From: an uncultured Gammaproteobacteria bacterium
GTDB lineage: Bacteria > Patescibacteriota > Microgenomatia > Levybacterales > UBA12049
Reading direction: 5' to 3'
DNA: 53,184 bases
Assembly (NCBI GenBank): GCA_964549385.1
Contig: CAZJVI010000001.1
Location: 1-53,184, forward strand
In this document: piece by piece, positions 1-53,184 of the stretch
Layout: every line of letters begins with the position of its first letter
How positions within the stretch are numbered: the stretch's first letter is position 1
Notes under the pieces: generated by a model
Database searches by the model: none
The model's input: the letters and a program-made list of their open reading frames with translations, nothing else
What the model was told of the DNA's origin: nothing
Translations under genes and position numbers: made by a program

Positions 1-1282
1 TATCAGACGCAAGAGTCAGCGATGAATAGCCAGTCCCAAAAACTGGACTGCTCAAGAAAGCAAGCCAATCTCGTGGCCATTCTGCCTGGAAACGAGTTGT
101 TAGAGAAACATCAAGCGCGTACGCCTTACTTAACAAAAAGCTTCCTGAAACAGATGAAATATTTTCCTGAAGTGACTGCAACTCTGCATTAGTGATAACT
201 TGGGATTCAGCACTGGATGAACTCGTGTTAAACGCATTCTGAGAACTCCCTACCGTTACTGTCCCCGGCGGTGGAGACTGCGGCTGTGTATTGGCCTGAT
301 TCTGTTGGGATTTTTTAATAATATTTTGTATTTCCTTCTGAGAACTTCCTGGTTGTACCTGGACAATTTGAACTTGCTGGATAGTTTTGGCGAATCGTTG
401 AAGTGTCGTGGTACTAAATACAAACAAAACTCCGATACTTATGATAAGAACAGGAATAATCCAAAATTTCTTTTTCCAAATAACGAGCATCGACATCACG
501 CCAAGTAAATAAGCAATATATGCCGTTCGTGAAGAAGTAAAATTAAGAAGTTCTAATGAAAAAATGACAAGTAGAGCAAGAAGAATTCTAATTTTTAAAC
601 GCTTCACCATAATGAATAACGCGATAAAAAGCGGAATGAAAAGGACAAGATAGGATGATAAATCATAATTACCACCAAATGTCGATGCTATTCTTGAAAG
701 AGGATCAAGACATAACGGAATACCCTTGGCAAATTGTTCATTACCGGTCAAAAATGCTGGAAAACAGAATTGATATTTGTCAAAAAACGTCGGAAAAAGC
801 GTCCATAAATCTTCATAAAATTTCTGGCCAAAACCATAAAGTGTTACAAATGCCAACGAGATACCCAGTGATGTGAGATAAAATATTACATCCTTTTGCT
901 TCCTCACCGATGAATACGCAGCAAAAAAGAGAATCATGTATTCGATACGCCTGAAGTACTCCAAAGCTGCAACAAGTGGGAAAAAATTAGGGATATGAGA
1001 AGCAAGAAAAATAAGACAATAAATAAGCGTGATAAGCCCAATTATCCAATACGCAATTAATGAATATCCTTCAGGTCGGGGAAGCGAAACTTTTTTTCTC
1101 AATAATTGAACAAACCAGATTGCCGTAACAAGAAGAATGACAAAATCTTCCAACCTGATATAAACCCATACATGTGAAATCCCAATACTTGGGAGTTTGG
1201 GATAGAGCGGGATAAAAAGGATTGCAAAAGCAATACTCCAACGAAGTATATTATCATCAAGAAAAGCAAGAAACTTCTTCAT
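1..1282 (-). CDS. O-antigen ligase/polymerase-family (Wzy_C-like) polytopic membrane protein; partial, 3' end runs off the left edge
   Basis: Absent from the ORF track. Hand translation of the minus strand from ATG 1282..1280 stays open to position 2 (~427 codons): MKKFLAFLDDNILRWSIAFAILFIPLYPKLPS...NFTSSRTAYIAYLLGVMSML...SSPVFGTGYSSLTLASD. It has many hydrophobic spans plus the SSRTAY and FGTGYSS patterns typical of the family. Confidence 0.65.
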   Translation of the reverse strand, partial: MKKFLAFLDDNILRWSIAFAILFIPLYPKLPSIGISHVWVYIRLEDFVILLVTAIWFVQLLRKKVSLPRPEGYSLIAYWIIGLITLIYCLIFLASHIPNFFPLVAALEYFRRIEYMILFFAAYSSVRKQKDVIFYLTSLGISLAFVTLYGFGQKFYEDLWTLFPTFFDKYQFCFPAFLTGNEQFAKGIPLCLDPLSRIASTFGGNYDLSSYLVLFIPLFIALFIMVKRLKIRILLALLVIFSLELLNFTSSRTAYIAYLLGVMSMLVIWKKKFWIIPVLIISIGVLFVFSTTTLQRFAKTIQQVQIVQVQPGSSQKEIQNIIKKSQQNQANTQPQSPPPGTVTVGSSQNAFNTSSSSAESQVITNAELQSLQENISSVSGSFLLSKAYALDVSLTTRFQAEWPRDWLAFLSSPVFGTGYSSLTLASD

Positions 1283-1337
1283 TATACAATTATTAAAGTA
1301 TACTCAAAATCGATAAAAAATAACAACAACGAAATAA

Positions 1338-1412
1338 TAGGTACTAGGTGATAGGTTTTAGCTAATAGAAAATAAGAATTATCTATAACCTAGTACCTAA
1401 AACCTAATACCT
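1338..1412. repeat. 75-bp palindromic element built from 7-nt-periodic TAGG / CCTA units; possible terminator or RNA switch between two minus-strand genes
   Basis: TAG(G) occurs at 1338, 1345, 1352, 1359 and 1366 on the plus strand. CTA occurs at 1383, 1390, 1397 and 1404, which is TAG on the minus strand. Perfect 12-bp pairing 1338-1349:1388-1399, perfect 10-bp pairing 1352-1361:1397-1406, and an in-register imperfect hairpin (27 of 35 positions). On the minus strand it is followed by the T-rich run TTATTTCGTTGTTGTTATTTTTTAT. Confidence 0.5.
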
Positions 1413-1419
1413 TCATCTA

Positions 1420-1977
1420 TTATCTAAACCACGCGGCTCTCCCTAACCGATAATGCGGATCTTTATTACTTCGCTCACCAATCACCTTTGCAGGAACTCC
1501 TCCAACAATTGCAAAAGATTCAACATTTTTGGTAACAACAGCACCTGCAGCAACAACTGCTCCTTTACCAATTGTCACACCTGGAAGAATAATAACGCGT
1601 GGACCCAAAAAAACATAATCTTCGATAACAACATCTCCGCTTGAAGCATGAAAATCATCGCTTGCGATGTCATGCTCGCAGTTATAAATCATCACTTCTG
1701 ATGCCATATCAACATGATCACCGATCTTGAGTTTGGCTCTTCCGTCCAAAACTGCACCCTCACCGATTATAGTATCCTTACCAATTATGATATTCGAAGG
1801 ATTATAAAATCGCGCTCCCATATGAAGTGTTGAACCCGCTCCAATCTTCATTCCAGCGATACGATAAAAAAATCTCCTTACATAATGCGAAGGAAAATGA
1901 CCAATAAGATGCAATAAAGCAATAATAAACTCTAAACTAATTGTACGTATTCTATTCATAATCTTCTTAGTCATCAT
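1420..1977 (-). CDS. Hexapeptide-repeat (left-handed beta-helix) sugar O-acetyltransferase with N-terminal hydrophobic segment
   Basis: LbH repeats IGKDTIIGEGAVLDG, IGDHVDM and VFLGPRVIILPGVTIGKGAVVAAGAVVTKNV resemble WcaF/maltose-type acetyltransferases. The track start at 2064 overlaps the upstream gene by 61 nt. The tandem ATG ATG at 1977/1974 (MMTKKIM) is the more likely start. Confidence 0.85.
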   Translation of the reverse strand: MMTKKIMNRIRTISLEFIIALLHLIGHFPSHYVRRFFYRIAGMKIGAGSTLHMGARFYNPSNIIIGKDTIIGEGAVLDGRAKLKIGDHVDMASEVMIYNCEHDIASDDFHASSGDVVIEDYVFLGPRVIILPGVTIGKGAVVAAGAVVTKNVESFAIVGGVPAKVIGERSNKDPHYRLGRAAWFR

Positions 1978-2003
1978 ATTGTTAATGGTTAACGAATTAC
2001 ACG

Positions 2004-3149
2004 TTAACTTTTTCCCGCAACCTGTTGTAAAACCTCCAATGTCTCCTTCGCTGCTTTTTCCCAACTGAATTTTTTCACTTGTTTTTTCCCTTTTTCAACA
2101 AGCTCTTCACGTAATTTTTTATCGTTAATCAATTTATTCATCTTTTCAGCGATATCGTTAACATTTTCTGGATCAACATACATAGCTGCATCTCCACCCG
2201 CTTCTGGCAGACTGGAGATATTGCTTGTTATTACTGGACAACCCCTTTGCATTGCCTCAAGTACAGGCAATCCGAAACCTTCATAAAGACTTGGAAGAAC
2301 ATAACACAAGGCATGTTTGTAAAATATATCCAATTCATCATCATGGATATTTTCCAAAAACTTTACTCGATCTTCAACACCAAATTTCTCTGGTGCGGCA
2401 AGTATTTCTTCATATTGCCAGCCTTTTTTACCAATAATTATGAGCTCTAAATCCTTAATCTCAAAATCCTCTTCTCTGATTCCTAATTTTGAAAATGCTT
2501 CAATTAATCTTACGATATTTTTTCGAGGCTGCAAAGTACCTACAAAGAGGATAAAATTGGCTGAAATATGATATTTATTTTGTAACTGATTCATACCATA
2601 GACATGGGGTTCCAATGAAAAAATATTTTTTATCCCCGGATAAGTCGTAATAACCTTATCCTTTGAGACAGTATATGCTTTGATTATATCATCTCTGCTT
2701 GCATCACTAATAGTCAAGACTTTCTTTGCATTCTTAACTGAATACGCTGTCCAATTACGAAGCTGATATAAATCTGATGCATTGAACATCTCAGGGAATC
2801 GTTCATACGCAACATCCATAATTGAGACAACGGTTGGCATCGGAGAAAAGCGCGGTGCATAATGAGTCATGCTAAAAAATACATCAGGTCGAGGATTATG
2901 GAGATATAAATCAAGCGGCAGACGCCACTGCGTCCACAATTTCCCAGGTTTCAAAACGCGGTACTCCCAAAATTTATTTGCTTTTGGCAAACTTGTAAGC
3001 GGCTTGTCTTTGAGATAAATAACGAACTTTATATTTTTATCCCGCAAAGAAGTATCAGATGCAAATTGCAATAATAGTTGATACGCATATTCGCTAATAC
3101 CTACTCTTTTTTCTACATTGGCTTCATTGCCATCGATTCCTATTATCAT
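2004..3149 (-). CDS. Glycosyltransferase family 4 (GT-B fold)
   Basis: C-terminal EGFGLPVLEAMQRGCPVITSNISSLPEAGGDAAMYVDP is the classic GT4 nucleotide-sugar-binding region. The N-terminus MIIGIDGNEA is typical. Confidence 0.9.
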   Translation of the reverse strand: MIIGIDGNEANVEKRVGISEYAYQLLLQFASDTSLRDKNIKFVIYLKDKPLTSLPKANKFWEYRVLKPGKLWTQWRLPLDLYLHNPRPDVFFSMTHYAPRFSPMPTVVSIMDVAYERFPEMFNASDLYQLRNWTAYSVKNAKKVLTISDASRDDIIKAYTVSKDKVITTYPGIKNIFSLEPHVYGMNQLQNKYHISANFILFVGTLQPRKNIVRLIEAFSKLGIREEDFEIKDLELIIIGKKGWQYEEILAAPEKFGVEDRVKFLENIHDDELDIFYKHALCYVLPSLYEGFGLPVLEAMQRGCPVITSNISSLPEAGGDAAMYVDPENVNDIAEKMNKLINDKKLREELVEKGKKQVKKFSWEKAAKETLEVLQQVAGKS

Positions 3150-3158
3150 AATTTTAAA

Positions 3159-3692
3159 CTAAACTCCTGGATAAATTACTTCTAATTGTTTTTCGTTTAT
3201 TCCTAAAATCTCACTTGCATCCTTCTTTGTTGCTTCAGAAATACACAGTATCATATCCGATTCTTTTTTTACCCATGCCAATTTTCGCTTTTGTGTGGCA
3301 ACAATTTTATCAGCTGTTTCTTGCGGATATTTATAAACAATCAAATCATAAAGAATTGTCATTTTTTTCGCTCTTTTGGTAGGCGGTTCGGTCCAATCTG
3401 AGGTAATAAAAACATCCACATCCCCTATCAAATTCTCAATCGGCATAATATGCAATTTATTCCATAACAAATCCAAAATCGTTGGGGGAAATTTGTATTG
3501 TTTAATTGTTACATTGGAATTTGATTGAAAATTGAAAATTGAAAATTGAAAATTTCTCCTCAAAGAAGAATAAAACAATATGTATTCGTTCTCTTTATCT
3601 AAAGTAATCAAACTGGAAACCAAACTCTTTAAATAATTCGCGACACCAGTCTTTTCGTACGCAAGTTGAGAAATATCAATCCCGATTTTCAT
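3159..3692 (-). CDS. Stand-alone GT4 N-terminal (acceptor) domain; truncated glycosyltransferase, possibly a gene remnant
   Basis: 177 aa, from MKIGIDISQLAYEKTGVANYL to ILCISEATKKDASEILGINEKQLEVIYPGV*. It stops exactly where GT4 enzymes begin their C-terminal catalytic domain, and no C-domain partner ORF follows. It has the only clear SD in the window (GAGGA 7 nt before the ATG). Confidence 0.6.
   Translation of the reverse strand: MKIGIDISQLAYEKTGVANYLKSLVSSLITLDKENEYILFYSSLRRNFQFSIFNFQSNSNVTIKQYKFPPTILDLLWNKLHIMPIENLIGDVDVFITSDWTEPPTKRAKKMTILYDLIVYKYPQETADKIVATQKRKLAWVKKESDMILCISEATKKDASEILGINEKQLEVIYPGV
3525..3552. repeat. Perfect heptanucleotide tandem repeat (TTGAAAA)x4 plus partial units, inside the truncated GT4 ORF
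   Basis: Units at 3525-3531, 3532-3538, 3539-3545 and 3546-3552, flanked by partial copies (3521-3524 and 3553-3554). On the coding strand this reads (AATTTTC)n and encodes NFQFSIFNFQ. Confidence 0.95.
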
Positions 3693-3731
3693 AAAATAAT
3701 CCTCATTTATTGTAGCATAAAGCTCTTCTTG

Positions 3732-4688
3732 TCATTGTTTTGAAGGATCGCTTGTATACTTGAGCGGAAAATTACGAGGGCTGTTTGCCTCACCTGGAGA
3801 TGAATAAGAAAGATTGATCATAAGATCCGCAAGAAATCCGGTAAAGAAAACTTGAAAGCCACTAATCACTAACAAAACTCCTCCGAAAAGAATTGGACGG
3901 CGGTAAATTTGCTGCCCCAAAAATGTATGAATATATGTCAAATAAAGCAAAATGATGAAACCAACAAGCAAAAATAACCCACCAATTACGCCAAAGAAAT
4001 GAAGCGGACGAGTACGATATTTTGTAAGGAAAAACATCGTAAATAGATCAGGCAAATTCTTCCATACTTTTGAAAATCCATATTTTGATTCACCAAAATG
4101 TCTCGCTTCATGCTCCACAACTACTTCGTCAACATTATACCCTTCCTGATATAGAAGAAGTGGAATGAACCGATATAAACCACCGTAAATATTGAGATTT
4201 TCTACAGCTTCCTTTCTAAAGAGTTTGAATCCGCAATCAATATCATGCAATTTCAAACCGAATAGTTTTCCAATAACATAGTTAAAAAATTTAGAAATAA
4301 AGACCATTTTTTGTTTGTCTTTCCGGTCTTTTCTCCAACCACAAACAACATCTGCACCTTCTTTATGTTTATCAAGAAATTTCTTAATTTCTGACGGCTT
4401 GTCCTGCAAATCTGCATCCATTGTGATAACTATGTCACCCTTTACGTGAGCAAATCCATACGCAAGAGCATCAGCTTTTCCACGGTGACGCTTAAAAGAA
4501 AAAACTCTGATGTGTTTGTTTTTTTGAACAAATGTTTTAAGAACGGTAAGCGTGTTATCAGTGGAGCCGTCGTCAATAAAAACAATTTCGTAGTCTTTGG
4601 AAGCAGTCGGAAGATACTTCATCATTTCGTCATAAAACGTCTGAATTCCCTCTCCTTCATTTTTTGCAGGCACAATAACACTCACCAT
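3732..4688 (-). CDS. GT2 polyprenyl-phosphate sugar synthase (GtrB/ArnC/DPM1 architecture)
   Basis: VIVPAKNE, FIDDGSTDNT and a canonical ITMDADLQDKPSEI, followed by two C-terminal TM helices (FFGVIGGLFLLVGFIILLYL and GGVLLVISGFQVFFTGFLADL). Confidence 0.85.
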   Translation of the reverse strand: MVSVIVPAKNEGEGIQTFYDEMMKYLPTASKDYEIVFIDDGSTDNTLTVLKTFVQKNKHIRVFSFKRHRGKADALAYGFAHVKGDIVITMDADLQDKPSEIKKFLDKHKEGADVVCGWRKDRKDKQKMVFISKFFNYVIGKLFGLKLHDIDCGFKLFRKEAVENLNIYGGLYRFIPLLLYQEGYNVDEVVVEHEARHFGESKYGFSKVWKNLPDLFTMFFLTKYRTRPLHFFGVIGGLFLLVGFIILLYLTYIHTFLGQQIYRRPILFGGVLLVISGFQVFFTGFLADLMINLSYSSPGEANSPRNFPLKYTSDPSKQ

Positions 4689-4697
4689 AATGATGTA

Positions 4698-4725
4698 ATT
4701 GTATCATTTTTTACGCTTAATCCAA
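4698..4725 (-). promoter_or_regulatory. Sigma70-like promoter candidate (-35 TTGGAT, 16-nt spacer, extended -10 TGaTACAAT) only 9 nt from the ATG at 4688
   Basis: Minus-strand reading of 4720-4725 gives TTGGAT, 4704-4706 gives TGA and 4698-4703 gives TACAAT. No SD lies between it and the start codon. Confidence 0.35.
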
Positions 4726-4751
4726 AATATATAGAAAAATTCTTTTGAATA

Positions 4752-5405
4752 TTATTTTTTTGCGATAATTAAACACGTTGAGATAAAACCTTCAAAAGAT
4801 ACATAAAAGGGTATACGGTAGTTAAGATGTTTATTCACTCGCCATATATAAGGGAAAAAAGACATAGGATATAATGTTACTTTTTTGAAGCCATTTAACA
4901 AAAATAAATGTCTCCAATTTTCAGGATGTAACACAGATAAATGCGTTTTATCAGCTACAATATTTTTATAATATGGGTATGGTGATGTCCCACAAAAAAT
5001 ACCATCTTTTTTTAGTAAGTTATAAATTTTGTCAATACTGGCTAAAGGATTTTCTAAATGTTCTAGCACTTCAAAAGCAAAAATTTTATTATATTTTTCC
5101 TCTGTAGAAAATTCTTCTAAAAAAATGGAATGAAATATTTTTTTTCTAAAAAATGCATTTGCAAATTTCATCGCTTGGTTGTCGGGTTCTAATCCAATAT
5201 AATCAATATCTTTCCCTTTTAAAAAAGCGTAAAATCCTCCAACGCCAGACCCGATTTCTAAAACTTTTTCATCTTTTTCAATAGCAATCTGTTTGTTAAT
5301 AAAATTCCATTGAGCTGTAAACCATTTTTGATAATTCTCAATATCTTTTACACTGAAAGTACTTTTATAATGATTTTTGAAATATTCGTTATATTGGTTT
5401 TTCAT
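4752..5405 (-). CDS. Class I SAM-dependent methyltransferase
   Basis: Motif I VLEIGSGVGGF, then FAFEVLEHLENP and LLKKDGIF (Methyltransf_11/23-like). Confidence 0.8.
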   Translation of the reverse strand: MKNQYNEYFKNHYKSTFSVKDIENYQKWFTAQWNFINKQIAIEKDEKVLEIGSGVGGFYAFLKGKDIDYIGLEPDNQAMKFANAFFRKKIFHSIFLEEFSTEEKYNKIFAFEVLEHLENPLASIDKIYNLLKKDGIFCGTSPYPYYKNIVADKTHLSVLHPENWRHLFLLNGFKKVTLYPMSFFPYIWRVNKHLNYRIPFYVSFEGFISTCLIIAKK

Positions 5406-5436
5406 AATTTATTAAATCAATAACCGTTTAATAGAC

Positions 5437-5652
5437 TTAGATTAGAAATAAAATAATTGATGCAAACAAAAATCCAGCAGCATACATAATTAACCGCTCT
5501 GCCGTAAAAAATATCCAAAAAGCAAATAAAGGTATTGAAAGAATCAAACATAGTAATCCAGCATATACTAAAAATTTTGGATTCTTTTTTATAAATAAAA
5601 AAACAATTATTAATAAAAAAATAATATCTTGTGGTTTTAATAAATGAAACAT
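5437..5652 (-). CDS. Small hydrophobic membrane protein (71 aa, ~3 TM), function unknown
   Basis: The ATG lies 2 nt after the stop of the upstream GT-C gene. The sequence is almost entirely hydrophobic (IIFLLIIVFLFI, LVYAGLLCLILSIPLFAFWIFF, AAGFLFASIILFLI). Confidence 0.5.
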   Translation of the reverse strand: MFHLLKPQDIIFLLIIVFLFIKKNPKFLVYAGLLCLILSIPLFAFWIFFTAERLIMYAAGFLFASIILFLI

Positions 5653-5654
5653 AA

Positions 5655-7709
5655 TTATAAAAAAATAATTAAACTAATCACGATAACCGCTGTAATAATA
5701 CTTATTATCATTCCTCTATTAACCCACGTTTGCGGTTCATAAGAAAGTGTCATTGAGTAATTGCCATTTTTTGGTAATATAAAACTATTATAACGACCAT
5801 CAAACTTTTGTGAAGAAAGAATAGTATTGCCTAACTGGGCTTTCCAGAAAGAATCATAGTTTTCTGAGAATACCACTCGTTGATTTTTCTTTCCATTTTT
5901 GATTGTTACCATATATTTTGTTTGTTCAATTTCGTTATCGTGAATAACAATATGAGTATCAGGACTCCAGAAATGAGACTTAGTATGTAATACTTCAAAA
6001 ACTTTATTCTTACCATAATTCTTAACTTGTTTTAACCAACCTATTTTTTCTAAAGAAGTAACATACGATGTATATTGTTTTTTGTCAAATTTTCTATCAG
6101 TAAGATAAATTGTTCCATCGGTGTCATCAGGAACAACAATATATTTGATAGAAGAATCCTCAAGAACTCTTTTTACAGATGGTTGTGAAATAGCTTTTAT
6201 TATACTTTTTGGTGAATAAACTTGGAGAAAATCATTTGCCGAAAGTGCAGGATGATTAAGTGAATACATACCATATTTTTGTCGGACAGGTAGCCACAGA
6301 GTTCTGAAATAAGAATTTTGAGAGGAAAGAAAAGAATTAAGTTTTTTATAATCTGAGGATACTGGCTGAGAAATAAATGTTCCGGTAAGTTGTCCCAGAA
6401 CTGCCTGATGAATTGTACATAACCAAAAAAGAATAAAAACAATTCCAACAATATATGCTCCATAATTCTTTAATACTTGATACTTAATACTTGATACTCT
6501 TTTCGATATTTGGAACAAACTATAAGGGATAAGGATACTGTAAGAAACAATAGCTAACATATAAAACTTTGTCGGATCACGGAACATGACAAAACCAGGG
6601 ATATGTCCAAACATCCAAAGATATATTCCACCAAAAGGATCATTGGCACCTTTTGACAGAAAAGCACCAAGTAAGGCAAGCAGCGCAAAATATATAATAT
6701 ATAAACTTTCTTTCTTTTCTTTTTTAATAAACAAAAGTGACATAAAAGCAATAATCGGCAATACAATAAATTCTGGACGCATGAAAGATACTTCACCAAA
6801 AATATTTTGCGGCCAATATGGATGAAGAAGCGATATACTATCTTCGAATTTTGCAAAACTGAAATACTGAACTGACTTGACAGAAGTAATAATTGCGCCA
6901 AACTGCGCAACAGGATTTTGATGTAATACAATAATTGGCACTATCCAAAAGGCGTGAATGAAACCCGTTATACAAAGTGGAATAACAAAAGCATAAATAA
7001 TGAATGGCGTAAGAAAACGCGCATTTTTTCTTGAAATCGTTACCCCTATTTTTAACAGTGCATATATTCCGATTGCAAAAAGAGTTACGTACGCGAAGCG
7101 TAAATCGAAAATTGCCTGAAGCGCAAAAAGTAATCCACAAAGTAGAACTTTTTTGACAATTTCCTTACTCGTAAGTAATCCTTTTAAACGATTCAGATCC
7201 AAACTATCAATTAATGTTATAAAATTCACAAGCACAATCGGCATCATTACATATGCCATCCCTACACCGGCTATTTGTCCGCCGCCTAACATCATTAATG
7301 TATAGGTATTAAAAAGAAAAATAAATGTAGAAAGAAAACCAAATTTTTTAATTGATACAATTTTTATAAGGAAAAAATGCGAAACAAAAGCTAAGATAAA
7401 AAAAGGTATCCACCAAAAAATTCTTTCAATAATAACACCATTCCAATTAACTATACTTGCAGCAACACCCATCAAAAAATTATATGGAGCATAATTTAGT
7501 AACGCAGTAGCGTTTTGTCCAAAATCATAGGTACTAACCCACGAAGAAAATGAATTATGAGAAATGAACTGTAAATAAGTAGTTGTTAATAATGTATAGT
7601 CCCCACCAGAAATCAAGTGATTAGAAAAAATAAAAGGAAATATAATTAGAATTAAAATTATAACTAATAAAAAAGTTAGAAGGTATGTTTTATTTGTTAA
7701 CGGATTCAT
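5655..7709 (-). CDS. GT-C-type polytopic glycosyltransferase, AftD/DUF3367-like (paralogue P1)
   Basis: 684 aa with more than 10 TM helices. ISGGDYTLL follows TM1, the loop motif is HIPGFVMFRDPTKFYMLA, then FRTLWLPV and IKYIVVPD. A C-terminal beta-rich domain (FWKAQLGNTIL...ILPKNGNYSMTLSYEP) ends in a terminal TM anchor. Confidence 0.6.
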   Translation of the reverse strand: MNPLTNKTYLLTFLLVIILILIIFPFIFSNHLISGGDYTLLTTTYLQFISHNSFSSWVSTYDFGQNATALLNYAPYNFLMGVAASIVNWNGVIIERIFWWIPFFILAFVSHFFLIKIVSIKKFGFLSTFIFLFNTYTLMMLGGGQIAGVGMAYVMMPIVLVNFITLIDSLDLNRLKGLLTSKEIVKKVLLCGLLFALQAIFDLRFAYVTLFAIGIYALLKIGVTISRKNARFLTPFIIYAFVIPLCITGFIHAFWIVPIIVLHQNPVAQFGAIITSVKSVQYFSFAKFEDSISLLHPYWPQNIFGEVSFMRPEFIVLPIIAFMSLLFIKKEKKESLYIIYFALLALLGAFLSKGANDPFGGIYLWMFGHIPGFVMFRDPTKFYMLAIVSYSILIPYSLFQISKRVSSIKYQVLKNYGAYIVGIVFILFWLCTIHQAVLGQLTGTFISQPVSSDYKKLNSFLSSQNSYFRTLWLPVRQKYGMYSLNHPALSANDFLQVYSPKSIIKAISQPSVKRVLEDSSIKYIVVPDDTDGTIYLTDRKFDKKQYTSYVTSLEKIGWLKQVKNYGKNKVFEVLHTKSHFWSPDTHIVIHDNEIEQTKYMVTIKNGKKNQRVVFSENYDSFWKAQLGNTILSSQKFDGRYNSFILPKNGNYSMTLSYEPQTWVNRGMIISIITAVIVISLIIFL

Positions 7710-7714
7710 TGTAA

Positions 7715-8035
7715 TTATTTGTTTTTATCAAACTTTAATTCGAACAGCATTTTCAGGACTCCAAATAAGAAGAAAAAATATGCCCAATTTGCAGCGGAAT
7801 TATAAGGAAGATATTGCGAATTAATACAATATAATATAACTGCAAAAATAAGAAGAATAATTGCAGAAATAAAAAATATATTTTGCAACTGTTTCACTTT
7901 TGCGGAGAAAAGATATAGCGCCAATCCTATAATTACCGCAAGGATTTCAATTTTTATTCCCGACAATAAAATATCAATAAAGACAACGCCATAAATAAAA
8001 ATAAGAATTACTATTTCAGTTTTTTTTAGATTCAT
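7715..8035 (-). CDS. Small 4-TM membrane protein (106 aa), candidate lipid-linked sugar flippase (GtrA/ArnE-size)
   Basis: Four hydrophobic spans. The start overlaps the 3' end of the upstream GT-C gene by 20 nt. I recognise no catalytic motif. Confidence 0.45.
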   Translation of the reverse strand: MNLKKTEIVILIFIYGVVFIDILLSGIKIEILAVIIGLALYLFSAKVKQLQNIFFISAIILLIFAVILYCINSQYLPYNSAANWAYFFFLFGVLKMLFELKFDKNK

Positions 8036-11000
8036 GAGATAACTTGTCCCTCCATTTATACTTTACTAAAACTATTAAAGCATAAACAAAAATTGCTGCA
8101 TATGCTAAAACAGCCATTGTGGCTAAAATGCCACCAATTCCGTTTTGGACAAACTTTAAACGCAAAGTGACAGATACCGAGCCGTCGGAATTTTTGATAT
8201 AAGCGGACTTAGGAAGATTAGAAATAATGACATCTTTATTAATACTCCATCCGTTTGCATAATTAAATATCTTTGTATGATTACTCTTAGGCAAGGGAAT
8301 ATTGTCTTGTGTGTATAATTTCCAATTCGGAAAATAAAGATTTAAAAAAACGAGTTCTTCATTTTGCTGCAAACGCTTTATATTGACAATATATTCTTGG
8401 TTTGAAATTTTTCTATATTGTATATCCTGCTGACTGCTATCCGGAACATTAAAGGCATTTTGGGTGAGATATATCGTATCATTTAAAAATCGAGGATTTA
8501 TTTCATAAAGCGTATAACGTGACCCAAAATTTTTAATTTTTTTACCCAGAAAATATTTCTTATATTTACTATCCTGAAGATTACAAATATTAATAGTATC
8601 AACACATATATAGCTTTGTTTAATATCTTTGCTAACCGTATTATTAACAATAATATACCGGACATTATATTTTTGATAAATTCCTCCTAATTGTTCGTAA
8701 TCTCCTTCACGCATGTCCTTTTTAATTTCACTCCCTATCCTTCCAAAGCTCATAAGACCTGAATAATCGTTTTTCCCTGATAGTAACAAAAGCGGACTCA
8801 CTCCGCTATAAAAATGATTTTTTTGATTCTCGTCTTGTATTTGAGATATATTACCTGTATTAAGTGGAATCCAAAGATACCGTGAAGGATTTGATTGATT
8901 CCTTACATAACTAACCAAATTGATATAATCATGGTTGAAACCTGTTGTTGTTGTATATGTATTATGGGTTGTCCACACCGGCAAAGCATAAAATGCTCCG
9001 GTTAAAAAAGGAAACGCGTTTAGAAGAATAACAAAGAAAAAAAAGATTGTAACTACTCGCTTATATAGTATGTTTATTTTACTGGTAAGAAAGTAATTAA
9101 GACAAACAAGTAATAATAACGAGAAACTAAAGGCCATTGCATACCCAAACTTATCATACATATTCCGGAACATTACAAATCCTGGGAGATAGTTAGTTAA
9201 AAATACGAACAACTTTATGCCGGCATTTCCAATATTTACCGTAAATAAATAAAGTATTAGAAGAAATCCCAATGAGCATGTGATATATGCTTTTCTAAAC
9301 TGATTGTTTTTTATCTTTACCCCTGTCCAAAGAATAAAAATAATAAAAACACTGTTAAAAATAACAAGTTTCAAATACCATGATGTAAATATTTGTAAAT
9401 AGGGCCATCTGAAATTATTTTGTATGTCATAGTGATACAAATTTACTAATGGGAAAAATATTTTATTAATTTGCGATGTACCAGTAATACCTTGAGCATT
9501 TTGATTGCGGTATTGAGCAGATACAATCGAGTTATTCGTAGAAATATTACTATTCGATAGGGATGAACTCGATGCAGCAATAATCCAATATCCATTTAAA
9601 AGTAAAAGTAAAATTCCAAAAAGAATGTTCAAAATAATAAATTTTATTTTCTCTTTCCAAAATAGAAAAACAAGTACAGGTATAAAAGCTATAAAAGCCG
9701 CTGCAAACCATGGTAATGAAATTAGTACAAAAGAAAATACTGACCATATAATTGCACATAAACAAAGCAGATAGTATTTCTTTTCTTTTATTCCTTTAAT
9801 ATAGAGATACATACTTAACGGAAACATGCTTATAAGAAACTGCGCAATTAATAAAGAATTGAAAAGTGTATAAAAGTTGAAAATAGAAAATACATAAAAT
9901 AAACTTGTTAAACTCCGTGCAATGAAATATTCAAACCGCTTCCCAGGAAAGATGTAATCTATAAGTACATAAAAGAATACGAGGCCTCCGATGATATTCA
10001 ATACAAATAATGTCGCTTGAAGATTTAACGGCGCAAAAATTGCTTTTAAAACAATACTGAAAATTGCGAATTGAGCCATACTTGTTGTCGGTAATGAATT
10101 AATTACACTGCTGACTCCCCCATTCAATCCATTGCTCGCAACAAAATTTTGGAAATAAATTACAGGATAAAGAAAGTAAACTCGTGAATCATCACCTCCG
10201 AGAATATATGTTTTGTCTATTGCAGCAATAAGAAATGCTAAAAAAGCTATGACCCAAAAAATTTTATATACCCATTTTTTTATATATACAGTTTCTTTAC
10301 TCTTTAAAAACCTCATAAAAAAATTTAAAAAGACCTGCAGTATACCAGCAAAAAGAAAAACCCAAACAAGACTTATTACTATCTCTGCAAATGTGTAGAA
10401 ACCAGTAAAGAGGATGATCAAAAAAAGCACAAAAAAGAAAATAGGCACAACAAATAATAATTGCTCACCTATGCTCAAAAGTAATACACATAGCAAACAA
10501 AATCCTACCAGCCAACCGAGAGCGCCCGAAAAATTACTTTGGACCAAACTTGAATAAAAAAAGAAACAGAATAAAAAGAGAGGTATGATATTTTTTAATA
10601 TTTTTTCCTGTCCTATCTCCGATATAGAAATCTTTAAAACTTTTCTAAATTTCGCTATGATTTTTTGTGGATTAATAAAAAATATCCCAAGTATTAACGA
10701 AAAAAATATCGTTGCCCATGAAATTGATTCAAAATATTTGTTGACAAGAAAAGTGACAAACATTTTTTTATTATGCAAAAGAACACTTCTCGGATATGAG
10801 TATTTTGTCGTAATATTTTTAGAGCTAAGAAAAACGCTTGCCGACTTCGTAGATTTTGAGGGTTCAATAACTACTTGATATTGTTTATTTTTAGAATTGG
10901 CAATAATAGGAAAGCCAACGGGATAGAGTGGCAATAACTGGATACCAGTAGTAGTATATCTTCCCTGATAATACCAATTTGCTGCACCTTTTTCTTTAAG

Positions 11001-11270
11001 TTTAATTTGTACATTTCCATTATGACCCACCGTGAGTGGCAAACTTATACTTCCCAAATAATTGTCACTTACTGCAAAATTAAAAGAATAATCATGACGG
11101 TTTGTTGAAGTAATAACAGCAGTAGTATTTGTGGCAAGGGTTGTAAAACCATTATGTTTTATATCAATAAGTACTAAAGACGTTTGTATAAATATAAAAG
11201 CTGCAGCAATTATCAGAAGAAATTTTAACACAGCGTATATAGTAACTTTTACCGGTGGCCGATTTATCAT
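8016..11270 (-). CDS. GT-C-type polytopic glycosyltransferase, AftD/DUF3367-like (paralogue P2) with ~330-aa N-terminal extra module
   Basis: 1084 aa. The core starts near residue 358 (ILGGDDSRVYFLYP). Further motifs are YLPGFVMFRNMYDKFGYAMAF, SRYLWIPLN, VRYIIVNN, FGSRYTLYEINPRF and FNYANGWSINKD, with a terminal TM anchor. Confidence 0.6.
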   Translation of the reverse strand: MINRPPVKVTIYAVLKFLLIIAAAFIFIQTSLVLIDIKHNGFTTLATNTTAVITSTNRHDYSFNFAVSDNYLGSISLPLTVGHNGNVQIKLKEKGAANWYYQGRYTTTGIQLLPLYPVGFPIIANSKNKQYQVVIEPSKSTKSASVFLSSKNITTKYSYPRSVLLHNKKMFVTFLVNKYFESISWATIFFSLILGIFFINPQKIIAKFRKVLKISISEIGQEKILKNIIPLFLFCFFFYSSLVQSNFSGALGWLVGFCLLCVLLLSIGEQLLFVVPIFFFVLFLIILFTGFYTFAEIVISLVWVFLFAGILQVFLNFFMRFLKSKETVYIKKWVYKIFWVIAFLAFLIAAIDKTYILGGDDSRVYFLYPVIYFQNFVASNGLNGGVSSVINSLPTTSMAQFAIFSIVLKAIFAPLNLQATLFVLNIIGGLVFFYVLIDYIFPGKRFEYFIARSLTSLFYVFSIFNFYTLFNSLLIAQFLISMFPLSMYLYIKGIKEKKYYLLCLCAIIWSVFSFVLISLPWFAAAFIAFIPVLVFLFWKEKIKFIILNILFGILLLLLNGYWIIAASSSSLSNSNISTNNSIVSAQYRNQNAQGITGTSQINKIFFPLVNLYHYDIQNNFRWPYLQIFTSWYLKLVIFNSVFIIFILWTGVKIKNNQFRKAYITCSLGFLLILYLFTVNIGNAGIKLFVFLTNYLPGFVMFRNMYDKFGYAMAFSFSLLLLVCLNYFLTSKINILYKRVVTIFFFFVILLNAFPFLTGAFYALPVWTTHNTYTTTTGFNHDYINLVSYVRNQSNPSRYLWIPLNTGNISQIQDENQKNHFYSGVSPLLLLSGKNDYSGLMSFGRIGSEIKKDMREGDYEQLGGIYQKYNVRYIIVNNTVSKDIKQSYICVDTINICNLQDSKYKKYFLGKKIKNFGSRYTLYEINPRFLNDTIYLTQNAFNVPDSSQQDIQYRKISNQEYIVNIKRLQQNEELVFLNLYFPNWKLYTQDNIPLPKSNHTKIFNYANGWSINKDVIISNLPKSAYIKNSDGSVSVTLRLKFVQNGIGGILATMAVLAYAAIFVYALIVLVKYKWRDKLSHESKKN

Positions 11271-11296
11271 GAGTTGTGTCTATCGATTGAATTGTA

Positions 11297-13525
11297 TCAT
11301 ATTACCGGCTTATTAGGTTTTATAAAAAAATAGAGAATATAACAACAAGAGATCAAAAAAGTAATGCCGCTTAAAGCATAAGCAAAAAATGAATATCTTT
11401 GAATAGCAAAATATAATCGCAGTGTAATATTAATACTACCGTCTGGATTTGCGCTGTAATAGCCCTCACCAGATTGTGTTTTGATTTTTTCAGGATCTAT
11501 ATTCCAACCATTTGCGTATCCAAATACTACGTTATCATTCGCCGCATACTCTTGTTCTGAGCCGTTTTGAGACGTAAGACTAAGTTTCCAATCCTGATAA
11601 TAGGGATCAAGAAATATAAGTTTTTCGGTCTTTTTTAAATGAGTAATTGAAATGTCATATGAGTAACTAGTAAGTCTTTTATAACTAAGATTACTAAACT
11701 CTTTCGGAAACGTTGAAAAACTTTCTGTTAAATACAACTTATTATTTTCAAATCTTGGATTAATAGAATAAAGAGAATATCTGCTGCCAAAATCTTTTAT
11801 TTTTCTCCCAAGAATAATTTTCTGAAATGAGTTTCCCTGATCATTTAGAAGCTTCAGACTATCTCCACCATAATAAAATGATTGCAAATATGGAGGTGGT
11901 AATTGATGATCTACGATAATATATTTAGTATTTCTTTGCTGCAATATTTTTCCAACTTGCATGTATTTACCCTGATCAAGTAAAGTAAAAAGTCTATCCC
12001 CTAAGAAAAGATCTGTTGAGGTGATAAAACTAAATCCTCCTGCATAATCTGACATATTTGCTAGTTCTCTAAGAGGTGACAACCCTGAATAAAAGTGTCC
12101 AGGATACTTACCATCTTCTACACTAGTGTATGTTGGTGCGTTAAGAGGAATCCATGCCACCCTCGACGCGTTGTCAAGACTAGGGAGATATGAGACCATC
12201 TTCATAAAATCAGAATTAAATTCTCCAGAGAATGTAGTAAGTGGATTTATTTGTTTTTTCAAAAAAAGAGCATTTGATACTGATGTGAATAAAAGTATTA
12301 TGGCAAGTAAAATTATCAAACCAGTTGAGATCCATTTTAGTCGAATAAATCTAAAAATAATTTGCAAACTGATGGACAAGGCAAATGCATACATAAAAGC
12401 AAGAGGAAGAGCAAATTTATCAAACATATTTCGAAACATAGTAAAAAACGGAATATGATTACCAAAAAAAAGAAAAACATTTGTACCGTAAAGACCAATA
12501 TTTGGAGAAAAGAAAAACCAAGAAAGAAGGAAAGAAAATAATACGACAAAATATACAATTGTTTTTTCTTCCTTATTCCGCAATGTGATTAAACCAGCTG
12601 CAATAATACACGCAAAAAAAATGCTTTGGGGTAATAATATAAGAGAAATATCATTAGCAAAATTTGAATCCATTTGTATAAAAGGAATATTTAGCGGTGT
12701 AAATAACCCTGCAACTCCAGTAATAATACGGATATTATCTTTGATGAAATTTGTCGAAGAATAATACTGAAATATACTTTGTAATCCCACTGGATGAATG
12801 TATGGATAAATAAAATGAAAAATCCAGTAAAAATTAAGAAGAAAAAATAAAGCAATGAAAACACAAGAGTAGATGAAAAAGATTTTTTTCTGAAGAAGAA
12901 ATTCATACAGAAAAAGCGGTAATAAAACGAGTATGATTCCTGCCCACCACGGGAGAGTATTGATCGTACTACTAAATAGTGAGAAAACGATTACGCTTAA
13001 CAGAACGAAAACAACTTTTTTTTGTTTTACACCTTTAAAAAAAAGATAAAGAGTCCATGGCAGAACCGATATCAAATAAATCGACAACAACTGATTTGTA
13101 TACATCGTTTTTACGAGATAAATCGATGTCACATAAAATATACTACCAATTATATTGGCACTAAATTCTTTTGTATTTTTAGGCCGTATCCATAAATTTA
13201 TCAGTGTATAAAATCCTAAAAAGCCAAGAGATAAATTAAGACCGTACAGTAACAGTTGAGTACTAACATAAGGTATAAATTTAAAAATCCAAAAAATGAA
13301 AAACATGGGAGCAATATACGCGACAGATGTATAACCTGTCATAGCTCCAGCAAGTGTGTTATCAGAAATTATGTTGAACGCATAATTCTTAAGAAATTGA
13401 AATGGAAAAACGTAATAAAGCCTTGTATCATCCCCTCCAACAAGATAGGTATTGCCCCAAATGGCAAATGGGATAAAAAGTAATAATAAACATATAATAA
13501 AAAGAATTAGTGATTTATTTTTCAT
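11297..13525 (-). CDS. GT-C-type polytopic glycosyltransferase, AftD/DUF3367-like (paralogue P3)
   Basis: 742 aa with LVGGDDTRLYYVFP, HIPFFTMFRNMFDKFALPLAF, SRVAWIPLN, TKYIIVDH, FGSRYSLYSINPRF and FGYANGWNIDPE, plus a terminal TM anchor. Confidence 0.6.
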   Translation of the reverse strand: MKNKSLILFIICLLLLFIPFAIWGNTYLVGGDDTRLYYVFPFQFLKNYAFNIISDNTLAGAMTGYTSVAYIAPMFFIFWIFKFIPYVSTQLLLYGLNLSLGFLGFYTLINLWIRPKNTKEFSANIIGSIFYVTSIYLVKTMYTNQLLSIYLISVLPWTLYLFFKGVKQKKVVFVLLSVIVFSLFSSTINTLPWWAGIILVLLPLFLYEFLLQKKIFFIYSCVFIALFFLLNFYWIFHFIYPYIHPVGLQSIFQYYSSTNFIKDNIRIITGVAGLFTPLNIPFIQMDSNFANDISLILLPQSIFFACIIAAGLITLRNKEEKTIVYFVVLFSFLLSWFFFSPNIGLYGTNVFLFFGNHIPFFTMFRNMFDKFALPLAFMYAFALSISLQIIFRFIRLKWISTGLIILLAIILLFTSVSNALFLKKQINPLTTFSGEFNSDFMKMVSYLPSLDNASRVAWIPLNAPTYTSVEDGKYPGHFYSGLSPLRELANMSDYAGGFSFITSTDLFLGDRLFTLLDQGKYMQVGKILQQRNTKYIIVDHQLPPPYLQSFYYGGDSLKLLNDQGNSFQKIILGRKIKDFGSRYSLYSINPRFENNKLYLTESFSTFPKEFSNLSYKRLTSYSYDISITHLKKTEKLIFLDPYYQDWKLSLTSQNGSEQEYAANDNVVFGYANGWNIDPEKIKTQSGEGYYSANPDGSINITLRLYFAIQRYSFFAYALSGITFLISCCYILYFFIKPNKPVI

Positions 13526-14429
13526 CAGACTTTATAAGAACATATGTTATTGTTTCCTGGCTCATTTTTTTCATTAACGGATACAAAGGATAAAAAAGAT
13601 ATTTAATTGGTAAATGGTTAATTGACCAAAATAAATCAAGAGGAAATTCGAATGTTTGAGAGAATTGTTTTTTTATGTCCAACCCATTACGAATACTTAA
13701 TTCCTCCATCCCCTTCTTGCCATAAAGAATGATATGACGAGGCGCATCAAGATGAAACCATTTTTCTTTTGCATACTTGAATCCGAGAGAATCTGCATTT
13801 GGAGTTGCCATAATAAGTACTCCGTTTTTCTTTAATAATGTCTTAACTTTTTTTAATAGCTTATGTGGATCGGGAATATGTTCTATAACATGCCATAACG
13901 TTATAACATCAAATTTTTCTCCCGCAAAATTATGATTATAGATATCAGCATTGTATACTGTAAGATTTTTTTGTTTACAAATTGTGTATTCTTTTTTGTC
14001 TTTTTCGATACCAACGGCGTTGTACTTTTTATTGTCCAAACTTGCTAAGAAGTCCCCGGCCCCACATCCAATATCCAAGAGATGAATTTTACCTTTATGA
14101 TTATCCACTAATTCTTCTATTACAGCTATCTTTTTTGTAACACCTTTCTTATTTAGAAATTTTTCAAGCTTATTTTTTATACTTGACTGTTCTGTTACTT
14201 CTGGAAATGTATAATACCGATGATAATAATTTTTTGTAAAAGCAACTCCTATAAGAAATACTGTCTGACAATTAGTGCAACGGCAATATGAAAATTTCTC
14301 TTTATGTTGCAAAAGAGTTTTTCCATGTTGGTTATATGTTTTTAGATATAAATTTACTTGATCTGAAAAACAAACTGGACAAATAACTTTCTGTTTCATT
14401 TTTTTAATTTCGTTTAAATAATAAATCAA
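13515..14429 (-). CDS. Class I SAM-dependent methyltransferase with N-terminal Cys4 zinc-ribbon
   Basis: CPVCFS...CRCTNC, motif I LLDIGCGAGDF, then ITLWHVIEHIPDP and LKKNGVLIMATP. An alternative ATG at 14399 (MKQKVICPVC) would remove the 26-nt overlap with the upstream gene. Confidence 0.8.
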   Translation of the reverse strand: MIYYLNEIKKMKQKVICPVCFSDQVNLYLKTYNQHGKTLLQHKEKFSYCRCTNCQTVFLIGVAFTKNYYHRYYTFPEVTEQSSIKNKLEKFLNKKGVTKKIAVIEELVDNHKGKIHLLDIGCGAGDFLASLDNKKYNAVGIEKDKKEYTICKQKNLTVYNADIYNHNFAGEKFDVITLWHVIEHIPDPHKLLKKVKTLLKKNGVLIMATPNADSLGFKYAKEKWFHLDAPRHIILYGKKGMEELSIRNGLDIKKQFSQTFEFPLDLFWSINHLPIKYLFYPLYPLMKKMSQETITYVLIKSDEK

Positions 14430-15204
14430 CTGCTACGATTTTATCATGTTCTTTAAATATTCTCCCAGTTTTAGAGAGAAGGATATTTGGTATAGAACGT
14501 CTCAATAAGCCAATACAGTCCCATATATTACCTGAAGACTGTCTTTTAACACTTGCCTCTAAAAGAATATATTTTGATTTTTTTATGGTATTTTTACTTG
14601 TTTCAAGTACGTTATACTCTGAACCTTCCGTATCAATCTTGAAAAGACCGATTTTTGCTATATGATTTTTTTTGACAAAAGAATCTAACCGCATGCCTTT
14701 TATTTTTTCATGTTCATCATCTTGAGTTAATTTATATTTCGACGCCATTAACGTCGTAACGGGAATAAAAAAGGTTTCATTTTTCTTTGTTGAAATCGCA
14801 TAATTATAAATATTTTTGTCAGCATTTTTTGACAAAAGATCAAAACTTCTCTTGACCGGTTCAAAACTATAAATTTTACTCGCTCTAAGGTACTGTGAAC
14901 AAAAAAAATTAAATTGGCCGATATTTGCGCCAATGTCAATAATGGTACTTTTCGATGATATATATTTTTTTAAAAAAGCGTTATCTACATAAAGACTTTG
15001 TAAATACGCAATTCCAAACTTATCGTCATAATAGTACCTTTTGCCAAAAATGGATGCATATGAAACACCTGCTGTAAACCCAAAAAAATAATTCTTAAAT
15101 AGGACAATATATTTGGTTGAGATAAACTGTATCTTTTGCCATACAGCCAAATCTAAATTCATAAATTGTATATCCAAAACGAAAGATCTTATTATGTAAT
15201 TCAT
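14404..15204 (-). CDS. FkbM-family methyltransferase
   Basis: IIDIGANIGQF, SFEP and LFKIDTEGSEYNVL are the FkbM (Methyltransf_21) signature. There is an ATGA stop/start overlap at 15201-15204. Confidence 0.8.
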   Translation of the reverse strand: MNYIIRSFVLDIQFMNLDLAVWQKIQFISTKYIVLFKNYFFGFTAGVSYASIFGKRYYYDDKFGIAYLQSLYVDNAFLKKYISSKSTIIDIGANIGQFNFFCSQYLRASKIYSFEPVKRSFDLLSKNADKNIYNYAISTKKNETFFIPVTTLMASKYKLTQDDEHEKIKGMRLDSFVKKNHIAKIGLFKIDTEGSEYNVLETSKNTIKKSKYILLEASVKRQSSGNIWDCIGLLRRSIPNILLSKTGRIFKEHDKIVAVDLLFKRN

Positions 15205-16214
15205 AAATCTGAATATTTATCAAACTGAATGGTCAACAAATGATAATAATAACTTAGACGCGGATTTTTTAAACATATTTTCATATATTCACTATCTCTT
15301 TTTGCCCTTAGTTTTTGAATACGAGCGCGTTTTTTACGGGTTTGAGGAATACGCTGAATATTCCACATAAACGCTTTATAAAGACTCAGACTGTGTTTCC
15401 ACTTGCCCTGAAAAAGCCAAATAACACTAAGTAAAATATTTAATGCAATAAATTTTGGAATTATTGTCACCAAAGAAGACTCTTCAAAATTTTTTAGAAA
15501 GGATAGAGTTTTATTTTTAAAATTATGAAACTGAACAAAATCATTGGGAAAAGTTAGCGTTGTAGCTCCTCCCTCATGAAAAACTTTTGCTGATGGATAA
15601 TACCAACACTCATATCCAGAGAGCCAAGCACGATGACAAAAATCCGTTTCTTCATAATAGCACCAAAAATCATCATCAAAAAGCCCGATGCGTTTTACAA
15701 CTGAGGCACGAACCACTACTGCAACAGCCTTAACAGTAAAAACAGGAAAAGGTTTGTTATAAATAGGCAAGGAAGCATTTTTACTATTCCCATAATGGTA
15801 AAGAAATGTTGTATCTGTCCAAAATCCCCCACAAGTATCGATAACATTGTGATCATTCATATGAACAATCTTTGATTGAAGAATTGCAAGTTTGGAATTT
15901 TCAGCAAATGCTTTAAGGCTTTTTTCCAAAAAATCTTTTTCAAGATACATGTCCGTGTTTACAATCAAAAAAAAGTCTCCTTTTGCGTATTTTGCTCCGA
16001 AGTTAGCGCCTCCAGAATAGCCTCGATTAGAGTTGCTTTTTCTAATAATTACTTTTGGGAATTTTTTTGCAACATATTCTACACTTCCATCTGTAGATGC
16101 ATTATCTGTCAGTATAACTTCAATATTTTTGTGCGTCTGTGAGAGAATAGAAGTAATACACTTATCGAGCCATTTTTTTGCGTTATAATTAACAATAATT
16201 ACTGAAACCAACAT
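15201..16214 (-). CDS. Glycosyltransferase family 2
   Basis: VSVIIVNYNAKKWLDKCITSILSQTHKNIEVILTDNASTDGS, FFLIVNTDMYL. The ATG at 16214 (MLVSVII) is preferred over the track start at 16268, which overlaps the upstream gene. Confidence 0.85.
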   Translation of the reverse strand: MLVSVIIVNYNAKKWLDKCITSILSQTHKNIEVILTDNASTDGSVEYVAKKFPKVIIRKSNSNRGYSGGANFGAKYAKGDFFLIVNTDMYLEKDFLEKSLKAFAENSKLAILQSKIVHMNDHNVIDTCGGFWTDTTFLYHYGNSKNASLPIYNKPFPVFTVKAVAVVVRASVVKRIGLFDDDFWCYYEETDFCHRAWLSGYECWYYPSAKVFHEGGATTLTFPNDFVQFHNFKNKTLSFLKNFEESSLVTIIPKFIALNILLSVIWLFQGKWKHSLSLYKAFMWNIQRIPQTRKKRARIQKLRAKRDSEYMKICLKNPRLSYYYHLLTIQFDKYSDL

Positions 16215-16218
16215 AAAA

Positions 16219-17052
16219 TTATTTATTTTTCTTATTTTTGGAAGCAAATAGATATCCCATACCTCCAAATCCGAATTCGCATGTTTTTAAAAATAACATT
16301 CCTATACCAAGTACCGGATCTTTGAATAATTTTTTTGGCTGAGAAAAGAATAATGCATACCTTTTTGTTATACTCATCTGCTCTTTTATATGTAAATTAT
16401 CCTGCAAATTTATATATTGCGAAATAAATTGTGCATAGTAAAATTTTTTTTCAATTGTTTTCAGTAAAGATAAGTTCCCTTCATTATGATACGCCATACT
16501 CTTAATTCTCCCAAGTTTGCCGTATTTTTCCAGCTGCTGTGAAAGATACCAATCTTCTCCGCTGATTAGACTTTCATTGTAACCTCCTACTTTCAAAAAA
16601 GCTTTCCTTTCAAAAAATCTGGTTGCTTCCATATATTCTACTCCTATATAAAAACTTCTCTCCAATTTTTTACACGCTGCCCAAAAACCTTCTCCAATTG
16701 ATTCTTCCGGTATAATAAGTGATTTTATTTTAGGATTTTTTTCCACTTCTGAGACACATTCACTCACTACTGTTGATGAAAGTTCCATATCCGAATCCAA
16801 AAAAAAGAGATATTCCCCTTTTGCTTTTTTTGCACCAAAATTGCGTTGAGCACTTCGTTCGGGTCCTTTGGTAAAAACTTCTTTTGTATATTTCTTTGCT
16901 ATTGTTACCGTTTTATCAGTGGAATGGTTGTCAATAATAATAAGTTGTATCTTTTTATATGTCTGTTTTTTTATACTTTCCAGACAATTCTTTAAAAACT
17001 TTTGTGAATTTTTGGTTGGAATAATAATTGAAACTAAGGGTGATTTCCTCAT
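16219..17052 (-). CDS. Glycosyltransferase family 2 (paralogue of 32034..32864)
   Basis: VSIIIPTKNSQKFLKNCLESIKKQTYKKIQLIIIDNHSTDKT, FTKGPERSAQRNFGAKKAKGEYLFFLDSDMEL. Confidence 0.85.
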   Translation of the reverse strand: MRKSPLVSIIIPTKNSQKFLKNCLESIKKQTYKKIQLIIIDNHSTDKTVTIAKKYTKEVFTKGPERSAQRNFGAKKAKGEYLFFLDSDMELSSTVVSECVSEVEKNPKIKSLIIPEESIGEGFWAACKKLERSFYIGVEYMEATRFFERKAFLKVGGYNESLISGEDWYLSQQLEKYGKLGRIKSMAYHNEGNLSLLKTIEKKFYYAQFISQYINLQDNLHIKEQMSITKRYALFFSQPKKLFKDPVLGIGMLFLKTCEFGFGGMGYLFASKNKKNK

Positions 17053-18260
17053 GACGCAATAGCATTATACACTTCTTTAGCGCGTTTATCCCATGAATAC
17101 TTTTTATGAATAATTTCTTCGGCTTTATTGCCGATATCATTCGACAATTTTTTATTTTTAAGTAATTTTATAATATTTTCAGCAAATTGATCTATATCCC
17201 CAATTTCAGCTTTTACCATACCAACTGGATAATACGATTCATATGCTTTTAAATTAAAACCGACACATGGCAAACCAAATGCCATAATTTCAGCTGCGGC
17301 CATACCACCACTATCATAAAAAGCCGGATGAACTACAACTTTACTTTGACTAAATAGTTTATATTTTTCTTCTCCATCAAACATAAAACCTGTCAACATA
17401 ATATTTTTCTCCAAACCAAATTCAACAATTTTTTGTTTAACTACTGGCATTAATGGTCCATCCCCGAGCATAATCAATTGTGCATTGCTCATCTTCTGCG
17501 TAACTTTTTTCCAAATCTCAATCATTTCTACAACACCTTTCTGAGGATGAAATCTTCCCTGAAAAATCGCATCATATTTTTTCGCAATTCGAGCAAACTT
17601 TTTTTTATAATAATCAATTTCATCAAGATTCACTGCTCCAATTAAAACAATAATCTTATTTTTTTTATTGTGTCTAGAAAAACGTTTTCGCTCATCTTCG
17701 TTATTGACAATGATATAGTCTGTAAATCGTCCTAGTAATGGTTTGATTGGCAATTGCGCAAGATAATATAACAAGGCTTTAAAACGGTATGTTTCTTTTC
17801 TATCTCCTTCTGCAAATCCGGCCAGAGGATTTGGTGCGGTTTGATACCATGTACCTACCCAGCAAACAGTAGGATAACGCAATTTTAGAAACAAACCTGG
17901 TAAAGAATCCATCCAGAATTCCGATGCAGAATAAATAATCGTTTGCTCTGGGTTATCAAGTGTCAATGATAACCCCTTATAGATGCCAAGAATAATTCGT
18001 GCAATATAGTGACCAAGGAAACTAAATGCATACCATTGATTCATTTTTGTTACATGAATATGCTTATCTGACAGTTCCTGTTTTTTTGTCATAGCCAAAC
18101 CTTCTTCAGTTACATAGATATGTACATCGTTAGTTTTATTCCAGCGTTTGGCTAGTTCAATAAAAATCCGGTCACTCCCTGAAATTCCACTTCCAACAGC
18201 AGCATATGCGAAGAATAAAAAATGCGGTTTGTCTTTTGATGAAGATTTTTTCTTTATCAT
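17049..18260 (-). CDS. Glycosyltransferase, GT-B fold (GT4/GT1-like)
   Basis: 403 aa. LIMLGDGP and VVVHPAFYDSGGMAAAEIMAFGLPCVGFNL match the GT-B donor-binding region. Confidence 0.75.
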   Translation of the reverse strand: MIKKKSSSKDKPHFLFFAYAAVGSGISGSDRIFIELAKRWNKTNDVHIYVTEEGLAMTKKQELSDKHIHVTKMNQWYAFSFLGHYIARIILGIYKGLSLTLDNPEQTIIYSASEFWMDSLPGLFLKLRYPTVCWVGTWYQTAPNPLAGFAEGDRKETYRFKALLYYLAQLPIKPLLGRFTDYIIVNNEDERKRFSRHNKKNKIIVLIGAVNLDEIDYYKKKFARIAKKYDAIFQGRFHPQKGVVEMIEIWKKVTQKMSNAQLIMLGDGPLMPVVKQKIVEFGLEKNIMLTGFMFDGEEKYKLFSQSKVVVHPAFYDSGGMAAAEIMAFGLPCVGFNLKAYESYYPVGMVKAEIGDIDQFAENIIKLLKNKKLSNDIGNKAEEIIHKKYSWDKRAKEVYNAIAS

Positions 18261-18303
18261 TATATTTGGAAACGGGATCTGTAATGCTGAACTACCACAA
18301 TTA

Positions 18304-19137
18304 TTATTTGACAGCTCTTACAAAAACGGAGACGCCTATTTCTTTTGACTGGTACATGTCATTCAGTTTATCTATGGCATTGACCAAACCAAATGCTACA
18401 TCAAGAACCATCGGCCTCTTTGGATTTTTTTTGTACTTACTAACAGATGCCGCAGTTGTTGCGGACAATCTTCCCCCGTATAACGCACGCGCTACAAGAT
18501 TGATAATGTAATGATTAAAAGGCAGCGACCAACAGGTAACCGCTCCGGCATCTTCCACTTGAAATTTCGCTTTTTTCATCACAGCTACGATATCACTTCT
18601 TTTGTAGAGTCTGATGTGCTGATTCCAAATGCCGGCCCAAAATCCTTTTTGGATATGTTTGCCTGTTGTCCTTTCAAGAATCCAATTTACCGGATCCCAC
18701 AAAAATGGATAGTTAGCATCTGGTACAGTAAGACACAAAGTGCCGCCTGGTTTGAGAACGCGGTAAACTTCTTTAAGTCCTTTTACATCATTGGGCAAAT
18801 GTTCTGCAACTTCAGACATAACAATTTTATCGAAGGTATTATCTTTGAATGGCAATTTTTTCATAAGGTCTGCTTGAACAAGTGGAATTGTTTTACGCAA
18901 ATTCTTCCGTGCGTTTTTCAATCCATTTGGATCAAAATCTGTTCCTGTAAGATGAAGTTTTAATCCGAGATTATCAAGAAGATAAAGATAATATCCATCA
19001 CCACAACCGACATCGAGAATTTTTTCTTTTTCCTGAGGATCAAGTCCCATGATAATTTTCTTCGCGCGCCTCTTCAACGCCATATCTCCAGTACTCACAA
19101 GGAGTTGATCCAATATTCTCTCAGCCTTTTTTTTCAT
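18304..19137 (-). CDS. Class I SAM-dependent methyltransferase
   Basis: Motif I ILDVGCGDGYY, then FDKIVMSEVAEHLPND and VLKPGGTLCLTVP. Confidence 0.85.
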   Translation of the reverse strand: MKKKAERILDQLLVSTGDMALKRRAKKIIMGLDPQEKEKILDVGCGDGYYLYLLDNLGLKLHLTGTDFDPNGLKNARKNLRKTIPLVQADLMKKLPFKDNTFDKIVMSEVAEHLPNDVKGLKEVYRVLKPGGTLCLTVPDANYPFLWDPVNWILERTTGKHIQKGFWAGIWNQHIRLYKRSDIVAVMKKAKFQVEDAGAVTCWSLPFNHYIINLVARALYGGRLSATTAASVSKYKKNPKRPMVLDVAFGLVNAIDKLNDMYQSKEIGVSVFVRAVK

Positions 19138-19161
19138 TAGTTTCTATTTATAGTGGATTAA

Positions 19162-19180
19162 GGCTCTATATGCAAGAGCC
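19162..19180 (-). terminator. Short stem-loop downstream of the secreted-protein gene (weak terminator candidate)
   Basis: GGCTCT (19162-19167) pairs with AGAGCC (19175-19180) around a 7-nt loop. No clear U-tract follows on the minus strand. Confidence 0.3.
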
Positions 19181-19236
19181 AGTTAAGTTTATTTGATAAT
19201 AAATAAGGGCGTCCTTTTTCTTCTCTATCTATGAAT

Positions 19237-20424
19237 TTACAGATATGAGCTTACTGCTTTTAGATTGGTAGGATCAGCTGGATTCCCACCGCCGTAGAGA
19301 TGCGCCAATCCAGTAGCACCTGTCATTTCATCCAAATAATACGTTGTTTTACTTGTTAAATTAATAAACTCGCTCTCAGAGGCAGATCCATAATCAGAAA
19401 CGCTGTTGTTGCCAGTTGAGATTTCTTTTGTCATATCAGCGTCACTCTGACTGCTGCTAGATGTAGATAACGTAACAAAAGCCCAGTATCCCGCTGCTGT
19501 GCCGCTATCCCATCCGAAATCTGTTGAATATGACAGTTCCCAAATTCCGATAGGAACAGTTATCGAATCTCCACCTATGTTATACCATGTGTTTGCTGTA
19601 GGACTGCTTTCATAGGTAAATGGTGAATCAGAGACTTCAACTGACCACTTTGCTGGATCCAAAGGAAAACCCAGAGGTGCTTTTTCTGTTGAAAAATATA
19701 TGTTGCTGATTGTGGAATTTGCAAGAGTATAATCAGTCCCCCCATAAAGTGTTATGGTTGTATTAGGAGAAGAAAAGGATACTCCGGTAATAAGAAAGTA
19801 TTTTATTGTAGATGACTGCGTCAATTTAATCCTCATGCCAGGAGTATAAATACCAGTAAGATCACCTGAAGTTGTCGCTGTAAATGTCGGTGAATCTGCT
19901 GATGCATATGTCCAAGTGTTGCCATCTTGAACCCAGCCGTTGACAACTGATGTATAAGCGGACATAGGAGAGTTAGTAGTGGCATAAGGCAGAGGATAGT
20001 TTAAGACTTGCGAGACATCACCGCTATTGTCATGAAGAGTAACTGATGTAACTCCATAATCTAAGCTAGTCTGAGTACCTGGGGTCGTCTGATCTACGCA
20101 TGTGCCCATTGTACAGCTACTGAAATTGCCCTGCCATAGGTTTATGCCGGGACCTCCGTTTTGCAGTATCGCTACATTACCATTATCGAAAGTTCCTGTA
20201 TAATCAAACTTTAATATGCCGGTTGTTGGATCGAACGTGACATTTGATACGGTAAAGCTGCCAGAAGCATGAATACGATGATAAGAAGGTAAAATCCAGA
20301 GAGAAAGAATGATAACAGAAAATAATACAAATACTGTTTTTAAAATAAAAGGTTTTACGAAAAACTTATTGAAAGTTTCTACTTCCAATTTATGAAGGAA
20401 AAATGAATTGATTTTGTTTTTCAT
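19237..20424 (-). CDS. Secreted or surface protein, Ser/Thr/Gly/Asn-rich, function unknown
   Basis: N-terminal signal anchor FVLFSVIILSLWILPS with an AXA-like site (RIHA/SG). The mature part is rich in S/T (TLSTSSSSQSD, TATTSGDLTG, SFSSPNTTITL). The gene is visibly more G+C-rich than its neighbours. Confidence 0.7.
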   Translation of the reverse strand: MKNKINSFFLHKLEVETFNKFFVKPFILKTVFVLFSVIILSLWILPSYHRIHASGSFTVSNVTFDPTTGILKFDYTGTFDNGNVAILQNGGPGINLWQGNFSSCTMGTCVDQTTPGTQTSLDYGVTSVTLHDNSGDVSQVLNYPLPYATTNSPMSAYTSVVNGWVQDGNTWTYASADSPTFTATTSGDLTGIYTPGMRIKLTQSSTIKYFLITGVSFSSPNTTITLYGGTDYTLANSTISNIYFSTEKAPLGFPLDPAKWSVEVSDSPFTYESSPTANTWYNIGGDSITVPIGIWELSYSTDFGWDSGTAAGYWAFVTLSTSSSSQSDADMTKEISTGNNSVSDYGSASESEFINLTSKTTYYLDEMTGATGLAHLYGGGNPADPTNLKAVSSYL

Positions 20425-20442
20425 TTAACGAGCTCTAGCATT

Positions 20443-20471
20443 ACTATTCCACAGTATCTATATACTGTCAA
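20443..20471 (-). promoter_or_regulatory. Promoter candidate for 19237..20424 (-35 TTGACA, 17-nt spacer, -10 AATAGT) overlapped by a 7-4-7 inverted repeat
   Basis: Minus-strand TTGACA is at 20466-20471 and AATAGT at 20443-20448. ACAGTAT (20451-20457), spacer ctat, and ATACTGT (20462-20468) form a perfect inverted repeat across the spacer and -35. Confidence 0.35.
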
Positions 20472-20649
20472 TAGTACATTTTGCATCATTTTTACTCTAT
20501 AAAAAATCTAGAAAATCATAAAATCTGTAGATAGCAGCATACTATAATATATAAATTTAAAAATGCAAAAGTAAACCTATGGTAAAACCTTATAATTAAT
20601 ATCAATCGTATTACTCCTTTTTATAACCAACAATCCATTTGCATATCGA

Positions 20650-21390
20650 ATGTCTACAATAAAATATGATAAAATGAAACTGATGAAAAATTTTGGTACA
20701 TATATTAGGAATTTAGGGAAACAAGTAGAAGATGAAGTAGAATTAACGGTCGAAAATTTTCTTCCTAAAAATGGTAACCTCACCTATCTTGATTGTGGAT
20801 CATATGATGGATATAGAACAATGCAAAGAGCAAATGCAATTGGCACAAAAAAAGTTTTGGGGTTGGATGTATTAAAAGATGTTTCCAAAAAAGCTACAAA
20901 AAAAGGAGTTAAAGTAATATTTGGAGACTTAAATGAGAAATGGCCCATACCTAGCAATAGTGTTGACGTTATTACATCAACTGAGACGATTGAACATTTA
21001 ATTAATGTTGATCTATTTCTTGAAGAAGCTCATAGAGTCCTCAAAAAAAATGGACTTTTTATTCTCTCAACTGACAATCTCGCCGCTTATCATAATATTT
21101 TCGCACTATTTAGAGGACTTCAGCCCTATACTGGTCCTTTTTTGTCTAGAAAATACCCAATCGGACATAGACCAAATGCAATCTTTTATGAAACTCTGAA
21201 GGATATGTATCCTCATTTAAATGTAATGACAACTAAATCCTTGGTACAATTATTGGAATATAATAAATTTAAGATCAAAGCGGTAACAGGTGCAGGTTTT
21301 TACCCATTTCCAATACCGATTGCAAGATTGCTAGTGAAGATCGACAAATACCATGCTTCTCATTGTATTGTTGTAGGACAAAAAATTTAA
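20650..21390 (+). CDS. Class I SAM-dependent methyltransferase
   Basis: YLDCGSYDGY (degenerate motif I), VDVITSTETIEHLINV and VLKKNGLFILST. Confidence 0.75.
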   Translation: MSTIKYDKMKLMKNFGTYIRNLGKQVEDEVELTVENFLPKNGNLTYLDCGSYDGYRTMQRANAIGTKKVLGLDVLKDVSKKATKKGVKVIFGDLNEKWPIPSNSVDVITSTETIEHLINVDLFLEEAHRVLKKNGLFILSTDNLAAYHNIFALFRGLQPYTGPFLSRKYPIGHRPNAIFYETLKDMYPHLNVMTTKSLVQLLEYNKFKIKAVTGAGFYPFPIPIARLLVKIDKYHASHCIVVGQKI

Positions 21391-21393
21391 TTT

Positions 21394-23562
21394 TTAATAA
21401 TTACCAATATTTAAAGATATATCAACTGTATAACTTCCTTTTTTACTAACCAACCAACCGTTTGCATAGCCGTTGAGAAGATAATGATCATTCAAAACCT
21501 GATCCCCTATTTTTGCCGACCATAAGTCATTAAAATTATTTGCAAGAATCAACATAAATGGATTTTTGCTATTGGTTATTTTTATTTGATAACGTGTGTC
21601 TGATAATTTCTCAACAGTATACTTTGGTTTTTCTAAATGGATGTCAGGATAATTTAGTGTATTTTCAGAAGGGATAATTACGGCATCATTAGCAGGATCA
21701 AAACGAGCACTCGAAATAAGAGAAAATGTTTTATCTAAATTTGAAGCATCAAATAGCTTATCAGCAATATAAACTCTCCCGGGAACTAAATTATTATTTA
21801 ATTTATAAACTTCTAACTCCCCGTTATTATATACATGCTTTACTCCTGACCAATTTTTTATATACGTCCGAGTATCGTCTACTTTTTCCTGATAGTAAGA
21901 AGTTATAATCTCATCTTTATGCAAAATAATATATTGCACATCCATAATTGCCAACAGATTTGAAAAATATTTACTTTCTCGAAAATAAACTGGATCACCT
22001 AGTTTTAAATAAAAATTATCCATAAAAGGGATAGAAACTACTCGAGATATTGAAGAATTATCAAATAAATATTCTGTTGGTTCTTCTCCATTATAATTCC
22101 ACTCATAAGTAACTTCTGTTCCTCTTAAAAAAGGTAATTGGAAAAGTCTCGTATCAGTGCTGGCATGAGAATCAACATAGCCATTAACGTTTTGATAATA
22201 ATCCGGTACCACTACGTGTTCGCTTGGAGAAAATAATCGGCCACTCCACATGGGCTTTAATAAATAACCGCAAAAAATAAGAAGGACTAAAATAATGAAA
22301 GAATATTTAAATTTTTTAAGCTTTTCTGCAATATATGTTACTCCGATTGAGAAAACCACAGCGTATGCTAGAACAAAAACAGAGCCAAATTTTTCATATG
22401 GATTTCTGAATATTTGTAATATAGGAATATATTTAAAAATAAAAGAATAAAATTCAACTCCAAAAGGAGGATTGGTCCCTTTACAGATAAACCATCCCAA
22501 AATAAGTAAAAGTAAAAAGAATAAATGTCCTTGAGCAACTTCTATTTTAATTTTCTTTTCTCTTAGTTTTTTTATGCTTACTATGACACCAATCAAAACA
22601 AGCAATAATGCCGCAATACTCATAGCATACACATGAGGAACAGAATAAAATTCAACAAATGGTCTTCCACTTTGCTGTCCGAATAAAAATAACTGTCTTA
22701 ATAACCACAAAGCGCTATTGGGAAAATACTTACTAACTTCAAAAAGCGATTCATAATTTCCATTGAAATCAATATTTGTACTTGCGGTGATATTTTTTGT
22801 CTGCCAGATAGGAAATAACCACCACATATTTGTTAAAATCCATAAAACAAAAGAAATAAATGCAGACCGTATAAGTGTAAATTTATTGTTGTTTTTGAAT
22901 ATAACGATAAAAAAATAAACACCAGCACAAAACCACAGTGTGATGAGTGGAGAAATAATTACAAACATCTCAGAAAAGATCAAAGTAGTGAATAAAAAGA
23001 ATAATAGATATTTTATTTTATTTGTTTTTAAATATAATACCCAAATCAATAAAAAAAGCGGCAAATATGACCACAAAAGTATCAAAGGATAAACAAAACG
23101 TGTAATAACTTGTGATAACGTATAAAGATTAAAAAGATAAAATAAAGCAGCAACAAAACCGATATTTCCATTTTTATCCTGCAAAATTTCCTTAACTAAT
23201 TTGGGAACAGATAGAATTGGAGTAATAATAAGTCCAAAAAAAACGACAAACTGAACTTGCCAAGATACAAGACCGATTTTCTGTAACAATACAAGAAAAA
23301 CAAATAGTGGAACCCTAGGAATATTTAAAACACCGCTCAAACCAAGACCTGTATCATAAAAATAAGAAGAATAATTTACAAGAGTTCTTGTAGTATCATA
23401 AAAAGGAATGCCTTCTTCTGCAGAAGCAAACATAGTATGATCTTTAAACCAAATTGCTACTACGATCAAACTAATGGCTATTAAGATATTTTTATATAGA
23501 AAATAATTATTTGTTATTAATGATCGATAATAGTTCCTAAAAAAATTTCTGTAGAGTTGCAT
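21394..23562 (-). CDS. GT-C-type polytopic glycosyltransferase, AftD/DUF3367-like (paralogue P4)
   Basis: 722 aa with YIPILQIFRNPYEKFGSVFVLAY, TRLFQLPF, VQYIILHK, LWSAKIGDQVL and NGYANGWLVSKKG. It has no terminal TM anchor. Confidence 0.55.
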   Translation of the reverse strand: MQLYRNFFRNYYRSLITNNYFLYKNILIAISLIVVAIWFKDHTMFASAEEGIPFYDTTRTLVNYSSYFYDTGLGLSGVLNIPRVPLFVFLVLLQKIGLVSWQVQFVVFFGLIITPILSVPKLVKEILQDKNGNIGFVAALFYLFNLYTLSQVITRFVYPLILLWSYLPLFLLIWVLYLKTNKIKYLLFFLFTTLIFSEMFVIISPLITLWFCAGVYFFIVIFKNNNKFTLIRSAFISFVLWILTNMWWLFPIWQTKNITASTNIDFNGNYESLFEVSKYFPNSALWLLRQLFLFGQQSGRPFVEFYSVPHVYAMSIAALLLVLIGVIVSIKKLREKKIKIEVAQGHLFFLLLLILGWFICKGTNPPFGVEFYSFIFKYIPILQIFRNPYEKFGSVFVLAYAVVFSIGVTYIAEKLKKFKYSFIILVLLIFCGYLLKPMWSGRLFSPSEHVVVPDYYQNVNGYVDSHASTDTRLFQLPFLRGTEVTYEWNYNGEEPTEYLFDNSSISRVVSIPFMDNFYLKLGDPVYFRESKYFSNLLAIMDVQYIILHKDEIITSYYQEKVDDTRTYIKNWSGVKHVYNNGELEVYKLNNNLVPGRVYIADKLFDASNLDKTFSLISSARFDPANDAVIIPSENTLNYPDIHLEKPKYTVEKLSDTRYQIKITNSKNPFMLILANNFNDLWSAKIGDQVLNDHYLLNGYANGWLVSKKGSYTVDISLNIGNY

Positions 23563-23609
23563 CTTGTTTATACCTTTGTATTATAGTATAAATTGATTAG
23601 TAAAATCTT

Positions 23610-24224
23610 ATGGCTAATTTCTACGACTTTTATTGGACAGAAAAGAAATCAGACAAGCTTAATGACTTTGATTATAAATGGCCGGTTCTCTCAAAAATTA
23701 TCCCACAGAATCAAAAAATAAAGATACTAGATTACGGATGCGGAACAGGTAAGATATTTAAAGAACTTATGCAGATGAATCCCCAAAGTACAATTTCAGG
23801 GACAGATATTTCCGAATTTGCGCTTAAAAAAATTGAAAAAAGATTTCCTAAAAATCGTTTTTACCTCGTTTCAGACGGGACAAAAATACCATTAAAGAAT
23901 TCAACCTTTGACTTCATCGCAGCGTTGGATGTAATAGAACATATTGTTCATACAGATCTAATTCTAGATGAATTTTATAGAATTCTTGCACCAAAGGGTA
24001 AATTACTTATTAGTACACCATATCATGGCGTAATTAAAAACTTGGTTTTGTCAGCAGTCGGATTTGAGAAAGTCTTTAACCCCTTTGGGCCACATATTCG
24101 CTTTTTTACTGAGGCTTCTCTTACAGAAGGCTTGGAAAGACACAAATTTAAAATTCTAAAAAAAGGTCATTATGGTAGGTTCTCCCCGTTATGGAGAGGC
24201 ATGTATTTCCTAGTACAGAAATAA
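23610..24224 (+). CDS. Class I SAM-dependent methyltransferase
   Basis: Motif I ILDYGCGTGK, then FDFIAALDVIEHIVH and ILAPKGKLLISTP. Confidence 0.8.
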   Translation: MANFYDFYWTEKKSDKLNDFDYKWPVLSKIIPQNQKIKILDYGCGTGKIFKELMQMNPQSTISGTDISEFALKKIEKRFPKNRFYLVSDGTKIPLKNSTFDFIAALDVIEHIVHTDLILDEFYRILAPKGKLLISTPYHGVIKNLVLSAVGFEKVFNPFGPHIRFFTEASLTEGLERHKFKILKKGHYGRFSPLWRGMYFLVQK

Positions 24225-24231
24225 ATAATTT

Positions 24232-25434
24232 TTATTTAACTATTAGTGATTGATATAGCGTGTAATGCTCCTTTGCAATAGTCGTCCAGTACCTTTTTTG
24301 TACAGATTTTTTCAAATGAGACTCTAGCGACTCATATAATTTCTTGTTCGTCATTAATATCTCCAATTGTTTTTCAAGAGATCTCGCTCCTTTTTTTTCG
24401 TATAATAAACCAAAATTATTTTCCGCAACTTCCTGACCCAGCGGCTTCACGTCTGCGACAAGAAGAGGTTTTTGGTATGCAAGTGCAAGTGACAAGGACC
24501 CACTGGTATTAAAAGAAACTATTGCAGGGATAAGGACAATTGCAGCGTTTCTGTAAAATTCATCAATTTCTGCATCTTTTACAAAACCTGTCATAAGAAC
24601 TTTATCATCCAATTTATACTCATGAATCAAGTCTGTTATTTTATTCCAATAATATGCAAATTCAGGCTGGACATCACCCACAAGTGCCAAAAGCCAATTA
24701 TTCAAGTGCTTCTTTTCAATAACGTGCTTATATGTTTCTAACAAATATTCATACCCCTTCCGTGGAGAAAAATGACCAAAAACGAGGATGATATCTTTTC
24801 CTTTTACAACTGGAAATTGTTTTATTATTTTATCTCTGTTTTTAATATTCAAATTTTTTATCTCTCGGATTCCATGATCTATGACGACAATTTTATTGTT
24901 GGCAATCGGCAAATAAGAAGAAAGGATCTCTTTTAACATCGGTGCATGAACAGTTACCCTATTTGAAAAAAGAAGAATTAATTTATAAACATAATGAAAA
25001 AAGCCAATGACCATATATTTGGATATAACATTTGGTTTTACATTAAAATTATCAAGAAATTCATTGTCAACTTGTTTGGGAGATACTATCCCATGCATTG
25101 TTACCACAACAGGATATTTTTTAAAACGTAATAGTAAAAGTAAAAAAGGAAATTGTAAGGCTGTAAGTAATCCCCCATATGTTTTAAATTCATGTTGAAG
25201 ATGGATTACGTCAGGTTTGACTTTGTCTATATAATCAATAACATCAAAAAAACATTTCCACCCTGGCCGCCAGATTTCATTTACTTTTGGCAATTTATTA
25301 TCCAATACTTTATCTCCTTTTCTGCCGCAAAGATATAACGTATCATTTCTTTTAAGGATCTTTTGGAAATAAACACTCAGATCTCTTGTATAGTTTGTAT
25401 CTGGAACGAATACTGCAACAAAAACAATTTTCAT
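24232..25434 (-). CDS. Glycosyltransferase, GT-B fold (GT4-like)
   Basis: MKIVFVAVFVPD, DVIHLQHEF, LALVGDVQPE and VLIPAIVSFNTSGSLSLALAYQKPLLVADV. Confidence 0.7.
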   Translation of the reverse strand: MKIVFVAVFVPDTNYTRDLSVYFQKILKRNDTLYLCGRKGDKVLDNKLPKVNEIWRPGWKCFFDVIDYIDKVKPDVIHLQHEFKTYGGLLTALQFPFLLLLLRFKKYPVVVTMHGIVSPKQVDNEFLDNFNVKPNVISKYMVIGFFHYVYKLILLFSNRVTVHAPMLKEILSSYLPIANNKIVVIDHGIREIKNLNIKNRDKIIKQFPVVKGKDIILVFGHFSPRKGYEYLLETYKHVIEKKHLNNWLLALVGDVQPEFAYYWNKITDLIHEYKLDDKVLMTGFVKDAEIDEFYRNAAIVLIPAIVSFNTSGSLSLALAYQKPLLVADVKPLGQEVAENNFGLLYEKKGARSLEKQLEILMTNKKLYESLESHLKKSVQKRYWTTIAKEHYTLYQSLIVK

Positions 25435-26465
25435 AAGTTATTCTCTTCTATGTATTTCAAAACCCTACCGAATCCTTCTTTATTACTTATTAATGGTTTC
25501 CATCCCATACTTTTTATTTTTTTAACATTGCTGTACCTGCTTTTGACACCTACAGGTTTGTCTTTATGCGTTTTTATGCTGGGTTTGTGACCTGAAACAT
25601 CAGAAAAAATTTGTATAACTTCCAAAAATGTTGTTAATTTGCCACTTCCGATATTTACCGCAGATCCATCCGAGATATTATCAAGTGCAACAAAAAATGC
25701 AGCGGTACAATCATCGATATGGACAAAATCTCTTCCTTGTTTTCCATCTCCCCATACTGATAATGGATTTTCACGCTTTACGAAACGTCTTGCAATAGCA
25801 GGAACAGGATATACAAGATCTTGATCTTCACCATACCCCGAAAAAGGCCGCACACATGCGACATGAACGCCATATTTTTTTGCCGCTATTCTACTCAAAT
25901 ATTCACCTGTTAATTTACTCCAACCATAGGTCAAATCAGGGATACCTACATAATCTTTAAAAGTTGAATGATGTTCCTTAAGAGCTGTTTTTTTCTTTGC
26001 ATTTTGTAATACTGTGGGATAAGCAGCACTTGAACTTGTGTATAAAATACGCTTGTGCTTCTTGAGAAAACGTGATACCCAAAGGAAAAAATATGAATCA
26101 ATTGCCAAATCCTTTGCAACAAGTAAAGGATCATTTTCTATTAATTCTCTTCCTCCGATGATTGATGCAAGATGAAAAACATCCGAAAAATCTGGTAGTA
26201 ACGGCGATGAATTATTCATCTCGTGTGATAATACTTCCATCAAATCGGCATGAATAAAATACAAAGAGGATTTTTTATTTTTATATAACGTAATACCTTT
26301 TTTATATTGCTGCTTCTTAAAATCTTTGGGAAGCCATTTTTCTGGCATTTTACCAGTAAAAAGATTATCAATAATCCAAACTTCAGATTCTCTAGTAAGA
26401 AGTTTCTGGGTAAGATTCCTTCCAACAAATCCGCATCCACCCGTAATTAGATATGGTTTTTTCAT
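25431..26465 (-). CDS. NAD-dependent sugar epimerase/dehydratase (extended SDR)
   Basis: ITGGCGFVGRNL, YTSSSAAY, YGWSKLTGE (YxxxK) and WGDGKQGRDFVHIDDC. The track start at 26480 is a TTG. The ATG at 26465 (MKKPYLITGG) is preferred. Confidence 0.85.
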   Translation of the reverse strand: MKKPYLITGGCGFVGRNLTQKLLTRESEVWIIDNLFTGKMPEKWLPKDFKKQQYKKGITLYKNKKSSLYFIHADLMEVLSHEMNNSSPLLPDFSDVFHLASIIGGRELIENDPLLVAKDLAIDSYFFLWVSRFLKKHKRILYTSSSAAYPTVLQNAKKKTALKEHHSTFKDYVGIPDLTYGWSKLTGEYLSRIAAKKYGVHVACVRPFSGYGEDQDLVYPVPAIARRFVKRENPLSVWGDGKQGRDFVHIDDCTAAFFVALDNISDGSAVNIGSGKLTTFLEVIQIFSDVSGHKPSIKTHKDKPVGVKSRYSNVKKIKSMGWKPLISNKEGFGRVLKYIEENNL

Positions 26466-26469
26466 ATTA

Positions 26470-27618
26470 TTAATTTGCAAACATTACTTGATATATATCT
26501 CGATAATGATATTTTTTATTTAATTTTATCGCATTCTGTGTATATTTATTATAGTTTTTGACAATTTTTCCAATAGCTGCCATTAAATCTTTTGCATCTC
26601 CATATTTTACTATCACTCCAGCATCTGTGCGTTCCAGTTCTTTCGAGAATTCAAATACGTTTGTGATTATTGTTGGTAAATTAAATTCTAAATATCTTTT
26701 TACTTTTCCAGGATCACCATATACTGATACATTGCTTTCATCTGGCACATACGGAGCTATCCCAAGAGTACAATTATATAATATTCTTTTGAATTCTTTT
26801 TCATCAACAAGTCCGTGGAAATTAATCGTGATAGGGCATTTTTTAGCACGGTTTTTGAAATATTTTTCATCTGGACCTGATCCAATTATCTCAAAAACGA
26901 TTTCAGGGAATTTCTCCGATAATAGCATTCCTGCATCAAAAATAAAATCAAGTCCTTGGCTTTTTTTTAATACTCCAATAAAACCAACTTTAATTTTTTT
27001 TAAGCCTTTTTCTTTTTTTGGAAGAATCTGTCCTGTTCCTATCGGAACAAACGGAAATTTTGCTGATTTTGATATTAAACCGCTGATTTTATGAACTTTA
27101 AGTAACCGTTCGTTAAGAAATATAGTGTTATCTGATTTTACAGCAACTTTATCAAATTGCCAGTATAGCCATCTCATTGTGCGGATTATCAAATTTTTAT
27201 GCTGTATCGGATAGTAATCCCAAACCCAAAAAACCGTTTTATTTACCAAGTGAAATTTTTCAAGAAGAATTCCAATAACAGCGGTAAATGCGTTAACACT
27301 AAAAAAGGTATCAACGTTGCCATATGTTTTTTTTATCATTACTATTTTTTTAACCATTTGCAAAGCATTAAGAAGAGATCTTATTGGGATAAATAAAAAA
27401 ACCAAAGATGCGGGAACATTCATATAAAAAAGATATTCTTCCTGCTGCAATTTACCTTTTCTATATGTAGTAAATTTATTTTGACTTTTTTTGCCGAATG
27501 TATGGAAAGCAAGAGAAAATAAATAAACACTATCAAAATTCTCAAGTAGATAATCTAATATATGCCCTGAATTTTCATATGGAGAATAATTCACGTAGAT
27601 AATAGATCTTTTATCCAT
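26470..27618 (-). CDS. Glycosyltransferase, GT-B fold (GT4-like, divergent)
   Basis: 382 aa. FEIIGSGPDE and GIAPYVPDESNVSVYGDPGKVKRYLEFNLPTIITN resemble the donor-binding half of GT-B enzymes. Confidence 0.55.
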   Translation of the reverse strand: MDKRSIIYVNYSPYENSGHILDYLLENFDSVYLFSLAFHTFGKKSQNKFTTYRKGKLQQEEYLFYMNVPASLVFLFIPIRSLLNALQMVKKIVMIKKTYGNVDTFFSVNAFTAVIGILLEKFHLVNKTVFWVWDYYPIQHKNLIIRTMRWLYWQFDKVAVKSDNTIFLNERLLKVHKISGLISKSAKFPFVPIGTGQILPKKEKGLKKIKVGFIGVLKKSQGLDFIFDAGMLLSEKFPEIVFEIIGSGPDEKYFKNRAKKCPITINFHGLVDEKEFKRILYNCTLGIAPYVPDESNVSVYGDPGKVKRYLEFNLPTIITNVFEFSKELERTDAGVIVKYGDAKDLMAAIGKIVKNYNKYTQNAIKLNKKYHYRDIYQVMFAN

Positions 27619-28606
27619 ATTTTTTTGTTTTTTTTACTTGTTGATCTACCCATTGATACGTTTTATTCAATCCTGCCTCCAGCGAAGTTTCTGGCTGCCA
27701 ATTAAGTACTTTCTTTAAATTGGTGTTATCGGAATTTCTTCCACGTACTCCTTGGGGTCCTTCAACATGTTTTATCTTTATTTTTATCCCGGCGATATCC
27801 GCAACTAATTTTGCTAAATCGTTAATACTTATTAGTCTGTCTTGACCTATATTGAGTGGCTCAGAAAAATTTGATCTCATCAGACGATAAATACCTTCTA
27901 CACAATCGTCTATATAGCAAAAAGACCGTGTCTGTTTTCCGTCTCCCCAAATATCAATTTCATAATTACCGGTAAGTTTTGCAACTGCTATTTTTCGACT
28001 GATAGCCGCAGGAGCTTTCTCGCGTCCACCTTCCCAACTTCCAAAAGGCCCATAAATATTATGAAACCGTGCAATACGCGTTTCTAATCCATAATCTTTT
28101 AAATGATGATGCAGCATAATTTCAGTGACAAGCTTCTCCCATCCATATGCATCTTGCGGTTGAGCTGGATACGCATCGCTTTCTTTTAACGAAACTTTTT
28201 TTGTCGTCTCCTGTCTATATTCAGGATATACACAAGCCGACGATGCAAAAAAATATCTTTTTACATTATTTTCTAAAGCCCCTTCCAATGTATGAGTATT
28301 AATTAGGATATTATTTTTTAATATATCTGCATTATGATAAGAAATATATCCCATTCCTCCCATATCGGCAGCAAGCGCATACACTTCATCAATTCCACCT
28401 GTCGCCCGCAGACTATTATCCAATCTTCTTAAGTCTAAAATTTTAAATTCATCGGCATATGTTTTTTCATACTCAGGATATTTGATATCCACTCCTCTTA
28501 CCCAATAACCTTTTTTCTTTAAAAACTTAACTAAATTATGACCGATAAATCCACCTGCCCCTGTCACTAAAACTTTTTTTGTGTTTTTTTTATTTTTTGT
28601 ATTCAT
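27611..28606 (-). CDS. GDP-mannose 3,5-epimerase-like extended SDR
   Basis: VTGAGGFIGHNL, LAADMGGMGYI, FFASSACVYPEYRQ, PQDAYGWEKL, RFHNIYGPFGSWEGGREKAPAA, WGDGKQTRSFCYIDDCVEG and GPQGVRGRNSDN are near-colinear with the plant GME sequence as I remember it. Confidence 0.75.
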   Translation of the reverse strand: MNTKNKKNTKKVLVTGAGGFIGHNLVKFLKKKGYWVRGVDIKYPEYEKTYADEFKILDLRRLDNSLRATGGIDEVYALAADMGGMGYISYHNADILKNNILINTHTLEGALENNVKRYFFASSACVYPEYRQETTKKVSLKESDAYPAQPQDAYGWEKLVTEIMLHHHLKDYGLETRIARFHNIYGPFGSWEGGREKAPAAISRKIAVAKLTGNYEIDIWGDGKQTRSFCYIDDCVEGIYRLMRSNFSEPLNIGQDRLISINDLAKLVADIAGIKIKIKHVEGPQGVRGRNSDNTNLKKVLNWQPETSLEAGLNKTYQWVDQQVKKTKKYG

Positions 28607-28614
28607 TATTTATA

Positions 28615-29619
28615 TTATAATATTCCTTCATCTTTTAACCACGCTGCTGTCAACTGAGTTCCTTTTTTGAAGGAAATATTTGATTTATATCTAATTTCTT
28701 TTTTTGCTCTTGAAACATCAAAATAGAAATTGGATGTCATTGCACGGACTCTTCCTGGATAGAATGGCAGACGAGTGCCGAATAATCTATTGGTAAAATC
28801 TGTTATATAAGCAATAGTATACCCACATATTTTTGGTACACGCATTTTGGTGGGTTTCTTACCTATACTTTCTGCTACATTTTTGACTACTTCATTTAAT
28901 GTGGGCGCATTTTCTACTCCCATGATATATGTACCTTCCTTTAATTTACTTTTTTGTGCTTGTATTACACCTTTCACCAAATCATCAACGTAAATATAAT
29001 CTAATTTATTTTTACCATTACCGATAAAGAAAAAATATCCTTTTTTCACTGCTTTGTAAAGAGGTAAAATATTTTTTTTATCTCCTGGTCCATAAACACT
29101 TGTCGGGCGGATAATACTATATGGTATACCATATTTCTCGTACGCTTTTTTAACTACTTTTTCACCTTCCCATTTTGATTCTCCATAGAAATCACCATAA
29201 TTTTCTTTTGAATTTTCATTGAGTTTTTTCATATCACCAACATATGCTGGAAGTCCCAATACTGCAACACTTGAAAAGGATACAAATTTTTTAATATTAT
29301 TTTTTTTGACAGCATCAAGAAGATTTTGAGTACCATCTACATTTATCTCAAAATAATCATCGTGCGTTTTCCCATCAAAACCTATTCGTGCCGCAAGATG
29401 ATAAATGACATCGACATCTTTTACCGCTTTTTTGACTGCCGCTTTATCCCGTATATCTCCCCACAAAATATCAAAATCTTTTTTTGGTAAATTTTCTAAC
29501 GATTCCCCTGGAAGAATAAATAAACGAAGATTTTTCAAAGGCACTCCATCTTTTAAAAGTTGGCTGACTAAATGACTGCCGATAAAACCTGAAGCTCCTG
29601 TTATTAAAATTTTTCCCAT
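28615..29619 (-). CDS. NAD-dependent sugar epimerase/dehydratase (extended SDR)
   Basis: ITGASGFIGSHL, IYHLAA, FSSVAVLG and YGESKWEGE (YxxxK). Confidence 0.85.
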   Translation of the reverse strand: MGKILITGASGFIGSHLVSQLLKDGVPLKNLRLFILPGESLENLPKKDFDILWGDIRDKAAVKKAVKDVDVIYHLAARIGFDGKTHDDYFEINVDGTQNLLDAVKKNNIKKFVSFSSVAVLGLPAYVGDMKKLNENSKENYGDFYGESKWEGEKVVKKAYEKYGIPYSIIRPTSVYGPGDKKNILPLYKAVKKGYFFFIGNGKNKLDYIYVDDLVKGVIQAQKSKLKEGTYIMGVENAPTLNEVVKNVAESIGKKPTKMRVPKICGYTIAYITDFTNRLFGTRLPFYPGRVRAMTSNFYFDVSRAKKEIRYKSNISFKKGTQLTAAWLKDEGIL

Positions 29620-29671
29620 GCAATAAATGATTATATAAGAAGAACCGTCACAATTCTAGATATAACTTAAT

Positions 29672-30910
29672 CTATCTAATAGTTCGTTTCTTTCTTTTAA
29701 TTTTTTTCTTTTCTTCGCTTATAGACACGTATAACTTGTTTCCGATAGGCAATGCAAGATTTTCTATAAACCGATGTATAAGATATCCTCCGCCGATAAT
29801 CAATACTAAAGATATAGCAAACATTACAGCAACTGACCTATTATATGCGTTAAAATAATTTTGCAGCTGCAAAAAGAGAAAACTTGAAAATGAACAAAGG
29901 ACAACAACATGCAGTACATAAACAGAATAAGATATTCTTCCTAAAAATAAAAATATCTTCATAGATAAAAGCCTTTGAAATATTCGGGACATCAGCAAGC
30001 TCAGAATAATTAATGCGGCACCCAGTACATGATAAAGACCTAATGCAGTTAATATCTGATTTGTAGGAAGAAACGCGTAGATTGTATTATTTAGCAGTTC
30101 CGATGAAGCCCCTAATGGATAAGAACCCAGAAAGATTCCCAAACAAAACGCAATAAAGATAACAATTCTTCTATATAAAAATTTCGGTATTTTTTTATTA
30201 ACAAAAATGTCACAAAGGAATACCCCTACAATGAAAAGATAAAGATATGATTGGCTTAAAAGAATAATTAATAAAAGATAAATATATATTCTCTTGCGCA
30301 TCGTACCAAATAAAGCAAGTGTAGATACAGTAACCAGAGCACCTATAAAAAATAAGGGAATAACATATAAAGGCGTATCATACGTCCAAGGATAATTTAG
30401 AAAGAACATACCGAAAAATGATTGAGACAATGCGTCATATATATTAGGCGCAAATGTCCATATCGCTTTTAACCACCAATAAGACTTAGAAATAAATGAG
30501 ACTTGCTCATTGAAGTTGAAATGATTTAGCAAAATGAAGTAGGCAAGCAAGTTGCAAAAGAGAATTGGAGGAAGCAACCGAAAATATCTAAGTACCGCCG
30601 ATTTTTGTAGTTGATTGATATCATGTTTATGAAAATACTTAATACTTAAAACAAAACCACTAAGAATAACAAAAAGACATACTGCCAAACTTCCATTTAA
30701 AAGAATTGATAATGGTGTATTAAAAAAAATGAGTTCTATATGACTTTTTGTGTGAAATTCTTCTGGTGATTTCGAAAAAACAGCTGGATAAAAAGATAAT
30801 GCATAATGATTAAAAACAACAAGTATTGCGGCAATACCACGGAGACCATCTAAATAGTCTATCCGTATTTTTTCTTCTTTTTTGTAGACTTTCTTTTTTT
30901 TCACATTCAA
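29672..30910 (-). CDS. Acyltransferase family 3 membrane O-acyltransferase (OafA/WecH-like)
   Basis: YLDGLRGIAAILVVFNHY plus about 10 TM helices. The start is non-ATG: TTG at 30910 (a TTGA overlap with the upstream stop) or GTG at 30904. Confidence 0.85.
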   Translation of the reverse strand: MNVKKKKVYKKEEKIRIDYLDGLRGIAAILVVFNHYALSFYPAVFSKSPEEFHTKSHIELIFFNTPLSILLNGSLAVCLFVILSGFVLSIKYFHKHDINQLQKSAVLRYFRLLPPILFCNLLAYFILLNHFNFNEQVSFISKSYWWLKAIWTFAPNIYDALSQSFFGMFFLNYPWTYDTPLYVIPLFFIGALVTVSTLALFGTMRKRIYIYLLLIILLSQSYLYLFIVGVFLCDIFVNKKIPKFLYRRIVIFIAFCLGIFLGSYPLGASSELLNNTIYAFLPTNQILTALGLYHVLGAALIILSLLMSRIFQRLLSMKIFLFLGRISYSVYVLHVVVLCSFSSFLFLQLQNYFNAYNRSVAVMFAISLVLIIGGGYLIHRFIENLALPIGNKLYVSISEEKKKIKRKKRTIR

Positions 30911-32037
30911 TCGCTATACGTTGATAAAATTATATCAATATTTTTTTCGCTATATCGTTTGACTGCAAATGTTCTCGCGTTTTTACTTAATTTAGCAAGT
31001 AGCTGTTTATCTTTTTCCAAAGTCATAATTGCTTGCGCAATATTTTTAGGAGTTACTGTTATCAGTCTTCCGACTGTTTCATCCATCGCTTCAGGAATTG
31101 CACCCCTATTTGATCCAATAACGGGAATCCCGCAAGAAAGTGCTTCAAGAATTACTCTGCCGAATCCTTCATCATGTGTCGATGGAATAATAACGGCATC
31201 TGCAGCGTTATAATAGAGAGGCAATTTTTTATTATCAATTGCGCCAATGAAAATAATTTTTCCATCTCTTTTTTGTGCGGCTTTTTCTACTTCATCATGC
31301 ATGGGTCCATCTCCTGCGATAACTATTTTTACCGCATTTGAAACATCTTTCCCCGCATTTATTAACTCTCGGACTCCCTTAATTTCAATCAACCTTCCTA
31401 CAAATAAAATGATAAACGGATAGGCGAGATTTAATTCACGCTTTATTTTTTCTTTATCCATAGGACGGAAAAGATCCACATTTACCCAATAAATAAACCG
31501 TTTAACTTTTTCTGAAGGGACTCCTAATTTTTTAATTTCTTCGACAGATTGATCAGATAAACAAATAGTAACTGAAGCATTTGAAAAAATCCATTTTGCA
31601 AAATTATGATATAAACCACTTGCAGGGAAATGATAAAGATTATGAGTAGAAACGACAACTCTTTTACGAAAAATCTTTGCCCAAAAAACACCGATAAAAC
31701 CAGCTACCAATCCATGAGCGTGAATTACGTCTGGATTGTTAATTACTAAACAAACTGGTGTTGCAAAAAATAATCCTGGAACAAGATAAAGAAACTCAAT
31801 AATAGGACTTGTGACAAACTTATAAAAAAATCCAGGGATCCATGGAAGTCGGACAATCGTTATATTCTTTTTTTGCTTATCGAGAAATTTCCACGGTGCC
31901 TTTTTGACCAACGGACGGTATGTGAGGACAAAAACTGTATGTCTTTTTTTTGCCAAACCCTCAACCAAATCTGTTAAATGTGTCTCGACACCACCAACGT
32001 TGGGTGCAAAATGTACAGACAATTGAAGAATTTTCAT
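30907..32037 (-). CDS. Glycosyltransferase family 4
   Basis: MKILQLSVHFAPNVGGVETHL and IIPSTHDEGFGRVILEALSCGIPVIGSNRGAIPEA. Confidence 0.9.
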   Translation of the reverse strand: MKILQLSVHFAPNVGGVETHLTDLVEGLAKKRHTVFVLTYRPLVKKAPWKFLDKQKKNITIVRLPWIPGFFYKFVTSPIIEFLYLVPGLFFATPVCLVINNPDVIHAHGLVAGFIGVFWAKIFRKRVVVSTHNLYHFPASGLYHNFAKWIFSNASVTICLSDQSVEEIKKLGVPSEKVKRFIYWVNVDLFRPMDKEKIKRELNLAYPFIILFVGRLIEIKGVRELINAGKDVSNAVKIVIAGDGPMHDEVEKAAQKRDGKIIFIGAIDNKKLPLYYNAADAVIIPSTHDEGFGRVILEALSCGIPVIGSNRGAIPEAMDETVGRLITVTPKNIAQAIMTLEKDKQLLAKLSKNARTFAVKRYSEKNIDIILSTYSD

Positions 32038-32864
32038 AGATTTTTTATTCTTCCCACAAAAAAACCGAATCCACCACTTGTTAATTCAACAGCAAACATA
32101 ACAAACATTGCACTACTCAATATAGGGTGACCAAGTAATTTTCTCCAATTTTTATAGAAGACAGGCCGTAAAAAATAAATAGTTTTTGCGCTTACCGGAG
32201 ATATATTATGTTTCTTTAAATACCGGTGTGACGTTAATGCATAATAATATTTCTTTTTACCAAGCTGCAATAACGAGGGAACTCTTTCATAATGATAAAT
32301 AACTGATGGTATCCTCGAGGTCTTGTATCCTTTTTTTATCACATTTTCAGGTAAATCCCAATCTTCAGGACCGGTTATCGATTCATCATATCCTCCAACC
32401 GACTCGAAAGCTTTACGCGAAAAAAATCGTGACGCATCAGTTGTGGTATCCCCAACTTCATTATAAAAAGACCGCTCATGAGCTTTCACTTTTTCCCAAA
32501 ATAATTTTACCTTTGACTGTTCTGGAACCGTAACTGCACCAACTTCTTTATTCTGTGTAATCTTTTCTATGCACTCTTCAACAACGCGGGCAGACAATTC
32601 CATATCCGCATCAAGAAACATGAAGTAATCACCCTTTGCTTTTTTGGCACCAAAATTGCGCTGTGTACTCCGCTCGGGTCCTTTGGTAAATATGTGCTTT
32701 GTATATTTTTGGGCAATTTTTAGTGTTTTATCAGTTGAATTATTGTCAACAACAATAAGTTCAATACGCTTGTAGGTCTGTTTTTTAACACTCTTCAACA
32801 AGCGCTCAATAACCTCGGATTCATTTTTGCTAGTAATAATTATAGAAACTAACGGCTTTAACAT
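32034..32864 (-). CDS. Glycosyltransferase family 2 (paralogue of 16219..17052)
   Basis: VSIIITSKNESEVIERLLKSVKKQTYKRIELIVVDNNSTDKT and FTKGPERSTQRNFGAKKAKGDYFMFLDADMEL. A perfect TATAAT (minus-strand reading of 32873-32878) lies 8 nt upstream of the ATG. Confidence 0.85.
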   Translation of the reverse strand: MLKPLVSIIITSKNESEVIERLLKSVKKQTYKRIELIVVDNNSTDKTLKIAQKYTKHIFTKGPERSTQRNFGAKKAKGDYFMFLDADMELSARVVEECIEKITQNKEVGAVTVPEQSKVKLFWEKVKAHERSFYNEVGDTTTDASRFFSRKAFESVGGYDESITGPEDWDLPENVIKKGYKTSRIPSVIYHYERVPSLLQLGKKKYYYALTSHRYLKKHNISPVSAKTIYFLRPVFYKNWRKLLGHPILSSAMFVMFAVELTSGGFGFFVGRIKNL

Positions 32865-32928
32865 TACTTAACATTATACTATACTATCTGGACAATTTGT
32901 ATTACAATAGAACAGAATTTATATTGCC

Positions 32929-34731
32929 ATGACAAGCAAAGCAAAAGCATTTGTTCTTTTTATTCTTCCAATTATTTTTGTCGCCTTCTTAGTTCTTTGG
33001 CCTAGTTTCAATTTACATTTAACCGGCGACGATTATTTAGGATTATGGCGATATAATTATTATCTCAGTGGAAGGACAACAATTCCCCATGATTGGATGG
33101 GTCTAAAAACTAATTGGAATAATATAAATTATTTTCTGACCGACTACGGCCCACAAGACACATTTACCGCAATTATTCATCATTTTTTTGGTTTTCAGCC
33201 GCAATATTATTATTTCTTTTCATTTATTTTGCGTATTCTTGCCGCTTGCTCTTTTTTCCCACTTATCTATCTTTTGACCAAAAATAAAATTGCCGCTTAT
33301 TGTACATCGCTTTTTTTTGCAATTACAACCGCAGGCCTTCAAACAACTGATTGGTCTTTCAATATGCCTTCATACCTTGCGATATCGATTATGAATATGT
33401 TCTTTTTAACATATATTAAATCCAAACAAAAACATTCAGCACGCTTGTTTATCCTTTCTTTATTTATTTTATATTTCGCGGTTATAGCGCAACCAATTCG
33501 GATGACATTTTTGCCACTGTGCGCTGTAATTATTGAACTATTCTTTTTTATTCGAAATAAGATAACTATCAAATCTTTTTTTATATCACTTCTTAGAATA
33601 ATATTATTTATCGGAGTGCTTCTTTTTATCTATTTCACAGGTTTTATAGGAGATAGTGTCGGTGCAGGCGAAACATTTTATTATCGAACTCATATCGGCT
33701 GGCATGTTCTTACGAGCAATCTTTCATATCTCCATCCTTACTTTTCTCAGGGACAATTTCAGATACTTGCGTACCCTATCGCTATGTTTGGCTCCTTAAT
33801 TTTTCCAACTAATATCATTCCTTCAACGTATGAGATACTTACTCCTTCAAAAGCAATAATAAAACTTCTGATGCCGCTTTTTCTTTTATTTGCTCTTCTT
33901 GCAATTGCATTTTGGAAAAAGAAAAGAGTGAGACATATTCCATATGCTGTTTTCCCGATTACAATTGGTCTCACATGGAGTGTATTTGTTTACCTAACAT
34001 TTGAAACAATTCTTGTAAAATCACAATTCACAACAATGTTGCTTGGAGGATATGCAATTATTTTGCTCTTCTCCATTTTTGTGAAACGCTTTCGTGATAA
34101 AACTATTGCGATTGGGATGCTCATCGGCATACTAATTACGTTTCTTTCTTTCATGCCAGCATGGGTAAGAACTCCCACTTTTATGTATGATTCAGCAGGC
34201 CGATACCTTATTCTGCCTGCATCAGGATTTAGCATACTTTTAGGTACACTTCTGGGAAGTGTGCGAAGTTATAATAACAAACGCATTATCGCCATTTTAT
34301 TCGTTGCTCTTTTTGCTATTCAGGCGTTTACAACTTTTACTTATATTTATCATTTATCAACGGTCCGCAGTATTCAAATGACAGAAAGTATTAGGAAATC
34401 GATTCCTTACGAAAAAGATTTTAATGATCCCAATAAACCAATTGTATATTACTTTCAACCATCCAGTTCTGAAATATTACATCATTCACTACTTTTTGGT
34501 TTACCTGTCATCATGGGTTTTCAATATAATTTTTATAATATATGGCATTTTGTCTATACTGATAACTGGCAAGAGGTTGTTGATGCGTATCAGAATGGTT
34601 CATCACTGAAAAGATTTTCTATTCCTGTCAAAAAAGTCCCTCTTTCAGATATTTATTCATTCCAGCTTGATGGAGATCATCTTGTTAATACAACTGAGCA
34701 AACAAGAGAACAATTAAAAACAGTAAAATAG
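32929..34731 (+). CDS. Polytopic membrane protein, GT-C-like (unclassified)
   Basis: 600 aa with about 12 TM helices. HLTGDDYLGLW follows TM1 and a C-terminal soluble domain follows the TM region. This is the general GT-C layout, and I recognise no specific family. Confidence 0.45.
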   Translation: MTSKAKAFVLFILPIIFVAFLVLWPSFNLHLTGDDYLGLWRYNYYLSGRTTIPHDWMGLKTNWNNINYFLTDYGPQDTFTAIIHHFFGFQPQYYYFFSFILRILAACSFFPLIYLLTKNKIAAYCTSLFFAITTAGLQTTDWSFNMPSYLAISIMNMFFLTYIKSKQKHSARLFILSLFILYFAVIAQPIRMTFLPLCAVIIELFFFIRNKITIKSFFISLLRIILFIGVLLFIYFTGFIGDSVGAGETFYYRTHIGWHVLTSNLSYLHPYFSQGQFQILAYPIAMFGSLIFPTNIIPSTYEILTPSKAIIKLLMPLFLLFALLAIAFWKKKRVRHIPYAVFPITIGLTWSVFVYLTFETILVKSQFTTMLLGGYAIILLFSIFVKRFRDKTIAIGMLIGILITFLSFMPAWVRTPTFMYDSAGRYLILPASGFSILLGTLLGSVRSYNNKRIIAILFVALFAIQAFTTFTYIYHLSTVRSIQMTESIRKSIPYEKDFNDPNKPIVYYFQPSSSEILHHSLLFGLPVIMGFQYNFYNIWHFVYTDNWQEVVDAYQNGSSLKRFSIPVKKVPLSDIYSFQLDGDHLVNTTEQTREQLKTVK

Positions 34732-34732
34732 A

Positions 34733-35734
34733 ATGAAACAAATTAAAAAAATAAAAAAAACAAAAATAAGTGACGTTATTCTTTCCGTTATCTGCGTTGT
34801 CCAAAACGATGAAGACATTATTCAAGAACGCATAAAAGAAATTAATTCGGCTCTCAAAAAATTATCAATTAATTATGAAATTTTGATCTTGGATAATAAT
34901 TCACAGGATAAAACTATTGAAATTGTACGAAAAATGCAAAAAACAATACCGTTTATCCGCATTATCATTTTATCAAAAACGTATGATATGGAAATTACAA
35001 CAACAGCTGGACTTGATAACTGCATCGGGGATTATGCAATACTTTTTAATCTTTATAGGGACCCACTAACGTTTTTTCTTGATATCACAAAAAAACTCTA
35101 TGAAAATGTTGATATTATTATCGGCACAACAACAGAACAAGTTATTCCATATGGAGTTGGGAGCAGATTTTTTCTCTGGATATTAGAAAAAATATCCACA
35201 CACAATTTTTCGTATAGGTCTAATTATTTACTCGCTGTAAGCAGAAAAGCAATCAATGCAATTATCAGGACACGCAGAAAAAGCAGAAATTTCAGTTATA
35301 TCAATTCACTTATTGGTTTAAAAAAATACATATTATTATATACACCACAAGATAAATATTTGGATAGAATAAAATCAGAAAACTTCTTTACATTATTTAT
35401 TAAAGTAACAGATATTATTATTTCTAATTCGTATAAGCCTATCCGCTTTCTAACATTCTTTGGGATAGCCGCAAGTTTTCTTTTTCTGCTTTATGTTATC
35501 GTTATTAGCATTATCTATTTTTTTATAAACAGATCCATTGCGCCGCAAGGATGGATAAGTCTCGCCTTTGTTATGGGTGCGATGTTCTTATTACTTTTTT
35601 CAATACTTACCCTTATCTCTGAATATCTAATAAGAACTCTTCATGAAACTCGCAATGAGCCTCTCTATTTTATTTCTGACGAAATTGATCAATCTGTTAT
35701 TCTCTCTGAAGAAAATAAATTAAATATCGTATAA
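34733..35734 (+). CDS. GT2 with GtrB-like architecture (two C-terminal TM helices) but degenerate DxD position
   Basis: LSVICVVQNDEDII and ILILDNNSQDKT. GDYAILFNLYRDP sits where GtrB-type enzymes have DADLQDP. C-terminal TM helices are FFGIAASFLFLLYVIVISIIYFF and LAFVMGAMFLLLFSILTLISEYL. Confidence 0.65.
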   Translation: MKQIKKIKKTKISDVILSVICVVQNDEDIIQERIKEINSALKKLSINYEILILDNNSQDKTIEIVRKMQKTIPFIRIIILSKTYDMEITTTAGLDNCIGDYAILFNLYRDPLTFFLDITKKLYENVDIIIGTTTEQVIPYGVGSRFFLWILEKISTHNFSYRSNYLLAVSRKAINAIIRTRRKSRNFSYINSLIGLKKYILLYTPQDKYLDRIKSENFFTLFIKVTDIIISNSYKPIRFLTFFGIAASFLFLLYVIVISIIYFFINRSIAPQGWISLAFVMGAMFLLLFSILTLISEYLIRTLHETRNEPLYFISDEIDQSVILSEENKLNIV

Positions 35735-35741
35735 TCTTATT

Positions 35742-36512
35742 ATGAAAACAGCACTTATCGGATATACGGGATTTGTTGGAAGTAACATCGCAAAACAAAA
35801 TAAATTTTCAGATTATTATAATTCTCAAAATATTGAAGGAATTAAAAATACATCTTACGATTTAATTATTAGTGCTGCTAACTCAAGCCTCATGTGGAAA
35901 GCAAATCTCGAACCCGAAAAAGATTGGGAAGATATAAAACGTTTTATCGATATTATTAAAACGGTTAATGCCAAACACTTTGTTCTTCTTTCAACAATTG
36001 AAGTGTATGATAATCCGATTGATGTTACTGAAGATTCAGTGATAAAAGAATCAGCATTAAAACCCTATGGTAAAAATCGTTTAAAACTTGAGAGATTTAT
36101 AAAAAAACAATTCAAAAATCACACAATTATCCGTATGCCGAATCTATTTGGGGGAAATTTAAAAAAGAACTTTGTCTATGATTTAATTCATAATAATCAT
36201 CTTGACTATACCCATAAAGATAATCAACAGCAGTGGTATTATTTAAAAAATATATGGAAAGATATCGAAACAGCAATCAAAAATGATCTAAAAACAGTAA
36301 ATTTTTCGGTTGAACCAATAAGTTGTGAAGAACTTGCACGCTATACTCTTGGAATGGATTTTACAACAGTAACTAATACCCCGGCTCGAATATATAATAT
36401 GCTTACTAAATATTCTCATTATTATCATTCTTCAACCGGATATCTTTATAATAAAAAAGAAACGCTAAAAAATCTAAAAACATTTATTCAAAAAGAAATT
36501 AAATCTTTATGA
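35742..36512 (+). CDS. NAD(P)-binding Rossmann protein, RmlD-like sugar reductase/epimerase
   Basis: LIGYTGFVGSNI, LSTIEVY and PYGKNRLKLE (compare YGxxKxxxE of RmlD-type reductases). 256 aa. Confidence 0.6.
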   Translation: MKTALIGYTGFVGSNIAKQNKFSDYYNSQNIEGIKNTSYDLIISAANSSLMWKANLEPEKDWEDIKRFIDIIKTVNAKHFVLLSTIEVYDNPIDVTEDSVIKESALKPYGKNRLKLERFIKKQFKNHTIIRMPNLFGGNLKKNFVYDLIHNNHLDYTHKDNQQQWYYLKNIWKDIETAIKNDLKTVNFSVEPISCEELARYTLGMDFTTVTNTPARIYNMLTKYSHYYHSSTGYLYNKKETLKNLKTFIQKEIKSL

Positions 36513-37315
36513 ACATTGCTATTTCTAATATCGCCTGGGATTATAGTGAAGATGATGCTATCTCTAAGATTCTTCAAAACTACGCCATTAAAGGTATTGA
36601 GATTGCTCCAACAAAAATTTGGAATGATCCAATAAGAACAGATAAAATTGAAATTCTTTCTTATAAATCATATTGGAAAAATAAAGGAGTTGAAATTGTT
36701 GCAATGCAATCACTTCTCTTTGGTCATCCAGAATTAACAATTTTTGAAAGTAAAAAACAGAGAGAAAAGACAGTTATTTATCTTAAAAAAATTATTCACC
36801 TTGCCGCTCTTTTAGGAGTAAAAGCCATGGTATTTGGCTCACCGAAAAATAGAATAGCTGGAGATAAAAATCCGAAAGAAATATATGAAATTGCGTCAGA
36901 ATTTTTCTCTCAAATTGGCGATTATGCCGAAAAATATGATATTCACTTTTGTATAGAAGAAAATCCGAAAGTCTATGGCACTGATTTTTTAACAACGATA
37001 GATGAAGTGTTAACCTTTATTCACAAACTAAATCACTCACACATAAATACTCATCTTGATACAGGAGCAATGAAATTAAATAAGGAAAATCCCGATCAAA
37101 CAATTAAACAAGCAAAACCTTTTTACCATTTTCATATCAGTGAACCCAATTTATTTCCCGTACCATATGAAGTAAACCATAAGAATATCGCAAAAACACT
37201 CAAAAAAATAAATTACAAACGGTGGATCTCAATCGAGATGCGCTCAAAACAAAACGGTTCTAACCTGAAACATGTAGAAAAAACACTTGAATTTGTTACA
37301 AATACATATAGATAA
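36509..37315 (+). CDS. Xylose-isomerase-like TIM-barrel protein (sugar phosphate isomerase/epimerase family)
   Basis: GIEIAPTKIW, LGVKAMVFGSPKNR, HFCIEENP, HLDTGAM, HFHISEP and ISIEMR follow the AP_endonuc_2/XylA-like barrel pattern. Confidence 0.7.
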   Translation: MNIAISNIAWDYSEDDAISKILQNYAIKGIEIAPTKIWNDPIRTDKIEILSYKSYWKNKGVEIVAMQSLLFGHPELTIFESKKQREKTVIYLKKIIHLAALLGVKAMVFGSPKNRIAGDKNPKEIYEIASEFFSQIGDYAEKYDIHFCIEENPKVYGTDFLTTIDEVLTFIHKLNHSHINTHLDTGAMKLNKENPDQTIKQAKPFYHFHISEPNLFPVPYEVNHKNIAKTLKKINYKRWISIEMRSKQNGSNLKHVEKTLEFVTNTYR

Positions 37316-38118
37316 TGAAAAATAACTTACTCAAAACAAAAAATTGGCAGCTTCCAAAATTTGAAATTACCGAATTTCATAAAAAGAAAACTAACTATTG
37401 CATCTGCATTCCCGTTATTAATGAAGGAGAAAAAATAAAAAAACAACTGCAAAAAATGAAAAAATATGCTCACACTATTGATATTATAATTCTTGATGGA
37501 GGAAGTACTGATGGATCACTTACTAAAACATTTCTTAAAACTAATGGAGTTAGAACACTTTTGGTTAAAAAAACTCCTGGTAGACAAGGAACCCAACTCC
37601 GTATGGGATTCTCCTACGCACTAAAAGAAGGTTACGACGGAATTATTACCATTGATGGAAACGGAAAAGATGGTGTTGAAGCGATACCTTCATTTATCAC
37701 TGCACTTACAGAAGGGTATGATTGTGTTGCTGGATCACGATTTACCAATGGCGGAAAAGCTATTAATACACCATTGAGCAGATATATAGGAATACGCTTA
37801 ATAGGCTCACCTCTTTTAAGTCTTGCTGCTATGCATTGGTATACAGACGTAACCAACGGATTTATGGGATACAGTAAAAATTACTTACTCCATCCAAAAG
37901 TCCAACCATTGAGAAATATTTTTGTTGGTTATGAATTATTGTTTTATCTTGATATCAGAGCCTCACAACTTGACCTTTCTATAAAAGAAATTCCCGTTAC
38001 TCGTAAATATCCAAAAAATAAAATTCCGACAAAAATTAAAGGGTGGAAAGGTAATCTGGATGTGATAAAAACGTTCTTTAAAGTAGCTGTAGGATTTTAT
38101 AATCCAAACATACTGTAA
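37315..38118 (+). CDS. Soluble GT2, DPM1/GtrB-like catalytic domain with DGN in place of DxD
   Basis: CICIPVINEGEKI, IIILDGGSTDGS and GIITIDGNGKDGVEAIP (compare the DGDGQ/DADLQ variants). No TM helices. Confidence 0.65.
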   Translation: MKNNLLKTKNWQLPKFEITEFHKKKTNYCICIPVINEGEKIKKQLQKMKKYAHTIDIIILDGGSTDGSLTKTFLKTNGVRTLLVKKTPGRQGTQLRMGFSYALKEGYDGIITIDGNGKDGVEAIPSFITALTEGYDCVAGSRFTNGGKAINTPLSRYIGIRLIGSPLLSLAAMHWYTDVTNGFMGYSKNYLLHPKVQPLRNIFVGYELLFYLDIRASQLDLSIKEIPVTRKYPKNKIPTKIKGWKGNLDVIKTFFKVAVGFYNPNIL

Positions 38119-39224
38119 TCCTTTTGCTTTAAAATATGAGGGTTATGTTCTTTCTGCATCTCTCTGCATACATCATAAATGTTGTCAATTTTCCCTCCCA
38201 TAACAATATGAAAATTTTTAAAACCATAATCTTTCCTATATAATATCGGACGACCATCATTACTTTCATTTTGCTGAAGAACTGTTTTAACTTGATATAG
38301 TGAATTTTTATACTGTAAATCCTTCAATGCAGAAATATAACGTATGGCATCCTTTTGCATATAGAGAAAGTTTGACTTCTCATTCTTAGGTAATTCGTTA
38401 GCCTCTAAATCATGAAACCACGTATAATGTGGCGTGTATCTCACATGATGGAAACTATGCATTTTTTTATCCGGAAAAGGCATGAGAGAAAAAAATGGAC
38501 CATCCATAATTGTTATTCCTATTTTTTTAAACGGATCAGGCATCTCCACTAATGGCATTTCTGCATATTCATGTTTAAAAGGAAGCAAGGGGAGCTGAGA
38601 ATTAAAAAGAAGTGTATTGATGTGAGAATATGAACAATTAATAATATTTTTTGCTGGTAAAGATGTATCATCTGAAAGAGTAAGATATAATGTATTCTTA
38701 TATAATTCTACTTTTTTTGCAGTTGCGTTTGTGAGAACCGATACTTTTGCTTTTTGTAATTTTTCTTTAAGAATTTTTCGTATCTTTGCTGCATTGAATA
38801 CTACCTCATCGACAAGAAATGAATCTTCAATAAGTTGTTCATTAAATAGTTTTTTAAATTTTGTTGGAAGCGGTTTGAGAGGCGATTCAATTTGTTTACA
38901 AAATTTTATAAATTGACAACTCGTAATTTTTGAGGTTGATCGTGCGATTGCATACATCATTGTGTTAGTATCATCAACAGCGGGTCTAAAATCATGAATA
39001 AATTGTCCGTAATTTCTATGTGATCTAAAACCTGTGAGAAAATTTCTAGGATAATGATAGCCATTATGCACCCGTGCTTGATTATGATAAGAAGCTTGTG
39101 TCATAATTTCTTTCTTTTGTTCAACAATGAGAATATTGTCATAATAATTCCGTAAAAGTAACGCAATCATACAACCATAGAACCCACCTCCAATTATTAC
39201 AACATCAAATTTTTTGTATTTCAT
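38097..39224 (-). CDS. FAD-dependent oxidoreductase (DAO/GlpD-type Rossmann)
   Basis: FDVVIIGGGFYGCMIA and ASYHNQARVHNGYHYPR. The ATG at 39224 (MKYKKFDVV) is preferred over the track start at 39308, which overlaps the upstream gene. Confidence 0.75.
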   Translation of the reverse strand: MKYKKFDVVIIGGGFYGCMIALLLRNYYDNILIVEQKKEIMTQASYHNQARVHNGYHYPRNFLTGFRSHRNYGQFIHDFRPAVDDTNTMMYAIARSTSKITSCQFIKFCKQIESPLKPLPTKFKKLFNEQLIEDSFLVDEVVFNAAKIRKILKEKLQKAKVSVLTNATAKKVELYKNTLYLTLSDDTSLPAKNIINCSYSHINTLLFNSQLPLLPFKHEYAEMPLVEMPDPFKKIGITIMDGPFFSLMPFPDKKMHSFHHVRYTPHYTWFHDLEANELPKNEKSNFLYMQKDAIRYISALKDLQYKNSLYQVKTVLQQNESNDGRPILYRKDYGFKNFHIVMGGKIDNIYDVCREMQKEHNPHILKQKDYSMFGL

Positions 39225-39226
39225 AA

Positions 39227-40321
39227 TTACGATATTACTCTGTTCAGTACTTGTAAACTTTTTTTTGTTGCATTTTCCCATGTCAAACTTTTTGCGTATT
39301 TTATACAATCCTGTTGAAAAAGATGGTATTGGGAAGAATTTTGCAAAAGCAAATTTGCCTGTTTTGCCATTTCAGAAGGATTATTGCTAGATAACACAAT
39401 TCCAGTTTTGCCGTTTTTCACTGAATCGCGAAGCCCTCCTACATTATATACAACTGCAGGTGTCCCTTGACTGGCTGCCTCTATGACTACAAGACCCCAT
39501 CCTTCTTTTATAGATGCATGGAGTAAAATATGAGCACGTTTCATTAAAATTAACTTTTCTTGTTCACTTACTTTTCCGCAAAAAATAACAGCATCTTGTA
39601 AGTCATTTTCTCGCACAATATTTTTTAGTTTGTTTATATAGCTTTCTTGCCCTTCACCTACTATCCATAATTTTGATCGGGCATTTTTTTTGTAAATTTT
39701 ATTGAACGCATAAAGAACATCTTCAATACCTTTCATTCTTACTAGACGGCTTATACATATAAATGTGGGATATTTTTCTTTTTTAATTGATGAAGGAAGA
39801 GATTCAATATAAATACCATTTGTAATCACATTAATATTTTTTATCCCTACTTTTTTCAAATCATTGGCAGTTGTGAGAGAAACAGTAATAAAAGGTATAT
39901 TGATATAAATCTTGAAAGCACATGATTCTATAATTCTGCCGATTAAACTAAAAGGGAAAGGATACATATACTTCCATATTTCCCCTGCTACTTCATGAAT
40001 AAAAGCAATCTTTTTCTCTTTTACAAATAACGGAGTAAAAAAAGGAATTCCATGAAATTCATCAATCACAACATCAAATTTTTCTTTTGAAAAAAAATAA
40101 TAAAATAACGCTCCTATAAAAACAGTGAGAAAATTCCCAAATCGAATAACAGTAACTCCTTCAATTTTTTCTTTTTTCTTTGCATTTTTAAAAGATGAGG
40201 TAAACCAATATACATAATGACCATTTCTAACCCATGCCTTTGCATATTCCATTGTGACAGTTTCAGCACCTCCTGCCTTGGAATTTTTAGGGTCTCGCCA
40301 ATTAAATATGAGTATTTTCAT
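39227..40321 (-). CDS. Glycosyltransferase family 4
   Basis: MKILIFNWRDPKNSKAGGAETV and LLHASIKEGWGLVVIEAASQGTPAVVYNVGGLRDSV. Confidence 0.9.
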   Translation of the reverse strand: MKILIFNWRDPKNSKAGGAETVTMEYAKAWVRNGHYVYWFTSSFKNAKKKEKIEGVTVIRFGNFLTVFIGALFYYFFSKEKFDVVIDEFHGIPFFTPLFVKEKKIAFIHEVAGEIWKYMYPFPFSLIGRIIESCAFKIYINIPFITVSLTTANDLKKVGIKNINVITNGIYIESLPSSIKKEKYPTFICISRLVRMKGIEDVLYAFNKIYKKNARSKLWIVGEGQESYINKLKNIVRENDLQDAVIFCGKVSEQEKLILMKRAHILLHASIKEGWGLVVIEAASQGTPAVVYNVGGLRDSVKNGKTGIVLSSNNPSEMAKQANLLLQNSSQYHLFQQDCIKYAKSLTWENATKKSLQVLNRVIS

Positions 40322-41127
40322 GTTGAAGCAATATGAAGAGCATGTTTTACTGCCATTTTTCTTTTTCCTTTACTGTTGGCTTTATAATATCTAATAATAT
40401 ACAAACGGTAATAAACTGCCAACGTATCCCAAATCATAAAAAAAATTGTTGACCATAATGTTTTTGAAGTAATACTTCCGCTTTTAAATGATATTTCAAT
40501 AGGTGCCTCATATATCCTGGTGTACCCAAATGATTGTGAAACCGCAAGAATTTCAATATCAAATGCATACCGTTTAACTAATAATCGTGGCAATACATTT
40601 CGAATAACAGACCTCTTAAAAAATTTTAACCCCACCTGTGTATCCTTAACTTTAAATCCAAAAAGAATATGTGTTAAAGACCGATACCCCCAAGACAAAA
40701 GCGTTCTATATGCTGGATATTCAACTTTTGAAGCAGGATGAAGTTTTGATCCAACAATAACATCAGCATTGTACCAGACCATATGATTTAAGAGTATATT
40801 CATTCCAGCTGGATGGATATCCATGCCCGCATCAATAAAACCAATGACATCACCACGTGCATGAAGCATACCATAACGAATTGCATGCCCTTTCCCATGA
40901 TTTTGAGAATAACCAACAACCTTTACTTTCTTTGATTGCAGTGAAGACGCTTTTTTATAGGTATGATCAAGCATACCATCAACAACAACAATAATTTCAT
41001 ATTGCAATCCTAAAGTGTCAAGAGTCGCTGCTATGCTTTTGATGTCTTTTCTAATTGTTTTCTCCTGTTTATAGGCGGGCATCACAACAGAAAGAAGTTT
41101 TATACCGAAACTATTTCTTCGTGGCAT
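40318..41127 (-). CDS. Glycosyltransferase family 2
   Basis: LSVVMPAYKQEKTI, IIVVVDGMLDHT and GDVIGFIDAGMDIHP. Confidence 0.8.
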   Translation of the reverse strand: MPRRNSFGIKLLSVVMPAYKQEKTIRKDIKSIAATLDTLGLQYEIIVVVDGMLDHTYKKASSLQSKKVKVVGYSQNHGKGHAIRYGMLHARGDVIGFIDAGMDIHPAGMNILLNHMVWYNADVIVGSKLHPASKVEYPAYRTLLSWGYRSLTHILFGFKVKDTQVGLKFFKRSVIRNVLPRLLVKRYAFDIEILAVSQSFGYTRIYEAPIEISFKSGSITSKTLWSTIFFMIWDTLAVYYRLYIIRYYKANSKGKRKMAVKHALHIAST

Positions 41128-42367
41128 AGGGATAATATAGCAAAAATCCTATCACAAGTAAAAGGACCAATATAAACGATATCGCTATTATTTGTATAAA
41201 TGATTGATGATAAAAAATAATCAAAATAATTTGCAAAATTGCTCCAATAAAAACAGGTAAATATATTTTAGTTTTTTTAATAGATAAATAAAAATTTACA
41301 AATAAATAAAGAACACAATAAAATGTCATATATAATGCAAATAATCCAACTAAAGGCGCTATTGTAAGATATGCAGATTTTTTAAGAAAAAATAATATTG
41401 AGAAGTTTGGAAAAAGAAAGTAAAACAATGTCAGAAGAAGTGATGGGAGAAGTACCAAACCTATAGCCAATTTAAATGTATTACCAAAATTTATCCCTTT
41501 TGCGTGTTTTTGAACAATCACTGGAAACATAACGGAACCGATTGGAGCCGTAACAAAAAAAATAACTCTTCCTACTAATGAAAGTCCTGCATATTGTCCA
41601 GCATGAACAGGATCAAAAAAATGTTTTACAAGAAGGATATCGGATGAAATAAACGATACTAAACTAAGTACTGTGAGAACGGACGGAACCCCATAACGAA
41701 AAATCTCTTTGGTTTTTATATCTGGCATTTTAGATTTACTAAAAAAAAGCGTACGCAGTGGTATAAAACTAATAAGAAATCCTCCGATTACCGAAAATAC
41801 CAAAGCTCCCACAGCTCCAGTAACAGAATAACCAAGATAAACAAAAATTATACCAACAAGCAGTTTTATCACAGCGCTTGTAAAACTAACGATAACTTGA
41901 AAACCAAACGCTAACTTTGCCTGAATGAAAGAAAGATTTACTATTCCGATAAAAGATATCAATATAAAAATATCAGCAAAAATAAAAATTATCGGATTTG
42001 TAATATGAAAAAATTGTTCTATCTGAGAGAGACCTACAAGAAAAAGTAAAAAAATAAAAATTCCAACAGCAAAAAGAAATATAAAAAATTTGTTATAAAG
42101 ACCTCGAAGAAGTAAAACATCATCATTTGCAAAATACTCTCCAGCAAAACGGACAATAACTGGATTTACCGCCGTAACGATAAGGGCTGGAAATGTTACA
42201 AGCGAGATAATACTTGCCAAAATACCATAGTCAGTTACCGAAAGAGCTCTGATCATAAAAATGGTAAAGAGAAAGTTAAAAAAATTTGCAAGAAGTCCAC
42301 CAAGAACAACAATCGTACTTCCACGGATGAGAGGATGTTTTATTAATTTTTTTGCAGCTTGTTTCAT
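41111..42367 (-). CDS. Wzx-type (MOP superfamily) oligo/polysaccharide flippase
   Basis: 418 aa with about 12 TM helices. The N-terminus GSTIVVLGGLLANFFNFLFTIFMIRALSVTDYGILASI is typical of polysaccharide-biosynthesis flippases. Confidence 0.7.
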   Translation of the reverse strand: MKQAAKKLIKHPLIRGSTIVVLGGLLANFFNFLFTIFMIRALSVTDYGILASIISLVTFPALIVTAVNPVIVRFAGEYFANDDVLLLRGLYNKFFIFLFAVGIFIFLLFLVGLSQIEQFFHITNPIIFIFADIFILISFIGIVNLSFIQAKLAFGFQVIVSFTSAVIKLLVGIIFVYLGYSVTGAVGALVFSVIGGFLISFIPLRTLFFSKSKMPDIKTKEIFRYGVPSVLTVLSLVSFISSDILLVKHFFDPVHAGQYAGLSLVGRVIFFVTAPIGSVMFPVIVQKHAKGINFGNTFKLAIGLVLLPSLLLTLFYFLFPNFSILFFLKKSAYLTIAPLVGLFALYMTFYCVLYLFVNFYLSIKKTKIYLPVFIGAILQIILIIFYHQSFIQIIAISFILVLLLVIGFLLYYPYATKK

Positions 42368-42431
42368 TGCATTATTGGATTAAACTAAAAAAATTAGAGC
42401 TTATTACTTTACTTATAATTAAACAAACAGG

Positions 42432-43481
42432 CTAAGCTAAGGCTTTTTTATATGATTCAATCGTTTTCTCTGCCGTTTCTTTCCAGCTAAACTTTTTTGC
42501 TTGTTCAATTCCTTTTTGAGAAAGTTCTTTTTGTAGTTTTGTTGAGTTCAAAACTTTAGTAATAGCAGTTATTAAACTATCCGTGTTATAGCCGTCGAAA
42601 TATTCTACAGCGGATCCTCCAACTTCCGGCATACAGCCTTCATGAGAGATAATCACAGGACAGCCTGATTGCATTGCTTCAACAATGGGCAATCCAAATC
42701 CTTCATAGACTGACGGGAAAACAAAAACAGACGCTAAATTATACAATGCAACTAAGTCTTCTGTTGGGACAAAACCAAGCATCATAACATTTTTATTTTG
42801 ATTTCCTAATTGTTGCACTTCAATAAGATCTTTGTTCCAGATATTTTTCCTATCAAAATCTTGTGAGACGAGAGATTTACCAACTAAAACTAGAGGTACA
42901 TCAATAGTTTTAATCGCCTGTAATAACCTTGGCAGATTTTTATTCCACGTCACATCTCCAACATAGAGAACAAATTCGTCCGGTAAATTATATTTCTCTT
43001 TTATACTCTTTAATCTTAAATCATTAATCTTTAATGTTGTAAACTCATCGGCGGCTGCCAAATATGCAACAGAAACTTTTTTATCGGGAACACCGATAAT
43101 TTTTTCAATATCTTTCTTTGATGCTTTTGAATCGGTAAGGATGCCATCAACTTTTCGTAAATTGAAACGCTGTATCCGCCAATTTAAATTTCCTTTCAAA
43201 CCTGCTGGAAAACGCGAGGGGAAAATAAGTGGCGTCAGATCATGAACGGTAACAATTGTTTTATGTTTTTTGTTAAACGGCAATGTGAGAAAAAAAGGAT
43301 CAAAATAAGGATAGTGAACAACATCAACAGGTTGAAGAATTGGTTCACTTTGAGTAAAAAAATGATAATCATTTTCTGGATAATAATTAAGAAGTGCTCG
43401 TTTAAGATAGGTTAAATAAAAACCGGTTCCACGTATTTTGTGACCAGATTGTAAAGGAGAAACATCAATTGCAATTTTCAT
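42432..43481 (-). CDS. Glycosyltransferase family 4
   Basis: MKIAIDVSPL and VFPSVYEGFGLPIVEAMQSGCPVIISHEGCMPEVGGSAVEYFD. The internal ATG at 43481 gives an ATGA overlap with the galE stop. The track start is 43493. Confidence 0.9.
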   Translation of the reverse strand: MKIAIDVSPLQSGHKIRGTGFYLTYLKRALLNYYPENDYHFFTQSEPILQPVDVVHYPYFDPFFLTLPFNKKHKTIVTVHDLTPLIFPSRFPAGLKGNLNWRIQRFNLRKVDGILTDSKASKKDIEKIIGVPDKKVSVAYLAAADEFTTLKINDLRLKSIKEKYNLPDEFVLYVGDVTWNKNLPRLLQAIKTIDVPLVLVGKSLVSQDFDRKNIWNKDLIEVQQLGNQNKNVMMLGFVPTEDLVALYNLASVFVFPSVYEGFGLPIVEAMQSGCPVIISHEGCMPEVGGSAVEYFDGYNTDSLITAITKVLNSTKLQKELSQKGIEQAKKFSWKETAEKTIESYKKALA

Positions 43482-44443
43482 CTTTTGTGCCATTCCCAGG
43501 CGGTTTTGACAATTGTTTCTAAGTCAGAATATTTCGTTTCAAAACCAATTTCTTCTTTAATTTTTGACGCATCAGCAACGGTTTCAGCAACATCTCCCGC
43601 TCGTCGTTCTAAAACGTTAACAGGGAAATCTTTCCCCGAAATTTTTTTTACCATTTCAATAACTTCTTTATTGGTTGATCCTTTACCCGTCCCAACATTA
43701 TAAATATATTCTCCATTTTCTTTCTCTAATTTTTTTATCATCAATACATGTGCTTCAACAAGATCAAGCACGTGAATATAATCACGAATACAGGTACCGT
43801 CACGAGTGTCATAATCATCACCATAAAGCTTAAATTCTGAATTATTAAGAGCCGCTTTAATAGCATTTGGGATTAAATGCGTTTCAGGATCATGATCTTC
43901 CCCCAACGAGCCATCAAGGGCTGCTCCTGAGGCATTAAAATAACGCAAGATAACGGAGCCGATGCCATGCACTGCATAATACCAATGCAAAATTTTTTCA
44001 ACCATATATTTACTTTCTGCATAAGGATTTTCAGGATTTTTCACATGCGTCTCTGGAATTGGATTAATGGTAGGTTTGCCATAAACCGTCCCCGTTGAAG
44101 AAAAAATAAACTTCTTAACATTATGCTCTTTCATCGCGTCCAGAAGTGAAACTGTCGTAAACACATTGTCACGAAAATATAATCCTGGATGCTGCATTGA
44201 TTCCCCCACTGCGATATATGCAGCAAAATGCATAACACAATCATATTGATGTTCAGAAAAAAGTTTGGAAATAAAATCAGACTCTCGCAGATCACCTTTG
44301 ATAAATGTTGCTCGTGAATCAAGTGAAGATTCATGTCCACGCTCGAGATTATCTGCAACAATAACCTCGTGCCCGTCATCAAGAAGCCTTTTAACCATAA
44401 AACTTCCAATATACCCAGCTCCTCCAGTAACAAGTACTTTCAT
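43478..44443 (-). CDS. galE: UDP-glucose 4-epimerase
   Basis: MKVLVTGGAGYIGSFMV, ADNLERGH, FSSTGTVYG, YAESKYMVE, RYFNASGA and TCIRDYIHVLDL are all GalE hallmarks. Confidence 0.9.
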   Translation of the reverse strand: MKVLVTGGAGYIGSFMVKRLLDDGHEVIVADNLERGHESSLDSRATFIKGDLRESDFISKLFSEHQYDCVMHFAAYIAVGESMQHPGLYFRDNVFTTVSLLDAMKEHNVKKFIFSSTGTVYGKPTINPIPETHVKNPENPYAESKYMVEKILHWYYAVHGIGSVILRYFNASGAALDGSLGEDHDPETHLIPNAIKAALNNSEFKLYGDDYDTRDGTCIRDYIHVLDLVEAHVLMIKKLEKENGEYIYNVGTGKGSTNKEVIEMVKKISGKDFPVNVLERRAGDVAETVADASKIKEEIGFETKYSDLETIVKTAWEWHKR

Positions 44444-44468
44444 AGTATTATTTTAGCAGAAATTAGTC

Positions 44469-44486
44469 CCTAACACCTAGTACCTA
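44469..44486. repeat. Half-copy of the TAGG-heptad element (three CCTA at 7-nt spacing), sharing a 12-mer with 1388-1399
   Basis: CCTA at 44469, 44476 and 44483. ACCTAGTACCTA at 44475-44486 is identical to 1388-1399. It lies in the 46-nt spacer between the stop at 44490 and the galE ATG at 44443. Confidence 0.5.
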
Positions 44487-44489
44487 CCT

Positions 44490-46013
44490 CTATCGCCAGG
44501 ACAAATCACATACCATTGTAGGATCTGAGGGATGCTTTACTCTTTTAGGGCCCAACTTGTATTTCTGAATCTTGATATCTTGAATCATTTTGGTGGCGAT
44601 AGGTTTTTTCTTTATACTGACACTCGCTGTTTTCCAAAAAACAGGATCTGTATGAGAACTTGCCAAAGTTGGCTCGTAAATAAGATATGTCGCAGATTCT
44701 TTGGTACAAAGAGATCCCTGTCCCTTGTATTTTCCGCTTAAATCATCATAGCTCATTGCATATTTTATTGAATAGCCAAAAATATCTGGTGAATAAACAT
44801 AATATCCAAAATCTTGATGTGTATCTTTATAAATATAATCAGCAACTTCTTTATTGACTATCCAAGATGAAGTATCTTTACCCGAAAGATCATTTTGCCA
44901 AACATTCACCGTGGTAATTCCATTCTTTATCATAAAAACCATAAGGATTGTAAAAGAAATAACAAATATACGTTTATCCAACTTCTGATATGCTGAGCCC
45001 AAAACTATTGATAAAATAGGATTAAAACCCCAGTAATAGTAATTCCAAACAGACCCTTTAAATAAAAATGTCACACACCAAAAGCCAATAAGATAAAGAT
45101 AAACAAGTAAAACAAATGTCCGCTGTCCTGATTTTTTTGCTCTATACCATAGATAAAATATGAAGGCATTAAGAAGAACAAAAATGGTATTAACAACAGG
45201 AGTGTTAATACTGATAAGATTTACTGAATCAAGAAATCCATCTAGCCTATTATGAGCAACTTCGGGATAGGTTATTTGTACAAAATCTGAAGAATTATGA
45301 TGAAAAATAAAATCATACAGTGCGCGGGTTTCAATAAAATTATGGCGTAATTCAAAAACGATATAAGTAGATAATGGGATAAAAGCAATAAACCATACTA
45401 ATTGATATTTAATTTGTTTTCTTCGAATCAATATAATAAGAGAAAGTATAAAGGTAATGAATAACATTATTGAGCCAAAAGCAGGCTGAAATTGAAAAAG
45501 CAGTCCACAAATAAACGCTGACCAACATAAGTAACGAATTCGTTTTTTTTCAATAAATAGATATACAAAATAAAATAAAAACGGAGAAACAATGACAGGA
45601 GCAAAACTTTGCGTAAAACCTGGAGCAAGAAAAAGTATCGTATAAATAAATAATGTTACTGAAAAAATTGCTATTTCATTATTGAAGACCTTTTTTGTTA
45701 TATAAAAAACTGCAGCAAGACCAAAAAGAGTAAGTAAGAGCCAAAAATATCCAACAACAATTGGATTACCATTACCAATAAGAAATGCGGGAAGATTTAA
45801 ATAAAGCCAAATTGGGCCGAAAAATGTTCCAGGTATTCCTCCCGCACGAGGGCCAATAAGTGTAAGTTTATGATTCACGACTATATCTTGAATCAATAAA
45901 AAATCTCTTGCGATATCTGTGTGGAACAACAAATCTCCATGTAAAAGATGGAACGAAAAAAGATAAATACCATACGCTATGGATGCTATACACAGTACAA
46001 GAAAATATTTCAT
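44490..46013 (-). CDS. Polytopic membrane protein, GT-C-like (ArnT/PMT-related?)
   Basis: 507 aa with about 11 TM helices. The first loop is HGDLLFHTDIARDFLLIQDI...LIGPRAGGIPG, and a C-terminal soluble domain follows. There is an ATGA overlap with the upstream GT2. Confidence 0.45.
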   Translation of the reverse strand: MKYFLVLCIASIAYGIYLFSFHLLHGDLLFHTDIARDFLLIQDIVVNHKLTLIGPRAGGIPGTFFGPIWLYLNLPAFLIGNGNPIVVGYFWLLLTLFGLAAVFYITKKVFNNEIAIFSVTLFIYTILFLAPGFTQSFAPVIVSPFLFYFVYLFIEKKRIRYLCWSAFICGLLFQFQPAFGSIMLFITFILSLIILIRRKQIKYQLVWFIAFIPLSTYIVFELRHNFIETRALYDFIFHHNSSDFVQITYPEVAHNRLDGFLDSVNLISINTPVVNTIFVLLNAFIFYLWYRAKKSGQRTFVLLVYLYLIGFWCVTFLFKGSVWNYYYWGFNPILSIVLGSAYQKLDKRIFVISFTILMVFMIKNGITTVNVWQNDLSGKDTSSWIVNKEVADYIYKDTHQDFGYYVYSPDIFGYSIKYAMSYDDLSGKYKGQGSLCTKESATYLIYEPTLASSHTDPVFWKTASVSIKKKPIATKMIQDIKIQKYKLGPKRVKHPSDPTMVCDLSWR

Positions 46014-46870
46014 GAATGCAGTGAGATGAGATAGGCTCTCGGGAAGCGAAGAGCAGAAAAGAATGAGAAAACAAATCCCGGAAACCCATCCTTAAATCCT
46101 TTATGCCGACCATATGTTAACACAAACCACCAAACAGGCAAAACCAAAAGATACTGCAAAGGAGCATAAAATGTTTTGTTTTTTTTGGTTTCTTTTAATT
46201 CTGTCGCCAATAAATTGATATACCGCTTGTTACGAGCAAGATATCGATCAAACGTTGGTGAATCTCTATGAAAAAGATCATTCTGAAGCCAGCCAACTTT
46301 TCCTTTTACCACCATTTGCTCATGGACGTCCTTTGCGGGAAGATAAGCCTTGTCTTTTTTAATCAAACGGATGACACCGTCAGGATATACACCTCCGTAG
46401 CGCATATAATGCCCGAGAAAATAATTAAGACGCGGGATAAAAAACGCACAATATTCACTCGTATTCTCACCTATTGCACCGTCACGTTTTTCAAGAAGTT
46501 CCTGATGTCTGAGCAATAATCTCCGATTTGGAAGTTTTTTCTGATATGCTTCAATTTCTTCATCAGTCATCGAAATAATATTCATCATTTCTTTTGCCAA
46601 AGCCGGACTTACTATTTCATCAGCATCTAACTGCAAAATCCATTCATTTTTTGCCATCTCAATGGCTTTTTGTTTATTGATATGAAATATTGGTGGATTA
46701 TCAGTGACGAGAACTTTTGAGCCGAATTTTTTTGCAATTTCGACAGTTTTATCTGTTGATGTACCGTCAACAATAACGATTTCATCAGCAATTTCTTTCA
46801 CGGAAGCAAGGCATGCCTCAAGATTTTTTTCTTCATTAAATACTGCGAGAGCAACTGAAAGTTTTTTCAT
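46010..46870 (-). CDS. Glycosyltransferase family 2
   Basis: LSVALAVFNEEKNLEACLASV, IVIVDGTSTDKT and ILQLDADEIV. Confidence 0.85.
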   Translation of the reverse strand: MKKLSVALAVFNEEKNLEACLASVKEIADEIVIVDGTSTDKTVEIAKKFGSKVLVTDNPPIFHINKQKAIEMAKNEWILQLDADEIVSPALAKEMMNIISMTDEEIEAYQKKLPNRRLLLRHQELLEKRDGAIGENTSEYCAFFIPRLNYFLGHYMRYGGVYPDGVIRLIKKDKAYLPAKDVHEQMVVKGKVGWLQNDLFHRDSPTFDRYLARNKRYINLLATELKETKKNKTFYAPLQYLLVLPVWWFVLTYGRHKGFKDGFPGFVFSFFSALRFPRAYLISLHS

Positions 46871-48594
46871 AAATTATCTTTTGGATCAACGAGCAAAATT
46901 GCAGGTGTCCCATCAGGATTATAAATTGCTTCTTTGGCAACAATGTTATTCGGAAAATCGCTTACTGATCCAACATATAATACATTTTTCTTATCTTTTT
47001 CTGTAGTCCAGTTGAATGTTGTAAATTCATATTTTCCAAATGTATGATAGTCGGTTGTTACATTTTCTCCTTGAGAAACGAGTTGTTGATATTGCTGCGG
47101 TGGATAACGCAAATAAAATAAGAAAAACATGTATGACTCATCCATTGGCGTTTTATCCGAGACAACAATTTTCTGATAATTACCCTGTATCTGCTCTATT
47201 TGCGAAATCGCTTGTGCATAGCCATATTGCCAATCAGACGCATTGTAATAATTCTGCTGAACAAAATACTGATTTAAGTAATATACAAAATTAAAGCATC
47301 CAATAAGAAGAATAGTACAAACGATAACAATCCGCAAACGGTAATTTTTAATTTGTGACTCATTACTAAAAAATAAATAATTAAAAACTGTAATATATCC
47401 TAGTGCTGCAAAAATTAAGAGCATAGGCAACATATTCATCGTCCTTACTGCATGAGGGACCTCAAAGGTAATTGCTGCGGGGAGCGGTGCGAGCAAAAGC
47501 CACGAAAAAACAACAAATTTTGTCTTCTTGTCAATTTTTCCAAAAATGAACCAATAAAGACCAATAAGAAGAAACGGTAAATCAATAATGTAAAACAAAC
47601 CCATACCTGGCGCATGATGCCGGGGGTTGTCACCCTCAAGAAAAAGCCAGTTGGGGTCAAAATGAATAAGATATGCCGCAATTATTTCCTTAACGTAAAT
47701 AACTCTTCTATTATCAATTACTGAGCCAATTATGTCGTGATTGTCTTTATCGTTTTTCAAACGGGTAATTGTCGTTTGGAGAAGTTGTGTTTTTTGTGAG
47801 AAAAGACTTGTTCCCTCGGCACGTTCGAGCGAACTAGCATTGGTGAGAATAAACATCAATGTCGGAAGAGTAGCTATGAATCCGACAATAACTGCATAAA
47901 CGAGATACTTTTTTGAAATGACAAATATTTCTTTCCAATAAATAATTATCATCGCCAAAACCAAAAGCGGCGTAAAAACTCTTTCACTTTGATAGACTGC
48001 TAAATTTAATCCTGCAAAGAGCATCGACAATGAAAGCATCCACGGTTTTTTTAATCCTTTAAGAAAAAATAGTCCGATGAGTAAATTGAACGTTAAACCA
48101 GTATTTGTCTCAAAGGCGGTTCGAGAAAATTGTATCTGCCAAGGGGAAACTGCAAGCAAGAAAGCTGAAACTAATGCTAAAACTTCAGCGTAGTTCTGTG
48201 TTCTATTCCGCGTAGTTTCGCGATTCCCAAACAACTCCTTCACAAAAAAATACATTGCCAAAATTCCCAAAACTCCCATGGCAACTGATGGCAAACGGAC
48301 TGCATAAACAGTTAAACCCATAACAGCAACCGTTGGAACTGCAAGATACGCATACAGTGCAGGTTTATAATCATCAAAAGAACGAAGAACAGCCGGCATA
48401 AACGTGCCAAACTCATCACGTCCTGTATGCAGAATCGAATAGGCATCGTAACCAAGAGCAACTTCATCCCAATCAGGTGAAACTGGCACACTTCCCAACT
48501 GCCATAAACGTAATGCTAAACCAAGTAATAAAATAATTACTAAAATACTTACAGAAAATTTTTTATTTATAAAATACGATTTCAAGTTTGTCAT
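46867..48594 (-). CDS. GT39/GT83-type GT-C glycosyltransferase (ArnT / protein O-mannosyltransferase-like)
   Basis: LRLWQLGSVPVSPDWDEVALGYDAYSILHTGRDEFGTFMPAVLRSFDDYKPALYAYLAVP and AVRLPSVAMGVLGILAMYFFVKELF match the PMT_2/ArnT-like N-terminal region. Confidence 0.8.
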   Translation of the reverse strand: MTNLKSYFINKKFSVSILVIILLLGLALRLWQLGSVPVSPDWDEVALGYDAYSILHTGRDEFGTFMPAVLRSFDDYKPALYAYLAVPTVAVMGLTVYAVRLPSVAMGVLGILAMYFFVKELFGNRETTRNRTQNYAEVLALVSAFLLAVSPWQIQFSRTAFETNTGLTFNLLIGLFFLKGLKKPWMLSLSMLFAGLNLAVYQSERVFTPLLVLAMIIIYWKEIFVISKKYLVYAVIVGFIATLPTLMFILTNASSLERAEGTSLFSQKTQLLQTTITRLKNDKDNHDIIGSVIDNRRVIYVKEIIAAYLIHFDPNWLFLEGDNPRHHAPGMGLFYIIDLPFLLIGLYWFIFGKIDKKTKFVVFSWLLLAPLPAAITFEVPHAVRTMNMLPMLLIFAALGYITVFNYLFFSNESQIKNYRLRIVIVCTILLIGCFNFVYYLNQYFVQQNYYNASDWQYGYAQAISQIEQIQGNYQKIVVSDKTPMDESYMFFLFYLRYPPQQYQQLVSQGENVTTDYHTFGKYEFTTFNWTTEKDKKNVLYVGSVSDFPNNIVAKEAIYNPDGTPAILLVDPKDNL

Positions 48595-48622
48595 CTTAAA
48601 TCTTTAATCATCAATCTTTAAT

Positions 48623-50272
48623 CTACTTTGTATATGCCACCAGCGTCGGTGTACCATCTAAATTATAGAATCTTTTAAGTATCGTAGCTTTTGGCGGAAC
48701 ATGTGCAGCATCAGCGATATAAAGGATACCTTTCTGAACCGTTATTGGCGGATCGGAAAAGAATTGATAATGCCCAAACCCGTTAACATGAACAAAACCA
48801 AATGTATCAGTATACATATTTACTGTTTTCCGAAATTCTTGAGGAGGATATCTCAGATAAAATAATGTGTAAATATAACCGCGTTCAATTCCCGAGATAT
48901 CAACTGTTTTATAATTTTGCTGTTGTGTACCGATATATTGTACAGCCTGTTTATAACCGTATTGCCATTCTGCAGAAAATTCTTCGGGATAATGGATATA
49001 ATAGCCATGCAAATAATATTCAACAAAAATAAATAAAATAATCAAAAATAAACTCACCATTTGTTTTTGATATCTTTTTATCATAAGCATAATTGTCACA
49101 AATCCATAGGCGCTCAAAATTTGCCATGTAGGAAGTGTCGCTTCAGTTCTTAAAGCATGCGGTGTCGGCAACGAAACAGCAGCGGGAATAATGCCGATAA
49201 GAAGCCAAACAGGAATAATCCACCATTTCCCTTCTCTTTTACGAAAGAGCAATAAAACTCCAGCAACAAGAAAAGGCAAATCCCACAAATACATTTCTCC
49301 GACATCTTGTGTTGAAAATTTTGGATTGGGATCCCCTTGAATGAAAAGAAAATTCGGATTAAATTGGTCAAAATAATGTTCTAAGAAATCTTCGGCGAAT
49401 AAAACTCTGCGATTGTGAATTATTTTTGACCACAAAGTATTATGATCATTTACTATTTCTTGATTAGACATTTTAATGACGTTAATATCAGAAAAAATAT
49501 TTACTTCTTGATAACGAAGTCTTGCTTGCGATGAAAAAAGAAACGGCATAATTGGAAGAAGTACCACTATGCCGATAACAAATGCGGTAATTGTTGCTTT
49601 TCTTATTTTCAGAAGTGGTTTTATATGTCCCAAGGTAAGTGCGATAAACAAAATCGGCGCATCAACTCTCACACTGTTAAAAGTATACATGCATAATACG
49701 AAACACAAAACAGATAAAATAAGCAACATAGGCCTTTTTCTCACAGCGTAAAGAAACAACCAGACGCCGGTAACAATGAGAAAACTTGCAACATTTGCCT
49801 CAAACGCTGCACGCGAGAGCATAATATTCCATGGAGAAACTGCAAGAATCAAAGCAGCCATCAGAGCAACCCATTCTGTGTAGTTTCGTGTTCCATTCTG
49901 CGTAGATCCGCGATTTTCAAACAATTCTTTCACCAAAAAGTAGGTTACCAGTACAGTAAGTGTTCCGAAAAGCGCAGAAGGGAATCGTACGGCAAATTCA
50001 GTAAGCCCAAAAAGCCAAACAGGTATTACAGTAAGATATGCATAGACCGGCGGTTTGTAATCACCAAAAGAAATAAATGACGTATACGGTAAGAAATGTC
50101 CAAACTCGTCTTTACCGTCAGTGCCCACTGCGTACGCATTGTACCCCCACGCAACTTCATCCCACGTCAATGATGGCGGATTTATTCCCAGCTGATAAAA
50201 CCGCAGAAAAGCGGCAAGAATAACTATCAAAAATAACAGTATCCATGGCTTTTGAAATATCTTTAAACTCAT
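48623..50272 (-). CDS. GT39/GT83-type GT-C glycosyltransferase (tandem paralogue)
   Basis: LRFYQLGINPPSLTWDEVAWGYNAYAVGTDGKDEFGHFLPYTSFISFGDYKPPVYAYLTVIP. It is colinear with 46867..48594, including LAVSPW.I..SR.AFE and YLRYPPQ. Confidence 0.8.
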   Translation of the reverse strand: MSLKIFQKPWILLFLIVILAAFLRFYQLGINPPSLTWDEVAWGYNAYAVGTDGKDEFGHFLPYTSFISFGDYKPPVYAYLTVIPVWLFGLTEFAVRFPSALFGTLTVLVTYFLVKELFENRGSTQNGTRNYTEWVALMAALILAVSPWNIMLSRAAFEANVASFLIVTGVWLFLYAVRKRPMLLILSVLCFVLCMYTFNSVRVDAPILFIALTLGHIKPLLKIRKATITAFVIGIVVLLPIMPFLFSSQARLRYQEVNIFSDINVIKMSNQEIVNDHNTLWSKIIHNRRVLFAEDFLEHYFDQFNPNFLFIQGDPNPKFSTQDVGEMYLWDLPFLVAGVLLLFRKREGKWWIIPVWLLIGIIPAAVSLPTPHALRTEATLPTWQILSAYGFVTIMLMIKRYQKQMVSLFLIILFIFVEYYLHGYYIHYPEEFSAEWQYGYKQAVQYIGTQQQNYKTVDISGIERGYIYTLFYLRYPPQEFRKTVNMYTDTFGFVHVNGFGHYQFFSDPPITVQKGILYIADAAHVPPKATILKRFYNLDGTPTLVAYTK

Positions 50273-50285
50273 TTCAAAACATTTT

Positions 50286-50299
50286 GCGTGGTTCCACGC
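50286..50299 (-). other. Small GC-rich stem-loop between the GT2 and GT39 genes
   Basis: GCGTGG tt CCACGC, effectively a 5-bp stem with a 4-nt loop. It is conspicuous in an AT-rich spacer, but no U-tract follows. Confidence 0.2.
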
Positions 50300-50311
50300 T
50301 CTATTCCAATT

Positions 50312-51028
50312 TTACTCAACAAATCGATATTTTAGCAACGTCAAAAGAGCTTTTGTCCCATCTCTCACAGCATAAAGTTTTTTCCCTCCATCATATCCTC
50401 TTGGAGTAGTATGAATAGAAACTTCAGCGATTTGGTATCCTCTTTTCAAAAGTTTCGCGGTAATTTCAGGCTCAAATTCAAAGCCTCTTGCATGTAATTG
50501 AATATCCTTCAACGCTTTTCGAGGAATCAATTTATAACAACACTCCATATCGGTCACCCAATAACCATATAAAATACTTGTTATTAAACTCAAAAATCTG
50601 TTCCCAAAATAATGCAATAAATAAAATGTTTTAACATCTTCTTTAATATTTGGCAATCGCTTCAATCGTGTTCCATACACAACAGGTTTGTCGCCATCTT
50701 CAAGCTTTTTGAGAAGTTTTTTAATATCCTCTGGATTATATTCCAAATCCGCATCTTGAATGATAATGTAGTCGCCTGTTGCGTATTTCAAACCGGTTCG
50801 TACCGCCGCACCTTTCCCCTGATTTTTTTTGTGTACAAACAATTTTATTTTTTTCAACTGTAAATTTTTAATTTGAGCTTTAGAATTATCAGTTGACCCG
50901 TCATCAACGACAATGTATTCAACATGCTCTATGGGAAACCTCACCGATAAAACTCTTTTAAGAAGCTGAGCAACAGTATGCTCTTCATTGAAAACAGGAA
51001 TAATAATTGATAATTTTTTTATTGGCAT
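50312..51028 (-). CDS. Soluble GT2, polyprenyl-phosphate sugar synthase-like (DPM1/Ppm1-type)
   Basis: LSIIIPVFNEEHTV, YIVVDDGSTDNS and the canonical IIIQDADLEYNPEDI. 238 aa with no TM helix. Confidence 0.75.
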   Translation of the reverse strand: MPIKKLSIIIPVFNEEHTVAQLLKRVLSVRFPIEHVEYIVVDDGSTDNSKAQIKNLQLKKIKLFVHKKNQGKGAAVRTGLKYATGDYIIIQDADLEYNPEDIKKLLKKLEDGDKPVVYGTRLKRLPNIKEDVKTFYLLHYFGNRFLSLITSILYGYWVTDMECCYKLIPRKALKDIQLHARGFEFEPEITAKLLKRGYQIAEVSIHTTPRGYDGGKKLYAVRDGTKALLTLLKYRFVE

Positions 51029-51036
51029 TTTGACTA

Positions 51037-53184
51037 TTATAGCAAGCTATCTGAAAAGAGAACATGGTGATTTCCTTTTGGCAATAATACGCCGCGGAAA
51101 TTATAGTCTGTACGATAAATTTTTTGTATTTTACCATCAACTGTGACATGCCATGTTGAATAAAATGTATCTGTTAAAACGAGAAATGTATCCCCTTCAC
51201 TTTGAGTTGAAAGAGAAATCGAATTCGCTTGATAATTTATTATACTTGCAGAACCTGTCATAAAATTTTTCTTTGAAGAATCCCAACCTTCGACAATTGC
51301 AGTATTATGCAAATTTATTTTCAGATCAAAGAGAGAATCAATCGCTTCTTGTTTATTTGAAACTGCTTTTATATTGGTAACAAAAAACACTCGAGGGAAA
51401 GCTTTTATATTTTTATAAACCCTTGTTTGTCCTTCAGTAAATACTTTTTGCAATTTTGGATCATTGAGATCAGAAAGACTCATGATATATTTAACTCCGA
51501 ATAAATCAATAAGACGTGAGTCGACATTTGTCGACGTAATAATTCGGTTAAAACCAAAAGGCGCATGAATATCAGGCTTATTTCTTCCAGTCGCAACTAG
51601 CATTTCTCCATAGCGTTGTAAATAAAGTGGATCATAGCCGTCAAGACTTTGCAGATGATACATGACAGAAAAATTCGGTGGCAGTATCTCAGAATCTGTC
51701 TCGATAATTCGAAATTGCCCTTTTTGATCCTGCAAATATGATAAAGCAGCAGTCGATGGGAACAAATAATTTTCTGGAGTAAATGGAATAAATTTATCCG
51801 CGAATCGGAAAAGATCAATAACAGAAATAAAAAGTAAAATAATTATCAACGCAAAACTAGCCTTCTTTTGTTTGATAAAAACCGTCCCAGAAAGAAACAC
51901 TGTGATAAGAGTAAGAAACACAGTTGGCAAGAAAAGATTATGTTTGGAGATTGATATTGAATCTGGTGAGATATGCAATGTTTTATAACCTGATAAAACA
52001 AAAAACCACAATCCAGCAAATATAATAAAAATAAAGATTATTGGATACAGAATCTTTTTCTTTTTTTTACTAGTAATGTAAAAGTCCAAACCTAATGCAG
52101 CAAGAATACTTAATGAAAAATCAGTTAGAAAAAGCAAACGAGTTGGCTGTGACGTCGCAAAAAAAGGCATCTGGAGAATATAAGGAATCTTTGCAAAAAT
52201 AGTTGGCAAAGAAAAAATCAATGAAAGAAAAAAGAAAGTGCCGAAGAAAAATGTTTTTTTATCATGACGATAAAAGAGTGCAAAAATGGCCATAATAAGC
52301 GGCAAAATCCCCACATATCCGATGAATTCTCCATAATTCCAAATACCCCAATAATTGAGGGTTGCCGGATTACCGAAGAAATCCGGTGCAACAAGCTGAA
52401 CGAGATTTTGCCATGGGATGAACCAACCAGGTTGCTGCCAACTATTCAACTGATCTGCATTTCTCGCGCTCTGAAAAATAAATTGTGCTGTCGGTAACCA
52501 CTGAATTGAAGTAAATAATAAAAAACAAACTCCAAGAAGTAAAAATAAAGAAAATATCTTTTTTGATTTCCCAAGCTGTACCCATCGACCAAAAAAGTAA
52601 CAAGCAGCAATAAAAGCAAGATAAAAGAAGGGTTGTAAATGCCCCGCAAAAAAAGCAAAAGTCAAACTTAAAAGAAAAACAACAAACCACACGTAAAGAT
52701 TTTTAATTTTAAACTGTAATTTTAATTTTTGACTTTTGAACTTTGAATTTTTAAACGCGTCAAAACCCCAAAAAATTTTATCAATCGAAAGTAGTACTAA
52801 AGGTGTCCAAGCAACAACACTATCTAAGGTTCCCCATTCCAACCACGCAATTGAAAATCCGCAAAATGAAAAAACAAATGCTCCAAGAAAACATGCGACA
52901 TAGGATAATCGCAAATGACGTAAATAGAAATACAAAAAAATCCCAGCAAGGATAGGCTGAAGCATAACAAGTAGTGACCAACCAATCGCAAAAGGGAAAA
53001 TGAACAACAAAATATTTAATGGATAAAACGCGGCTGTTTGGAAATTTGCCATCAGCGGCGTCCCGCCAAAACTGTATGGATTCCATAATGGAAGTTGTCC
53101 CATCTTTTCTAATGAAACGGCAAGGAAACGCCATGGATATTGTTGCCTAACAGGATCGGTAATTAAGAAATTTTTGTACGGAAT
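51037..53184 (-). CDS. YfhO-family GT-C membrane protein; partial, 5' end runs off the right edge
   Basis: QLPLWNPYSFGGTPLMANFQTAAFYPLN, more than 12 TM helices, and the C-terminal FYSTWHVTVDGKIQKIYRTDYNFRGVLLPKGNHHVLF. Hand translation upstream of the track's Met (53103) stays open to 53184: IPYKNFLITDPVRQQYPWRFLAVSLEK-MGQ. Confidence 0.7.
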   Translation of the reverse strand: MPYKNFLITDPVRQQYPWRFLAVSLEKMGQLPLWNPYSFGGTPLMANFQTAAFYPLNILLFIFPFAIGWSLLVMLQPILAGIFLYFYLRHLRLSYVACFLGAFVFSFCGFSIAWLEWGTLDSVVAWTPLVLLSIDKIFWGFDAFKNSKFKSQKLKLQFKIKNLYVWFVVFLLSLTFAFFAGHLQPFFYLAFIAACYFFGRWVQLGKSKKIFSLFLLLGVCFLLFTSIQWLPTAQFIFQSARNADQLNSWQQPGWFIPWQNLVQLVAPDFFGNPATLNYWGIWNYGEFIGYVGILPLIMAIFALFYRHDKKTFFFGTFFFLSLIFSLPTIFAKIPYILQMPFFATSQPTRLLFLTDFSLSILAALGLDFYITSKKKKKILYPIIFIFIIFAGLWFFVLSGYKTLHISPDSISISKHNLFLPTVFLTLITVFLSGTVFIKQKKASFALIIILLFISVIDLFRFADKFIPFTPENYLFPSTAALSYLQDQKGQFRIIETDSEILPPNFSVMYHLQSLDGYDPLYLQRYGEMLVATGRNKPDIHAPFGFNRIITSTNVDSRLIDLFGVKYIMSLSDLNDPKLQKVFTEGQTRVYKNIKAFPRVFFVTNIKAVSNKQEAIDSLFDLKINLHNTAIVEGWDSSKKNFMTGSASIINYQANSISLSTQSEGDTFLVLTDTFYSTWHVTVDGKIQKIYRTDYNFRGVLLPKGNHHVLFSDSLL

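Follow-up and report, generated by a model that had tools for sequence, protein, structure and literature searches.

AftD-like glycosyltransferases, methyltransferases and small membrane proteins in a conserved Patescibacteria locus that probably builds a surface glycan

Introduction

Why should a bacterium keep four large membrane glycosyltransferases, predicted to work outside the membrane, in one locus beside enzymes that methylate substrates in the cytoplasm? The stretch of DNA analysed here (53,184 nucleotides, hereafter the window) raises this question with four genes, P1 to P4, which lie among methyltransferase genes and genes for very small membrane proteins. The initial annotation read this arrangement as a repeated module of GT-C glycosyltransferase plus methyltransferase, with or without a small membrane protein. 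The repetition does not hold: the GT-C genes differ in their partners, and the methyltransferases are not orthologues of each other. The locus is a single ancient composite array with non-equivalent parts, in which 17 genes of one strand are tightly packed, never more than 99 bp apart. It probably builds a decorated, uncharacterised surface glycan.

Four ancient paralogues of the AftD branch

The four open reading frames were confirmed at the positions first given for them, all on the minus strand. P1 (5655..7709) encodes 684 aa, P2 (8016-11270) 1084 aa, P3 (11297..13525) 742 aa and P4 (21394..23562) 722 aa. P2 is a fusion, in which an N-terminal ‘X’ domain (10236..11270, residues 1-345) is followed by a P3-like GT-C glycosyltransferase domain (8016..10235, residues ~346-1084). 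Every motif that had been quoted as colinear is present. The first outer loop carries GGDY in P1 (residue 35), GGDD in P2 (358) and P3 (30), and AEEG in place of GGD(D/Y) in P4 (residue 48), which also has GEEP at 492. A later loop reads FRDPTKF in P1, FRNMYDKF in P2 (at 701), FRNMFDKF in P3 and FRNPYEKF in P4. Each of the four proteins retains acidity in its first outer loop, together with the invariant Arg...Lys loop. As originally described, YANGW occurs in three copies (P2, at 1004, P3 and P4), and only P1-P3 end in a C-terminal membrane anchor.

Mutual similarity is far above chance in BLASTP comparisons. P2 and P3 are in tandem and share short conserved runs, but they had wrongly been called nearly identical: they match at 33% identity across ~700 aa (E 1e-91). 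The other pairs share 19-24% identity, with E values of 5e-13 (P1/P4), 3e-9 (P1/P2), 5e-6 (P2/P4), 1e-5 to 3e-4 (P1/P3) and 2e-4 (P3/P4). To judge from these comparisons, P1-P4 are true but ancient paralogues, only distantly related. The P1 family alone comprises more than 471 clusters in Patescibacteria, every one annotated ‘hypothetical’; D37, R377 and K381 are invariant over 42 of its members. The conserved residues of P3 are D32, D33, R365 and K370.

None of the four proteins reaches threshold in a Pfam search, and P1 has no Pfam match at all. P4 scores 22.2 bits against GT-C_AftD (cut-off 26); most of its homologues, on the other hand, do carry this family (PF11847), including the P4-family member P0091 (32% identical to P4), which passes with 52.8 bits. 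The P4-family profile matches AftD among PDB sequences at E 3.4e-4, and all three family profiles align with one another over their full length (E ~1e-49): A1 (the P3 entry) with A2 of the P4 family at E 8.5e-50, and A7 of the P1 family with A2 at 100% probability and E 1.9e-49 over 641 columns. Structure prediction gives a confident AF2 model for the C-terminal GT-C part of P2 and for P3 (pLDDT 90, pTM 0.88). In Foldseek, the P3 model finds AftD (6w98) as its best match, at E 7.9e-8, followed by STT3 and then AftA. By profile searches, predicted fold and Foldseek, P1-P4 are GT-C glycosyltransferases of the AftD branch, with a predicted activity. The same three approaches place them with AftD/DUF3367, as the initial annotation had supposed, and not with the YfhO branch.

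Mycobacterial AftD (arabinofuranosyltransferase D; PDB 6W98) is thus the closest characterised relative, with a shared GT-C fold and a colinear match to the P4-family profile. In AftD, K39, D41 and K361 are essential. In the window families, acidic residues are likewise conserved just past membrane helix 1, and the lysine of the later FRNxxxKF loop is invariant. Past the membrane bundle, both have an alpha/beta outer domain and a beta-sandwich with a (V/Y)(A)NGW motif before the chain returns to the membrane. However, AftD is ~1400 aa long, compared with 684-742 aa here, and has three carbohydrate-binding modules where the window proteins have one beta-sandwich, and an acyl-carrier-protein-binding helical bundle where they have one C-terminal helix (none in P4). 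It also belongs to another phylum. The window has four such paralogues, accompanied by methyltransferases, X/s106 and s71. The acidic pair D474/E475 of AftD aligns with GEEP in P4 only, and is lost in P1-P3.

Small membrane partners

The 71-aa and 106-aa reading frames noticed after P1 and P2 do lie directly downstream of these genes, and they are kept in relatives. The first, s71 (5437..5652, minus strand), is a small conserved membrane protein. Its alignment (A4, 18 sequences) has 42% mean identity with invariant Q, D, F, P, FFT and Y. A search of 1.84 billion proteins yielded 72 representatives, nearly all of 70-78 aa, and a Pfam search of s71 found no family. In 17 of 36 cases, s71 is encoded no more than three genes downstream of a P1-type enzyme.

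The second, s106 (7715..8035, minus strand), has four membrane helices and shares 20 bp with the end of P2; in related loci it also comes after P2-type enzymes. Its homology is to the membrane portion of X (hhalign of A5 against A3: 97.7% probability, E 1.5e-12). The X domain consists of an N-terminal membrane helix, a beta-rich outer domain and about five membrane helices. In most relatives X is a stand-alone protein of ~330 aa (alignment A3), and 32 stand-alone homologues match P2 residues ~10-326. No relative of X was found in Pfam or the PDB, and AF2 modelled the X domain of P2 with pLDDT <50. Of 53 P2/P3-type enzymes, 39 are followed by a member of the X/s106 family, and in one relative X is fused to a methyltransferase (L046:12262-13878). 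X/s106 is a new family, and both X/s106 and s71 are conserved partner genes of particular GT-C subtypes.

Methyltransferases beside the GT-C genes

All five methyltransferases originally named exceed Pfam thresholds, and a sixth had been overlooked. On the minus strand are MT1 (4752..5405; 217 aa; class I, Methyltransf_23, 7e-15), MT2 (13515..14429; 304 aa; class I, 1.4e-23), an FkbM-family enzyme (14404..15204; 266 aa; Methyltransf_21, 4.6e-16) and the sixth, of class I (18304..19137; 277 aa; Methyltransf_11, 2.4e-24). MT2 has an N-terminal zinc ribbon whose four cysteines are all invariant, and its stop overlaps the start of P3 by 11 bp. Two further class-I enzymes recognized by Pfam frame P4 on the plus strand, MT3 (20650..21390), convergent and only 3 bp away from the P4 stop, and MT4 (23610..24224), divergent with a 47-bp gap; both thus lie on the strand opposite to P4. 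None of the six contains a membrane segment. Being soluble and cytoplasmic, they have no access to the outer side on which the GT-C enzymes work, so any coupling between the two is indirect.

Contrary to the initial claim, not every GT-C copy has a methyltransferase beside it, since P2 adjoins none; the P1-P2-P3 block and P4 are nevertheless each bracketed. Given that 6 of the 40 other genes encoding ≥130 aa are methyltransferase genes, finding one at every one of the four block flanks has a probability of 1.6e-4. Related genomes keep this adjacency and show it in excess: in about 50 loci from Patescibacteria, methyltransferases account for 68 of the 160 genes next to AftD-like blocks, compared with 29.0 ± 4.4 expected and a maximum of 45 in 5000 shuffles, statistics that overstate independence because the loci share ancestry. 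In the same loci, 57-61% of methyltransferases touch an AftD-like gene, compared with 14-19% of GT2, GT4 and SDR genes. An AftD-like gene adjoins 8 of 9 members of the MT1 cluster and a P3-type gene 9 of 10 members of the MT2 cluster, while the cluster of the sixth enzyme often follows P4-type genes. For P4 homologues at 29-43% identity, a methyltransferase is adjacent in all three checked. The same position beside GT-C genes is taken by different, non-orthologous clusters of class-I and FkbM enzymes, and the adjacency recurs in a different, unrelated gene context (35-57% GC) with a B12/radical-SAM enzyme. On the other hand, L056 has the GT-C, X and s71 genes and no methyltransferase. The MT2-type family is broad and found mostly elsewhere, with an AftD-like gene in 7 of 80 loci chosen by methyltransferase. 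The pairing is conserved and enriched, yet not universal.

The remainder of the locus

P4 pairs with methyltransferases, and a methyltransferase or FkbM gene precedes P3. Between these sub-blocks lie genes for cytoplasmic GT2, GT2 and GT4 glycosyltransferases (Pfam; 15201..18260, minus strand), and locus L001 has the identical order P4-MT-GT4-GT2-GT2-MT-P3. Within the operon, a 318-aa GT2 with two C-terminal membrane helices (3732..4688, minus strand) resembles ArnC, GtrB and DPMS. Among PDB sequences it matches ArnC (3.9e-40) and GtrB (sll0501; 5e-32) over residues 2-290, and is likely a polyprenyl-phosphate sugar synthase supplying donors. Of 37 P1-type enzymes, only 9 have such an ArnC-like GT2 at a distance of four genes or less. 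The tail (2..3692, minus strand; Pfam) encodes the N-terminal half of a GT4 (177 aa), a GT4, a hexapeptide acyltransferase and a Wzy_C membrane protein truncated by the contig end; its order after P1/s71 is repeated in L056 and L057. The window also encodes a Wzx flippase, as well as true YfhO and PMT_2 enzymes, whose partners are small GT2s rather than methyltransferases.

Assembly of a decorated glycan and its alternatives

We lean, if only slightly, towards reading the region as the central part of a surface-glycan locus conserved in Patescibacteria, in which AftD-like enzymes, methyltransferases, X/s106 and s71 belong to one assembly scheme. Sugars or short glycans would be built on polyprenyl phosphate at the inner membrane face, where the class-I and FkbM enzymes would O-methylate them; some relatives may carbamoylate them instead. 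After flipping, each AftD-like enzyme would add its own sugar to the growing wall or surface glycan outside the membrane, and X/s106 and s71 may serve as dedicated subunits in the membrane that, for instance, hand over or flip the donor. Of the methylated-glycan module first proposed, the GT-C enzymes, the methyltransferases and their conserved adjacency are real. The O-methylated product, like its donors and acceptors, is what we infer; the window methyltransferases match generic class-I enzymes only.

Gene order might instead simply be inherited within a dense glycan locus, with the methyltransferases serving cytoplasmic GT2/GT4 enzymes on a lipid-linked repeat unit, e.g. as WbdD/WsaE-type end caps, and having no special tie to the AftD-like enzymes. 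We consider this possible but rather doubtful. It accords with the solubility of the methyltransferases, an FkbM-GT2 fusion (L013:7362-9302), the wider distribution of the MT2-type family, the L056 gene set and the single ancestral locus behind all test loci. Against it, contact with AftD-like genes is three to four times as frequent for methyltransferases as for GT2, GT4 or SDR genes of the same loci, and non-orthologous class-I and FkbM enzymes swap in the same slot. Moreover, a methyltransferase is physically joined to the membrane module in the X fusion, translational coupling links MT2 with P3, and the adjacency is seen again in another gene context at 57% GC.

A different view of the AftD-like proteins themselves, which seems unlikely, is that they transfer whole lipid-linked oligosaccharides, either as polymerases/ligases or as protein oligosaccharyltransferases like STT3/PglB/AglB. 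STT3 subunits are the second-best fold matches, archaeal agl clusters pair an oligosaccharyltransferase with a methyltransferase, and the Wzx and Wzy_C proteins imply that undecaprenyl-pyrophosphate-linked units are probably made. Yet the WWDYG motif was not found in P1-P4, and the closest proteins by sequence and fold, AftD and AftA, add single sugars. The ArnC/GtrB-like monophosphate-sugar synthase in the operon and the existence of GT2-AftD-like fusion proteins also speak for single-sugar transfer, and four paralogues would not be expected for en-bloc transfer. It is more improbable still, to a marked degree, that some paralogues, P1 especially, are non-catalytic scaffolds or regulators of envelope assembly after the model of the mycobacterial AftD-TmaT complex. 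P1 does have a single acidic residue (GGDY) and no GEEP pair, the small partners suggest complex formation, and a 2026 preprint describes AftD in a 1:1 complex with another membrane enzyme. The same preprint, however, finds the catalytic activity of AftD itself to be required, and the invariant P1-family residues form a pattern that fits an active site.

Relation to other glycan systems

The favoured scheme of inside synthesis and outside transfer has partial counterparts. Three-component extracytoplasmic systems (GtrA/GtrB/Gtr-type GT-C; CsbB/GtcA/YfhO in Firmicutes; ArnC/ArnE-F/ArnT) likewise combine a GtrB/ArnC-like GT2, a GT-C enzyme and small multi-helix proteins in one operon. By analogy, this suggests a common logic of making a polyprenyl-phosphate sugar, flipping it and transferring it outside. 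The window differs in that its GT-C enzymes are AftD-like rather than YfhO, Gtr or ArnT, its small proteins match neither GtrA nor any other Pfam family, and methyltransferases are extra partners.

In archaeal N-glycosylation (agl) clusters with the methyltransferase AglP, and in methyl capping by WbdD/WsaE during the synthesis of O-antigens and S-layer glycans, soluble SAM methyltransferases modify a lipid-linked glycan at the cytoplasmic face and are encoded beside membrane enzymes that complete the glycan outside. The window shares this arrangement, and the FkbM-GT2 fusion of L013 resembles WsaE. Unlike these systems, the window shows no oligosaccharyltransferase motif, ABC transporter or kinase domain, and here several non-orthologous methyltransferases occur per locus, each adjoining a GT-C gene.

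Paralogy of the GT-C proteins

The four GT-C genes proposed in the initial annotation are present as described and all lie on the minus strand: P1 (5655-7709, 684 aa), P2 (8016-11270, 1084 aa), P3 (11297-13525, 742 aa) and P4 (21394-23562, 722 aa). The motifs quoted for them are all found in the proteins and, judged by pairwise BLASTP, the four are true but old paralogues. P2 and P3 match at E 1e-91, P1 and P4 at 5e-13, P1 and P2 at 3e-9, P2 and P4 at 5e-6, P1 and P3 at 1e-5 to 3e-4, and P3 and P4 at 2e-4. Since P2 and P3 are 33% identical, calling them nearly identical was too strong. Homologues number 58 for P3, 46 for P4 and more than 471 for P1 (a type that by itself forms more than 471 clusters at 90% identity), and nearly all are unnamed proteins from Patescibacteria.

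Fold and assignment to the AftD branch

In the AlphaFold model of P3 (pLDDT 90, pTM 0.88), a membrane bundle of about twelve helices is followed by an outer domain of alpha/beta type, a beta-sandwich and one helix at the C-terminus. In Foldseek, the best match to this model is AftD (7.9e-8), followed by STT3 subunits (1e-6) and AftA (5e-4), each at a probability of 1.00. P1, P2 and P4 are tied to P3 through BLASTP and hhalign, and all four are thus predicted to carry the GT-C fold: P3 by its model, the others by their links to it.

The family assignment is less direct. In a Pfam scan of the individual proteins, P4 reaches 22.2 bits on GT-C_AftD (PF11847), below the cut-off of 26, and P1-P3 do not match this model; P1 and P2 match nothing in the scan and P3 gives only a weak match to DUF6044. 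(Matches of P1-P4 to DUF6044, MmpA and GroES in Pfam and NCBIfam were rejected as sub-threshold or spurious.) At the level of families the picture is clear. Most P4 homologues have a precomputed PF11847 match, and one of them (P0091, 32% identical to P4 and fused to a GT2 domain) scores 52.8 bits. Against PDB sequences, the P4-family profile finds mycobacterial AftD (6W98, 6WBX) in three colinear stretches at E 3.4e-4; the P3- and P1-family profiles gave nothing useful in this search. These two families join AftD solely via profile-profile alignment, in which both match the P4 family from end to end with a probability of 100% (E 8.5e-50 for P3, 1.9e-49 for P1). Three large families of ‘hypothetical’ proteins (the P1, P3 and P4 types) can in this way be assigned to the AftD branch of GT-C enzymes by profiles and a structural model. 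The early guess of AftD/DUF3367 over the YfhO branch was therefore right at the superfamily level. A YfhO identity is rejected, as none of P1-P4 matches the YfhO model (PF09586) and the true YfhO of the window (51037-53103, 81.6 bits) can be related to the P1 family in no more than a short C-terminal stretch.

AftD is the closest known protein to P1-P4. Its activity is alpha-(1->3) arabinofuranosyl transfer from decaprenyl-phospho-arabinose; general Pfam scans of the window picked out no genes of the pathway for this donor. Orthology with AftD is ruled out: P1-P4 are half as large and have neither its three carbohydrate-binding modules nor the C-terminal helical bundle that binds acyl carrier protein (both described in the AftD structure paper). 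The model of P3 contains an alpha/beta domain, a single beta-sandwich and one helix at the C-terminus.

Conserved residues

In P1-P4, GGD(D/Y) or AEEG directly follows the first membrane helix. The acids of this first loop, D32/D33 in the P3 family, D37 in the P1 family and E49/E50 in the P4 family, are at least 90% conserved and mutually aligned; the Arg...Lys pair of the FR(N/D)xxxKF loop and the (Y)ANGW motif of the beta-sandwich are likewise kept and aligned across families. The residues reported as essential in AftD are K39, D41, E251, K361 and D474. In P1-P4, an acid of the first loop and the lysine of the FR(N/D)xxxKF loop are kept at positions that appear comparable. The ‘RDEP’ of AftD aligns with GEEP in the P4 family only, and P1-P3 have SP or HP at this position.

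Operon structure and a probable donor synthase

The window is one complete NCBI contig of 53,184 bp (GC content about 31%), and in Pfam scans nearly all of it is given to glycan genes. Besides numerous enzymes of the GT2 and GT4 families it encodes sugar epimerases/dehydratases, three GT-C enzymes of the PMT_2 type, YfhO, a Wzx-like flippase, a Wzy_C protein and an acyltransferase_3. A run of seventeen genes (20424 down to 1420) shares one strand, and no gap in it exceeds 99 bp. Within this run, the methyltransferase gene MT2 (13515-14429, minus) overlaps the start of P3 by 11 bp, and just downstream of MT1 (4752-5405, minus) lies a GT2 gene (3732-4688, minus) whose product is homologous over its full length to ArnC, GtrB and dolichol-phosphate-mannose synthase (E 4e-40) and carries two membrane helices at its C-terminus. 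This enzyme is the expected maker of polyprenyl-phosphate sugar donors. Fusions of GT2 to AftD-like GT-C also exist (P0091 and P0099, about 1010 aa). In this context, P1-P4 may use a polyprenyl-phosphate sugar outside the membrane. An ArnC-like GT2 is no constant companion of P1-type enzymes, being found within four genes of them in 9 of 37 cases.

At 44490-53103, the three PMT_2-type GT-C genes and YfhO alternate with small GT2 genes (46010-46870, 50312-51028) and have no methyltransferase neighbour, unlike the AftD-like genes on the same contig.

A conserved locus across Patescibacteria

A scan of one genome per species returned 50 loci, all from Patescibacteria MAGs, which span Levyi-, Ames-, Woese-, Gottesman-, Moranii- and Berkelbacteria and Saccharimonadia. 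Their genes were newly called and classified by iterated HMM searches. The recurring order is a methyltransferase or FkbM, a P2/P3-type GT-C (about 760 aa), the membrane protein X (about 330 aa), often another methyltransferase, a P1-type GT-C (about 670 aa) and the small membrane protein s71, followed by GT4, GT4, an acyltransferase, GT2 and a large membrane protein. Upstream of this array come P4-type genes, which have methyltransferases of their own. Many loci (e.g. L007, L010 and L012) are labelled ‘uncultured Gammaproteobacteria bacterium’ and have the gene order of named Patescibacteria MAGs; these labels are probably placeholders or wrong.

Methyltransferases beside the GT-C genes

All six methyltransferases of the window, class-I SAM enzymes and one FkbM, score above Pfam thresholds. 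Five of them had been named at the outset: MT1, MT2, MT3 (20650-21390, plus), MT4 (23610-24224, plus) and FkbM (14404-15204, minus). The initial annotation placed one beside every GT-C copy; it is the two GT-C blocks (P1-P2-P3 together and P4 alone) that are flanked by methyltransferases on all four sides. It missed the sixth, a class-I enzyme at 18304-19137 (minus). Given 40 other genes of at least 130 aa, six of them methyltransferases, all four flanks would be so occupied by chance with a probability of 1.6e-4. None of the six has a hydrophobic segment, and they are therefore cytoplasmic. PDB searches returned generic class-I enzymes only, and nothing for FkbM.

The adjacency is kept in the related loci. 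With the window and two duplicates set aside, methyltransferases occupy 68 of the 160 positions that flank AftD-like blocks; shuffling within loci gives 29.0 ± 4.4, and the highest value across 5000 shuffles was 45. Of the methyltransferases, 57-61% touch an AftD-like gene, compared with 14-19% of GT2, GT4 or SDR genes. These statistics are indicative rather than exact because the compared loci share ancestry to some degree; the methyltransferase counts are, if anything, too low, since the gene calls miss some genes (e.g. a 245-aa methyltransferase in L001). The enzymes form many clusters, and different clusters occupy the same slot. MT2-type enzymes adjoin P3 in 9 of 10 cases, one FkbM cluster lies directly upstream of a P2/P3-type enzyme in 9/9, another class-I cluster is located between X and P1, and a methyltransferase adjoins each of three P4 homologues (43%, 29% and 31% identity). 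One locus (L056) has GT-C, X and s71 genes and no methyltransferase. The link is conserved, yet not universal.

For a reverse test, 80 metagenome loci were picked by similarity to MT2. The MT2-type family is broad, and an AftD-like gene lies within 4 kb in only 7 of the 80. In four of these seven (35-57% GC) the surroundings differ and comprise Wzx, GT4, methyltransferase, B12-binding radical-SAM enzyme, small methyltransferase and AftD-like GT-C. On contigs of 35% and 57% GC (L066:2500-7269 and L070:3896-8742), an AftD-like GT-C of about 590 aa comes directly after two class-I methyltransferases and the B12-binding radical-SAM enzyme, which may be a third methyltransferase.

Elsewhere, a carbamoyltransferase (Carbam_trans_N/C) is found near an AftD-like gene (L057:3463-5325, L054:10186-11943), and unclassified ORFs of 616-622 aa in similar slots (L014, L015, L019, L041, L047, L048) may be the same enzyme, which suggests that the slot also takes other sugar-decorating enzymes. 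A fusion of FkbM methyltransferase and GT2 occurs at L013:7362-9302.

Small membrane proteins

The small multi-TM ORFs noted after P1 and P2 proved to be conserved neighbours in related loci. Residues 1-345 of P2 are homologous to stand-alone X proteins, which begin with a membrane helix, continue with a beta-rich domain on the outside and then have about five more membrane helices; in the lineage of the window, X is fused to an extra P3-like enzyme, giving P2. The membrane part of X has a homologue in the ORF s106 (7715-8035, minus; 97.7% probability, E 1.5e-12). A gene of the X/s106 family follows P2/P3-type enzymes in 39 of 53 cases. The 71-aa s71 (5437-5652, minus) belongs to a family with 42% mean identity, eight invariant residues and 72 representatives among 1.84 billion proteins; in 17/36 cases it is found no more than three genes downstream of a P1-type enzyme. 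(An internal TTG start for s71 was rejected, as the codons there are TTA; the ATG at 5652 stands.) Neither the X/s106 nor the s71 family matched anything in Pfam or the PDB; for s71 and s106, GtrA and SMR were among the families without a match. In a full-length P2 model the X domain has pLDDT below 50.

At L046:12262-13878, X and a class-I methyltransferase domain (Pfam, residues 345-464) are joined in one ORF. Counting its helices, X would have its C-terminus in the cytoplasm, which would suit a SAM enzyme. In the protein P0261 (721 aa), s71 is fused N-terminally to a part of about 650 aa with many membrane segments; this part had no match in Pfam or among the fetched loci.

Proposed function and alternatives

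The established elements are the AftD-like identity of the GT-C enzymes, the operon structure, the ArnC/GtrB-like donor synthase, the soluble methyltransferases and the conserved partner genes; what we say of the function of the locus is inferred from genomes. On balance, we think it somewhat more probable than not that lipid-linked sugars are methylated, flipped and transferred by the paralogues. Sugars or short glycans would be built on polyprenyl phosphate at the inner membrane face and methylated there before flipping, after which each paralogue would transfer to a wall or surface glycan outside, with X/s106 and s71 as dedicated membrane subunits. The methyltransferase adjacency could also be inherited gene order without a specific partnership; with the shared ancestry of the loci on one side and the occupation of one slot by different clusters on the other, we hold this to be unlikely, if deserving some weight.

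The AftD-like enzymes might transfer whole oligosaccharides, as polymerases or oligosaccharyltransferases do. The resemblance of the P3 model to STT3 ranks second to that of AftD, and the WWDYG motif of STT3/PglB/AglB oligosaccharyltransferases (searched as WWD[YWF]G) is absent from P1-P4; we regard such transfer as improbable. Set beside the residues kept across families, a non-catalytic role for some paralogues seems very improbable. Methylation of lipid-linked sugars before transfer can also be cast in a bolder form, which we put forward tentatively and judge rather unlikely: a multi-subunit membrane glycosylation machine specific to Patescibacteria, in which each AftD-like GT-C has its own small subunit (X/s106 for the P2/P3 type, s71 for the P1 type) and a cytoplasmic methyltransferase docks on this subunit as in the X-methyltransferase fusion. 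Methylation of the lipid-linked sugar would then be coupled to flipping and transfer, and the methylated wall glycan would be a hallmark of the lineage.

Relation to known systems and significance

Three-component GtrA/GtrB/GT-C systems are among the closest known, and their GtrB-like GT2 and GT-C are both present here. The GtrA flippase has no sequence match in s71, s106 or X, small membrane proteins that take an analogous place. Glycan pathways with cytoplasmic methyl decoration (AglP, WbdD, WsaE) are also close. While the enzyme class of P1-P4 is already familiar, four things appear to be new: an AftD-like enzyme that is compact and occurs as several paralogues, the conserved association of this enzyme with methyltransferases, and the two families X/s106 and s71. 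We found no paper describing any of these, and literature searches on Patescibacteria GT-C, DUF3367, and CPR glycosyltransferase and methyltransferase returned nothing relevant.

Patescibacteria have genomes of about 1 Mb, and despite this a 53-kb contig is given over to glycan genes, with at least eight GT-C enzymes. Their episymbiotic life is mediated by the cell surface. With two new conserved families of small membrane proteins defined and a conserved link between GT-C and methyltransferase genes, the catalytic acids, candidate complexes and expected O-methyl sugars become targets for a first biochemistry of Patescibacteria surfaces, so that direct tests can be made on a major lineage that is uncultured. 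With the compact enzymes it may also become easier to tell which parts of AftD, essential in mycobacteria, form the catalytic core and which are accessory.

Other features of the window

A promoter and terminator scan of the window gave counts equal to those of shuffled sequence. The only good intergenic promoter-like match, in a scan no better overall than shuffled, falls in the 225-bp gap (20425-20649) upstream of the long minus-strand run (20471-20443: TTGACA, 17 nt, AATAGT, with TG). Two proteins have no family: one of 600 aa with about 13 membrane segments (32929-34731, plus), which hhalign ruled out as a relative of the P3 family, and one of 395 aa with a single N-terminal anchor (19237-20424, minus). 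The contig breaks off within a Wzy_C gene (2-1282, minus), whose product is a membrane protein of the O-antigen ligase/polymerase-like kind; relatives have a protein of about 1050 aa in this place. Finally, a stand-alone 177-aa gene (3159-3692) encodes the N-terminal half of a GT4 alone and is directly followed by a full GT4. Its length is unchanged in distant relatives (L056:11903-12436, L057:11740-12273), so that a split or accessory glycosyltransferase subunit that has been conserved seems likelier than a pseudogene.
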